Below, in pieces: positions 1 through 64,000 of a stretch of 64,000 nt of DNA; positions within the stretch are counted from its first letter, which is position 1, and each line of letters starts with the position of its first letter. Location of the stretch: the NCBI GenBank assembly GCA_965208835.1, contig OZ242358.1, forward strand, positions 4,448,001 through 4,512,000. The letters are read 5' to 3'. A program made the translations under genes and the position numbers. The DNA comes from Candidatus Latescibacterota bacterium (GTDB lineage Bacteria > Latescibacterota > UBA2968 > GCA-2709665). The notes beneath the pieces were generated by a model, which was not told the origin of the DNA, searched no databases, and saw nothing but the letters and a program-made list of their open reading frames with translations.

Positions 1-753
1 GGCCATGACCTGCCTCCGTTCCCGGGTGCGGCGCCGTATGTAATACTTTCGTCGGAGGACGGATACGCGCTGGGCAACGGGTTGGAAAACCTGGTCGGCT
101 TTCAACATGGCGGCGCTTCGGCCGACGTCGACTCCGACGGGGACGTCGACGTATTCGTCACCCACCTGAATGCCACTGGCGGGCCGTTCTTTCTGATCAA
201 TGATGGCGCGGGAACATTCACGCCGGATACGGACAGGATTGATGGCCTTGCCCATAAGGCGTTGTTTACCGCGGAATTGGTTGACGTCGACGGCGACGGT
301 TTCCTCGATCTCCTGGCCGCCGGACACGAGTACGATCCCCCGCAGGATCTACAGACGCAGATCCTGTGGGGTAACGCCGACGGCGTCTACAGCACGGACA
401 GTGCCACGATCCTGCCGGCAGTGGCAGGACGCGGTATCGTCGTCGATATCGACGTGAGCGACACGGACGGTGATGGAGACAAGGACATTGTGATCGACCG
501 GACGAGTGACGATTCTACCGACCAATGGTATCGTGGATACTACATCCAACTGGTCGAGCAGATCGGCGCTCGTCGTTTCGAGGACAAGACCGCGGAGTTG
601 ATACATCAGAACGCAGACGACGAAACCGATTGGATCGTCTGGATCCGGTTGTGCGATTGCGACGGAGACGGAGACGTGGATATCGTGGTTGACGACGCGG
701 CAAGGAACCTGATCTGGAAGAACGATGGGACGGGCGCGTTTCGGCCGCGGTAG
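1..753 (+). CDS. FG-GAP/VCBS repeat protein, 5'-truncated by window edge; paralog of the C-terminus of 1255..3816
   Basis: Frame open from base 1 (GHDLPPFPGAAPYVILSSE...); repeated DxDGDGDxD motifs; highly similar to the last ~250 aa of 1255..3816. Confidence 0.85.
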   Translation, partial: GHDLPPFPGAAPYVILSSEDGYALGNGLENLVGFQHGGASADVDSDGDVDVFVTHLNATGGPFFLINDGAGTFTPDTDRIDGLAHKALFTAELVDVDGDGFLDLLAAGHEYDPPQDLQTQILWGNADGVYSTDSATILPAVAGRGIVVDIDVSDTDGDGDKDIVIDRTSDDSTDQWYRGYYIQLVEQIGARRFEDKTAELIHQNADDETDWIVWIRLCDCDGDGDVDIVVDDAARNLIWKNDGTGAFRPR

Positions 754-887
754 GCAGCGGGAGCGATTACCGTCTTCCCGCATCGAATAGCTGATGCGAA
801 CAGGCGGGAGAATCCTTGACGATGCACAGAATGACACGTTTTGAAACTACCATTGGTGAAATGTATCGGTCAGGTGTTCGCCCCCAC

Positions 888-1010
888 TGTCATCCAGAGG
901 AGGCCCCCCAGGCCGACGAAGGATCTACTGCAGCATGGGATCATCCATGCACGATTTACTCACGTCGATACCTGAGAGGCAGTACCTCCGCATTGCTCCT
1001 CCCGTGGCGG
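888..1010 (+). repeat. Dispersed ~100-bp intergenic element; second copy inverted at ~57545-57655
   Basis: GACGAAGGATCTACTGC.GCATGG and GTCGATACCTGAG.GGC are shared with the reverse complement of 57545-57655. Confidence 0.7.
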
Positions 1011-1014
1011 ACCG

Positions 1015-1088
1015 TCGCGTTTCCGGGTCAGCCTTTTGAGGGTGGGACGGACATTCCTGTCTGCCCACATGGATGGTTTTTCTGTGGC
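1015..1088 (+). repeat. REP-containing block (GTGG-type REP at 1042-1066)
   Basis: GTGGGACGGACATTCCTGTCTGCCC hairpin; block repeated at 3825-3898; REP core also at 17646, 20733, 24002, 26793. Confidence 0.8.
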
Positions 1089-1132
1089 AAGGTGACAGAA
1101 GAAAGGCCGCCCCGCCAATTGACACCACAATC

Positions 1133-1249
1133 ACTCCCCCCTTGAGGGGGAGTCGCAGAAGCCGAGCCGGCCCACGAGCACTTGCCCTGCTTGGACTGCT
1201 TGCGTTAAGCGTGTCGAAGGGACCGGCGACGGCTGATGCGGTGGGGGGT
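1133..1249. repeat. Palindromic REP-like element
   Basis: ACTCCCCCCTTGAGGGGGAGT hairpin at 1133-1153 and a closing GTGGGGGGT. Confidence 0.5.
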
Positions 1250-1254
1250 CTGGA

Positions 1255-3816
1255 ATGAAACGTCTCTGTATCATTATCCTGGTCGCTGTTTTCGGAATCT
1301 GGACGTGGTCGCCTCAGGCGCCTGCCTTCCAATCCAGCCCCTTCCCCGACTTTGACGAAGACGGCGTGGTGGGCTTCGCCGACTTTCTGCAGTTCGCCGG
1401 CAGGTTCGGTGCGGCACGGGGCGATGACACGTACGATGACCGGTACGACCTGGATGGCGATGGCGCGATCGGCTTTCCGGATTTTCTGATCTTTGCCGCC
1501 AGCTTCGGGAGAGCGTCGCCTTCCGCAGGCGATGAAAACGACGTGAACATACCGGACGCCAACCTGCGCGCGGTAATTGCCGACAGCCTCGGCAAGGCGC
1601 GCGATGCGCCCATCTCCCGCGCAGAGCTGGAGACCCTGACACGCTTCCAGGCGCCGGGGGCCAACATCAGACACATTTCCGGGCTTCAGTTTGCGACGAA
1701 TCTAAAGGAACTGTGGCTTCAGGACAATGCGATAGCGGAACTCTCGCCGCTGTGCGACCTGACCGGGCTGACGGACCTGGTTCTCTACAGCAACAGAATC
1801 TCCGACGTTTCAGCGCTATCCAACCTTGCTGATTTGCACCACGTGAATCTCGGCCACAACAGGGTGTCTGATATCTCAGTGCTGGCCAACCTGAAAAACC
1901 TGGGATACCTTGGGCTTTCCGAAAATGCGATTGCAGACCTATCCCCGCTTTCCGATCTGACCAACCTGATCGGGTTATACCTGACCGGCATCGGCGCCTC
2001 TGACGTATCCGCCCTGGCTGACCTGACGAACCTGAGATACCTGGAGCTTAACGACAATCGCGTCTCCAATCTCTCTGCGCTTTCCAACTTGACGCAACTC
2101 ACGGACCTGTGGCTTGCCAACAACGAAATCTCGGACGTCTCTGAGCTAACTGAACTGACGAAATTGAAGACGCTGAACATCAGCGATAACGGCATCGGCG
2201 ACCTCGCCCCGCTGGCACAGCTGACCAATCTGACCTGGCTTAACATTGGCGGACCCGGTGTGACGGACGTTTCCGTGTTGTCCGGGCTGACCGGTCTGGA
2301 GTGGTTGGATGCAAGCGGTACGGGCATTTCAGATATCTCTGCGCTCGCTCACCTGACGAACCTGGTCGAACTCAATCTCAACGACAACACAATCTCGGAC
2401 ATTTCCGCAATTGCCGGCCTGTCAAATCTCAACGTCCTGAATCTCAGCGAGAACAATATTGCGGACTGTCTTTCCGGTTTGTCCGCGCTGTCCAACCTGA
2501 CACGGTTGACGCACCTGGATCTCAGCAGGAACAGGATCTATGATTTGTCCAGGATAGTTTCAAATGAAGGAATCGACGGTGGAGACGTCGTCGACGTAAG
2601 GGAGAACCCGCTGAGCGTCGAATCGGTCTACACCCACGTGCCTGCGCTTCTTGGCAGGGGCGTCGACGTGCAATTTAACGACCGGCAGCCCGTATCAGTG
2701 TGTCTTTCGAATCTACCTGACGAACGTTCCGTTGACGCTGGCAGTTCTCACAGTTTGCAGTCCAACTACCTGCACATCGATCGCGAGGGGATAAGGCCAA
2801 AAGGCCGGCGCGGGTTTGCGTCCGCGGTGGTGCACGCCGACTTCAACGGCGACGGCCACGTCGATATCTTCTACGCACCGAGCGAAGGATGGCAGCGCGA
2901 CCCGATTCCCCCGGAGTTGTACCTGAACGACGGCGCGGGGTGTTTCTCTCTCGACACGACTGTCCTGGGCGCCAATCCCCCCGCGAGGGTGTCACCGCGC
3001 AAAGCACTTCCGGGAGATTTCAACGGCGACGGCAGACTGGACGTCTTTGTCCTGGATCATGGTTATGACAAGCCGCCGTTTCCCGGAGCCACGCCGTACG
3101 TGATTCTCTCGTCGGAAAATGGGTACGTGCTGGGAACCGGATTAGACACCTATGTTGGATTTCAACACGGCGGCGCGTCGGCCGATATTGACTCCGATGG
3201 GGATCTCGACGTCTTTATCACCGATCTGACGTCGATTGCCGCGCCGTTTTTTCTCATCAATGACGGCAGCGGCTCGTTTGAGCTGGACTCGGGCCGGGTC
3301 GACGGCCTGGAACGCAAGGCGCTGTACACGGCTGAGCTGGTCGACGTCGATGGCGATGGATTCCTCGACCTGTTGGCCGCCGGACATGAGTACGACGCCG
3401 GAGGGGGTCATTTCCCAACCCGGGTGCTTTGGGGCGACCGCACAGGCAAATACTCCACCAATCGAGCGACGATCCTCCCTGCTGTCCCGGGGCGAGGTAT
3501 CGTCGTCGATATTGACGTGAGTGACACGGACGGAGATGGAGACAAAGACATCGTGGTCAACCGCACGAGTGATGATTCTACCGACGAATGGTATCGTGGA
3601 TACAACATCCAACTGGTCGAGCAGACCGGCGATCGTCGGTTCGAGGACAAAACCGCGGAGTTGCTTCATCAGAATGCAGACGAAAATACCGATTGGATCG
3701 TCTGGATCCGTATGTGCGATTGCGATGCCGATGGAGACGTGGATATTGTGGTTGACGATGCCGCAAGAAACCTGATCTGGAAAAATGATGGGTCAGGCGC
3801 GTTTCACCGGAGGTAG
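1255..3816 (+). CDS. Secreted protein: EF-hand/dockerin-like domain + internalin-type LRR + FG-GAP repeats
   Basis: Signal peptide; DFDEDGVVGFADFLQFA...DLDGDGAIGFPDFLIFA; IPDANLRAVI LRR cap; 22-aa LxxLxLxxNxIsDls repeats; ADFNGDG repeats. Confidence 0.9.
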   Translation: MKRLCIIILVAVFGIWTWSPQAPAFQSSPFPDFDEDGVVGFADFLQFAGRFGAARGDDTYDDRYDLDGDGAIGFPDFLIFAASFGRASPSAGDENDVNIPDANLRAVIADSLGKARDAPISRAELETLTRFQAPGANIRHISGLQFATNLKELWLQDNAIAELSPLCDLTGLTDLVLYSNRISDVSALSNLADLHHVNLGHNRVSDISVLANLKNLGYLGLSENAIADLSPLSDLTNLIGLYLTGIGASDVSALADLTNLRYLELNDNRVSNLSALSNLTQLTDLWLANNEISDVSELTELTKLKTLNISDNGIGDLAPLAQLTNLTWLNIGGPGVTDVSVLSGLTGLEWLDASGTGISDISALAHLTNLVELNLNDNTISDISAIAGLSNLNVLNLSENNIADCLSGLSALSNLTRLTHLDLSRNRIYDLSRIVSNEGIDGGDVVDVRENPLSVESVYTHVPALLGRGVDVQFNDRQPVSVCLSNLPDERSVDAGSSHSLQSNYLHIDREGIRPKGRRGFASAVVHADFNGDGHVDIFYAPSEGWQRDPIPPELYLNDGAGCFSLDTTVLGANPPARVSPRKALPGDFNGDGRLDVFVLDHGYDKPPFPGATPYVILSSENGYVLGTGLDTYVGFQHGGASADIDSDGDLDVFITDLTSIAAPFFLINDGSGSFELDSGRVDGLERKALYTAELVDVDGDGFLDLLAAGHEYDAGGGHFPTRVLWGDRTGKYSTNRATILPAVPGRGIVVDIDVSDTDGDGDKDIVVNRTSDDSTDEWYRGYNIQLVEQTGDRRFEDKTAELLHQNADENTDWIVWIRMCDCDADGDVDIVVDDAARNLIWKNDGSGAFHRR

Positions 3817-3824
3817 ACAGAGCC

Positions 3825-3898
3825 TCGCGGTTCCGGGTCCGCCTTTTGAGGGTGGGGCGGACATTCCTGTCTGCCCGCATGGATGGTTTTTCTGTGGC
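3825..3898 (+). repeat. REP-containing block, copy 2
   Basis: Near-identical to 1015-1088, directly after the stop codon. Confidence 0.8.
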
Positions 3899-4098
3899 CT
3901 TGCGACAGAAAAAGATCCGTCCAGCCGATTCATCACCCTGCCAATCCCCGCATCTCGCGCGCTTCAGCAAAACCTGTCGCACATTGCGCCAGACGCTGCA
4001 ATCTGCCGCACTTTCTCCCCTGCTGTCTATCGACACAAAAAAGGCACAACAAAATGCGAAAAACTACAAAAAACACACATATTTGCAGCTTTTTAGCC

Positions 4099-4128
4099 TT
4101 GCATTCAAATGTGGCTGCGAATTATAAT
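4099..4128 (+). promoter_or_regulatory. Putative sigma70 promoter
   Basis: TTGCAT-18 nt-TATAAT in an AT-rich intergenic region. Confidence 0.45.
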
Positions 4129-4644
4129 TCAGTTGCTGAACAGACAATAGGCTCTTTGACTGCATTCACTGATTGACGAACAGCATCGCACTGTAACAAG
4201 AACCGCCGGTTCCCTGACCCGCAAAGTCGAAAACCGGCGGTACACAAAGAAGGTCCACATCCCTTGGGTTCCCCGGCAACATTGCGCAAGGGACGGGGTG
4301 CGGGCTTCTATATTTGGAAATATCGACAAACCAACCGGAAATGTCAATGGAGCCGATCCGTAAACAGGCCGGTCCAATTCCCAAAAAGCCAAAATCAGAA
4401 TCGGACAGTTATCGAGGAAGCCGTACAAGCCTCGTCTCCCACGGTGCAATGTGACGTGGCATGACCTGCGACGTCTAATGCCAATGAAGAGATCCTGCAG
4501 CGACAAATCTAAAACGGCGACTCATCAACCCGCGCATCGCTATTGAAAACTCGCCAGACTGATAACAAGACGATGGCGGTACAACAATCGTCGATTCGCT
4601 GGCGAGTGCATAGATTTATGCGCAAGAATAAACTGATAAACAGC

Positions 4645-6066
4645 ATGCTGCAATCGTTACGCCCTTCGACAGATCCAGGGCCAAATTCAAGCACGCAGGT
4701 CTTTTGCGTCGTCGTTCTGTTCGGGTTCGTCTCCATCGCGTCCGCCCAGCGCTTCGACCCAGTTCAGCGACCGCTCCCGCCGGAGATCATGGCCGACACA
4801 TACCTGAACCAGGCGGAACAGCTACATGCCGAAAGGGACTATGCGGGCGCTTTCAAGCTGATGGAAAAGATCATCGTGCTACAAGAAGTGCACAAATTAA
4901 AATTGCCCGACGAATTACACTTCAAATATGCGAGAGTGGCCCTATCAGCAGATTCAACCAAGATTGCGCGTGAATCCATAAACAGGTATCTGACGACAAC
5001 CGGGAGAAGCGGCGAGTATTACAAGGATGCGCTGGTGTTGCCGACATAGAAGCTGAAGGCCCCGAGATTGGGACCGAGGAAACCTGTACCGGTAAGCCGG
5101 TTGGCGCCGGTTGTTGGATGGCTTTGGCTCAGCAGCCTGAATGCTACTTCTGGAATCCTGCGTTAAAAAAGGACCAATCCGCGACATGGACCGGCAAGTG
5201 CTCAGGTGGAGCAGCGCACGGGAAGGGACAGCTTACCTGCACTTACACGGTTAGAGACTCTCTTGATTTTACGGAAACAGGTTCCGGACACGTCCGTACG
5301 GGAAAGCTCCACGGACGGTGGATTTTTCAGGATCACAACGGCTACGTGGATGAGGGCGCCTATGTCGAGGGCAACCGGCACGGCGAATGGGTCGCCCGCC
5401 GTGGGTATGACAAATACCAATCATCCCATGTGCATGGAACGTTGCAATGCGCAGAAATGACCGTTAGGGACGAAGGCGACAAGTCGGAGGATCCCTAATC
5501 AAAGGGGCTTATAACCCAAAGTGACATCCTGGCCTATGGTTCCCGGAGGAGGTCGTGATCGACGCGAGCCCGGAGGAGTTGCTAAGGGTGGTGTTGCGAG
5601 AGGTGGACCTGAAGCTGATAGATCCGAAGACGAAGGGGTAGCATGATGTTTCACTTTGTGGAAATCCTCTTGGAAGCGATTGTATATTGGTTCCAGCATA
5701 AGGCAAAATGGGTTGGGCAGCGCAAAAAGGCCTGTCGCAAATAAGCCACCCGATTGACAAGGCGCAAGTGGCTTGTAGGGGAATTTGTCAGAAGAAGAGG
5801 CAGGAAGGGAAGCGGGGTGCCGACAGAAGGTAATGTCACTTTGGGTTATAGGTCGCTAATCAAATGGTAAACGCCACGGCAAGTGGGTCACTGTACATCG
5901 GGACCGGTACAGGACGGCGGGCGAATATATCGACGGCGAAAAGGACGGAATCTGGTTAGAGTACATTCGAACGTCGAATGATAAAGATGAATGCTGGTCT
6001 CGCATGTTCCGCAACGGCGAAAAATCGAACGAGAAAAAGGTAAAGACGAAAACGTGCCGGAAATGA
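4645..6066 (+). pseudogene. TPR-like N-terminus + MORN-like repeat protein, disrupted
   Basis: Frameshift at ~5041, TAA at 5496, insertion 5504-5856; the G-x-Y-xx-G-x-RHG-x-W repeats resume after the insertion (NGKRHGKW...GEKDGIW) and end at TGA 6066. Confidence 0.75.
5504..5856. mobile_element. 353-bp non-autonomous IS/MITE (IS1595-like by inference)
   Basis: 24-bp TIRs GGGGCTTATAACCCAAAGTGACAT / ATGTCACTTTGGGTTATAGGTCGC (3 mismatches); 8-bp direct repeat TAATCAAA at 5496-5503 and 5857-5864. Confidence 0.85.
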
Positions 6067-6286
6067 CCGAACCGGCGCGCCTAGGCGGAGCTCGAATTGT
6101 TGGGCGCCGTTGCCAGCGCCGTTTGCTGCGAGACTCGGACGACGCGCACCAAGAACAAAAATCTACAGCTTGGAGAGTTCCTCGTCGGCGGCGTCAAGGG
6201 TCTCAGATTTTCTGCGTAAACGCAACGGTCAACAACTGCACAAAAGCCAACCAACAGACACCTGTCGCAGGGGAGGAGGCCGAACA

Positions 6287-8497
6287 GTGTTTACGAGATT
6301 GGGAACAGCGATTATAGCCGCCGTCGCGCTGTTGGCCGCTGTATTTCAAGCCGCAATCGGTGCCGGTTCAAACGATCGTCGAGCGACCGCACATGCAGTT
6401 ACGGTCGACGTTACCGCGTCAATTCCCGATTTCGACGGCGACGGGACGATCGGCTTTGGCGATTTCGTGAAGTTTTCGGGGAAGTTCGGCCAGCGTGAGG
6501 ACGATGACGGATACGATGCGCTGTACGACCTGAATGACGATGGTGAGATCGGGTTTTCCGACTTTGTTATCTTCGCACAGAACTTCGGCAGGGAGGCGCC
6601 ACCTCCTGTCGTCGCCATCCCCGACGCCGACCTGCGCGCGGCGATCGTAGCTGCATTGGACAAGGATAGCGGCGCACCGATCACAAGGGCCGAAATGGCG
6701 ACGCTGGACCGTCTGGACGCAAAAGACGCCGGCGTCAGCGATCTGACAGGCATGGAGTTTGCCGTCAACCTGACATGGCTGAGCCTTTATGACAACGACA
6801 TCGAAGACATTTCGGCACTGGCCGACCTGATCAACCTGGAACGGCTGTGGCTTTCGAACAACGACATTGAAGACATCTCGGCACTGGCGAAATTGGCCAA
6901 GCTGACCGAACTGTGGCTGTCGAACAACCGGATCGAGGACATCTCGGCGCTTTTCGGCCTTACCGGACTCACACGGCTGAGTCTTGGCCACAACAACCTC
7001 ACGGACATCTCGGTCCTGTCTGGCTTGACCCGCCTGCAAGAACTGTATCTCGAAAGTAATCCGGGTCTATCGGGCGCCTTGCCCGGTTCCTTCACCGGTC
7101 TTACCAGTCTCAATGCGCTGTGGCTGCACGGCACGGGGTTGTGTGTGTCGCGGGACGCCGCTGCCCAGACGTGGATTGCGAAGATTGGAAACAAGCGCGG
7201 CGTGGTCAACTGCGGGCCCGTGACAGTGGCGACCATACCCGGACAGGCCATTGCCGTGGGCTCGGATGCGACCACCATGCAGTTCGGAGCCGCGTTTGCT
7301 CACCCAAACAATAATGTATTGACCTATTCCGCGTTCTCCGAGGACGAGAGCGTGACCCAGATCGAGATGTCAGGCGAGACTCTCAGCATCACCCCCGTTG
7401 CAGAGGGCGCCACGACCGTGACCGTGACCGCCACCGATTCCGCGGGCCTAGGGGCCACGCTGGCCTTTCCCGTATCCGTGGAGCACGTCGCGACCCGAAG
7501 GCACAACATCGTCCTGAGGGTTGTACATGTCACCACGGACTGGATGCCCTACGCCAGTTGGGGCGGCTGGCCAGACGCCGCTAAACCCAAGGAGAGCGCT
7601 GCACTCAAGTACTTCGAGGTCGCCATCTGGGACGAGACGGCGTCCGTGCACCTGTACGAGTTCGACAACGATTTCAACCCGGTGCATGATGCCGGCACGG
7701 ATCCCGCGCGAATCGCATATCGCGAACAGTATGTGGTGCGCAAGCACACCGGGATGCCTTCCAATTGGATCGCTCGACAGGACTTCGTCAAGTCCACCCT
7801 CATGGATTTCGCGAGGTATATCGCCGAACGGTACCCCGATTCGGATCACCACCTTATTTACTCCGGTCACGGCGGTCCGGGCGGGCGGCTCTTCGCAGGA
7901 CACCTGAGCCAGGAAGGGGCGGCCGAGTTCCTGCAGACATGGCGTGCGGTTCTCGGCAGAAGACTGGGCGTCGTCGACATGGGAGGTCCGTGCAACAAAG
8001 GCGCCCTTTCGGACCTGGAGAACTTCTGTGGTCACGCCCGGTTCTATATTGCGTCCGACCTTCCGAACGGAGGATTCACCATGGACGATTGGACCATTGA
8101 GAAATACGATGAAGTCGATGAGAATCGCCAGTATCACGCATTGCTCGCCCGGAACGCCGATCTGGAGACCGCGCTAAAGGAGAGAATCGACCTCCGTCGG
8201 AAGCGCTATGAGTACTCCCGACAGTACATGATCGCAAACAAGGTAGAGCAGGCGAACTACCTGTATTCGTGCACGAACTTTATGTCGGAATTCGGATGGA
8301 ACGTCCGATTGTTTATCGAGCAGTCCGGGGGAAGATATGACTACGGCACCGACCTATGGAAGTACCTGACGGAAAACGATGCGTCGAAGCCGCTACTGGA
8401 GATGTTTGACCAAGCGATCATTCATGACGCTAACAACAGGGATTTCTTCCCATGGGAGGAGGTCGCCAACGGCATAATGATGTGTTGCGAGGACTGA
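6287..8497 (+). CDS. Secreted protein: EF-hand/dockerin-like + LRR + Ig-like + clostripain-like (peptidase C11) domain
   Basis: GGAGG RBS before GTG 6287; signal peptide; LRRs; YPDSDHHLIYSGHGG...VVDMGGPC...YIASD resembles the C11 His/Cys motifs. Confidence 0.8.
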   Translation: MFTRLGTAIIAAVALLAAVFQAAIGAGSNDRRATAHAVTVDVTASIPDFDGDGTIGFGDFVKFSGKFGQREDDDGYDALYDLNDDGEIGFSDFVIFAQNFGREAPPPVVAIPDADLRAAIVAALDKDSGAPITRAEMATLDRLDAKDAGVSDLTGMEFAVNLTWLSLYDNDIEDISALADLINLERLWLSNNDIEDISALAKLAKLTELWLSNNRIEDISALFGLTGLTRLSLGHNNLTDISVLSGLTRLQELYLESNPGLSGALPGSFTGLTSLNALWLHGTGLCVSRDAAAQTWIAKIGNKRGVVNCGPVTVATIPGQAIAVGSDATTMQFGAAFAHPNNNVLTYSAFSEDESVTQIEMSGETLSITPVAEGATTVTVTATDSAGLGATLAFPVSVEHVATRRHNIVLRVVHVTTDWMPYASWGGWPDAAKPKESAALKYFEVAIWDETASVHLYEFDNDFNPVHDAGTDPARIAYREQYVVRKHTGMPSNWIARQDFVKSTLMDFARYIAERYPDSDHHLIYSGHGGPGGRLFAGHLSQEGAAEFLQTWRAVLGRRLGVVDMGGPCNKGALSDLENFCGHARFYIASDLPNGGFTMDDWTIEKYDEVDENRQYHALLARNADLETALKERIDLRRKRYEYSRQYMIANKVEQANYLYSCTNFMSEFGWNVRLFIEQSGGRYDYGTDLWKYLTENDASKPLLEMFDQAIIHDANNRDFFPWEEVANGIMMCCED

Positions 8498-8869
8498 TTC
8501 TAAGCTGGTGAGATTGGGACAACAAGAAAAAGGAGGACGCGTTGATGTGGTGATTCATGAAACAAAGGGTCGTACATAGGTGGTGCAACGAACCTATCTG
8601 CGCATGGAAGACGAAACGGCTGGTAGAGCTTCGGGAATTATTGTCGATTGCGGGATGGATGTGCGCAGTTCTTGTGATATTAGCGTTCAGGAGGGTGATC
8701 GGGAATAGGCACTACGCTGCGGGGTCTCTCGATGCGTAAGAGGTGGGCAATCACTTTGGCCGAGTGATTCCAACCCATTACTACCTGCCCTTGACCTGTT
8801 CCCATGGGCATACCTTGAACTGCCGAAATTGGTTGAGTGAGTTACACCTCTTCACGAAAAGAGTATGTG

Positions 8870-9562
8870 ATGCCAATGGAAATCTTGGGCATCACGATTG
8901 TGGCGATTGTGATACTTATCATATCGGCGGCCCGTGTTAAAGCTGAATTCGATAAGGCCATTAACCTCATCACTGAACTTAAGCAACACGCCGAGGAGGC
9001 CCGCACACAGGTCAACACCCTTACATCCGTGAATAGAGAACTTCGCGAAACCCTGACTGCACTGAATACTCAGGTTTCAACGGCGACGAACCGCGTTTCT
9101 GAACTTGAGCAACAAGCAGAGGAGTCCAGTACAAAGATCGCATCTCTTAAAACCGAAAACGGTAAACTCACGGAGACTGTGACCGACCTGAATACTCAGG
9201 TTTCGTCGGCAACCAAACGCGTTTTTGAACTTGAGCGACAATTGGAGGATGGACGCACAGAGATCGGTACGCTTATGACCAAGAATTGCGATCTGCAAGA
9301 AACCGTGAATGGCTTGAACTCTCAGGTTGAAGAAATGAATGGAATAAGGAAGTTCTTTGATCAGATTCAGGAAAGTATTGACGAACTGTCCAAAAAGGAA
9401 AAAGAGTTAACAGGGATAATTGAGCAACTTAAGGAAGGTACCGACCGACCGGTCAATGAGGGTTCCTCCGCACAGACGCAACAGCTCGGCGGCCCCATCT
9501 TAAATGTCGTCATCTCGCTATTCCAAATATTAACTCAAGCGGCAAATGTACTCGCAGGATGA
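8870..9562 (+). CDS. Membrane-anchored coiled-coil protein with three 42-aa repeats
   Basis: N-terminal TM helix; ELxxxxEExxTxIxxLxxxNxxLxETxxxLNxQV repeated three times. Confidence 0.7.
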   Translation: MPMEILGITIVAIVILIISAARVKAEFDKAINLITELKQHAEEARTQVNTLTSVNRELRETLTALNTQVSTATNRVSELEQQAEESSTKIASLKTENGKLTETVTDLNTQVSSATKRVFELERQLEDGRTEIGTLMTKNCDLQETVNGLNSQVEEMNGIRKFFDQIQESIDELSKKEKELTGIIEQLKEGTDRPVNEGSSAQTQQLGGPILNVVISLFQILTQAANVLAG

Positions 9563-9797
9563 GTCGTTTACAAAGTTTGACCGGTGGCGTCCTGCACTTC
9601 AGAGCGCTACCGAGATGGGGTTTAACAATCCAACGTACTGGGGGAAGTGGAGCGAACCCCCATACTGTCCGCCGGGCTACTACGTATGTGGTATGAAGCA
9701 ACGAGTACAACCCAAAACGAGCGGTGACAATACCGCAATGAATGCAGTAGCCTTCTATTGTTGTCCATTAGTTCCGGAAGCCAATCAGCAACAATAG
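9546..9797 (+). pseudogene. Vitelline membrane outer layer protein I (VOMI)-like fragment
   Basis: WGKWSEPPYCPPGYYVCGMKQRVQP...GDNTAMNAVAFYCC matches one VOMI beta-prism repeat. Confidence 0.6.
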
Positions 9798-10402
9798 AAT
9801 TCGCTGCTTCGACAGGATTCGATATTGAAGCGGCAAAGCGGTGAAACCGCGTCACAGGGCGCAGGGTATTTCGAACTAGACCGACGACACGACCAGGGGT
9901 TCTGGGCAAAAACGATTTCAATGGTCTCAGTGACGCATTGCTGCCAGTCCACCGTGAGGGTGAGCTTGTCCTTGAGGCCTTTCAACCAAGTGGGCAAAAC
10001 AAGAGGCCGCCATCGATCCTCAGCGCGACAGTCCGATAAGGTCCGCTTCGGCGTCTTCTCTTACGCCTGAGACCCTGAAGCTGGATTTCTTCCGTACATC
10101 GTCTGGCACAGTTCAACTATCTCCACATCGTGTAAGCGCAGCGGGCTTTCGGTACACTGGCGGTGGCCGGCACATTTGTTGACAAGAATAGTGCAAAGCA
10201 GGAGGCGATGTTGGGACAGGTAGGCGCGCAGCTAGAAGCAAAACGTGAAGGACGTGTCCAGATTCTCCAAAGACAAGAGGTTGTGAATCGTGACGATAGA
10301 GCGCATTGCAAAGGTAAATGGTTGCCAAAATCCGTGCAGGAACGAGAAGCCGCTGATGATCGGCCCGGACACCGACGTCACGTCGACCGAAGGCAAGAAT
10401 AC

Positions 10403-11254
10403 TTGAAGCGATGGGGAAAGTGGTGGGTTGCGGTGATATGCATGAGCTCGGTCCTCTCGGTGAGCATCTGCGACCGAGCAAATGGATCCGGGCAGCGTGG
10501 TCAGTCAGAGCCGGAGCCGGAGCAACGGTCGGTAGGCGCCGTATTCAGGGACTGTGCGGAATGTCCTGAGATGGTGGTTTTACCATCGGGTTCGTTCATG
10601 ATGGGTTCGGATATGTACGAGGAGCCAAAGCACAAAGTAAAAATAGGGTACCTATTTGCGGTAGGTGTGTATGAGGTGACATTTGAAGAGTGGGACGCGT
10701 GTGTGTCTGCGGGCGGTTGCGGCGGCCATTCTCCGAACGACCGGGGCTGGGGCCGCCGGGACCGACCAGTGATGAACGTGAGTTGGGACGATGCAGTGTC
10801 TTACGTCGCGTGGTTGTCGAAACGCACGGGGGCATCGTATCGCCTGTTGAGCGAGTCGGAATGGGAGTACGCCGCACGCGCCGGTACAACGACGAAATTC
10901 AGCTGGGGTGACGAACCCGATTCCAACCGTGCGAATTGCGATGGCTGTGGCGGTCGGTGGGACGGCACAGAAAAAACGGCGCCGGTGGGCTGGTACCCCG
11001 CCAATGCCTGGGGAATTCACGACATGCACGGTAACGTGGAAGAGTGGGTTCAGGATTGCTGGAACGACCACTATCTGCGTGCACCGGCAGACGGATCGGC
11101 GTGGATGAGGGGCTTCTGTGGAGAGCGCGTCACGCGTGGCTATTGTTTCCGCAATCAATCCATACACGTCGGTTCGTCGCGGCGCCGGTCTTGGGAAAAG
11201 CAGTGGCGAAGTTCCTGTGCCGGCTTCCGTGTTGCTCTGACGCTTTCCCCGTGA
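10403..11254 (+). CDS. Formylglycine-generating enzyme family (FGE-sulfatase/SUMF1 domain) protein
   Basis: CPEMVVLPSGSFMMG, RLLSESEWEYAARAG, DMHGNVEEWVQD, GFRVA; start codon uncertain (TTG 10403 gives a signal peptide). Confidence 0.85.
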   Translation: MKRWGKWWVAVICMSSVLSVSICDRANGSGQRGQSEPEPEQRSVGAVFRDCAECPEMVVLPSGSFMMGSDMYEEPKHKVKIGYLFAVGVYEVTFEEWDACVSAGGCGGHSPNDRGWGRRDRPVMNVSWDDAVSYVAWLSKRTGASYRLLSESEWEYAARAGTTTKFSWGDEPDSNRANCDGCGGRWDGTEKTAPVGWYPANAWGIHDMHGNVEEWVQDCWNDHYLRAPADGSAWMRGFCGERVTRGYCFRNQSIHVGSSRRRSWEKQWRSSCAGFRVALTLSP

Positions 11255-11538
11255 GCCGTAACCACTTAAACTCTTGTGCGGGGAGGGGATCTTGGTGGCG
11301 CGTTGTTGGGAGTTGCGAATTATTCGGGTTAAGTGATTCAGGAGGCGAAACCGCACCACGCCGGCCTGTACCGAGAATCGCCGCGTGGTCGTCCACTTCG
11401 GACAAAGACGGCTCAGTGCCTGATTTGCGCGAGATGGGTTCTGTAGCTCATCTCACGCTTTCCCTTCGGTCCAGAACTCTATGTTAGATGGGAAGGAGAA
11501 GGTGAATCACAGAAGCACGTACGGGAGGGAGATTGAAA

Positions 11539-12381
11539 ATGAAGCGTCTATCTTGCCTGCTGTTGGGCATCCTCGGTTGCTTGCTGTTGTTGCATTCTGC
11601 GGCGCCTGCCGATTCGGACAGGGCTTTCCTGAGCAAGACGATCAAGGCGAAATTGAGGGAACCATCGGACATCTTCAATGCAAAATACGGGCGCCGAAGT
11701 ATTACGCTGATGCGTCTTGCAACCAGCGATTGCGAATTGCGTCTGGCTCTCTGGACGCTTATGGGCGAGCCGGTTCAGACTTACGAATTCCGCATGCCGC
11801 GCTTAAGGGAGTTGATCTTTGAGGCCGACGATGGATACGCGAATCGCGTTACCGTCAGTAGCGTCGGTGATTCAGAGGAGAACGATATCTCCTTTCACGG
11901 AGGATCGTCAGTCTACGTCACACAGGATGTGTTGGACAAAATCCAGTACGTGGGTTTCAGCTTTTCGATCAATACACACCAACTCTCTCCGTTGCCTGAG
12001 AAGTATCGTTCCGATAACAATTCCTGGACGCGTGCAAGCAGCTTTGACGCATATATCCATCTGTCGAACCCGGGCGTTTTGAAATCACCGGGGAAGTCGG
12101 GTTGGGATACTCCTGGAAGCCCCAAGTGGGATGAATTTTTGTCGAAATACAGGTATCCGCTGGAAGAAGGAGAGACCACCTTGGCAAAACGGCATTACAT
12201 GGAGGAACAGCAGGCCAAAGAAGCATTTCGCCGCATTCGGTGGCGATACCACAACAAAAAGGATGTGTTCGTTAACAATTGGTTTGATATCCATCACTTG
12301 CGTGTGAATCCGGGCCGAATTCTGGATCTTATCCGGCAACACAGTCCTGAGGCGTACACCGTGATTATGGAGAGGGAGTAA
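11539..12381 (+). CDS. Hypothetical secreted protein
   Basis: RBS, signal peptide, 280-aa ORF. Confidence 0.65.
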   Translation: MKRLSCLLLGILGCLLLLHSAAPADSDRAFLSKTIKAKLREPSDIFNAKYGRRSITLMRLATSDCELRLALWTLMGEPVQTYEFRMPRLRELIFEADDGYANRVTVSSVGDSEENDISFHGGSSVYVTQDVLDKIQYVGFSFSINTHQLSPLPEKYRSDNNSWTRASSFDAYIHLSNPGVLKSPGKSGWDTPGSPKWDEFLSKYRYPLEEGETTLAKRHYMEEQQAKEAFRRIRWRYHNKKDVFVNNWFDIHHLRVNPGRILDLIRQHSPEAYTVIMERE

Positions 12382-12406
12382 CAACAGCAAATGCGATGGT
12401 GCCTTT

Positions 12407-12814
12407 ATGGATTTTAAGAGGCTTGGCCGGACTGCCAGCTTCTTCGGGCTAGAAGGCCTCGGTGAGTGGCACGAATATGTATGTGTTGAGGTTATCACAC
12501 ACCAGCAGGACGACGATTTCGGCTTCAACGTAGTCCGTGTCCCAGTAGGATGTTTATTTCGTGAGCTCAGTCCTCGGCGGTATTCGTTCTCTTACACTAA
12601 CCTTGCGCCAGCCCGCGAGCGGTTCGGTGAACCATTTGATTACCATTCACACTTGAGGCACAATGCCGACATGTGTCTTCGAGCAGGGACGGATGAAATA
12701 GTTCTTCGCCGACAATTAAGAGGTGGGATGCGTGAGTATCGCCGAACAGACGCCGTTTGTAGCTCTGCTATAGAAGCGCCTCCAGATTTCCGACACACAG
12801 GTGGTTCCAGCTAA
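12407..12814 (+). CDS. Hypothetical protein
   Basis: 135-aa ORF co-oriented with its neighbours; no motif recognised. Confidence 0.35.
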   Translation: MDFKRLGRTASFFGLEGLGEWHEYVCVEVITHQQDDDFGFNVVRVPVGCLFRELSPRRYSFSYTNLAPARERFGEPFDYHSHLRHNADMCLRAGTDEIVLRRQLRGGMREYRRTDAVCSSAIEAPPDFRHTGGSS

Positions 12815-12886
12815 CTTACACTTTCGCGGCCGTCAAAAGCGAAAGTGCGGTTGGCCGTACATCAAGGACAGGAAGGGGAGTGAATC

Positions 12887-13576
12887 ATGTTACGTTTGTC
12901 GTCGTATTGGTGCCTAATCACGATCCTGTTTTCGATGCTTCTATTTGCGACGACGTCTGTCGCAGATACTCGAATCACATTTCGCGGAAGACATTTGGGC
13001 ACCGTAGAAGAACTGAAGATCGTTGGCGATAGCGAGGACTCGACACGGTTGATGATATCGACAGTCGCGCACTTGGACTCACTTTTACATATGCTGGACG
13101 AGGAAATGGCCGACAGGGGCTCTTTGGTTGGAGGATGCTCCGCAAGACTATATTGGCGCGAAGGTACCAGAATACGGTGGGGCGGCGAAAAACTCGGCTT
13201 GAAATCGAGAGTTCGATATCGAAAGCGAATATGTGCTGTTATCAAGACCCCATGGGTTTCGATATCGACTGATGTAGATTGGGAATTAAAGATCGTCCAG
13301 GGTAATGGTCTGGGTGATATTTGGTTAGCAGCCAGAGTCACGAACGTGAGAAACCTGCCACCTTGGTTAGAGGAAGTCCTTGATCTTCGCGTGAGTTCAG
13401 ACCTTAAAATTCCGTTTCCCGTCAAATGTGGAAGATGTACCTGTGCAAAAGTCGCCCAGGATCTTGACTTAGAAATGGAAAGTGTCAGCTTTGGGTACGA
13501 AAATGGCATGTTAAAGGTCGTCGTGCAATGGTCAGCTCGCGGGGATCGACTGTCAATGCTGCTCGGCTGTTTTTGA
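12887..13576 (+). CDS. Hypothetical secreted protein
   Basis: RBS, signal peptide, 229 aa. Confidence 0.65.
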   Translation: MLRLSSYWCLITILFSMLLFATTSVADTRITFRGRHLGTVEELKIVGDSEDSTRLMISTVAHLDSLLHMLDEEMADRGSLVGGCSARLYWREGTRIRWGGEKLGLKSRVRYRKRICAVIKTPWVSISTDVDWELKIVQGNGLGDIWLAARVTNVRNLPPWLEEVLDLRVSSDLKIPFPVKCGRCTCAKVAQDLDLEMESVSFGYENGMLKVVVQWSARGDRLSMLLGCF

Positions 13577-13977
13577 CAGTGGCAGTGATGGACTCTTGAA
13601 TCTGTCTTGATATAGCGAGCATGACTGTGGAACTTTCGGCCGAAGCGTGTGGTTGGAGTTGAATAAATGTGAGATGGTTTGTTCAGTAAGTGGGGACTCG
13701 ATCGTCATATATGATGGCGAAGTGATTCAATGCGGCTTTGAAGCTGTGTTCGTGTCTTGTCCAGCTTTCGCCGATGTTTCGACGGGCAGACCCTGCAAAT
13801 TCGGTCGTACCGAAGCAACGGCGCACGTTGCCATCGAAAAATCGAAGGACGACGGGAAATCCGAATCCTGACACGACCGTTGCTTTATCAATGGAAAAAA
13901 ACACGACTTACGTACGCCGGCGCCTGGTGCGGTTTACTGAGCGGGGATCAACGAAGAAATAAAGGAGGAATCTCGGT

Positions 13978-14421
13978 ATGGCGAATGGAGATCAGTCGTC
14001 GGACACTCTAAAGGAGGCTTACAAGGGTTTCCTTGAAGCCCTTGAGACTATTGTGGAACAGTGGGCAGGAAATATCCCAAAGGCTAAGGAATTTTCCGAG
14101 TCGGTTTTTGATGGGTTAAAGGGCGAAGAAGCATGCTGTTTGGTTGTTGAGGCCCTCAACGAACAGCATGAAGCAGTAAAATCAGCGTTCAAGGTCGAGT
14201 TGGAATTTTTCAATGCGAAATACACGGACGATAATTTACGGGGATTACTGCAATCTTCAGGTGTGGCGCTGGCGAAGAAACGTGAATTTGTAGAACGTGC
14301 TTTGGAAGACGGAGATACCGTAAAGAAATCCCTTGAGGAATTAGTGGGCTCTACACTTCCAGGTTGGTTGAAGAAGATGCTCAAATTACTGAACGAGTTG
14401 CTAAAGCTCGTAAGGCCCTGA
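13978..14421 (+). CDS. Hypothetical helical protein
   Basis: Strong AGGAGG RBS, 147-aa ORF. Confidence 0.65.
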   Translation: MANGDQSSDTLKEAYKGFLEALETIVEQWAGNIPKAKEFSESVFDGLKGEEACCLVVEALNEQHEAVKSAFKVELEFFNAKYTDDNLRGLLQSSGVALAKKREFVERALEDGDTVKKSLEELVGSTLPGWLKKMLKLLNELLKLVRP

Positions 14422-14518
14422 GAAGGGGTGGGAGCAAGTGAGCGGCAGGACAACGCCGGAGGAAGGAGTGAATCCGGAAATGAACACCGGCTTGTGGTTG
14501 TCCCTACCGTCGTATCAA

Positions 14519-14848
14519 GGGAACCCAGTTAAACCGCTGCCGGATGGATTGGGCACGAATTCTCCATAGATACGCTTTTTGTCAATCGGAAATCCCGAGG
14601 AATCGCAATGAATTCTACGGATTGAGGAAAGAAGAAGCCGGTTATGGCGGTTGCGAGGAGCGAGTATCAGCCTACGATGGCGAAGACGGAGGAGGAGGTC
14701 GCGATTGAGGCGAGACCGGAGGAATTGCTGCGGACGGTAGTGCGGGGGAGATAGATTTGAAGCTGATTGATTCGAAGAAGGGTGGCCGAAAGGCAGCAGG
14801 GCAAGACGGCCAACGATTGGCGGAATGTTACACTGAGTTAGAATTCCC
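14519..14848. mobile_element. Degenerate relative of the 5504-5856 element
   Basis: Internal EEVAIEARPEELLRTVV vs EEVVIDASPEELLRVVL; similar right end (AATGTTACACTGAGTTAGAATTCCC); left end uncertain, no TSD seen. Confidence 0.55.
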
Positions 14849-14852
14849 TTAA

Positions 14853-15124
14853 CTATGAAAGCAGCTTTGAAACCACGGCTCCAGCGATTCCATCACATGC
14901 AGTCAATACAAGAAGGACCGCACCCGCTATCCATCTGGTAGCCGTAATCATGCCCTTGAATTGATTTTGCGTTTCTACAATTGCCAGGTTACTCTCTGCG
15001 AGTTTTTCTCTTCTCTTTTCAATTTTATCAAGTGTTTCAGCATTGGAGTCTACTCGTGTCTCCAGCCTGGCGAGTGTTACCTGAATGCCGTTATGTCCTT
15101 TTTGATTTCTTCAAGTGTGATCAT
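14853..15124 (-). pseudogene. Small coiled-coil + C-terminal TM protein, frameshifted
   Basis: MITLEEIKKDI, frameshift, then GIQVTLARLETRVD...RWIAGAVLLVLTA... Confidence 0.45.
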
Positions 15125-15843
15125 TGCGCACCCTCGTTTCTTGAAACATTACGCAATCGAACTCACCTTGTCAAGCCCAAACATGATGAGTCCTGGTTTT
15201 TCCGGATCGCAACAAGGGAATGTTTTTTAACTATATTATTCCCAAACACTTCCGTATAGAAAAAACGCGAGGGCGTTCAGGACGTTAGGGAGTGCTATTT
15301 TGGAAGAAACAAGCTCATCAGTTCGGATTTTGAGAAAATTAGGTTCTCACACGTGCAGCGCAACTTCGTACAGGCCAGAACCGGCTTTCTTGTTTGATTT
15401 TCAATAAGCAGTGATGCCTACGGGAAGGTGACGGCAGCGGAAACCGAAGAAGCGTTGGATGTTCTTCTCGGAACCTGGTCAAGGGGAGTGTGAAAGGAAG
15501 TTCGGGTGGGGTCCGTGTTTGGCCGCGTTTCCGGTGTCCGACCGGGGCCCTTTCATTTCCGGCGCCGCGATCAACTTTGTCGTGGATCGGGCGAGACGGT
15601 ATCGGCAATCTGTAGGGCCGGTTGATGTACCGCCACGAACCGGCGATCCGGAACTGGATGCCCGAGGCCGACCGAGACGAAGCTCGACGCGCCGACGATA
15701 TAATCACGCGGGAACGTCAGGTACGTGCGCGGTTGCGTCTCGAGAACAAGCAGCTCCACGCCTGCTTCCAACTCGTACGACGCTTCCGATGCCGTCATTT
15801 CGTCAACGTTCCTCCGCCAGGAACACCTGGCGCAGCGGTTCCA

Positions 15844-17265
15844 TCACTTCCCTGCGATATCCAGTTCTTTCCAATTGCTGGGAGGGCCCTCCTTCAACAG
15901 CTTGAATAGCGTCCTTGCCGCGATATCGAAACCTGTGTCGAACGCATTCCGATATCTCTCCGGCGATGGTCTGGGCGTATTACCGTGTACGATTTCCGAC
16001 CTTAGGTCGTAGAACTCCTCGACTGACTCCATGACCCGAACCCGTTCTTCCGGGTCTCCGCCCAGAAACCACGATGACCGGGTGCTCAATTTGCGGGTTA
16101 TCTTCCATCTGTCCAACTCATACATCCGCTCCAGTGCGATGGCGACGTCCAGAATTTTGTCTTCTGACGCGTGTCGGTTGTCACGGGCGAGAGCTTCCGC
16201 TAACCTTGAAATCGCCGGAACGTATCTCTGAAACCTGCCCTGATCCGTTTGCTTGAAGAGCTCAATGGATTGAAGCATCCCAACTCGGTCGAGCGGATGG
16301 GTTTGTGTCCCGATAACTGGCAGGTATTCCCACGTTTTCCAACTCACATCGTAGGGGTAGTGCGGTCGCCCGAAGAGCAGTGATGCTCTCTGGTCGTGGC
16401 AGAAACCGAGATCCGTCAGGTAGTAGACTGGCACTCTCTGGGTGACCGTGAGAAGTTCGACAAATTCCCGGGCACGCTCGAAAAATGGCTACGCGTCACT
16501 GAAAGGCGGCGTGTCCCAATCTACCTCCGGCGGATCGGATTCCAGAGAAAAAAGTGTGGGCTTCCAACGGAAGCGTTGGATGATGGCGCCAACGGGCTTC
16601 CAACTCTTCCATCTGACTACGTGGGGTGCTACGTCTATCAGAACGTCTCTTTCCAGGAAAGCGTCCAAATCTTCAAATGGAACGACCTCAACGTTTTCAA
16701 AGATCTCGAACCGTTCGCCGAACTCCAGACCGTAGAAGACCGCAACATGGTATCCGACGTCCAGGTTTAGGAAAACGGGATGGGCTTCGTCCACAACGCT
16801 CAGATTCAGCAGCGCGTCCAATTCTGTCGACGCAACCCGAAAACCATCTCTTCCCAATTGGTCCGCACGGCACATTAGCCCGGCAACCATTGCGAGCCTC
16901 GACGAGGAAAGGCCACGAGTGAGAAATCGAGCATTGAATTCATTCGATTGTGCATTCTGCGCCACGACGTCCGCCACTGCAGGGTGTTCCCCTACGATGT
17001 CTCTTGCGACGCTCAGGACCTTTCGCATCGGCGCGTAATGTTCCACGAAATAACTTCCATCTCTCAAACAATCTGAACAATAGAACTTGCGCAAAGCACT
17101 CGACGGGTCGGACGTCGTGGAGCCTGGAGTTCTATCCATTACTCTGCGCTGCTCCAGCCTGCGGCGCTCGTCAAGTTCATCTTGATAGTGCCTCTGAACG
17201 TCCGCTACCTCGGCAAGCGCATTCCCAAGGCGTTCGACCCATCCTGTTTTAAGAAATGAAGTCAT
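15844..17265 (-). pseudogene. HEPN-domain (Apea-like) protein with one in-frame TAG
   Basis: ORFs 16489..17280 and 15844..16434 share a frame and are separated only by TAG at 16489-16491; Rx4H motif in YDLRSEIVHG; IALERMY helix. Confidence 0.8.
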
Positions 17266-17645
17266 CTTCTCACAAACCAAGTTTTCGGCCCTCCTTGCTG
17301 TCCTTCACCTCTGTACAATACAGATTGTCGAGTCTCCGAACTTCCGAGTCTGCTCAAGAGATAATCTAGTTCATTGGATAGCGTCCCGCGTGAGTTCCAA
17401 GCCCATAATCTCAGATGGTGTTCCTGGCTGTTGCGCTATCCTCGTCACCGCCGGACACCAGACCTCTTACCCCGGGCGAACTCTTGAACAATTCTCCGCC
17501 GGGTATCTTGAGAGGTTGCCGATGTCCATGAATCCGATTTGGAATCTCCCGAATTGGCGCTTGAGCAGATAATTCGCTAAATGCGTGGCGAATAACCCTT
17601 CTTCATCACATAAACCAAAGCCAGACGAACAGGTCCTGCACACGT

Positions 17646-17816
17646 GGGCAGACAGGAATGTCCGCCCCACCCTCAAAGTGCAGGCGCCCACAAGGGACGC
17701 CCCTACACTGCAAACTTGGCCGGGTGAGAGCGTGCCGTGATATGGCAATTCGCAGCGGCGCAGCGGTGTTGCATAATGCGTCGCTCGTCGCATTTTGCAA
17801 CAGTGGGAGGGCCATC
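17646..17816 (-). repeat. Conserved 3' tail module (boxes + two REPs), copy after 17817..20336
   Basis: GTGG-REP 17646-17670, GTAG-REP 17683-17706, boxes 17767-17783 and 17786-17802. Confidence 0.85.
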
Positions 17817-20336
17817 TTATACGGACTGGCCGAAGGCGTTCGCCAGGATCACGAAGTCCGAGAACCCGACCTCACCGTCGCCGTCCAGGTCAAAGCGCGG
17901 GTCGTAGTCGGCCTCGCTACGGCCTGTTCCAAACTTCCTTGCGAACTGGACAAAGTCTGCGAAATCCACCTGCCCGTCGGCGTTGAGGTCGGGGCTGCCC
18001 TGCGCGTGGGCGCTGAACACCGCCGGTGTCAGGCCCGCCGCCCGCGCCACCACCGTGTTCCTCCCCGCTGCGGGACCCAGCGTCAGCGTCGTGGCGGCGT
18101 TGCCACTCGTATCGGCCCTGGCCGACGCCGGCCGCACCTTCCCGCCGCCTTCGGTGACGCTGAACAAGACCGGCATGCCCGGAAACGGGTCCCCGTGCCG
18201 GTCCCACACCGACACCACGAACGGCGCCGGCAGCGACGTCCCTGACGTGCCCCTTTGCCCATCCCCGGACACGAGCGTCACGCGCTCGGGGCGCTGCCGC
18301 ACCCACTCCGACGTGTCCCACAGCTCTATCGTGCCGCTGAAGCCTCCCACGGCCAGCACGGACCCGTCGTGCCAATAGGCCAAAGACGTGGGGGACCCCG
18401 TGTGCGGCAGCCGCGCGTAGATCTTCCCCGTGGCGGCGTCGCGCACGATGACCGTGCCCTCGGGGCCGCCGCTGGCCAGCGTCTCCCCGTCCGGAGAAAA
18501 CGCCAGAACATTGACGCTGGGCGCATGCACGATCTTCATTTCGGCGACTGTATTTCGCGTGGTCACGTCCCAGAACGCGATCACATCCGAGGCCGCAGCC
18601 AGGGTCCTGCCGTCCGGCGAGGGCGCAATCCTTTTTAAACCCTTCTCGCCAGGCCGCACGAGGACGCCTCGTACTCTACGCGCGGCCCAGTCCCACAACC
18701 GGATGGAATTGTCGTAGGAAGCCGACGCCAGAACACTGCCGTCGGGAGAAAACAGCAAATGCTCGACCGGTCGCGTATGCCCTTTGAGGACGCCCGTCAT
18801 CTCGCCCGTGGCCGCGTCCCACGTCTTCATATTGTCCTCATCGGTAAATGAAGCCGACACCAGCGTCGCCCCGTCGGGCGAGAACGCCAGCGCAAGGATC
18901 CACCACGTATGCCCTGCCAGCGTGCCCGTCCGTTTTTGCGACGCCACGTCCCACAGCCCGATCCAGCCGCTGGCTGTCCCTGCCGCCAGCGTCGACCCGT
19001 CCGGCGACAGCGCCACCGCCCAGATTCTCTCATCCCCCACGTCCAGCGTGGCCAGCTCCTCATACGTCTTCGTATCCCACAGCCGGACGGTGCTGTCCGT
19101 CGATCCCGATGCCAGCGTCGATCCGTCCGCCGAGAGCGCGAGCGATACGTAACGTCCTTCGCCGTGCCCTTCCAGCGTGCCCACGTGATACGGCGACCGC
19201 TGCGCGAACCTCCATCGCCCGTCTCCATGATTGCCCTGCTTGTCCACCGCCTGGAATTGGATAAAATGGGACGGCGGGTCCGACAACGTCGTGATAACTC
19301 GGTTAGACCAGCTGGGGTTGAGGCCGTCATATTCGTACTCGATGACCGCTTCCTTCTCACCCGAGAACACCCTGCAGTCCTTGGCATCGAGTGACAGGTC
19401 ATAACTGGTAGTTTTTTGGTTAACCAACACGAACAGCAGATGCAGGCCGTGACGCGCTTCGAGCTTCAGACGCACGGTGATGCGCTCCGCGCCCTTATCA
19501 TACCACAAGGGCGACAGAAGCTCCACCGTGGGCCGTGCGTCCCAATCCGCCCTTTCGAGGGGTACCGCCGCGTTTAAAAACGGACTCACCGACAGGAACG
19601 CCGCGCTGCATGCCGATATTCGGATGGGTCTGTCGCCTTTGATAGAGCTGGAACCCAGGATGCCGTGATCGTTTCGATAGTCGTGCCACATCAACCCGAA
19701 GGCGTGCGCCAGCTCGTGCGCGGCTGTAGAGAACCTGGTTCTGCCGGGAACCAGCAAACTCCCGCCGTCTTTACCCCCGGCCGCGATGCCCGCCGGGCCG
19801 TTTCCCAGCCAGAACTCACGACGGTTGTCAATCATGACGAAGTAAACCACGCCCCTTCGATCGAACACCTGCCAGACCTCCTCGAATGTCAGATAGCTCA
19901 TTCGGTCGCGATAATAATTGTTGGCGTGCGCCCCGTCCAGGCGATGCACCACGGGCGCTCCGTACCCGTCCGCCTCGTACCGGAACGTCGTGTACCCGTA
20001 CCCGTGCGCTTCCATCTGCTCCCCGAAGAGCCGCTGCAGTCGCACCATCCACGCCTTCATCGTATCCACCAACGACTGACGGTACGGACGGTCGTTCGGC
20101 AGAAAGTAGATCATCCGCACCGTACGCGGCTCACCCGCGTTCAACTCCGACGTCCGCTTGCCCGCAACCTGTGCGTTCTCAACTTGCCACCCCTCCTCTT
20201 TCAACACCACGCCGTGAAACACGCTGTCAGACCGCACGGGCGAAGCGGAACCCGTTGCTGGCAGCCACAGCATGCCAACAAAGCACGACCCCGCCGTCAC
20301 CCACGGCATCAGACGCAATACGCACCGTCGCAGCAT
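17817..20336 (-). CDS. Secreted zinc-metalloprotease-like + WD40 + Ig (Big_1-like) + EF-hand/dockerin-like protein
   Basis: Signal peptide; HELAHAFGLMWHD; multiple GH...WD repeats; DLNADGQVDFADFV...DLDGDGEVGFSDF. Confidence 0.9.
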   Translation of the reverse strand: MLRRCVLRLMPWVTAGSCFVGMLWLPATGSASPVRSDSVFHGVVLKEEGWQVENAQVAGKRTSELNAGEPRTVRMIYFLPNDRPYRQSLVDTMKAWMVRLQRLFGEQMEAHGYGYTTFRYEADGYGAPVVHRLDGAHANNYYRDRMSYLTFEEVWQVFDRRGVVYFVMIDNRREFWLGNGPAGIAAGGKDGGSLLVPGRTRFSTAAHELAHAFGLMWHDYRNDHGILGSSSIKGDRPIRISACSAAFLSVSPFLNAAVPLERADWDARPTVELLSPLWYDKGAERITVRLKLEARHGLHLLFVLVNQKTTSYDLSLDAKDCRVFSGEKEAVIEYEYDGLNPSWSNRVITTLSDPPSHFIQFQAVDKQGNHGDGRWRFAQRSPYHVGTLEGHGEGRYVSLALSADGSTLASGSTDSTVRLWDTKTYEELATLDVGDERIWAVALSPDGSTLAAGTASGWIGLWDVASQKRTGTLAGHTWWILALAFSPDGATLVSASFTDEDNMKTWDAATGEMTGVLKGHTRPVEHLLFSPDGSVLASASYDNSIRLWDWAARRVRGVLVRPGEKGLKRIAPSPDGRTLAAASDVIAFWDVTTRNTVAEMKIVHAPSVNVLAFSPDGETLASGGPEGTVIVRDAATGKIYARLPHTGSPTSLAYWHDGSVLAVGGFSGTIELWDTSEWVRQRPERVTLVSGDGQRGTSGTSLPAPFVVSVWDRHGDPFPGMPVLFSVTEGGGKVRPASARADTSGNAATTLTLGPAAGRNTVVARAAGLTPAVFSAHAQGSPDLNADGQVDFADFVQFARKFGTGRSEADYDPRFDLDGDGEVGFSDFVILANAFGQSV

Positions 20337-20440
20337 AACCGGATCCTCCCTTTGGTCTCATCCCAATGTCACGTCGACAACCGTCGCTCCGTCGTGTACA
20401 AACGGCTTCCGATACCGGCGTCATCCGTGCCGTTGGCAGG

Positions 20441-20641
20441 TCACGATCCGCCACCGCCGCGCGCGGCAGCGTCGCTTTCGATATACCCCGACAGGATCAC
20501 GAAATCCGCGTAGTTGATCGTCCCGTCGCCGTTCAGGTCCATCCGCCGGTCATACCCCGCGTCCGACCTGCGCAGACCCATCATCTTATTGAACAGCTTC
20601 GCGTCCGCGGCGTCGCGCCTCCCGTCGCCGTTGAAGTCGCC
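20441..20641 (-). pseudogene. 3' stump (dockerin-like domain) of an FN3/Ig gene
   Basis: Near-identical to 29602-29800; the intergenic 20337-20440 also duplicates 29498-29601. Confidence 0.85.
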
Positions 20642-20650
20642 TTACAGGAG

Positions 20651-20919
20651 ACCCCTCCCCCGGCCCCTCCCCGGCGCGGGGAGGGGTGCAGTGCCGGACA
20701 CCGTAATCTCCAGAGGTCGGGTTGATGTACGCGGGCAGACAGGATTGTCCGCCCCACCTTCACACGTGCTTCCTGACGGTCCGGGCGCCCACAAGAGACG
20801 CCCCTACACCGCAATCGTGGCCGGGTGATCCGGTACCGCGAATTGACAATTCGCGGCGCGGCAGGTGTGTCGCAAATTGCGCCGCTGATGTCGCATTATG
20901 CGACAGTACGAGGGCCATC
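20651..20919 (-). repeat. Conserved 3' tail module plus a third REP type
   Basis: CCCCTCCCC..GGGGAGGGG REP 20651-20688, GTGG-REP 20733-20757, GTAG-REP 20783-20807, hairpin 20836-20856, boxes 20868-20884 and 20889-20905. Confidence 0.85.
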
Positions 20920-23166
20920 TTACGCACCCTGTCCAAAGGCCGCGGCGAAGATGAGGAAGTCGGAGAACCCCACCTCACCGTTCCCGTCGAGGTCGAAGCG
21001 CGGGTCGTAACCGGCCTCGCCGCGGCTGTATCCATACTTCGCCGCGAACGTGACGAAGTCGCCAAAGCCCACCTCGCCGTCGCCGTCCCAGTCCGGGATC
21101 CAGGATGTACGGGTGGTGTGAGGTGACGTGTCCCATAGTTCGATGCGGGCCCTGGAAAGGGCCACTGCCAGTGTCCGGCCGTCCGGAGTAAACGCAATGG
21201 AAGAGATAGAGCCCGGATGGTTATACGACTCCAATACTTCTTCCCTACGCACGTCCCACAGGTAAATCGTGCCACGATCCATCACGGTTGCCAGTTTCCC
21301 GCCGTCAGGTGAAAACGCCAGATGCGTGGCGAGGGCCGAATGCGTTCTGGTGAGCACGGCGACCTGGTGCCACGCCGCCGTGTCCCACAGCCTGACGGTC
21401 CTGTCGAAACTGCCCGCCGATGCCAGGAGACCGCCGTCGGGTGAAAACGCAATCGATGCTATCACCTCCGTATGCCTGTCAAGCACGGCGACCTCCTGCC
21501 TGGCGGACACGTCCCACACCCGTACGGTCCGGTCCCGTCCCCCCGATGCCAGGAGACCGCCGTCGGGAGAGAACGCCAACGTTCTGATTTCATCCGTATG
21601 CCCGTCCAGTACGGCCACGGCTTCCCGCCGCGCCACGTCCCACACCCGTACGGTCCCGTCCCGTCCCCCCGATGCCAGCAGTCCTTCGGGAGAGAACGCC
21701 ACCGATTCGATCGTTCTCTTATGCCCGTCCAGTACGGCCACGGCTTCCCGCCGTGCCACGTCCCATAGCTTCACGGTTTTGTCCGTTACGCCCGATGATG
21801 CCAGAAGAACCCCGTCGTGAGAAAACGCCACCGAATTGACGAATTGCGCATCCCCGACCATCGTGGCCACTTCTTCCCGCCGCGTCAGGTCCCACAACCT
21901 GGCGCGACCGCTTTGCCCCCCCAACCACAGTCTGGTACTGTCTCGCGTCCCCATCGCCAGCAGGTCACCACCCGGAAAGATTGCGATATCGTAAATGAAT
22001 TTCGTCTCCACCGTAAGCGTGGCCACGTGATGCGGCGACGCCTGCGCGATAATAAGCCTTCCATCATTAGGCCGGTTCCCTTTAGTATCGACGGTTGTCG
22101 CCGGCAAATTGTGCGAGGTGGGGTATGAAAAGCTCGAATGGGACAGCGACGGGATCACCCCGTCATACTCGAACGACACGACGGCTTCCGTCTCTGCCGC
22201 CACGTCGCGGCACGCCTTCACTTCAGGCGTCAGAGAGCGGTCCTCCGGATTGCCCGTCCACTGGATCACCTGGTGCACGCCGTCGGGATCGGCCACGCGC
22301 CACGACACCGTAAAGCGCTCTGTGCCGGGCGCGTACCACACCGTGGGGCCCGCGAATTCAATCGTCGGATCGGACGTATAGTCTGTTCCCAGGGGTATCT
22401 CCGGATTGAGGAGGGGCGTCACCGCCAGATACCGCGCCGAGCACGCCGACAGCCGATCCGCATCGGCGCCAAACGACAAAATGTAGTCGTTGTCTCGGAA
22501 ATCGTGCCACAACAGCCCGAAGGCGTGCGTCAGTTCGTGGGCGGCAGTGCTGAAAATGAAGGCGCCTCCGACCAACGCTGAACCGCCATACTTGCCTCCG
22601 CTGGCGAGGCCGGCATAACGTCTGCCACCCGTCCCGTGCAGCAGACCGGTGCTGGTGTCAACGACGATGAAGTTGACCACGTTCTTCACGTCAAAGCGCC
22701 GAAATAACTCCCGCTGCACCGGCCCACCGGTTTCCTTGAGATAATACGCGTCGGCCTGGTCGCCGTCCAGACGGTGCACCACAGGGACGCCCGTAGCTTC
22801 CGCCTCATACCGGAACGTCATGTATCCATACCCGTGCGACGCCATCTGTTGGCCGAACCACGCCTGCAGACGCACCATCCTCGCCTTCATCGTGTCCACC
22901 AGCGACTGCCGGTACGGACGGTCGTTCGGTAGAAAGTAGAACATGCGCACCGTGCCCGGTTCGCCCGCGTTCAACTCCGACGACCGCTTGCCCGCTGCCG
23001 GGCCGCCCTCGCGGCGCCAATCCTCCTCATCCAGCAGCACGCAGGGATGCACGCTGTCACCAGGCGAGGACGCTGCGGCGCCCGCGGCCGTGAGGCACAG
23101 CACCGCAAGGCAGCGCGTCGCCAGCCAGATACAGGCGGAAAAACGATGGGTCACGCGTCTCTTCAT
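20920..23166 (-). CDS. Secreted zinc-metalloprotease-like + WD40 + EF-hand/dockerin-like protein (divergent paralog, no Big_1)
   Basis: HELTHAFGLLWHD; tandem near-identical WD40 blades; DWDGDGEVGFGDF. Confidence 0.9.
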   Translation of the reverse strand: MKRRVTHRFSACIWLATRCLAVLCLTAAGAAASSPGDSVHPCVLLDEEDWRREGGPAAGKRSSELNAGEPGTVRMFYFLPNDRPYRQSLVDTMKARMVRLQAWFGQQMASHGYGYMTFRYEAEATGVPVVHRLDGDQADAYYLKETGGPVQRELFRRFDVKNVVNFIVVDTSTGLLHGTGGRRYAGLASGGKYGGSALVGGAFIFSTAAHELTHAFGLLWHDFRDNDYILSFGADADRLSACSARYLAVTPLLNPEIPLGTDYTSDPTIEFAGPTVWYAPGTERFTVSWRVADPDGVHQVIQWTGNPEDRSLTPEVKACRDVAAETEAVVSFEYDGVIPSLSHSSFSYPTSHNLPATTVDTKGNRPNDGRLIIAQASPHHVATLTVETKFIYDIAIFPGGDLLAMGTRDSTRLWLGGQSGRARLWDLTRREEVATMVGDAQFVNSVAFSHDGVLLASSGVTDKTVKLWDVARREAVAVLDGHKRTIESVAFSPEGLLASGGRDGTVRVWDVARREAVAVLDGHTDEIRTLAFSPDGGLLASGGRDRTVRVWDVSARQEVAVLDRHTEVIASIAFSPDGGLLASAGSFDRTVRLWDTAAWHQVAVLTRTHSALATHLAFSPDGGKLATVMDRGTIYLWDVRREEVLESYNHPGSISSIAFTPDGRTLAVALSRARIELWDTSPHTTRTSWIPDWDGDGEVGFGDFVTFAAKYGYSRGEAGYDPRFDLDGNGEVGFSDFLIFAAAFGQGA

Positions 23167-23187
23167 ACCGGCACCTCTCCTTTCGCG

Positions 23188-23930
23188 TCAATCTCCCGAT
23201 GTTCCGGAATTTCCGGATCCGCCGTCTCTGGCAGACGCGTCGCGCTCGATATGCCGCGACAGGATCACGAAATCCGCCCAGTTGATGATGCCGTCGCCGT
23301 TCATGTCCATCCGTCTGTCAAACCCCTCATCGCCCGACCGCAGCCCGATCTTTTCATTCAATAACTTCGAGTCCTCCGCGTCGGCCCTGCCGTCACGGTT
23401 GAAGTCGCCTGACGAGATCATGATGAAGAACAGACGCTCTTCCGTCCGGCCTTCGCTATCGGTCACGGTCAGCGTCACGTCGAAGTCGCCGTGCTCCGTG
23501 GGCGTGCCCTCGATCTCGCCGTCGTCGTTGACGTCCAATCCCGACGGCTGCCCCGACAGCGAATAGGTATAGGGCGGCGCGCCGCCGGAGACGTCCACCG
23601 GTCCTTCCGAAAACGACGCGTTGAGCTCACCGTACATGTCGTTGATCGGCCCGATGACGATGGGCTCCGCCACGCGTATCCAGAACGAACTGCTGGACGC
23701 GTTGCTTCGGGCGTCGGTGACGTACGCGGTGATCTGCCAGGAGCCCACCGCCGGCGGCGAACCGTCAATCTCTCCGTCGGAGGCAATGGAAAGGCCCGCG
23801 GTACTTGCCGTGGGCGACAGACGGTACGTGTAGGGCGGGCATCCGCCGGCGGCCCTCACCTGTATCGAACCGATGGGCTCGCCCTTCGATGCCGCCACGT
23901 CCGAGATGGACCCGACCGACAGCGGCGGGC
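23188..23930 (-). pseudogene. 3' stump of an Ig/He_PIG + dockerin-like gene
   Basis: GGCPPYTY and GGAPPYTYSL Ig repeats, GDFNRDGRADAEDSKLLN; no signal peptide; homologous to the C-terminus of 29602..37041. Confidence 0.75.
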
Positions 23931-24001
23931 AGGCAGGCCGGGCACGGCCTCCTCAGTATGACAGGTTGTGCCGAGACCCGACAGACAGGTCATGCACACG
24001 C

Positions 24002-24191
24002 GGGCAGACAGGAATGTCCGCCCCACCCTAATAAACACATCTTCAGCGTGAGGCGGGCGCCCACAAGGGACGCCCCTACAGTGCCAACTTGGCCGGGTGA
24101 AAACGTGCCGCGAATGGGTCATTCGCGGCACGGCAGAGGTGTTGCAAATTGCGCCGCCAATGTCGCATTTTGCGACAGTTCGAAAGCCACC
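24002..24191 (-). repeat. Conserved 3' tail module
   Basis: REPs 24002-24026 and 24055-24079, hairpin 24104-24132, boxes 24140-24156 and 24161-24177. Confidence 0.85.
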
Positions 24192-26520
24192 TTACGCACT
24201 CTGTCCAAAGGCGCCGGCGAAGATGAGAAAATCCGAGAAGCCTACGATACCGTTGCCGTCCAGGTCGAAGCGCACGTCATATCCGTCGTCGCCCTGACCG
24301 AGTCCGAACTTTTGCCCGAACATGACAAAGTCTGCGAAATCCACCTGCCCGTCGCTGTTGATGTCTGGATTGCCGTGCGCGTGCGCGATGAACACCGCCG
24401 GGGCCAGGCCCGCCGCCCGCGCCTGCACGGTGTTCAGGCCCGCCGCGGAACCCAGCGTCAGCGTCGTGGCGGCGTTACCGCTCGTATCGGCCCTGGCGGC
24501 CCTTGTCGATACCGCGCCGCCGCCTTCGGTGACGCTGAACAAAACCGGTATGCCCGGAAACGGGTCTCCGTGCTGGTCCCGAACCGACACCACGAAAGGC
24601 GCCCCTAACGGCACGCCCGCAGCGCCGCGCTGCCCATCGCCGGACACGATGGTGACGCGCTCGGGACGCTGCCGCACCCACTCCGACGTGTCCCACAGCT
24701 CTATACTGCCCTCGGTGGTTCCCACGGCCAGCACGGACCCGTCGTGCCAATAGGCCAAAGACGTGGGGGACCCAGGGTGCGGCAGCCGCGCGTAGACCTT
24801 CCCCGTGGCGGCGTCGCGCACGATGACCGTGCCCTCGACGCCACCGCTGGCCAGCGTCTCGCCGTCCGGAGAAAACGTCAGAACGTTGACACTCGGCGCA
24901 TGCACGATCTTCATTTCGGCGACCGTATTTCGCGTGGCCACGTCCCACAACGCGATCACATCCGAGGCCGCAGCCAGGGTCCTGCCGTCCGGCGAGGGCG
25001 CAATCCTATTGATACCCGTCACTCCAGGCCGCACGAGGACGCCTCGTACTCTACGCGCGGCACAGTCCCACAGCCGGATGGAACTGTCGTAGGAAGCCGA
25101 CGCCAGAATACTGCCGTCGGGAGAAAACAGCAAATGCTGGACCGGTCGCGAATGCCCTTTGAGGACGCCCGTCATCTCGCCCGTGGCCGCGTCCCACGTC
25201 TTCATCTTGTCCTCATCGAAAAGGGATGCCGAGATCAGCGTCACTCCGTCGGGTGAGAACGCCAGCGCAAGGTTCCCCCACGTATCCCCCAGCGTGACCG
25301 TGCGTTTCCGGGACGCCACGTCCCACAGCCCGATCCAGCCGGTCTCCGTCCCTGCCGCCAGCGTCGACCCGTCAGGCAACAACGTCAGTGACCGGATATC
25401 GCCTTCAATCCCACGCAGCGTGGCCAACTCCTCGAACGTCTTCGTATCCCACAGCCGGACGGTCGTGTCTGCCGATCCCGATGCCAGCATCGACCCGTCC
25501 GGCGAGAGCGCGAGCTCTACGGGTCCTGTGCCGTACCCGTCCAGCGTGGCCACGTGATACGGCGACCGCTGCGCGAACGTCCAACCCGCAAATGCGCCTG
25601 GGTTGCCGCGCCTGTCGACCGCCCAGAATTGGATAAAATGGGACGGTGGGTCCGACAACGTTGTGGCATGTGGGGAAATCCTCCCGTCGTACTCATACTC
25701 GATGAAGGCCTCCTTCTCACCGGAGAATACGCGGCAATCCTTGATTCTGACGATAAAGTCGTTGGCAAAGGGGGGGAACAAGGATCACCAGCTGATGCAG
25801 GCCGTGCGGCGCTTCGACCTTCAGACGCACGGTGATGCGCTCCGAGCCCTCGTCATACCACAGGGGCGACAGCAGCTCCACGGTGGGGTTTGTGTCCCAG
25901 TCCCACCCGAGGGGCACCTGAGCGTTGAAGAACGGCTGCATAGACAGGAACGCCGCGCTGCAAGCCGACAGACGTTCACTGCCGCGGAAGATCGCAAGGA
26001 TATAACCCCCTTCGCGATGGTCGTGCCAGAGCATCCCGAAGGCGTGCGCCAGCTCGTGCGCGGCCACCCAGAACTCGAAACCGCCGGGGACGACCGCCCA
26101 CCCTCCATCCTTACCCCCAGCCGCCCTGCCTGCCGGGGCGCCAAAAGGACCCAGCGCGTCACCCCAGCGATTGTCGATCACGACGAACAGGACCACGTTG
26201 TTCGGATCAAACGCCTCCCGGACCTCCCTTTGCACCGTTGTTGTCGTACGGTCGTCATAATAGCGGTCGGCGTGCGCCCCGTCGAGGCGATGCACAACGG
26301 GCGCGCCGTTAGCGTCCGCCTCATACCGGAACGTCATGTTCCCGTACCCGTGCGATGCCATCTGCTCTCCGAACCACGCCTGCAGGCGCACGCACCGGTG
26401 CTCGCCCCCGGCAACCGCGGGCGAGCCACTGATCGTCGCGGCAGGCACACACAGCAAGGCCACGATGCATCCCGCCAGAAACGGCAGACCGGACAACCCT
26501 CGATTACCCCTTCCTTGCAT
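24192..26520 (-). pseudogene. Metalloprotease-WD40-Ig-dockerin paralog, frameshifted at a C7 tract, with an in-frame N-terminal deletion
   Basis: ORFs 25717..26541 and 24192..25781 join at G7 25770-25776; HRCV is fused directly to RLQAWFG. Confidence 0.85.
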
Positions 26521-26537
26521 ATCCCGCTCCCTGTCAT

Positions 26538-26792
26538 TCAATCGCCGGATCCACCCGACTCACCCGATCCGGAACTGCCCCGCGCGGCCGCGTCGCTTTC
26601 GATATACCCCGAGAGGATCACGAAATCCGCATAGTTGATCGTCCCATCGCCGTTCAGGTCCATCCGGCGGTCAAAACCCGCGTCCGACCTGCGCAGACCC
26701 ATCATCCTGTTGAACAGCTTCGCGTCCGCGGCGTCGCGCCTGCCGTCGCCGTTGAAGTCGCCCGGCAGGGCGACCGTCATCCTGAACGACGT
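26538..26792 (-). pseudogene. 3' stump (dockerin-like domain) of an FN3/Ig gene
   Basis: TSFRMTVALPGDFNGDGRRDAADAKLFN...; begins directly at the end of the REP at 26793. Confidence 0.85.
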
Positions 26793-26998
26793 GGACAGAC
26801 AGGAATGTCCGCCCCGCCCTCGCGCCAGCTTCCTGACAGTGCGGGCGCCCACAAGGGACGCCCCTACACGGGCAACGGGTCCGCGTGATCCGGTACCGCG
26901 AATTGCCAATTCGCGGCACGGCAGCGCCGTCGCGATATGCCTCTCATGTGTAGCAAATTGCGTCGAGTGTTGCATTATGCGACAGTGGGAGGACCATC
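26793..26998 (-). repeat. Conserved 3' tail module
   Basis: REPs 26793-26817 and 26843-26867, hairpin 26896-26916, boxes 26949-26965 and 26968-26984. Confidence 0.85.
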
Positions 26999-29497
26999 TT
27001 ATACGGACTGCCCGAAGGCGTTCGCCAGGATGAGGAAGTCCGAGAACCCCACCTCACCGTCGCCGTTCAGGTCAAAGCGCGCATCGTAGCCGTCGTCGCC
27101 CTGACCGAGTCCGAACTTTTGTGCGAACACGACAAAGTCGCTGAAATCCACCCGCCCGTCGCTGTTGATGTCTGGATTGCCGTGCGAGTGGGCGCTAAAC
27201 ACCGCTGGCGCCAGGCCCGCTGCCCGGGCCTGCACGATGTTCATCCCGGCCGCGGGACCCAGCGTGAGCGACGTGGCGGCGTTCCCGCTCGTATCGGCCC
27301 CGGCCGACGCCGGCCGCACCTTCCCGCCGCCTTCGGTGACGCTGAACAGGACCGGCATGCCCGGAAACGGGTCGCCGTGCTGGTCCCGCACCGAAACGAC
27401 GAACGGCGCCGGCAGCGCCGTTGCCGCCGCGCCCCTTTGCGCATCGCCGGAGACGAGCGTCACGCGCTCCGGACGCTGCCGCACCCACTCCGACGTGTCC
27501 CACAGCTCTATACTGCCCTCGGTGGTTCCCACGGCCAGCACGGACCCGTCGTGCCAGTAGGCCAAAGATTTGGGGGACCCCGTGTGCGGCAGCCGCGCGT
27601 AGATCTTGCCCGTGGCGGCGTCCCGCACGATGACCGTACCCTCGATGCCGCCGCTGGCCAGCGTCTCCCCGTCCGGTGAAAACGCCATAACGTTGACACT
27701 GGGCGCATGCACCATCTTCATTTCGGCGACCGTATTCCGCGTGGCCACGTCCCAGAACGCGATCACATCCGAGGCCGCAGCCAGGGTCCTGCCGTCCGGC
27801 GACAACGCAATCCTTTTTATACCCTCCTCGCCAGGCCGCACGAGGACGCCTCGTACTCGACGCGCGGGCCAGTCCCACAACCGGATGGAATTGTCGTAGG
27901 AAGCCGACGCCAGAACGCTGCCGTCGGGAGAAAACTGCAGGTGCTCGACCGGTCGCGTATGCCCTTTGAGGACGCCCGTCATCTCCCCGGTGGCCGCGTC
28001 CCACGTCTTCATATTGTCCTCATCGGTAAATGAAGACGACACCAGCGTCGCCCCGTCAAGCGAGTACGCCAGCGCCTGGATCCACCACGTATGCCCTGCC
28101 AGCGTGCCCGTGCGTTTTTGCGACGCCGCGTCCCACAGCCCGATCCAGCCGCTGGCTGTCCCTGCCGCCAGCGTCGACCCGTCCGGCGACAACGCCACCG
28201 CGTAGATTCTCTCATCCCCCACGTCCAGCGTGGCCAACTCCTCATAAGTCTTCGTATCCCACAGCCTGACCGTACCGTCCGTCGATCCCGATGCCAGCGT
28301 CGACCCGTCCGCCGAGAGCGCGAGCTCTACGTAGCGTCCTTCGCCGTGTCCTTCCAGCGTCGCCGCGTGATACGGCGACCGCTGCGCGAACGTCCAACGC
28401 CCGTCTCCTTTATTGCCCTGCTTGTCGATCGCCTTGAATTGGATAAAATGGGACGGCGGGTCCGACAGCGTCGTGGCATGTGGGGAAATCCTCCCGTCGT
28501 ACTCATACTCGATGACGGCCTCGTTCTCACCGGAGAATACGCGGCAATCCTTGATTCTGAGGATAAAGTGGTTCGCAAAGGGGGGTGAAACAAGCATCAC
28601 CAGCTGATGCAGGCCGTGACGCGCCTCGACCTTCAGACGCACGGTGATGCGCTCCGAGCCCTCGTCATACCACAGGGGCGACAGCAGCTCCACGGTCGGG
28701 CTTGCGTCCCAGTCCCACCCCAGGGGCACCTCCGTGTTGAAGAAGGGCTGCACCGACAGGAACGCCGCGCTGCAGGCAGACAGACGTTCACTGCCGCGGT
28801 AGATCCCAAGGATATAATCCCCTTCGCGATGGTCGTGCCAGAGCATCCCGAAGGCGTGCGCCAGCTCGTGCGCGGCCACCCAGAACTCGAAACCGCCGGG
28901 GACGATCGCATCCCCACCATCCTTACCTCCACTCGCGATGCCTCCCGGTGCGCCAAAAGGACCCAGCGCGTCACCCCAGCGATTGTCGATCACGACGAAC
29001 AGGACCACGTTGTTCGGATCAAACGCTTCCCGGACCTCCCTTTGCACCTTTGACGACGGCCTTTCGTCATAATAGCGGTCGGCGTGCGCCCCGTCCAGCC
29101 GGTGCACCACGGGCGCGCCGCTAGCGTCCGCCTCATACCGGAACGTCGTGTACCCGTACCCGTGTGCTTCCATCTGCTCTCCGAATAACCGCTGCAGGCG
29201 CACCATCATCGTCTTCATCTTATCCACCACCGACTGCCGGTACGGGCGGTCTTTCGGCAGAAAGTAGATCATCCGCACCGTCCGCGGCTTACCCACGTTC
29301 GGTTCCTCCGCCGCAGCCTTGCCCGCAACCTGTGCGTCCTCGCCTCCCCACCCCTCCTCTTTCAACACCACGCAGTGAAACACGCTGTCAGACCGCACGG
29401 ACGATGCCAACGCCGTGGTCGGAAGCCACAGCATGCCAACAAAGCACGACCCCACCGTCATCCAAGGCATCAGACGCAATACGCACCGTCGCTGCAT
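26999..29497 (-). CDS. Secreted zinc-metalloprotease-like + WD40 + Ig + EF-hand/dockerin-like protein
   Basis: HELAHAFGMLWHD; WD40 repeats; paralog of 17817..20336. Confidence 0.9.
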   Translation of the reverse strand: MQRRCVLRLMPWMTVGSCFVGMLWLPTTALASSVRSDSVFHCVVLKEEGWGGEDAQVAGKAAAEEPNVGKPRTVRMIYFLPKDRPYRQSVVDKMKTMMVRLQRLFGEQMEAHGYGYTTFRYEADASGAPVVHRLDGAHADRYYDERPSSKVQREVREAFDPNNVVLFVVIDNRWGDALGPFGAPGGIASGGKDGGDAIVPGGFEFWVAAHELAHAFGMLWHDHREGDYILGIYRGSERLSACSAAFLSVQPFFNTEVPLGWDWDASPTVELLSPLWYDEGSERITVRLKVEARHGLHQLVMLVSPPFANHFILRIKDCRVFSGENEAVIEYEYDGRISPHATTLSDPPSHFIQFKAIDKQGNKGDGRWTFAQRSPYHAATLEGHGEGRYVELALSADGSTLASGSTDGTVRLWDTKTYEELATLDVGDERIYAVALSPDGSTLAAGTASGWIGLWDAASQKRTGTLAGHTWWIQALAYSLDGATLVSSSFTDEDNMKTWDAATGEMTGVLKGHTRPVEHLQFSPDGSVLASASYDNSIRLWDWPARRVRGVLVRPGEEGIKRIALSPDGRTLAAASDVIAFWDVATRNTVAEMKMVHAPSVNVMAFSPDGETLASGGIEGTVIVRDAATGKIYARLPHTGSPKSLAYWHDGSVLAVGTTEGSIELWDTSEWVRQRPERVTLVSGDAQRGAAATALPAPFVVSVRDQHGDPFPGMPVLFSVTEGGGKVRPASAGADTSGNAATSLTLGPAAGMNIVQARAAGLAPAVFSAHSHGNPDINSDGRVDFSDFVVFAQKFGLGQGDDGYDARFDLNGDGEVGFSDFLILANAFGQSV

Positions 29498-29601
29498 AAC
29501 CGGATCCTCCCTTTTGTCTCATCCCAATGTCACGTCGACAACAGGCTCTCCTTCGTGTTCAAACGGCTTCCGAGACAGGCGTCATCCGTGCCGATCGCAG
29601 G

Positions 29602-32600
29602 TCACGATCCACCGCCGCCGCGCGCGGCCGCGTCGCTCTCGATATACCCCGAGAGGATTACGAAGTCCGCATAGTTGATCGTCCCGTCGCCGTTCAGGTC
29701 CATCCGGCGGTCATACCCCGCGTCCGACCTGCGCAGACCCATCATCTTATTGAACAGCTTTGCATCCGCGGCGTCGCGCCTGCCGTCGCCGTTGAAATCG
29801 CCAGGCAAAGCGACGGTCATTGTAAAGGACGCTTCCTCCTGGCGCTTGCCCTGGTCTTTCACGATCACCGTGACCGTGGCGCTGCCCAACTGCGTGGGCG
29901 TGCCGCCGATACTCCCGCCCGAAGAAATGGTGATGCCCGCGGGGGCGCTTTCCAACGAATACGTGTACGCCCCCCTGCCTCCTGATGCCGACACCTGGAT
30001 CGGGTCCATGTCCAGCTGCCACGTCACCACCACGTCCGATATGGACCCGATCGACAGCGCCCGGCTGACGTACATGGTAAAGTCGGTTTCAGCCGTTTCA
30101 GGTCGAGCGTCGGTGACGGTCACCGTAATGATGAACGTGCCGAGGGCGGTTGGCGCGCCACTGATAACACCCGTCGACGTGCTGGACGAGATTCCGGCGG
30201 GTCTACCAGACGTTGAGAACGTGTACGGCGTTTCACCACCCGAGGCGGACGGTGTAATCGAAGAAATCGTCTTATTGACGTCTGCATCCACGTCGTCAAT
30301 GTCCGCAATCGTTAGCGGCGGGACAATGACCCTGATGATGAACGACTTCTCGCCCGTGCAGCCCGACGCGTCCGTCGCCTCCACCGTCACGTTGAATTCG
30401 CCGCGAACTCCGGGCGCCCGACCGCCGATGCCACCGCCGGCGTCTACCTCCACCCACCCGGGGCCGCTCTTCCTCCGGTACCTATACTGGCCCCTGCCCC
30501 CCGATGCGCTCGCCGTGATCGATGGCAAATCCTTTTTCACCTCCACCGTCACGTCCGACAGCCCGCCCACCGTAATCGTCGGACACGCCACGGTGACTTT
30601 GATCGTCCCGGCGCCGGTATTCCGTTGCTCATCCGTCGCCGTTACGTTGAAGGTGTAGTTGCCGGGCGTCGCGTCTGCAGACGGCGCAACGGTGTATACG
30701 TTGCTCGCCGTCTTTCTCGCCCACGCCAGCCCGACAGGGTTCCCGAACGTCTTCGCTCCGCATCCCCCCGTCGCACTCACGCTCACCGTTGCCGTCCCAC
30801 CGGCCTTCACCGTCACCGGATCCGGGCTCTGCGCGACCGTAATCGCCGGACAGTTCACCGTGACGTTGATCACCCCGGCGCCGGTGTTCCCTTCCGCGTC
30901 CGTCGCCGTCACGCTGAAGGTGAAATTGCCGGGCGACGTGTCCGCAGGCGGCGCAACGGTGTATTGATTGCTCGCCGTCTTTCTCGCCCACGCCAGCCCG
31001 ACAGGGTCCCCGAACGACTTCGACCCGCATCCACCCGCCGCACTCACACTCACAGTTGCCGTCCCGCCGGCCTTCACCGTCACCGGATCAGGGCTCTGCG
31101 TGACCGTAATCGCCGGACAGTTCACCGTGACGTTGATCGCCCCGGTGCCGGTATTCCCTTCCGAGTCCGTCGCCGTCACGCTAAAGGTGAAATTGCCGGG
31201 CGACGTGTCTGCGGGCGGGGCCACGGTGTATTGGCTGTCCGTCCCCTGTTTTTTTGTCACCCACGCCAGCCCGACGGGGTCCCCGAACGACTTCGACCCG
31301 CATCCCCCCGTCGCACTCACGCCCACCGTCGCCGTCCCGCCAGCGGTCGCCGTCACCGGATCGGGGCTCTGCGTGACCTTAATCGCCGGACAGTTCACCG
31401 TGACGTTGATCGCCCCGGCGCCGGTATTCCCTTCCGAGTCCGTCGCCGTCACGTCAAAGGAGTAGTTACCGGGCGACGTGTCTGCGGGCGGGGCCACGGT
31501 GTATTGGTTGTCCGTCCCCGGTTTTTTCGTCACCCACGCCAGCCCGCCCGGATCCCCGAACGACTTCGACCCGCATCCCCCCGTCGCACTCACGCTCACC
31601 GTCGCCGTCCCGCCGGCCTGCACCGTCACCGGATCGGGGCTCTGCGCGACCGAAACGGCCGGGCATACAACCTCGACCGTGAATGAACCTGTACCCGGAC
31701 ACTCGTTCGCGTCCTGAATGCCGACGTTCACGGTATGCGTGCCAGACGCGTCAGGCGCGCTCGTCACGGAGATCGTGCCCCCGGCGTTGATCGTCACCCA
31801 ATCCGGCCCGCCCGTCTTCGTAAACGTATGGTCCGGCTTACCTCCCGACGCCGTCGCCGCGGCCGTCTCGGAGCCGCCTGCCTGCACCGTCACCTTGCCC
31901 GGACCCGCGTATCCAATTGAAGCACACGTCACTCTCACTTTGATTGTCCCCGTGCCGGTATTCCCTTCCGCGTCCGTCGCCGTCACGCTAAAGGTGTAGT
32001 TGCCGGGCGCCGCGTCTGCTGGCGGCATGACATCGTATTGGTTGTCCGTCCCCTGTGTTCTTGTCACCCACGCCAGCCCGCCGGGGTCTCCAAACGACTT
32101 CGACCCGCATCCCCCCGTCGCACTCACGCTCACCGTCGTTGCCCCGCCGGCCTTCACCGTCACCGGATCCGGGCTCTGCGACACTGCAATTGCAGAACAC
32201 GAACGAGGGGTTACCGTAATCCGGAACTGGCAACTCTCAGATGCGCCGTCGCTGTCGTTAACCCTCACCGAGACATCGTAAGCGCCTTCCGGCCCGGCCG
32301 TCCCGGTGATGGTCGCTTTTCCTTTATTCGCTGTAAGCGTCAGCGTCTGTCCCGATGGGCGCACGGACAGCCGTTGGAACGAATACGGTGGAACGCCCTC
32401 CCACGCGCTTGCCGTCGTTCTGATGGCGCCACCCTCCGTTACTGTTATGTCCGAGGGGCACATGATCCCCAACGGCGGCGGCGGGGGACTGACGACGGTA
32501 ATGGTGAATTGCTCGTCGTCGTGATTTCCCGCATCGCCGGTGTCTCTCACCCGCACCCTCACCTCGTGCCTGCCGGGCGTCGACGGCGCCGTGCCGTGGA

Positions 32601-41761: not shown

Positions 41762-42256
41762 TCAGGAAAGGTCTTTGAATTCGATGTGCAGGTGATCCCG
41801 GTACCCGGTAAGCCGGCGGTAGTCGACCCCGGCGCTGTCGAACATGCGCTTGGAGGCTATGACGGGTTCGGTCTCCGCGTATTTGTCCGCCAGGTAGATG
41901 ACTTCCCGAATGCCGGATTGAATGATGACTTTCGCGCATTCGTTGCACGGAAAGTGTGTAACGTAGATCGTGCAGTTGTAGAGGTTGGTGTCGATCTTGT
42001 TCAGGATCGCGTTGAGTTCGGCGTGGCAGATGTACGGGTACTTGGTATCGAGAAAGTCCCCCTCTCTTGCCCACGGGTATTCGTCGTCCGAGCAGCCGAT
42101 CGGCAGGCCGTTATAGCCGATGCCCACGATTTTCTTTTTCTCGTTGATGATGCATGCGCCGACGCGGGTGTTGGGGTCCTTGCTCCTCAGAGCGGAAAGC
42201 AGCGCGACGCCCATGAAATATTCATCCCATGAGAGATAGTCTTCACGTTTGTTCAT
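41762..42256 (-). CDS. dCMP deaminase (ComEB/DCTD family)
   Basis: WDEYFM, RSKDP, GYNG, HAELNAI, PCNECAK. Confidence 0.95.
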   Translation of the reverse strand: MNKREDYLSWDEYFMGVALLSALRSKDPNTRVGACIINEKKKIVGIGYNGLPIGCSDDEYPWAREGDFLDTKYPYICHAELNAILNKIDTNLYNCTIYVTHFPCNECAKVIIQSGIREVIYLADKYAETEPVIASKRMFDSAGVDYRRLTGYRDHLHIEFKDLS

Positions 42257-42450
42257 TTGAGCTTATCCGGACGATTCGATCCGCACGCGGCCCCGAGGGG
42301 AATCACAGGTCACGCGGCGCAAGGTATCTGTGTGAACGGGCTGTGTCGCCGTTACGCGCCAACGACGTAAATATGCTGATCGGGAACTTAGATTGCAACG
42401 CCTTATTGGGTGGTATTGGATTCGGTTCATCAACTGTATACATGAACAGG

Positions 42451-42485
42451 CAAAAGGCATCCGCCAAACCAACGGATGCCTTTTG
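42451..42485. terminator. Bidirectional terminator
   Basis: CAAAAGGCATCCG / CGGATGCCTTTTG inverted repeat just after the TonB receptor gene. Confidence 0.7.
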
Positions 42486-42510
42486 TGAGACTGTTATGAA
42501 TAACGGACCG

Positions 42511-45500
42511 TCAACTTCCGAGATGGTAGGTTACAGCCAGCTTCAGCCGCCGGCCCTTGGGATCGTGCGTGAAGCCGTCGTAGGCCTGCTCGATATTCAC
42601 GAGAGGAGGCATTGTGTCGAGCAGATTCATGCCGGATAGCGCGATGTTCAACCCGTTTGGCATGTTCCACAGGAACGTCATGTCCCATGTTACATACGAT
42701 TCGATGGTACCGAAAATGCTCTTGATCTTCGAATTATCGGAGCCCATCGACCCGCGGTCCTCATAAGACGAGATGTAGTTCAGATAGGTCGCGAGACTGT
42801 AATCCTGCCAGTAATAGCTCCCCGAAATCCGGCCCTTGAACTTTGGAAGGGACGTCGCGATGGGATTGCCGAAGTTCAGGTAACCGGCGGCGTCCGCATC
42901 CTCCAGCAGCACCAGGTTTCCCAGCATCAGTGCTTTTGTCTCGTACGCCAGCGTATAGGTGCCTTCGAGGCCTGCTGTGAACAGTCCTGCTCCCTGCGGC
43001 ACCCGCGTACCCAGATGCAGATCGATTCCCGAGGTCTTGAGCCCAGGCCAATTGACGATATCCACCTGCACCCGCTCGAGTTCCGAGGCCGCGCAGGTGC
43101 CGGTACCGATTCCGTCCGGACACACGATAAATTGCTTCAGGGCGTTCTTATTTGCTTCGTCGGCGTATAAAGCGGTAATGGCGCCGTGGGGCATGGAACC
43201 GATCACGTCGCTGAAATCGTAACTCCAGTAGTCCAGTGTCGCCTCAAATCCCGTCTCGGTAACCAGGGCAAGGCCCGCGTTAAAAGTAAATGCACGTTCG
43301 GGTTTGAGGTCCTTGCTCCCGATTCTGTCGACCGTTTGATACGCGTCCGTCGCGTTGATCCACTCGAGGGTCGAGAGCGGGCTCTCATTCACGTCGTCCA
43401 GCGCTGGCGTGCGGAACGTCGTCTGAACAGAACCGCGCAGGAACAGGGATTGGTCGGCTGATTCCACCAGTTGATAGCGCCACCCGAACTTGGGATCGAA
43501 ACTGCTGGCCACGTCGTGGAACTCGTAGTTGGCGGCAAGCTGCACGTCAAACCGCTCTCCCAGGCTCAGCGGAGTCTCGGCAAAGAAGCGATGCACCGTC
43601 TGAGATTCATCATACGGCCGATGCACGTTGGTGAACGCATAGGGGCCGAATCGGTCCTCAGCCGAGCAGTTCTTGTCGCCGACAACCGGACAGGGGTTGA
43701 TGGTCACGTCGCCCTCGTCGTTGGGGTCCCCGCTGGCATTGAAAAGCCGGAACTGGTAGCCCGCCGCGTAACTGAAGACGTCCTCGATCCAGGTCCCCGT
43801 CATCGTCGCGTCGGCCACCAGCATGTCGGCCGTGCTCTGCATGTCCACTTCCTGGTTGAGCCAGAGTCGAAGTTCCTCACTGTTGGCAAGCGCGGCGCGG
43901 TAACCGGGATTCGCCCGGGTTGCATACGCCGAACCGTATTGGTCCGTGAACTCGATCGCATTGCCGAAGGGATTGTAGTACTGGCAGTCGCCCTGACCCG
44001 CCACCTTGCCGCCGAGCGGGCCCAGGCGCATTCCGGCAAGAGACGTCTGATCCGCCACCACGTCAACGCCGCAGCGCGGCCCCCCGAAGCCCCGGAAGCC
44101 GAGGAAAAGCCGCTCGATGTACACACCCGGCAGGTTGTAGTTGCCTTCGGTGCGGGAGTAGGAAAGGCCCAGGTCGAAATGCGAGTCCCGCCCGCCGAAT
44201 CCCTCGAAGTCTCCATTGATGGAAGCCGCCAGCCGCAACGTGCGGGAGTCACGGTCCAGCGTTCGCCCCGGACCCGAGTTTCCGAAAGGACGTCCGTTGA
44301 AGTACCAGTTCTCGCCTCCCTGACATGCCTCGTAATATGGATCGGACGGGTCCGCGCCGTAGTCCTCGCAGAATGCCCCCCGGCCAGGGTGGTCCGGCGC
44401 GACTTCCATGATACTGGTGTCTGTGAGTGGAAACGGCGGATACGACGGCGTCGTGTACCAATCGGCAATCGTGGCCTGCGCCCACAGACCTTCGACGTGA
44501 TACTCCGCACCGTTATCCAGCTTCCCGTTGATCTCGGCAAAAGCGCGCATATGACTCATATCTTCGATCAGATTCTCATATTGCTGATATCGGAACCGGC
44601 ATGTCCAGGACTCCCGGAAACCCCCGAATTCCTCGCACCTTGGGGCGTGAATGGCGGCGGTCCATGGGGCCGGCGCCCCGATGGCGAAGGTGCCGGGATT
44701 GCCCAGGCTCGACCACCCCAGGCGCTGCCCGCCACCGTGCCATGGCTGCAGCAGGTAATCCCTTTCCCAGGACGGCAACGCCTGGCGTCCCCTCCATTCG
44801 GCGGACACGACCGCGTGGGCTTCTCCGAGTTTCCCGCCCCATATCGCGCCGGCGTTGGTATCGCCCGCGCCCGGGAAGTACTCGTGCGCGGCGGAAACCT
44901 CGAAGCCCTCGAAGTTACGGCGCGTAAGGAAGTTGGCCACGCCGCCCACTGCATCCGACCCGTATATGGCGGAAGCCCCTTCCTTGAGTACTTCGACCCG
45001 CTCGATGGCAATAGAGGGAATCACGTTGACATCGACAAAGCGGCCCCCGATCAGTCGCGCCGGGACGTAAGTCTGGCGACGGCTGTTGATCAGCACGAGG
45101 GTGCGCGACGCCCCCAGGCCCCGCAGGTTGACGTTTGCGATGCTTTCGGTGAGCGTGGCGGCCTGGCCTGAATTGTACCAGCTGCTGCGCTCCCCGATCA
45201 CGCCGTGGCTGGCGCCGAGATTCTTGAAAAAGTCGACAGCCTGCGGAGACCCCTGTTCCGCCATCTCCTCGCGGCCAACCGCCACAACAGCGTAAGTCTG
45301 GTTGATGGGGGATTCCTTGAAGGCCGTGCCGGTCACCACGAGTTCGTCCATGTAAAGCAGCGACAGGTCCATACTCAACGCAACGGTAAGGGTCGCGCCG
45401 GCGGTGACCGTGATCGTTCGCGGCTCGCCCGCATAGCCGATCAGTTGCACGCTTAGTTGGTGTGTGCCGGCCGGTACGTCGCGGATGGTAAAGCGTCCTG

Positions 45501-45687
45501 CCGCGTCCGACTCCGCGACCAGGTTCAGCGCGGCGATGGACACGTTAACACCTTCCAGCGGGTCTCCGCTTTCCGCGTCGACGACGGTCCCGGACACGGT
45601 TCCGGTCGATTGTCCCACCACAGTATGCGCGTGGAGAAACATTGCCGCGCATACCAGAAACGGAATATACCTTACGATGGACTTCAT
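42511..45687 (-). CDS. TonB-dependent receptor with N-terminal carboxypeptidase-regulatory-like domain
   Basis: DELVVTG TonB box; NLRGLGASRTLVLIN; IERVEVLKEGASAIYGSDAVGGV. Confidence 0.95.
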   Translation of the reverse strand: MKSIVRYIPFLVCAAMFLHAHTVVGQSTGTVSGTVVDAESGDPLEGVNVSIAALNLVAESDAAGRFTIRDVPAGTHQLSVQLIGYAGEPRTITVTAGATLTVALSMDLSLLYMDELVVTGTAFKESPINQTYAVVAVGREEMAEQGSPQAVDFFKNLGASHGVIGERSSWYNSGQAATLTESIANVNLRGLGASRTLVLINSRRQTYVPARLIGGRFVDVNVIPSIAIERVEVLKEGASAIYGSDAVGGVANFLTRRNFEGFEVSAAHEYFPGAGDTNAGAIWGGKLGEAHAVVSAEWRGRQALPSWERDYLLQPWHGGGQRLGWSSLGNPGTFAIGAPAPWTAAIHAPRCEEFGGFRESWTCRFRYQQYENLIEDMSHMRAFAEINGKLDNGAEYHVEGLWAQATIADWYTTPSYPPFPLTDTSIMEVAPDHPGRGAFCEDYGADPSDPYYEACQGGENWYFNGRPFGNSGPGRTLDRDSRTLRLAASINGDFEGFGGRDSHFDLGLSYSRTEGNYNLPGVYIERLFLGFRGFGGPRCGVDVVADQTSLAGMRLGPLGGKVAGQGDCQYYNPFGNAIEFTDQYGSAYATRANPGYRAALANSEELRLWLNQEVDMQSTADMLVADATMTGTWIEDVFSYAAGYQFRLFNASGDPNDEGDVTINPCPVVGDKNCSAEDRFGPYAFTNVHRPYDESQTVHRFFAETPLSLGERFDVQLAANYEFHDVASSFDPKFGWRYQLVESADQSLFLRGSVQTTFRTPALDDVNESPLSTLEWINATDAYQTVDRIGSKDLKPERAFTFNAGLALVTETGFEATLDYWSYDFSDVIGSMPHGAITALYADEANKNALKQFIVCPDGIGTGTCAASELERVQVDIVNWPGLKTSGIDLHLGTRVPQGAGLFTAGLEGTYTLAYETKALMLGNLVLLEDADAAGYLNFGNPIATSLPKFKGRISGSYYWQDYSLATYLNYISSYEDRGSMGSDNSKIKSIFGTIESYVTWDMTFLWNMPNGLNIALSGMNLLDTMPPLVNIEQAYDGFTHDPKGRRLKLAVTYHLGS

Positions 45688-45771
45688 AGGACCTCCTCGT
45701 CTTGGGTCTTCAGCCGAAGTTTGAAATCGGCTCGTTACTCTTGCGGCATGGATGGCCGCCAGAACATTCCC

Positions 45772-47328
45772 TCACGATATTCTCTTCAGTTCACTTCGCA
45801 GCCCTCTCCAGACGCAGAACGCCATACCCAACAGGACGACGGCGAACGGGAGGCCGGTTGCCAGCGAGGCGGCCTGCAAGGCTTCCAATCCTCCGCCAAG
45901 CAGAAGCGCGATCGCCACCAGCCCCTCGATCGTACACCAGAAGACGCGCTGCGCCACCGGTGCGTCAACCCTCCCGCCGGCCGCGATCGTGTCGATGATC
46001 AGCGATCCGGAGTCCGACGACGTCACGAAGAATACGATTGTCAGCAGCATTGCGACAGACGAAAGCAGTACCGGCGCCGGCAATCTGTCAAGCATTTTGA
46101 AGAGTGCAATCTCAAGTTTCCAGGCTTCGACATTCCCGGTAACGCCGGCATAGCCGTCGACCATGTGCTGGTGGAACGCCGTGCCGCCGAAGGAGCCGAA
46201 CCACAGCAGGCACAACAGTGTGGGCATCAGGAGAACGAAAACGACGAACTCGCGAACGGTGCGCCCCTTCGAGATCCTGGCGATGAACGTCCCCACGAAC
46301 GGCGCCCAGGCGAACCACCACGCCCAGTAGAACGTGGTCCAGTCGCGAACGAATCCTGTATCTTCACGCCCGATCCAGTTGCTGAGCGGACCGACCTTCA
46401 CCAGATAGCCGCCCAGCCCCTGTGCGATGCTGCGGAGAACGTATGCTGTGGGACCGAGCAGGATCACGGCAAGCAGCAACATCAGGGCAACGATGACGTT
46501 GAATTGGCTGAGGTGCTTGATGCCGACGTCGATACCCGTCAGCACCGAAATCAGGGCAATCGCGGTAATCACCACGATCAGGGCCACCATCGTGGCGCCG
46601 CTCGCCGGTATGTCGAACAGGTAGTTGAAGCCGGAGGTTACCTGTTGAACCCCGAGGCCGAGGGAGGTTGCCAGCCCGAACAACCCCGCGAATATGGCGA
46701 ACGTATCGATAACGTGGCCGGGCCAGCCCCAGACGCGGTCGCCAAACAGGGGATGGAACGCCGAACGGATCGTTAAAGGCAATCCGCGGTTGTACGCAAA
46801 GAACCCGAGTGCGAGTCCCACGACGCCGTAGATCGCCCAGCCGTGCAGGCCCCAGTGAAACGTCGTGGCCGCGATACCGGCAACGGCGGCCGCTTCCGTT
46901 CCGGAGGCGATGCCCAGCGGCGGACTCTTGAAGTAGTAGACCGGCTCCGCCACTCCGAAAAACAGAAGACCTATGCCCACGCCGGCGGCAAATAGCATGG
47001 CGAGCCAGGTCGTGTTCGTGTATTCCGGTTTCGCCCGCGGGCCTCCGAGACGGACCCGCCCGAGCGGCGATACGGCAACGTAGAGACAGAAGAGCACGAC
47101 CAGGTTGGCCGCGCTCATGAAAAACCAGTTGAGATTCGTCGTAAGCCAGACACGGGTGTCTTTGAAGACTTCCGTCGCGGCCTCCCTGAAGATAAGGGTG
47201 CCCGCAACGAAAGCGACGATGGTAAGACTGGAAATCACGAACACCGGGGTCAGGTAGATTTCCAGGCCGAACAGCCGGCGGTGCTGCGCGGCATCGTGTG
47301 AATGGGGTCGTGCTCCCGCTGCAGACAT
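45772..47328 (-). CDS. BCCT-family (betaine/carnitine/choline) transporter
   Basis: WLAMLFAAGVGIGL, FHWGLHGW, WTTFYWAWWFAWAPFVGTFIARISKGRT. Confidence 0.95.
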   Translation of the reverse strand: MSAAGARPHSHDAAQHRRLFGLEIYLTPVFVISSLTIVAFVAGTLIFREAATEVFKDTRVWLTTNLNWFFMSAANLVVLFCLYVAVSPLGRVRLGGPRAKPEYTNTTWLAMLFAAGVGIGLLFFGVAEPVYYFKSPPLGIASGTEAAAVAGIAATTFHWGLHGWAIYGVVGLALGFFAYNRGLPLTIRSAFHPLFGDRVWGWPGHVIDTFAIFAGLFGLATSLGLGVQQVTSGFNYLFDIPASGATMVALIVVITAIALISVLTGIDVGIKHLSQFNVIVALMLLLAVILLGPTAYVLRSIAQGLGGYLVKVGPLSNWIGREDTGFVRDWTTFYWAWWFAWAPFVGTFIARISKGRTVREFVVFVLLMPTLLCLLWFGSFGGTAFHQHMVDGYAGVTGNVEAWKLEIALFKMLDRLPAPVLLSSVAMLLTIVFFVTSSDSGSLIIDTIAAGGRVDAPVAQRVFWCTIEGLVAIALLLGGGLEALQAASLATGLPFAVVLLGMAFCVWRGLRSELKRIS

Positions 47329-47460
47329 CGGGAATATCCACTTTCAGTTGGCGAACGGATCGAAACGCAACCGGGAACCGTCTGTGCCCCGCGTTCTCTA
47401 TCAGGTGTTGGAGAGGTCAGGGAGCCGGCTGCCATTCCGATTAATTGCACACTATTGAGA

Positions 47461-47479
47461 GTGTCTCAGAATGAGACGC
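47461..47479. promoter_or_regulatory. Operator-like palindrome upstream of the BCCT-TBDR pair
   Basis: GTCTCA-GAA-TGAGAC. Confidence 0.4.
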
Positions 47480-47563
47480 TTACACCTGAAAGATATGCGG
47501 TCTTTTAATTTCCGCAACCTCTACATTTCCTGTTTACGACCACCTTTTGCCTTTTCAGGTGGT

Positions 47564-48877
47564 TTATTTCCTGGTTTCTCCGGCGCGTACCAGCGCCTGT
47601 TTCATCGCGATGGGGCCGATCATCTGATTCACCGCTATCACCGCGACGATTACCGTCACGAAGGCTTCGCCCCAGCCCGGAAAACGGCGGGTGACCTCCA
47701 GAGCCAGTCCCAGGCTGACGCCGGCCTGCGTGAGATAGGCCAGACCCGCGATGCGGTTGAAGCGGGGAGGATCGCCGCCAAGGCGCCCTCCTGCGTACGC
47801 GCTCAGGTAGATGGCCCCGGCTCTCACGCCAACGAGCAGAATCGCAACGGTCCACGTCTGCATCAGGGCGTCCAGGTTCAGGCCCGCTCCCGCCAGCGTA
47901 AAGAACAAAACGTATACTGGAAGACCGACCGATTCAATCGCTTCTATGAAGCGGGAACCCTGACGGGAGACGTTCTGCACGGTGAATCCGGCGGTAACGC
48001 AGATCAGCAGGGGCTCGAGATGGATACTGAGGCCGTACGCCTCTTTAAGATACGCGGCGAACCCGTGCGAGATGCTGGTCACCAGAAGGGCCGTACCCAG
48101 CAACAGCAGCGGTAGGTTCGCCCGGACCCGGTCAATATAGAAGCCCAGCGCCAGCCCCACGCCCAAACCCGCACCGATGCCCAGCAGGACTTCCACGCTC
48201 AGGCCGGCAATGAATCCCAGGTCCAATGCGGCGGCGGGCGACATCACCACCTCGCAGAACGAAATCGCGGCGCCGAACAGCACGATCACGAAGACGTCCA
48301 GCGCCACGGTGACGCCGAGCGCGGTTTCGGTGAACGGGCCCGTCGCACGTGTCTCGTTTACAATGGCGATGGCGCTGGAAGGCGACCGCGCCACGGCGAG
48401 TACGCCGAAGAGCGAGCCCACCGTCAGCAACTCGAGATTCGAAAAGGATGCGGTGAACGGCAGCAGCGGTGCTGCAAGGAACACGAATGTGGTGACGATG
48501 ATGAAGACGATGGTGGTCTGTGAGAGGATAGAGTGCAGGATGACGCTCATCCGCTCCCTCAGTTCGGCCATCCTCAATTCGCCGCCCGCCGCCAGTGCGA
48601 TGAAGGTCACCGCCAGCTCGTTCAGAAACCCGAGTTGGCCCACGGCTTCTCTGGTCAGGAAGCCCATCAGGTAGGGTCCCGTGAGCATGCCGACGCAGAG
48701 GTATCCGGTTATCCGCGGGAGGTGCAGCCGGGAGAGGACGTGGCCCGCCGCGTAACCGGAAAGCAGGAGCAGACCGACAACCAGCGTGGTGTAGGCGCCG
48801 GGAGCGTCGCCGGGCGGGGTCGAGCCGGCCCAGGCCATGAGCAGACTCAGGGCGATGAAGACGAAAATCAGCCTCAT
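47564..48877 (-). CDS. Cation:proton antiporter (CPA family)
   Basis: LPRITGYLCVGMLTGP, IALAAGGEL, QAGVSLGLA; start ATGA-coupled to the upstream gene. Confidence 0.85.
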   Translation of the reverse strand: MRLIFVFIALSLLMAWAGSTPPGDAPGAYTTLVVGLLLLSGYAAGHVLSRLHLPRITGYLCVGMLTGPYLMGFLTREAVGQLGFLNELAVTFIALAAGGELRMAELRERMSVILHSILSQTTIVFIIVTTFVFLAAPLLPFTASFSNLELLTVGSLFGVLAVARSPSSAIAIVNETRATGPFTETALGVTVALDVFVIVLFGAAISFCEVVMSPAAALDLGFIAGLSVEVLLGIGAGLGVGLALGFYIDRVRANLPLLLLGTALLVTSISHGFAAYLKEAYGLSIHLEPLLICVTAGFTVQNVSRQGSRFIEAIESVGLPVYVLFFTLAGAGLNLDALMQTWTVAILLVGVRAGAIYLSAYAGGRLGGDPPRFNRIAGLAYLTQAGVSLGLALEVTRRFPGWGEAFVTVIVAVIAVNQMIGPIAMKQALVRAGETRK

Positions 48878-50061
48878 GGCGTCTTTCCCAGCAGGCGTCG
48901 CGTCGAGGCCGGAGCGATGAGTTCGCTGGCGATGATGCCCAGCAGCACCACGGAAATCACTGCGTCTGTCACCTCGGAACGGTGGATCTGGTGCAGGTTG
49001 ACCACGATGGCCACGGCCATTCCCCCGTGAGAAAGCAGACCGAGACCGAGGCCGCTCAACGCTCGGGATCCGGGCAGAAACAGGCGGACCGAAACGAAGC
49101 CGCCAAGGGTCTTGCCGAGGGTCCGGACGAGGACATAGACAGGCACCAGAGCCAGAAGCCAGACCGATTCGATACGCCATCCGGCGCCCACCAGGATGAG
49201 AAAGATGATGTAGATGGAGTGTTCGCCTCTCAGGAGCACCGTGCGAATGCCCGCCCTCGCTCGTCCTCTCGCCAGATTCGCGACGATGACACCCGCGATG
49301 AGGTTGACCAGAAGCGGAGACAGGCTGAGGTACAGCGCTAGTCCTCCCGAAAAGGTTATGGCGCCCATGACGATCAGCAGCATCTCATCGTCCTTGAGGC
49401 GGTAGGTGGTCAGGGCAACGACCAGCAGACCGACGGTCAGGCCGAGCCCCGCCGAGACACCGATCCACGTGTAGGTGGACGCGCCGGCGTGCAATACGGC
49501 CAGGCACGAGATGAGACCGAACGCGGTCAGGCCGACCAGGTCGTCGATGTTCGATACGTTCGTGAGAAGCCGCATCAGCGGCCGCGCCGGGGCCGGCGTG
49601 TTTCGGGAAAACAGCGTGAGGCCGCTGGAAGCCGTGCCCGATGCCGCGGCCGCCAGCGTGACGGCGCCGATCACCAGCAGCTCCGTTTCGCGTGCATAGA
49701 GGTAGTGAAAGAGCAGCAGGAAGGGAACGGCCACAACCACAAGGGTGATCAGGCTCTGGACGAGCGCAGCGCCGAAGACCCGTCCCGGAATATGACTCAG
49801 CCGCCGAAACTCCCACTGAACGCCGAAGAGCATGCCGATCCACGAGAGGCCCATGCCCACAAACGGATAGAGGCCGTCGAGGGTCGCTGAGTCAAGCAGA
49901 TCGAGAACGGCGCCGCCGAGAAGAAATCCGACCAGGAGGTATTCGATACCGGTGAGAAAGAGGTTTCTGACACCGAGGGGCAGGCGGATATGGACGAAAC
50001 TGAGGCGGGAACCGACGAACGCGATCACGACGATCAGGATGGCGGCGAAGACCAGTTTCAT
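48874..50061 (-). CDS. Cation:proton antiporter-like membrane protein
   Basis: About 12 TM helices; YLLVGFLLG, IDD, GLGLLSHGGMAVAI. Confidence 0.75.
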   Translation of the reverse strand: MKLVFAAILIVVIAFVGSRLSFVHIRLPLGVRNLFLTGIEYLLVGFLLGGAVLDLLDSATLDGLYPFVGMGLSWIGMLFGVQWEFRRLSHIPGRVFGAALVQSLITLVVVAVPFLLLFHYLYARETELLVIGAVTLAAAASGTASSGLTLFSRNTPAPARPLMRLLTNVSNIDDLVGLTAFGLISCLAVLHAGASTYTWIGVSAGLGLTVGLLVVALTTYRLKDDEMLLIVMGAITFSGGLALYLSLSPLLVNLIAGVIVANLARGRARAGIRTVLLRGEHSIYIIFLILVGAGWRIESVWLLALVPVYVLVRTLGKTLGGFVSVRLFLPGSRALSGLGLGLLSHGGMAVAIVVNLHQIHRSEVTDAVISVVLLGIIASELIAPASTRRLLGKTP

Positions 50062-50393
50062 GGAGGTTCCCCGCCCTCCGGTCCAAGACGGAAATCGACG
50101 GGCAAGAGAAAGAGTGTTCCCACGCCGGGCCGCGTGAAATCGACACCGGTTTCCCGGAACAGCCGGATGAGCGGGTCGAGCAGCGTTCGGTCCTTTACGG
50201 GTGCGACGATCACGCTGGAACGGCCGGATCCTGCCGGCAGCAATCCGGCAAAGATGGGCACGTCCTCGGACAGGATGCGCTCCATTGGAGTCCCGTCCAG
50301 CACCGTTGCGCCCGTGATTTCCAGCTCAACGAGACCGGAGAGGACCTCGTCGAGCAGGTCCTCGCGGTAGAGTGTAATGATAAGCAGATGCAT
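50058..50393 (-). CDS. PII-like small regulatory protein
   Basis: LLIITL..EDLLDEVL..L.ELEITGATVLDG..M...G.GTLFLLPV fits the PII-like pattern. Confidence 0.65.
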   Translation of the reverse strand: MHLLIITLYREDLLDEVLSGLVELEITGATVLDGTPMERILSEDVPIFAGLLPAGSGRSSVIVAPVKDRTLLDPLIRLFRETGVDFTRPGVGTLFLLPVDFRLGPEGGEPP

Positions 50394-50432
50394 TGAAATA
50401 GCGTATTCGCCCGGGACTTCGGGATTCAAAGG

Positions 50433-50891
50433 CTAAAAAGGCTCCTGTGCGCGGATGATCTCCATAACTTCATCAGGAGACGCGGCTGCAAGGATCTGCC
50501 GCCGGATCTCCTCGCGGTCGAAAATGCGGGCGGTGCGGCTCAGAACGCTCATGTACGCCGGCATCGATATTTCGGAGGAAAGAACCAGGAAGATCAGGTG
50601 TACGGGTTGCCCGTCCAGACTCTGAAAATCGATGCCTTCCCCGGATACGCCCAACGCCGCGACCACGCCTTCGATGTCGTCCGACCTGGCGTGGGGTATC
50701 GCCACGTGCTGATCCACGCCGCTGGTCTTGATGGCTTCCTGTTCCAGGATGAGGCCGAGCAGCGCGTTGGGATCGGGCAGGTGGACCGACCGGCCGATCA
50801 TTTCGATCAGCTCGCGGATGGCTCCGTCCCGATCGGAACTGGTCAGGCTGAGTGCGATACGGTCGCCGGCCAATGCGTCGCAGAGTCTCAT
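50433..50891 (-). CDS. PTS EIIA (Ntr/fructose-type) domain protein
   Basis: VAIPHAR with the phospho-His; GIDFQSLDGQPVHLIFL. Confidence 0.9.
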   Translation of the reverse strand: MRLCDALAGDRIALSLTSSDRDGAIRELIEMIGRSVHLPDPNALLGLILEQEAIKTSGVDQHVAIPHARSDDIEGVVAALGVSGEGIDFQSLDGQPVHLIFLVLSSEISMPAYMSVLSRTARIFDREEIRRQILAAASPDEVMEIIRAQEPF

Positions 50892-50907
50892 AGGGCTGAT
50901 TTCCGGT

Positions 50908-52143
50908 TTACAGGATGTCCACAGTCGTCGTGCGCCGTTGCGGATCGAATGCGACGTACGTTGCGCCGTTCTCCTCGTAGACGGTCCCGCTTCCGAAGGC
51001 GGATCTGTTGTGCACGCGGGGAACGGGCGTGCCGTCTACCGAAACGGAATTGATGTCCCTGCCGGTGAATCGCAACGTCAACTCCGGTGTACGCACGGGC
51101 AGGTCGAGCGTAACCGTGTTGTCTTCAACGGCGAGTTCCGCCATCTCCCGCATGATGGCGTAGGTTGTAATCTCACTGCATTTGCGCCACCGGGTGCGTT
51201 CTCCGGCCGGATCGCGTTCCTTCAGCCGTCGGACAACGGTCTTGAAGGCGTTGAAACCCCGGCGGTCGGCGTCGTGAAGTCCGTAGAAGCCCTGCCAGTG
51301 GCTGATGAGGACGGCGGGATCTCCTGCGTCGATGAGGGCCGGCAGTCGTCCGCCCTGAAGGTCGGCCGTGATGTACTTGTCTGCGTTGACCTCTCCGTAT
51401 CCCGTCCAGGACCCCGTCCAGTCGCCGGTGCCGGCGATGATCTCACCCATAGCGGTACCGTTGTCCCGGTCTGGATACCAGACGGGCGTTTCCACGGCGC
51501 CGTGGGACACGCGCTTGAACAGGTAAGGCGTAGGATTGCCGGTGACGCGGCGGCAGGCGGCTTCGGCGCACCGTGCGTAGAAGTCGAGCGGATTGCCGAA
51601 TCCCCCCGGCGAGGTGACGCCGGCGGGCGTCAGGCCGACGTTCCGGAGGATCTCACAGGCAAGCGCGATGTAGTCCGTTACCAGTTCCTCCCGGTCCGTG
51701 GGCAGCCGGTCCCATCCCCACTGTTCCCAGAGGTTGGTGTCCACCGGCTTCAACGTCTCCAGGTCCACCACGAATGTGTGGGTCATCATCTCGGGGGTGA
51801 TATCGTAATTCGGAACGATGAGCTCCCTGCACATATCCAGCCAGCTCTCCTGCTGGACCCTGCTGAACAGCGGAAGCCCGTGGTCGATCCGTCCCAGCGC
51901 CGCCGGACACGGTACGACGCTGAACTTGCCCTTGACGCCTTCGTCAAGGCAGTATTCGGCGAATTCCCGCGTGAAGGACTCGGGGTGAACCACGGGAACG
52001 TCCTCCCACCGGCGGCGCTGACCGTCGATGGGGTTTCTGTCCCGCATGAAGAAGTAATTCAGGTTGACCAGCAGCGTGGAGTCATCGAAGATGATCGAGA
52101 GGGGGACGCGGTCCAGTGCGTGGCGGGCGATTTCAACGTGCAT
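50908..52143 (-). CDS. Hypothetical protein (possible polysaccharide-deacetylase-like barrel)
   Basis: 411-aa ORF; IIFDDS, THT and HWQ motifs; fold is a guess. Confidence 0.6.
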   Translation of the reverse strand: MHVEIARHALDRVPLSIIFDDSTLLVNLNYFFMRDRNPIDGQRRRWEDVPVVHPESFTREFAEYCLDEGVKGKFSVVPCPAALGRIDHGLPLFSRVQQESWLDMCRELIVPNYDITPEMMTHTFVVDLETLKPVDTNLWEQWGWDRLPTDREELVTDYIALACEILRNVGLTPAGVTSPGGFGNPLDFYARCAEAACRRVTGNPTPYLFKRVSHGAVETPVWYPDRDNGTAMGEIIAGTGDWTGSWTGYGEVNADKYITADLQGGRLPALIDAGDPAVLISHWQGFYGLHDADRRGFNAFKTVVRRLKERDPAGERTRWRKCSEITTYAIMREMAELAVEDNTVTLDLPVRTPELTLRFTGRDINSVSVDGTPVPRVHNRSAFGSGTVYEENGATYVAFDPQRRTTTVDIL

Positions 52144-52211
52144 CGGGGGGTTCCGTCGGGGCTCTGACCCGGTGAGACAGCCGTTCAGGGTCTACTGGCG
52201 TGAATGAAGTC

Positions 52212-53327
52212 CTAGTCCGCCGTCGCCCCGTCGAGAACCTGTCTCAGGCGCCGGGCGACGATTTCATCTTCACCGTCTTCCATCATGTAGGGCATGACTT
52301 CCACGCCCGTCCCGGTGTGGAAGAGCTCGATGCGCGGATCCGAATCGGAGAGTTGCCGCCTGGCTTCTTCCGGCGTGATACGGACGGTTTCAGCATCCCA
52401 GTCGATGGACAGCACAGGGGCGACGTTGGACCGGCCGGGCTGAAGGATGCCCGTCGTCAGGGTGGGGATATGCGCGATTGCGCCCGCGATGATTTCCAGC
52501 CGGCACTCCCATTCCTTCCATTCCGCGCTGTGGTCCCGCCGCACCCACTGTTCCACGGCGGCAAGCAGTCCCATCACCTCCTCCTTGCCGGCTTTCATGG
52601 GACGCGCGAGCGAATGGTGGGGTGCGCCGTTCATGAAAGCGGCGTGCAGGATGTCTTTTCTGCCCAAAACCAGGCCGGACGCTTGAGGGCCCCGAAGGCA
52701 CTTGCCGCCGCTGTAGGCAACCACGTCCACGCCGTCGGACAGGTAGGGATTCGGAACGTCGGGCCGCTCGGCGGCGGCGTCGACGAAGGTGGGCACGTCG
52801 TGTTTTCGGGCGATTCTGACAATCTCGGGTACGGTGATGGTTCCCCGGTCGGCCGCGTCGCCGAAGATGGCGATCATCGCCGTGGATTCGTCAACGGCAG
52901 CCTCCAACTCGAGAGGGGTCTCCACCTCGACAATTTCCACGCCCACCATACGGATGGCGTGGTCGTAGACGTGCCTGTGGGACGGCTGCGTGATAACCCG
53001 GTTCTTCATCCCGGACGTATCGGGCAGACGTTTCATTTTGTCCGGATCCAGGCCGGCCACGCAGGCGGCCGTGACCTGGCACAGCGCCGCGGCGCAGCCG
53101 CTGGTGACCATGCCCGATTCGCATTTCATGAGATCCGCGATCCGTGCGCCTACTTTTTCCATCAGCTCGTCCAGATGCACGTATGCCTTCGAGGCTTCAT
53201 GGATTGCCCGCCGGACCTCCGGCAGCATCAGGGAGCCGGAGATGATGGTGTAGGTCCCCATGCAATTGATCAGGGGACGTACCCCGATGGATTCGTACGT
53301 GGGTTGGGGCGCGGCAGACGTGGACAT
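52212..53327 (-). CDS. SelA-like/DgaE-type PLP-dependent enzyme
   Basis: GVRPLINCMGTYTIISGS, VDAAAE, YSGGKCLRGPQASG, RPMKAGKEE. Confidence 0.85.
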   Translation of the reverse strand: MSTSAAPQPTYESIGVRPLINCMGTYTIISGSLMLPEVRRAIHEASKAYVHLDELMEKVGARIADLMKCESGMVTSGCAAALCQVTAACVAGLDPDKMKRLPDTSGMKNRVITQPSHRHVYDHAIRMVGVEIVEVETPLELEAAVDESTAMIAIFGDAADRGTITVPEIVRIARKHDVPTFVDAAAERPDVPNPYLSDGVDVVAYSGGKCLRGPQASGLVLGRKDILHAAFMNGAPHHSLARPMKAGKEEVMGLLAAVEQWVRRDHSAEWKEWECRLEIIAGAIAHIPTLTTGILQPGRSNVAPVLSIDWDAETVRITPEEARRQLSDSDPRIELFHTGTGVEVMPYMMEDGEDEIVARRLRQVLDGATAD

Positions 53328-53521
53328 GTAAGTATCCCGTGGAAAGACGATACCGAGAGTGCGCGTTGTTCGACGGGGCCTCAGCACGGACGGGCCTGGC
53401 AACCGATATCAAGAGTCTACAACATGGACGTGGGGATTGCAAGTCCGATGTGGCCTGGAGCCGGCGGGGACGTTGGAAAGGGCGGATCGGCACCTTGGCA
53501 ACGCTGGGTGGGGAGCAATGC

Positions 53522-53830
53522 GTGCGCCCACAAGGGACGCCCCTACACGTGCAACGTGTCGGGCGAATGGGTACTGCGAATTGGCGTTTCACGGCGCAGG
53601 CAGATGTGACGCGAATTGTGTCACTGATGTCGCATTTTGCGACAGTGGGAGAGCCAGATTACGCGGTCTGCCCGAACGCACCGGCGAAGATGAGAAAATC
53701 GGGGAATTTGACACTGCCGTTTCAGTCCCGGTCGTAGCGCGATTCAAACCTGCGTTGCCGCGGCTGAACCGCAATTTCGCGGCGATTCTCACGAAGCTGC
53801 CAGAATCCACCCCGCCGCCGAGAACGCCAG
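53522..53830 (-). repeat. Orphan copy: decayed dockerin-like 3' end + tail module
   Basis: ...PDFLIFAGAFGQTA* ending at 53659; boxes 53607-53623 and 53628-53644; GTAG-REP ~53522-53546. Confidence 0.8.
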
Positions 53831-53980
53831 GGAAATTGGGGGCGCCTCATTCGCGCCGGACGCTGAAGAGCCATACCGGATACGGACCAGCGATGTCAAG
53901 ACGATGTAGCTCTCCAATCCGCGCGCCCGGAAGAGACCGGGAAATCCCTTTACTAGACCGTGTTGGGCATGGGGAAATCT

Positions 53981-56900
53981 CTATCGGGCGAGAATGAAGC
54001 TGGCCTTTTTCCAAGCTGTTTCACCGCTCTTCAAATCGACAACTGAGACGTTCAGGAAATACTTGCCCGCGGGGCGGTTTTCCAGCTTGAGTTCCACGTA
54101 TTCGACTTCCATGGGATCCTCACCCTCCATCTCGTACGTCACTTCGAGTTCTTCACGTTTGCCCTTCTTCCACCGTATAAGGCTGGTGATGATACCCAGG
54201 GGGCTGAGATTGTCCTCCTTCGTGACCGTGTAGGATACCCGGTAGTTCGTCTGCGCGAATTCGTCCTGCCTCAGATTATAGATTTCGTAGTAGACGAATA
54301 CATTCTGGCCCACCCGGTAGGTCCGCGTTGGCATCGGAATGACCCACAGCGCGCCTTTGTTGAATTTATCCTTGTCCTTGCGGCTGGAAATCCGCCAGGC
54401 CAGTTCCAGGTCGCTCACCTGGAGGCTGTCCCGTTCATAGGACTCGATCTCGATGTCCTGACGATACCGCCCGTGCTGTACGGACAGGTTGTCCTTTATT
54501 TTCACTTCCATCCGGTAGCGCCCGGGGGGCACGTCCATGCGCGCGAGGTCCGGAACGAACGCGCTCCGTTCCGCGGTCACGTCCCCTTTCGCCGCGAAAT
54601 TCACCTTGTCCTCGCTCCGGTAGACAGCGCCGGTTGCCGGATTCCGCAGCGCCACGGTCCGGTCGACCCTTATTTCCGTCCGGTCGCCATCGATCATGTA
54701 GCGCCCCTGGTGTCGCGGTATCCCCACGTAGACTTCCAGCGCCGTCCGGAGATCCCTTTCACTCCTGAAATCGGCCGAGTTGTAATAGAATTCCATCGGC
54801 AGCGTGTTTTTCGGCGGCACGAAGTAGTTCGGATGCGCCGCGACGGCCATGCGATAGACGTTGCGGGGATTGTAGCGGTTCAGCATCGCCTGCTGTCGCG
54901 CGGGAATGCGGGCATCCAGCGGAGCCGGGGCGTAGTTATAGTTCCCGTTGTGGAATTCATCGGTGAAGGTAATCTCGATTCCGCTGCCTATGTTGACATA
55001 AGTCCACGTCTCCCACGGGACCATCGAGGCGTCTTCTCCGGACGTCACCGGCTTGAAGTCCGATAATATCCCGCTGCCCCTGCCTGCACCGGACGACAAT
55101 TCAACCTGCGGGTTGCTCGCAGATTCTGATTGATCTCCTTGCTCGTCTGGTTCCCCGTCATATACCTGTGCGCGGAAGCCGGGCGCCTCACCCACGCCGC
55201 CGCGCATGCTGCGTACCGGATAAACCGGGCCAACGTAATTTGCGCCGGGGCCGGAGGACTGTATCGGCATGTCCCCCCGGAGGTGCCCCACCCCGTCGAC
55301 GTTGGTCGCGGGCTTCATCAACATATGCGGCGGCGCGGCAACCCCGTACAGCGCGATGGAAAGCCGTTCCTTGACCCGCTGGACCGCGAGGGATTGCTGG
55401 AAATCCATGTCGTCAGAGCGGGACCTGTGATCGGGCTCGCCAAACCGGACGTAAACCTCGCCGCGCTGGTCCCACGGCTGCTTTCCCTCCGAAAAATTCT
55501 GCAGAGCGTACCACACGCGCCGATAGTGTTCCAGGCGGCGCTCGTTGGCCGCCGTAGTCAGGTCCGGGTCCTGTTCGGACCAGAATTTCTCCACGAACGC
55601 GGCTCTGTCAGACGCCGGGGTCTCGTCAAATGCCGCGAGCGTCCCCGCAGAGGCGACCAGCCGGATATCGTCATAGTGCTCCCGCGCCTGTTCTCCGGCG
55701 CCGTCCAGGTAGTCCGTGAAAAAGGCGTGGGCTCTGTCAAACGCTTCCAGTTTCATGCAGGCCTGCGCGAGAATCGGCAGCACCTCGTCGTCATCCGGAT
55801 TCTGCACGGCGTAATCCTCCAATATCTCCAGGATACGGCCGTAGTCCTTTGTTCTCAGGTAGATCCTTCCCAGCCGCTTCCGCCCTTCCGGATCGTCGGG
55901 TCGCAAACCCATATATTGAGCATAGTAGAGCGCGGCTTTCTCGTAGTCCTTCTCGAACTCCTCGACCCACTTCCCCATCAGCAGATAAGCCGGGGGAAAC
56001 CGGGGGTCGATTGCCAACACTTTCTTTATTTCCCGCCGTACGTCGTGTTCTTTCAGTTCGTGTCGTATGTCGGCAATATTGAATCGGGCTTCCACGTGGT
56101 CCCGGTCATACTGGAGGGCTTTCTGAAAGTAACGGATGGCATCGTACGATCCACGGGGCCACTTGCGGAAGGTGAGACCCAGGCCGTAGTAGGCCTCGGC
56201 CAGCGTGTGGTCGCATTCGATCGCGCGTTCGAAAGCATTGATAGCCCGCACGAGCTTCTCCGCCTCCAGATAGGCGAACCCAAGCCTGCTGTGCCCGCGG
56301 GCGTAATCCTGAGCCACCCCCGCCAGGATTTCGAGGGTGGAGATTGCCCTGAGCGGCTCTCGCCGGGTGAGTTCAGTGCCGAGGTTGAGGAGGGAGTCGA
56401 TCTGCGCTCTGCCCGCGCGTCGGTCGACGGTGCGGTAACCCGCGCCGCTGCGGACGGATTCAACCAGGTAACCGTCGTGAAAGAAGCTCGTGACAACGGC
56501 CTCGCCGTCCGCAGCTGCAGGACGGTATCCATGCGTGTAGCTGATCCGGCGGCCTCTCTTGGGATCCAATGCCGAGCGGAACAGCGTTTTCATGACTGTT
56601 GAATCCGCCGGCGTGAGCGTATGGGCTTCAATCCAGGTTCTGAGCGTCGAAAGGTCGGGCGGGCGCTGGTTCTCGTGCGCCTGCTCATAGGCTCGAAGGG
56701 CATCACCAATGACGGTCAGGTGGTCCTTGCAGACCCATCGGGCGCCGGGCGCCGCGGCAGCCTTCCTTGCGGTTGCGGCCAGGGCCGTCGCATAGGAAAG
56801 CACCGGCGCCGTGTAGAGCCCGTGCTTCTTGAATCGCACATGCAGGGCCCTCCACGCCCGTGATGCTCTGTGGTACCGGTCCACCGCCCAGTGAAATTCC

Positions 56901-57466
56901 CAGCGGTGTACGGTGGTGTAGGCCAGGGCCGAGGCATTGAATGCGGTCGCCACGCCCCACAGCACCGCCTTTGCGGCGGGACTCGGGTCCGGCGGGGCGG
57001 CGGGGGCCGCATCCGACGTTGTTCCCGGATCCGTGTCTGCCGTATCGTTCACCTGCGAAATGGAACCATCCCGGATGGCGATTTCCCAGACACTGGACCG
57101 GACAATGGGTACGGACCGCGTCGGGAGCATGGTAAGCGTATGCAGGGGGACCTGTAAGGGCGTCTCCCTGTAGCGGAGCCGTTTCCCGCCTGCAATCCAC
57201 TCCAGTCGTCCGGGTCGGCCGGGAAAGGTGCCGAGATGGCGTGGGGGGCTTGCTTGTTGTACTTCGACCCAGATCTCGGTAATGGCGGACGGCCCGGTTT
57301 CCAGCCCAATCGCCCATGCGGTACGGCCACCGCTTGAGGCCGATATCGCAGTTTGACGAATCTGTGCATTGAGACCCTCAAGAGGAAAGGACGTGAAAAT
57401 CGTCACGGCAGAAAGGAGGATCAATGCCCTCTGATTCATACCCAACAATTGTCCACGTCGCCTCAT
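53981..57466 (-). CDS. GWxTD-domain/TPR protein
   Basis: TPRs; FWSEQDPDLTTAANERRLEHYRR...WDQRGEVYVRFGEPD; C-terminal SDLELA. Confidence 0.85.
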   Translation of the reverse strand: MRRRGQLLGMNQRALILLSAVTIFTSFPLEGLNAQIRQTAISASSGGRTAWAIGLETGPSAITEIWVEVQQASPPRHLGTFPGRPGRLEWIAGGKRLRYRETPLQVPLHTLTMLPTRSVPIVRSSVWEIAIRDGSISQVNDTADTDPGTTSDAAPAAPPDPSPAAKAVLWGVATAFNASALAYTTVHRWEFHWAVDRYHRASRAWRALHVRFKKHGLYTAPVLSYATALAATARKAAAAPGARWVCKDHLTVIGDALRAYEQAHENQRPPDLSTLRTWIEAHTLTPADSTVMKTLFRSALDPKRGRRISYTHGYRPAAADGEAVVTSFFHDGYLVESVRSGAGYRTVDRRAGRAQIDSLLNLGTELTRREPLRAISTLEILAGVAQDYARGHSRLGFAYLEAEKLVRAINAFERAIECDHTLAEAYYGLGLTFRKWPRGSYDAIRYFQKALQYDRDHVEARFNIADIRHELKEHDVRREIKKVLAIDPRFPPAYLLMGKWVEEFEKDYEKAALYYAQYMGLRPDDPEGRKRLGRIYLRTKDYGRILEILEDYAVQNPDDDEVLPILAQACMKLEAFDRAHAFFTDYLDGAGEQAREHYDDIRLVASAGTLAAFDETPASDRAAFVEKFWSEQDPDLTTAANERRLEHYRRVWYALQNFSEGKQPWDQRGEVYVRFGEPDHRSRSDDMDFQQSLAVQRVKERLSIALYGVAAPPHMLMKPATNVDGVGHLRGDMPIQSSGPGANYVGPVYPVRSMRGGVGEAPGFRAQVYDGEPDEQGDQSESASNPQVELSSGAGRGSGILSDFKPVTSGEDASMVPWETWTYVNIGSGIEITFTDEFHNGNYNYAPAPLDARIPARQQAMLNRYNPRNVYRMAVAAHPNYFVPPKNTLPMEFYYNSADFRSERDLRTALEVYVGIPRHQGRYMIDGDRTEIRVDRTVALRNPATGAVYRSEDKVNFAAKGDVTAERSAFVPDLARMDVPPGRYRMEVKIKDNLSVQHGRYRQDIEIESYERDSLQVSDLELAWRISSRKDKDKFNKGALWVIPMPTRTYRVGQNVFVYYEIYNLRQDEFAQTNYRVSYTVTKEDNLSPLGIITSLIRWKKGKREELEVTYEMEGEDPMEVEYVELKLENRPAGKYFLNVSVVDLKSGETAWKKASFILAR

Positions 57467-57529
57467 GTCATCAACCTCTTTCAGACCGAATTACGAGACC
57501 CGGGTTTAGCTGACGATCCAGGTATCGAG

Positions 57530-57655
57530 ACCCCTCAACCGGCCCCTCCCCGACACGGGGAGGGGAGCGGTGCCCAACGTGCCGCCCCTCAGGTATCGAC
57601 ACGTAAAATTCGCGCGCGGTCGATTCCATGCCGCAGTAGATCCTTCGTCAGCCGG
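57530..57655 (-). repeat. REP (CCCCTCCCC..GGGGAGGGG) + copy of the 888-1010 element
   Basis: Sequence similarity to 20651-20688 and 911-1010. Confidence 0.7.
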
Positions 57656-58193
57656 CGTGTGATGGATACGTTTCCCAATACGAGCCGTCTTCCTCATTGC
57701 AGAAATCCTTTCGTTGTTAATTGGGCTCCGGTGCCGCCGCGCCGGGTAATACGTCGACGCATCGTTCAATCCGAGAGCGGCGAAGCGGGCCATCAGAAGC
57801 CACCGGGGTACGTTTGGGAGCGGCAGGGCAAGGCCGGCATCCCGGTTGCCACCTCTGTCGGCACGTCGTTGCCCTTAAGGCGGCTGACGCCCACATGCCA
57901 GGCTGCTGTTGGACCGCTCCCGTCCCGTGTATTGAAATGCCAATCCATTTCCGTCGCCACTCGTCCTGAGGCCGAATTCGAGCTTCCCGGAATGGAACGA
58001 ATCCAGACCCGGCGCGCGGCTTTCACTATCGTCAGAGTTGTGGATCACGTGTCGAACGCGTCGCTGAACCTGGAAGACCCCACAGAATTTCTTGTGCCGT
58101 CGCCTCAAATCGTCAGACGATGCCGGACCAACATGTTTGCGTTTATACGACATTAAAGTTCATAGTATAACGTGGCAATGATATTTTCACAAC

Positions 58194-58740
58194 TTAATTA
58201 TGATTTAATGCGTTATTGTAGGATATAATATATGAATTTATCGTGACTATTGTATCGCACGGTCCAATTGGGATTCGCATTTGTCCGAATGCGCCTGCAA
58301 AGATGACGAAGTCGCCGAAGCCTATCGCCCCGTCGCCGTCAAGGTCGTAGCGGACATCATACCCCTCCTCGCCGCAGCCTGTTCCGAAGCCCTGGGCGAA
58401 CAGCACGAAATCCCCGAAATCCACCGTACCGTCGGCGTTCACGTCCGGGCTGCCCCAAGCCGTGGCGCTAAACACCGCCAGCGAAAGGCCCGCCGCACGC
58501 GCCGTCACGGTGTTCATCCCCGCCGCGGGACCCAGCGTGAGCGTCGTGGACGCGTTCCCGCTCGTATCGGTCCTGGCCGCCGTCGCAGACAACGTGCCGC
58601 CGCCACCTGTGACGTTGAAGATCCCGGGCATGCCCGGGAACGGGTCCCCGTTCTGGTCCCGTACCGACACCACGAACGGCGCAGGCATCGACATCCACGG
58701 AACCCCGGGTTCAAGAGGTCCCCTGCGCCCTGACGAAAGG
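58194..58740 (-). pseudogene. 3' fragment (Ig + dockerin-like) of a WD40 paralog
   Basis: PAPFVVSVRDQNGDPFPG...DVNADGTVDFGDFV...GAFGQ; normal stop and tail missing. Confidence 0.8.
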
Positions 58741-59050
58741 ATCCGTGGCGCGGACCATGCGTTTTCAGGCAGGTTGAACGAAATCGCCGGCAAACACGCT
58801 TGCCGGGGTCAAATGCGAAGGGACGGATCGACGTGCAACTGCGATCCGTCCCCCAGTGCGAGGACATTCCGCCGGAAATCATCCAATGTCACGATGCGGT
58901 AATTAAACGACGATGCTCACGAACCGTGTACGCAGCCTGTGAATTTCCAGACAGGGAAGCGACAGACTTAACCGCAGCGACGCACCGGCGTTTGCGATGC
59001 GATCGTGTGACACTGACCGCCACAGGCAAGGGATGGGTTTTCCGCTGACG

Positions 59051-62000
59051 CTATTCCAGACGCAGCAGCGTTCCGTGAGGTCGGGTCGTGGCGGGGTCGA
59101 TGGTGAGGGACAGCATGCCGGCTGCTTTGTCCGTTTCGAGTTCGGTCCGCGGGCCGGCTTCGTGTTCGATGAAGGCGCGGCGGTGCGGCGTCCGGATCGA
59201 GAGCCGGGCCGGGGTTGTGGTTCTGACCTCGAAGGTGTCCACGGAGACCTGTTCCATCGAGAAGAGCGAGGGAATCCGCCAGGTCGTGCCGGCGTTGAAC
59301 GGGAATTCGTCCACGTCGATCCGGTTGGCGGCTGCGGACCCTATTCGGTATGCCGTCCAGCAGCCCTGGTCGGGGTCCTGTACCCGGACGAAATGACCCG
59401 CGAGGACGACGGGATGCGGAAGGGTTTCTCGGGTCCGGAATCCCTCGCGGTCATGGCCGGCGATATCACCCCCTATTGACGTGACCTCGAGGGCGACGGT
59501 CAGGTCAGGCGAGGCGAAGCGGGCCGTTTCCGTCAGAAAGAGCGATTGCCTGGCATCCCTGGATCGCGTGTACACGGCGGCTCGACCGGCGAAGGAGATG
59601 TCGCCGAACGCGCATTCGTTCTGATCCCGCGTCAGGATAACGGTGTCGTCGGCCGTCCGGCGGCGGATGCGAAGCGCCACCGGTCCGCCGTCGTTGTCCG
59701 GAACAGAAAGCGGCTGGACCTCCAGGATGTCGGGGTCCTGCCTGAAATGGTCGATGACTGCGACAAATGTGTTTCCGTTCCCGGATTCGGCCTTGCGGGC
59801 GAAGAGATAGTCGTTGCGCGCGCCGATTTCAGAATGACTCCGCTGCCCTGGTCCTTCACCCACGATAATCTCGTCCACGGGCGATACCAGACGTACCCGC
59901 ATGGTCATCCCGTCATCCGTCCAGGATGCGCTCCACTGGTCCGAGGGTTCTCCCGAGCGGAGCCCCTCGATATCTTCTCCGAGCACTCCCGGACGTTCCT
60001 CCATTGGAATCGGCCGGTCGTGAGAGGGAGGAGAACTGATGCGACCCTCCCCATGGATGGCGTAGTCCTGGACCGCGCCGCCTCTGACGCGAAAGACGTC
60101 GACCAGGTAGGCGGGTCCCGAACTCCTGTGGATCATCGCGCAAGAGCGTCTGTACGTTTCAGCCTGTTCGTACGCCCTGCAGTCCGCTTCGATTATCTTC
60201 GTGGCGGGCGACGCGGCGAGCAGGCGCAGGTTTCCCGGAGGTCTCCGGTCCCGGGGGAGCTGGTTTGCTTCGTCCAGAACCACCAGGTTGTGTTTTAGCG
60301 TGCTCCGGATGCTCGCATTGAGCGGATGGTCGCCGATATATCCGAGGTCGGAAAGGACCTCCACCCCCTCCACGTTCATGGCGATATTGAGGGCGTCCGG
60401 GTGGTCGTGGCCCTCCGGCTGGTAGAAGTTCATCAGGAAGGTGGCCGAACCCGTGAGATCGGTCCGGAACATGGCGTCGTAGCCCGTATTGAAGATCGCA
60501 AGCAGCCATCCCGGGAAGAACCGGTCCCGCACGGGCGGCGGCGGCGCGCATTCGAGTTCCGCGGACCGGTTGAAGAGGGCGAACGCGTCCCCGGTGTCCA
60601 GTCGTACGAACGGGGCGAAATCCTGTCCCATACGTACGAGACCCACGTTGTGAATCCAGGCGGGATAGGGCCAGTCGGACGGTCCTTCGCGCGCATCGGC
60701 GGTGTGGGGCAGTCGGCCGTCCGGCAGCGTCATCAGGGTCCGTGCGCGAAGGACGGTGTGGTACGGGCCGCCGGGCTCGTAGAGGTCGAGGTTGTCGTAG
60801 CGGTCTTTGCCTCTATACGATGGCGGATCGGAATATCCGTGGGCGAGTTCAGGCAGATTTCGCACGTTGGAGACCGCGTAGAGGTAATAGCTGGAGCCCT
60901 CGGCGGTGCTGCCGTCGAATTTAAAGAACCCCTTCAGGTACGGCTCAAAACCCTCGACTCCCCGGTGCACGTATTCCGGCACGCCCAGGAAGCGCCCGAG
61001 GGCGACTTCGCCCTCGCGGCAGCCCGCCACCTTGTTGTTGATGCCCTCCCAGTGCGTGAACGTGAAGAGGCCCTCCACGAGCAGGTCTTTGACGACGCGG
61101 TCGCGTTCCTTTTCAGCCAGGTAGAGACGTCCGTTGGCGTCCTTTTCGTCCCAGAGCAGATCCAGGGCTTCGGTCAGCATGCAGATGTAATGCGCTTCGG
61201 CCTGAACGCCGCCGCCTGACAGGCGTCCGCAGCCCCAGAACGTCTGTATGAGTCTTCCACTCCTCATCGGGGATCGGGCGTTCTGGTCCGGACACGGGTT
61301 GACTTCGTACCTGGCGATTCCCCTGTCCTGCGCCATGAGTTCGCAGGCGTAGAGCGGATCGCAGTCCATGTAGGTGTTCCAGTAGTCGCGGAAGAGATAG
61401 GTGGGGTATACGGCGGCAAAGCGATTCAGGATGGCCGCCGCGGCACGGGCATATCGATCCTCACCTTCCATGCGATACAGGATGGCCAGATTGCGCGCGA
61501 CCGCGGGCATGCGGTGGGCTTTCTGCTGGCGGATGGCGCCGCTGTAAGAGGAATGGACCCGGCGCCCGGCCCAGCAGAAGGCATTCCGGCCGGTCGTGAA
61601 TTCAGGGTCGTTTCTTTCTTCCGGACGGATATAATAGGTCAGGGTCTGGCCTGAGCGCGGCAGGTCGAGGCGCCCCTCTTCGGGATGGGCCTCGTCGGTC
61701 ATGACGGCGCCGCAGTGGAAACAAACCAGTTTGTCGGGATCGCGGTCGATCCATCGCATGTTGTAGGTGTTGTCCGCGGCGCAGACCGGACAGAATGTCC
61801 CGTAGATCTGTGCGGGACTCTGATCGGGGACCATCCTGGCGATCCAGGCATCGGAGCGAGCCGCATAGTATTCGCCCAGTTCGAGAAGGTCTTCGTAATG
61901 CTTTTTTGCCCAATCGTGGCGGCGGATGTTGGCGTGGGCGATACTGAAGTTGTCGTCCGTTACAGTAAGGCAGGGGTGTTGGACCTCTCCGGCGCTCCGG

Positions 62001-62071
62001 CAGTAAATCTCCTTCTTTTCTTCGAGGCGTCGCCTGCACTCCCGCTCTTCGCTGCTGTTCCAGGCCGGCAT
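59051..62071 (-). CDS. Heparinase II/III-family polysaccharide lyase-like protein
   Basis: DGSTAEGSSYY, GHDHPDALNI, DLGY, STLKHNLVVLD, YLVDVFRV. Confidence 0.85.
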   Translation of the reverse strand: MPAWNSSEERECRRRLEEKKEIYCRSAGEVQHPCLTVTDDNFSIAHANIRRHDWAKKHYEDLLELGEYYAARSDAWIARMVPDQSPAQIYGTFCPVCAADNTYNMRWIDRDPDKLVCFHCGAVMTDEAHPEEGRLDLPRSGQTLTYYIRPEERNDPEFTTGRNAFCWAGRRVHSSYSGAIRQQKAHRMPAVARNLAILYRMEGEDRYARAAAAILNRFAAVYPTYLFRDYWNTYMDCDPLYACELMAQDRGIARYEVNPCPDQNARSPMRSGRLIQTFWGCGRLSGGGVQAEAHYICMLTEALDLLWDEKDANGRLYLAEKERDRVVKDLLVEGLFTFTHWEGINNKVAGCREGEVALGRFLGVPEYVHRGVEGFEPYLKGFFKFDGSTAEGSSYYLYAVSNVRNLPELAHGYSDPPSYRGKDRYDNLDLYEPGGPYHTVLRARTLMTLPDGRLPHTADAREGPSDWPYPAWIHNVGLVRMGQDFAPFVRLDTGDAFALFNRSAELECAPPPPVRDRFFPGWLLAIFNTGYDAMFRTDLTGSATFLMNFYQPEGHDHPDALNIAMNVEGVEVLSDLGYIGDHPLNASIRSTLKHNLVVLDEANQLPRDRRPPGNLRLLAASPATKIIEADCRAYEQAETYRRSCAMIHRSSGPAYLVDVFRVRGGAVQDYAIHGEGRISSPPSHDRPIPMEERPGVLGEDIEGLRSGEPSDQWSASWTDDGMTMRVRLVSPVDEIIVGEGPGQRSHSEIGARNDYLFARKAESGNGNTFVAVIDHFRQDPDILEVQPLSVPDNDGGPVALRIRRRTADDTVILTRDQNECAFGDISFAGRAAVYTRSRDARQSLFLTETARFASPDLTVALEVTSIGGDIAGHDREGFRTRETLPHPVVLAGHFVRVQDPDQGCWTAYRIGSAAANRIDVDEFPFNAGTTWRIPSLFSMEQVSVDTFEVRTTTPARLSIRTPHRRAFIEHEAGPRTELETDKAAGMLSLTIDPATTRPHGTLLRLE

Positions 62072-62133
62072 GGGACCTCCACCTCAATTGAAAAAAAGTC
62101 CACAGTCAAATTGGCCACAAAAAGCCTGAGTGC

Positions 62134-62260
62134 GGGTAGAGGGTAGAGGGAAGACGGTAGAAGAAACCCTTGCCCGACACTTTATTCCTTCTTGCCTCCG
62201 GCAGGAGAAGAGACTCCACAAGGCAGGATATCTCTCCCGTCTACCGTCTCCCGTCTACCC
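62134..62260. repeat. Inverted pair of 4x7-mer tandem repeats
   Basis: GGGTAGA GGGTAGA GGGAAGA CGGTAGA ... TCTCCCG TCTACCG TCTCCCG TCTACCC. Confidence 0.7.

Positions 62261-64000: not shown

Follow-up and report, generated by a model that had tools for sequence, protein, structure and literature searches.

The palindromic boxes TGTCGCA-N3-TGCGACA that follow five gene ends in the 64-kb window (the whole stretch of DNA analysed here) are quite likely bound by a two-component activator encoded at G000:914198-916087. We read them as the predicted enhancer site of this activator because modules of boxes plus promoter lie before its gene and after its homologues, and because recognition helix and box bases co-vary. 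On balance, the sequence comparisons favour a joint reading in which the boxes would be the activator's enhancer motif and the window copies, which are duplicated, promoter-less and conserved, would most likely act as sinks. Where the initial annotation had proposed a protein-binding or recombination site, the former is retained and narrowed to the predicted site of a sigma-54 enhancer-binding protein, while the latter (attC) is dropped.

With up to two mismatches allowed, the window contains 7 matches to the box against 0.45 expected, and none of 100 shuffles reaches 7 (Table 1). The five boxes described at the outset are all present, each with a minus-strand TAA at a spacing of exactly 14 nt and a second box at a distance of 19 or 21 nt. 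The tails are paralogous, with 69-85% identity over long gene-plus-tail alignments, and the common 14-nt gap was thus inherited from one ancestor, not arrived at five times over. The description of the genes ahead of them as five dockerin-ended genes holds for three intact ORFs; a fourth gene is frameshifted, and the last copy follows a remnant rather than a gene. For the WD40 proteins, "dockerin-ended" here denotes a regex match to a double EF-hand-like motif; by Pfam, Dockerin_1 is listed for the 2479-aa protein only, the WD40 proteins being judged on their best 25 families. Remnants of the 3' part of the 2479-aa gene recur at about 20480-20641, 23188-23898 and 26538-26791. The 3' end of a WD40/dockerin-like gene was duplicated and the window boxes with it; the motif itself is not dockerin-specific, and its link to such genes is not a general one, as only 4 of 73 dockerin-motif genes carry a box past the stop. 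A similar box reported downstream of the LRR gene does exist, but it is a single box; a sigma-54 promoter was looked for nearby and none was found.

The hairpins and REPs next to the boxes are dispersed repeats separate from them. Prefix matches number 35 for the GTAG type and 24 for the GTGG type genome-wide, in keeping with a dispersed tagged hairpin that has many extragenic copies, and the hairpin plus GTAG-REP repeat, which starts a few nt after box B, also occurs elsewhere without boxes. The three hairpins noted before (one with a different inner stem) and a GTAG-REP after all five boxes were confirmed, while the GTGG-REP ascribed to all four array copies follows three of them and is replaced by a GCGG variant after the box at 26968. 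A PF01797 profile search of the genome for a RAYT transposase gave zero matches; the ORF G000:493107-493715 is a candidate, with a RAYT-like N-terminus and an HUH motif as judged by the family signature. BIME-1 and RIB elements contain IHF sites. The GTAG REPs and BIME composites described in PMC3733652 are alike in that tagged hairpin repeats lie past stops beside a protein site, with a candidate RAYT-like gene in the genome; here, in contrast, the boxes are outside the repeat, and REP and hairpin copies elsewhere are box-free.

Table 1. Boxes, repeats and genes of the window, with positions counted from its first letter
Feature	Position	Strand	Remark
Single box, same motif	3975..3991	.	1 mismatch, 18 bits; 158 nt after LRR/FG-GAP gene stop
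GTGG-type REP	17646..17670	-
GTAG-type REP	17683..17706	-
Box B	17767..17783	.	19 nt from box A 17786
Box A	17786..17802	.	2 mismatches; 14 nt past stop of 17817-20336
WD40 gene, C-terminal dockerin-like motif	17817..20336	-	839 aa, intact ORF
GTGG-type REP	20733..20757	-
GTAG-type REP	20784..20807	-
Hairpin	20836..20856	.	start of dispersed hairpin+GTAG-REP repeat
Box B	20868..20884	.	21 nt from box A 20889
Box A	20889..20905	.	perfect arms, 0 mismatches
WD40 gene, C-terminal dockerin-like motif	20920..23166	-	748 aa, intact ORF
GTGG-type REP	24002..24026	-
GTAG-type REP	24056..24079	-
Hairpin	24104..24132	.	same repeat, inner stem changed
Box B	24140..24156	.	21 nt from box A 24161
Box A	24161..24177	.	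perfect arms, 0 mismatches
WD40/dockerin-like gene, frameshifted	24192..26541	-	two ORFs: 24192-25781 (3' part), 25717-26541
GTGG-type REP, GCGG variant	26793..26817	-	coordinates hand-counted from printed sequence
GTAG-type REP	26844..26867	-
Hairpin	26896..26916	.	same repeat
Box B	26949..26965	.	19 nt from box A 26968
Box A	26968..26984	.	1 mismatch
WD40 gene, C-terminal dockerin-like motif	26999..29497	-	832 aa, intact ORF
fn3/Ig/dockerin gene, array head	29602..37041	-	2479 aa
Weak sigma-54-like match	53514..53530	-	12.4 bits; overlaps REP end; probably chance
GTAG-type REP	53523..53546	-
Box B	53607..53623	.	21 nt from box A 53628
Box A	53628..53644	.	perfect arms, 0 mismatches; after dockerin-like remnant
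Dockerin-like gene end, frameshifted remnant	53659..53790	-	5' limit approximate

Genome-wide there are 12 perfect and 8 one-mismatch gap-3 palindromes, against 0-4 and 0-2 for the other gaps among 0-8. Perfect boxes are found in 14/14 other genomes of the genus (3-14 each) and in 0/26 non-genus genomes searched; they are scattered round the chromosome, some inside genes. A gap-5 palindrome with the same half-site marks WYL regulator genes; a WYL operator was considered for the gap-3 boxes and rejected, as the gap-5 sites track the WYL gene and the gap-3 boxes do not. The dyad fits the TGT-N10-12-ACA geometry of Fis-type HTH proteins.

The genome encodes rpoN and 12 AAA+/HTH_8 proteins. The candidate activator has REC, Sigma54_activat and HTH_8 domains, a GAFTGA motif and an adjacent kinase gene. 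Using a sigma-54 matrix hand-made from the consensus, which can miss promoters, we find a match 96-104 nt before the ATG in each of the 15 copies of its gene in the genus, with boxes at about -190, -308 or -327. Intact modules have a box pair at about -230/-210 or -207/-188 and a single box at about -93 from the sigma-54 match, with A/T-rich tracts. Of 37 intergenic sigma-54 promoter matches, 8 have an upstream box of at least 10 bits, compared with 3.4% of 1034 control regions. Of the parsed loci, 20/32 of the closer block (L149-L182) and 2/44 of the distant ones have a box at up to 2.5 kb, with 0 when the sequence is reversed as a control; at 23 of 24 selected loci a sigma-54 match follows downstream of the boxes, in most cases 182-229 and 84-95 nt away. 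A box pair plus third box is also found downstream of activator homologues in several phyla, preceding sigma-54 promoters. Targets of the modules include a homologue of the window WD40 protein (599 aa aligned at 35%, E 1e-92) as well as Ig-repeat proteins resembling the product of the window's giant gene; since none of 29 WD40-family genes tested has a full module upstream, most of that family falls outside the regulon. The activator gene's own sigma-54 promoter, seen in 15/15 genus copies versus 1/8 outside copies with a located start, coincides with where perfect sites abound, which is essentially one evolutionary event.

This agrees with the UASs of Fis-HTH sigma-54 activators as described in PMC6615313 (NifA, FhlA and 15 Clostridiales groups; TGT-N10-12-ACA): the TGT-N11-ACA dyad recurs at several sites 100-250 bp ahead of a -24/-12 promoter, and the activator gene, which carries GAFTGA and HTH_8, is linked. 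Unlike those UASs, the strongest boxes here, the window's included, mostly have no promoter match nearby, and some are intragenic and conserved. Neither this box sequence nor this regulator was found in the literature searched.

The motif also tracks the recognition helix. The residue aligned to Fis Asn84 follows the +/-4 base: with N/D the base is G in 68/78 half-sites, with S/G it is T in 25/36, counts that are non-independent, as are the related genomes, the S/G group being mainly one paralogue clade; the genus orthologues have H at this position and G-type boxes. Asn84 contacts +/-4 in E. coli Fis according to PMC4784862, where it favours another base, so that the position agrees and the preference is not predicted. 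Against the Fis sequences hit in PDB, the recognition helix is nearly identical (GINRGTLRKK versus GIHRATLHRK), and the E. coli site as given in PMC4784862 shares G at +/-7, T at +/-8, an A/T-rich centre and a 21-bp footprint. The boxes are, however, far more sequence-specific, the bases at -4 (G) and -3 (C) not being Fis-optimal, and the candidate is a full two-component activator.

In the window there is no convincing promoter half of such a module. The best -24/-12 scores near the four array tails are 0.6-5.4 bits, and 19 of 21 tails score below 7 bits for a sigma-54 promoter, the exceptions being two near-identical copies that include the weak match in Table 1. With no convincing -24/-12 promoter at the required distance, the window copies are not filed as working UASs. 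A sigma-54 match at 70-260 nt is likewise absent for 20/21 sites of at least 24 bits and for 58/63 perfect sites in relatives; these orphan sites are stronger than the promoter-linked ones. Even so, across the 21 tails in 8 genomes the pairwise identity of the box arms is 0.86 and 0.83, compared with 0.56 at four-fold synonymous sites, 0.69 in the 14-nt spacer and 0.59-0.61 at positions adjoining the boxes. The neutral tail divergence expected of passive co-duplication is thus not what we see. A hisG-like gene with an internal box keeps CAA in 13/14, AAT in 11/11 and ACA in 13/14 cases, against gene-wide use of 28%, 26% and 13%. The paired boxes of the tails are 21 nt apart in 16/21 (two degenerate), whereas promoter-linked pairs are 18-19 apart.

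We suggest that the activator switches on its own gene through the sigma-54 promoter, a predicted positive autoregulation, and that the promoter-less boxes would soak up activator as high-affinity sinks, which may set the threshold of self-activation. Decoy sites do alter the response of an auto-activated regulator in PMC8599769 and PMC9725139; that the promoter-less copies tune a self-activating loop in this manner is conceivable, if short of probable. These two sources and bioRxiv 10.1101/2023.02.07.527549 describe sites without promoters and within genes for a response regulator that activates itself, much as here, but report the natural intragenic sites of PhoB as unconserved, in contrast to boxes that are conserved down to codon choice.

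Two close rivals of the sink reading keep the bound activator at work in transcription. The tail boxes might be long-range downstream enhancers looping to a sigma-54 promoter at the operon head, as RocR does on rocG; we rate this as somewhat less likely. A giant-gene/WD40 operon in G002 has an upstream box, sigma-54 matches and tail boxes, 12/15 genus copies of the activator gene are followed at about 200-400 nt by a strong box, and RocR acts from 1.5 kb, partly 15 kb, downstream (PMC4941409). That site in Bacillus subtilis also lies just beyond the end of a coding region, but the same source makes it the enhancer of the next operon as well, with a known promoter 1.5 kb upstream, and the window array has neither. 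Moreover, 6 of 7 operon heads examined, the window's included, show nothing better than 7.4 bits for sigma-54 over 900 nt (nor has the 2479-aa gene a box in that interval), many strong sites are tens of kb from the nearest intergenic match, and tails survive at loci with a decayed gene. Alternatively, the activator could act close to its site and independently of sigma-54, whether as a roadblock or an insulator just past stops or as a repressor of the next gene's sigma-70 promoter. Non-window boxes at 295836, 913967, 3344595 and 4040652 do lie 10-35 nt after stops, those at 4971801 and 4093742 lie 70-125 nt before starts, and relatives keep several of these positions; however, conserved sites far inside coding regions are hard to reconcile with this, the boxes lie at widely differing distances from starts and stops, and intact modules too begin 10-31 nt past the upstream stop simply through spacing, which leaves us regarding this as unlikely.

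The remaining explanations are weaker. If REP insertion had destroyed the promoter and left the boxes as relics of an enhancer, now passively co-duplicated, one would understand why stop and box pair repeat the layout of intact modules, why the dispersed repeat begins so close to box B and why the second box has decayed in 3/21 tails; the conservation of the arms above synonymous sites, spacer and adjacent positions, together with the strength of the orphan sites, makes this rather improbable. Still less credible is that the perfect sites belong to some other DNA-binding protein confined to the genus (of nucleoid, partition or WYL type) and sharing the half-site. In the 320-contig, 95%-complete assembly of G005, which has the most perfect boxes (14), only the paralogue and not the orthologue is seen, a point that also counts against the enhancer reading; the sites are dispersed and partly intragenic, and the gap-5 palindrome has the same arms; yet the perfect box itself is the enhancer box before the activator promoter in G004, G006 and G009, G002 and G010, which have a broken WYL gene and no gap-5 sites, carry many gap-3 boxes, and the 12 HTH_8 proteins of the genome are all at AAA+ genes. 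The attC-like site or structured 3' RNA of the initial annotation, suggested by palindromes and hairpins at gene ends and by a gene-plus-tail unit found at several loci in the genus, is very improbable. No RYYYAAC/GTTRRRY core pair lies 40-130 nt apart around any of the five boxes, the integron-integrase model TIGR02249 reaches 90.5 bits at best against a cut-off of 265 in a 97.8% complete genome, and the array junctions are variable instead of constant cassette junctions. As for RNA, the covariation term is +0.04, box A shows a single compensatory pair out of 126, in box B 24 A-C and 15 other mismatches compare with a single G-U, and Rfam gave 0 matches.

For this uncultured lineage, sequence alone yields a predicted regulator together with a DNA motif, a promoter layout of three boxes and a specificity switch of a single residue, with the regulator linked to large secreted proteins in several phyla. 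Should the orphan sites be ordinary long-range enhancers or relics, this would amount to a routine regulon description. As conserved promoter-less sites, they would permit a direct test of selection on natural decoys, for which the PhoB answer was negative. We offer, as a speculative picture, a horizontally shared two-component sigma-54 activator of large secreted Ig, WD40 and pilus proteins that became self-activating in one Latescibacterota genus and is served there by 10-20 selected decoys, near-perfect sites without promoters, some in housekeeping codons and some on gene tails. If such a decoy network exists, surface-protein expression would be switch-like, and amplifying the WD40 array would reset that switch as well.

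The five palindromic boxes (TGTCGCA-N3-TGCGACA), each 14 nt from a minus-strand TAA, were found at the positions first assigned to them, as were the second boxes at 19 or 21 nt, the hairpins and the REPs, and the number of boxes in the window is far above chance. The description of the five preceding genes as dockerin-ended holds only in part: one of the upstream genes carries a frameshift, and what precedes the box at 53628 is a short frameshifted remnant, not a gene. The four array units and this remnant are paralogous copies; the constant 14-nt spacing is therefore inherited. The array arose by tandem expansion of a unit that comprises a giant fn3/Ig gene, a WD40 gene and the tail; truncation of the giant gene followed, at points that vary. 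In three units this truncation begins shortly past a GTGG-type REP, at points that differ, hinting at REP-associated deletions. The joints listed near the tails, from four sequencing runs that are all contigs of one sample, lie at REP repeats with sides of 21-38 nt and never at a box, a result that carries no information either way. Two WD40/dockerin-like gene-end remnants lie on either side of a TPR/GWxTD gene; at this locus one relative (G013) carries an intact giant-gene/WD40 pair, two (G005, G014) carry WD40 genes, and G011 has the hairpin and REPs only. A 15-nt A-rich motif occurs both downstream of the LRR gene and upstream of the giant gene; the genome holds one further near-copy.

The tail is a composite of separate elements. 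The hairpin with its GTAG-REP is also present without boxes elsewhere in the genome, REP prefixes occur 35 (GTAG-type) and 24 (GTGG-type) times, and the box, with 12 perfect and 8 one-mismatch gap-3 copies across the genome, also occurs independently of hairpin and dockerin gene. The genome also holds an ORF, missed by PF01797, whose signature makes it a candidate RAYT-like tyrosine transposase; it has a 16.8-bit sigma-54 match ~108 nt upstream.

Coordinates of the features discussed, in the window or in the genome (G000)
Feature	Reference	Position
Box A starts, array	window	17786, 20889, 24161, 26968
Box A start after remnant	window	53628
Single box	window	3975
GTGG-type REPs shortly before giant-gene truncations	window	26793, 24002, 20733
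Gene-end remnants	window	58194-58793, 53659-53790
A-rich motif after LRR gene	window	4027-4041 (+)
A-rich motif before giant gene	window	37193-37207 (-)
Hairpin + GTAG-REP without boxes	genome	2006746, 1890076, 4856528
RAYT-like ORF with sigma-54 match	genome	G000:C1:492983-493715
Activator gene	genome	G000:914198-916087
Extended hairpin	genome	G000:C1:913955-913995
Intact three-box modules	genome	916168, 4364072, 5006281
T(+/-4) box variant	genome	952191, 963800
Paralogous activator and large genes	genome	G000:C1:952191-966585
Gap-5 palindrome (L072)	genome	G000:C1:4041712-4041730
Sigma-54 matches with other motif pair	genome	G000:C1:3238011, 5110519, 5114586

Enrichment of the box downstream of dockerin-tagged genes, which the initial annotation proposed to look for, did not emerge, and dockerin specificity is rejected: a box lies within 60 nt after the stop in 4 of 73 dockerin-motif genes, all four in the array, and within 700 nt upstream in 5 of 73, three of these owing to the array. 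Of the 20 intergenic boxes that lie outside the window, 3 are within 1 kb of a dockerin-motif gene vs 3.5%, a weak trend only. The box is instead a feature of the genus: perfect copies occur in 14/14 other genus genomes and 0/26 other genomes searched, and a relaxed pattern gives 8-23 hits per genus genome vs 0-4 per other genome. Many boxes are orthologous between species, some within coding sequence.

The boxes are real and under selection. In 21 tails from eight genomes the 14-nt gap is kept in 20, and in the 18 tails retained after removal of near-identical copies (17 with the 14-nt gap, 12 used for codon statistics) arm identity is 0.86 and 0.83, compared with 0.56 for four-fold sites, 0.69 for the spacer and ~0.6 next to the boxes; the box arms thus diverge less than neutral, passively co-duplicated sequence would. 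Tails persist at loci where the gene has decayed. Within a hisG-like gene, otherwise uncommon codons under the box are kept in 11-14 of 14 genomes (14 of 15 genus genes parsed, outgroup copy left out), whereas intragenic PhoB sites are described as unconserved in bioRxiv 10.1101/2023.02.07.527549.

Of the roles initially offered, a protein-binding site, a recombination site or a structured 3' RNA, only the first stands, as a prediction. An attC-like role is rejected given the missing core pair, no integrase above cut-off and variable array junctions. A structured RNA fares no better, with a covariation of +0.04 over 15 tails, mismatches that cannot pair and no Rfam match. Origin by template switching or cruciform extrusion is also rejected: the flank consensus by itself accounts for about as much flank complementarity as is observed, and few pairs are compensatory. 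This consensus, AAC...GTT, goes beyond mere self-complementarity, so the box resembles a protein site. A chromosome-structuring site seems unlikely too, the boxes being spread across both replichores with no clustering seen by inspection. WYL genes are marked by another palindrome, which has identical arms but a gap of 5. In most genus genomes and G015 (L270-L292) it precedes the gene of a WYL-domain regulator, next to a cas3-like gene, by ~45-50 nt; other copies occur within genes, and it is likely the WYL operator. This assignment does not extend to the gap-3 box, which persists where WYL is broken while gap-5 sites vanish; G002 and G010, with WYL broken or truncated, have no gap-5 site.

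The genome encodes rpoN and 12 AAA+/HTH_8 activators. One of these, with REC, AAA+ (GAFTGA) and HTH_8 domains, adjoins a PAS histidine kinase gene and has boxes on both sides; it is the probable binder of the box. In 15/15 genus copies its gene has a sigma-54 match 96-104 nt before the start and boxes at ~-190, -308 or -327. Genome-wide, a box lies upstream of 8/37 intergenic sigma-54 matches vs 3.4% of controls, as scored with a matrix that we made by hand from a sigma-54 consensus, which agrees with the one quoted in PMC4941409. Against this identity counts G005, with 14 perfect boxes and no orthologue of the activator in its assembly. Near the activator, a box after a methyltransferase gene forms part of a longer hairpin with a T-run behind it and may have been recruited as a terminator; the extensions differ between species. 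A paralogous activator (helix Gly) adjoins genes for proteins of 3754 and 3524 aa; both genes have a strong sigma-54 match and a three-box module in its T(+/-4) form. A different motif pair recurs upstream of three other sigma-54 matches, at ~-80 to -100, and is probably bound by another activator.

The window's boxes, like most strong sites, are orphans, having no convincing sigma-54 promoter match. A match above 7 bits within 400 nt is absent in 19/21 tails; the remaining two, nearly identical to each other, have a 12.4-bit match that overlaps the REP. Operon heads have none in 6/7 cases, the window's among them, but in one operon of G002 a box and a promoter match are found upstream. Of the sites scoring 24 bits or more in the genome, 20/21 have no match at 70-260 nt, nor do 58/63 perfect sites in relatives (63 of the 117 counted). 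Without such a promoter match, which is what defines working enhancers, we do not file the window copies among them. Promoter-linked boxes are mostly weaker than orphan sites. In the working that we propose, the kinase would phosphorylate the activator, which would bind three-box modules and open sigma-54 promoters, in this genus presumably its own too; the stronger sites, those lacking a promoter, would be occupied before the others and thereby fix a threshold, much as decoys do when added to the auto-activated PhoB system (PMC8599769 and PMC9725139). An own sigma-54 promoter is found in 15/15 genus copies vs 1/8 outside copies with a located start, and perfect orphan sites are plentiful only in the genus, a correlation that represents one lineage. 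That orphan sites act as such sinks is the reading we favour, though a tentative and somewhat doubtful one; close behind it come a long-range enhancer role like that of RocR (PMC4941409) and a local roadblock or repressor.

A sigma-54 activator site as such is known; the pairing of this motif with this regulator was not found in the literature searched, most subscription journals and all supplements being outside reach, and a similar site could be present in tables of motifs, for example in PMC6615313. Matches to the arm sequences, among those listed, were unrelated by title, PMC12993501 does not mention 'sigma', 'enhancer' or 'dockerin', and no literature linking Latescibacter, sponge and sigma54 was found.

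Database relatives of the genome's proteins mostly carry the label Candidatus Latescibacterota. Activator homologues of 53-72% identity with the same boxes occur in records labelled Terriglobia, Bryobacterales, Binatia, Nitrospirales, Syntrophobacterales, Gemmatimonadetes and other Latescibacterota. Boxes are present at 20/32 parsed loci of the closer block vs 2/44 distant loci. A frequent layout is a box pair 18-19 nt apart, starting 10-100 nt after the activator stop, then a third box, a sigma-54 match and mostly a large secreted or TadE-like gene; in G026 (L121) the activator gene is followed by four tandem boxes, one every 19 nt. In 23/24 selected loci boxes stand before the promoter match, mostly at 182-229 and 84-95 nt; the selection comprises 23 of 26 homologue loci, less one duplicate (L119), plus the genome's own paralogue, with L117, L158 and L177 omitted for having no sigma-54 match within 900 nt. 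The helix residue aligned to Fis Asn84 tracks the base at +/-4 of the box, G in 68/78 half-sites with Asn/Asp and T in 25/36 with Ser/Gly (counts not independent). The position agrees with Fis, but Fis favours another base there, so the preference is new. Module targets include one homologous to the WD40 protein of the window and others resembling the window's giant gene. The kinase/activator pair occurs in several phyla (L155, L160-L182), mostly with the same promoter module and a gene of the large secreted or TadE-like kind behind it, and may thus be a horizontally shared switch for surface proteins.
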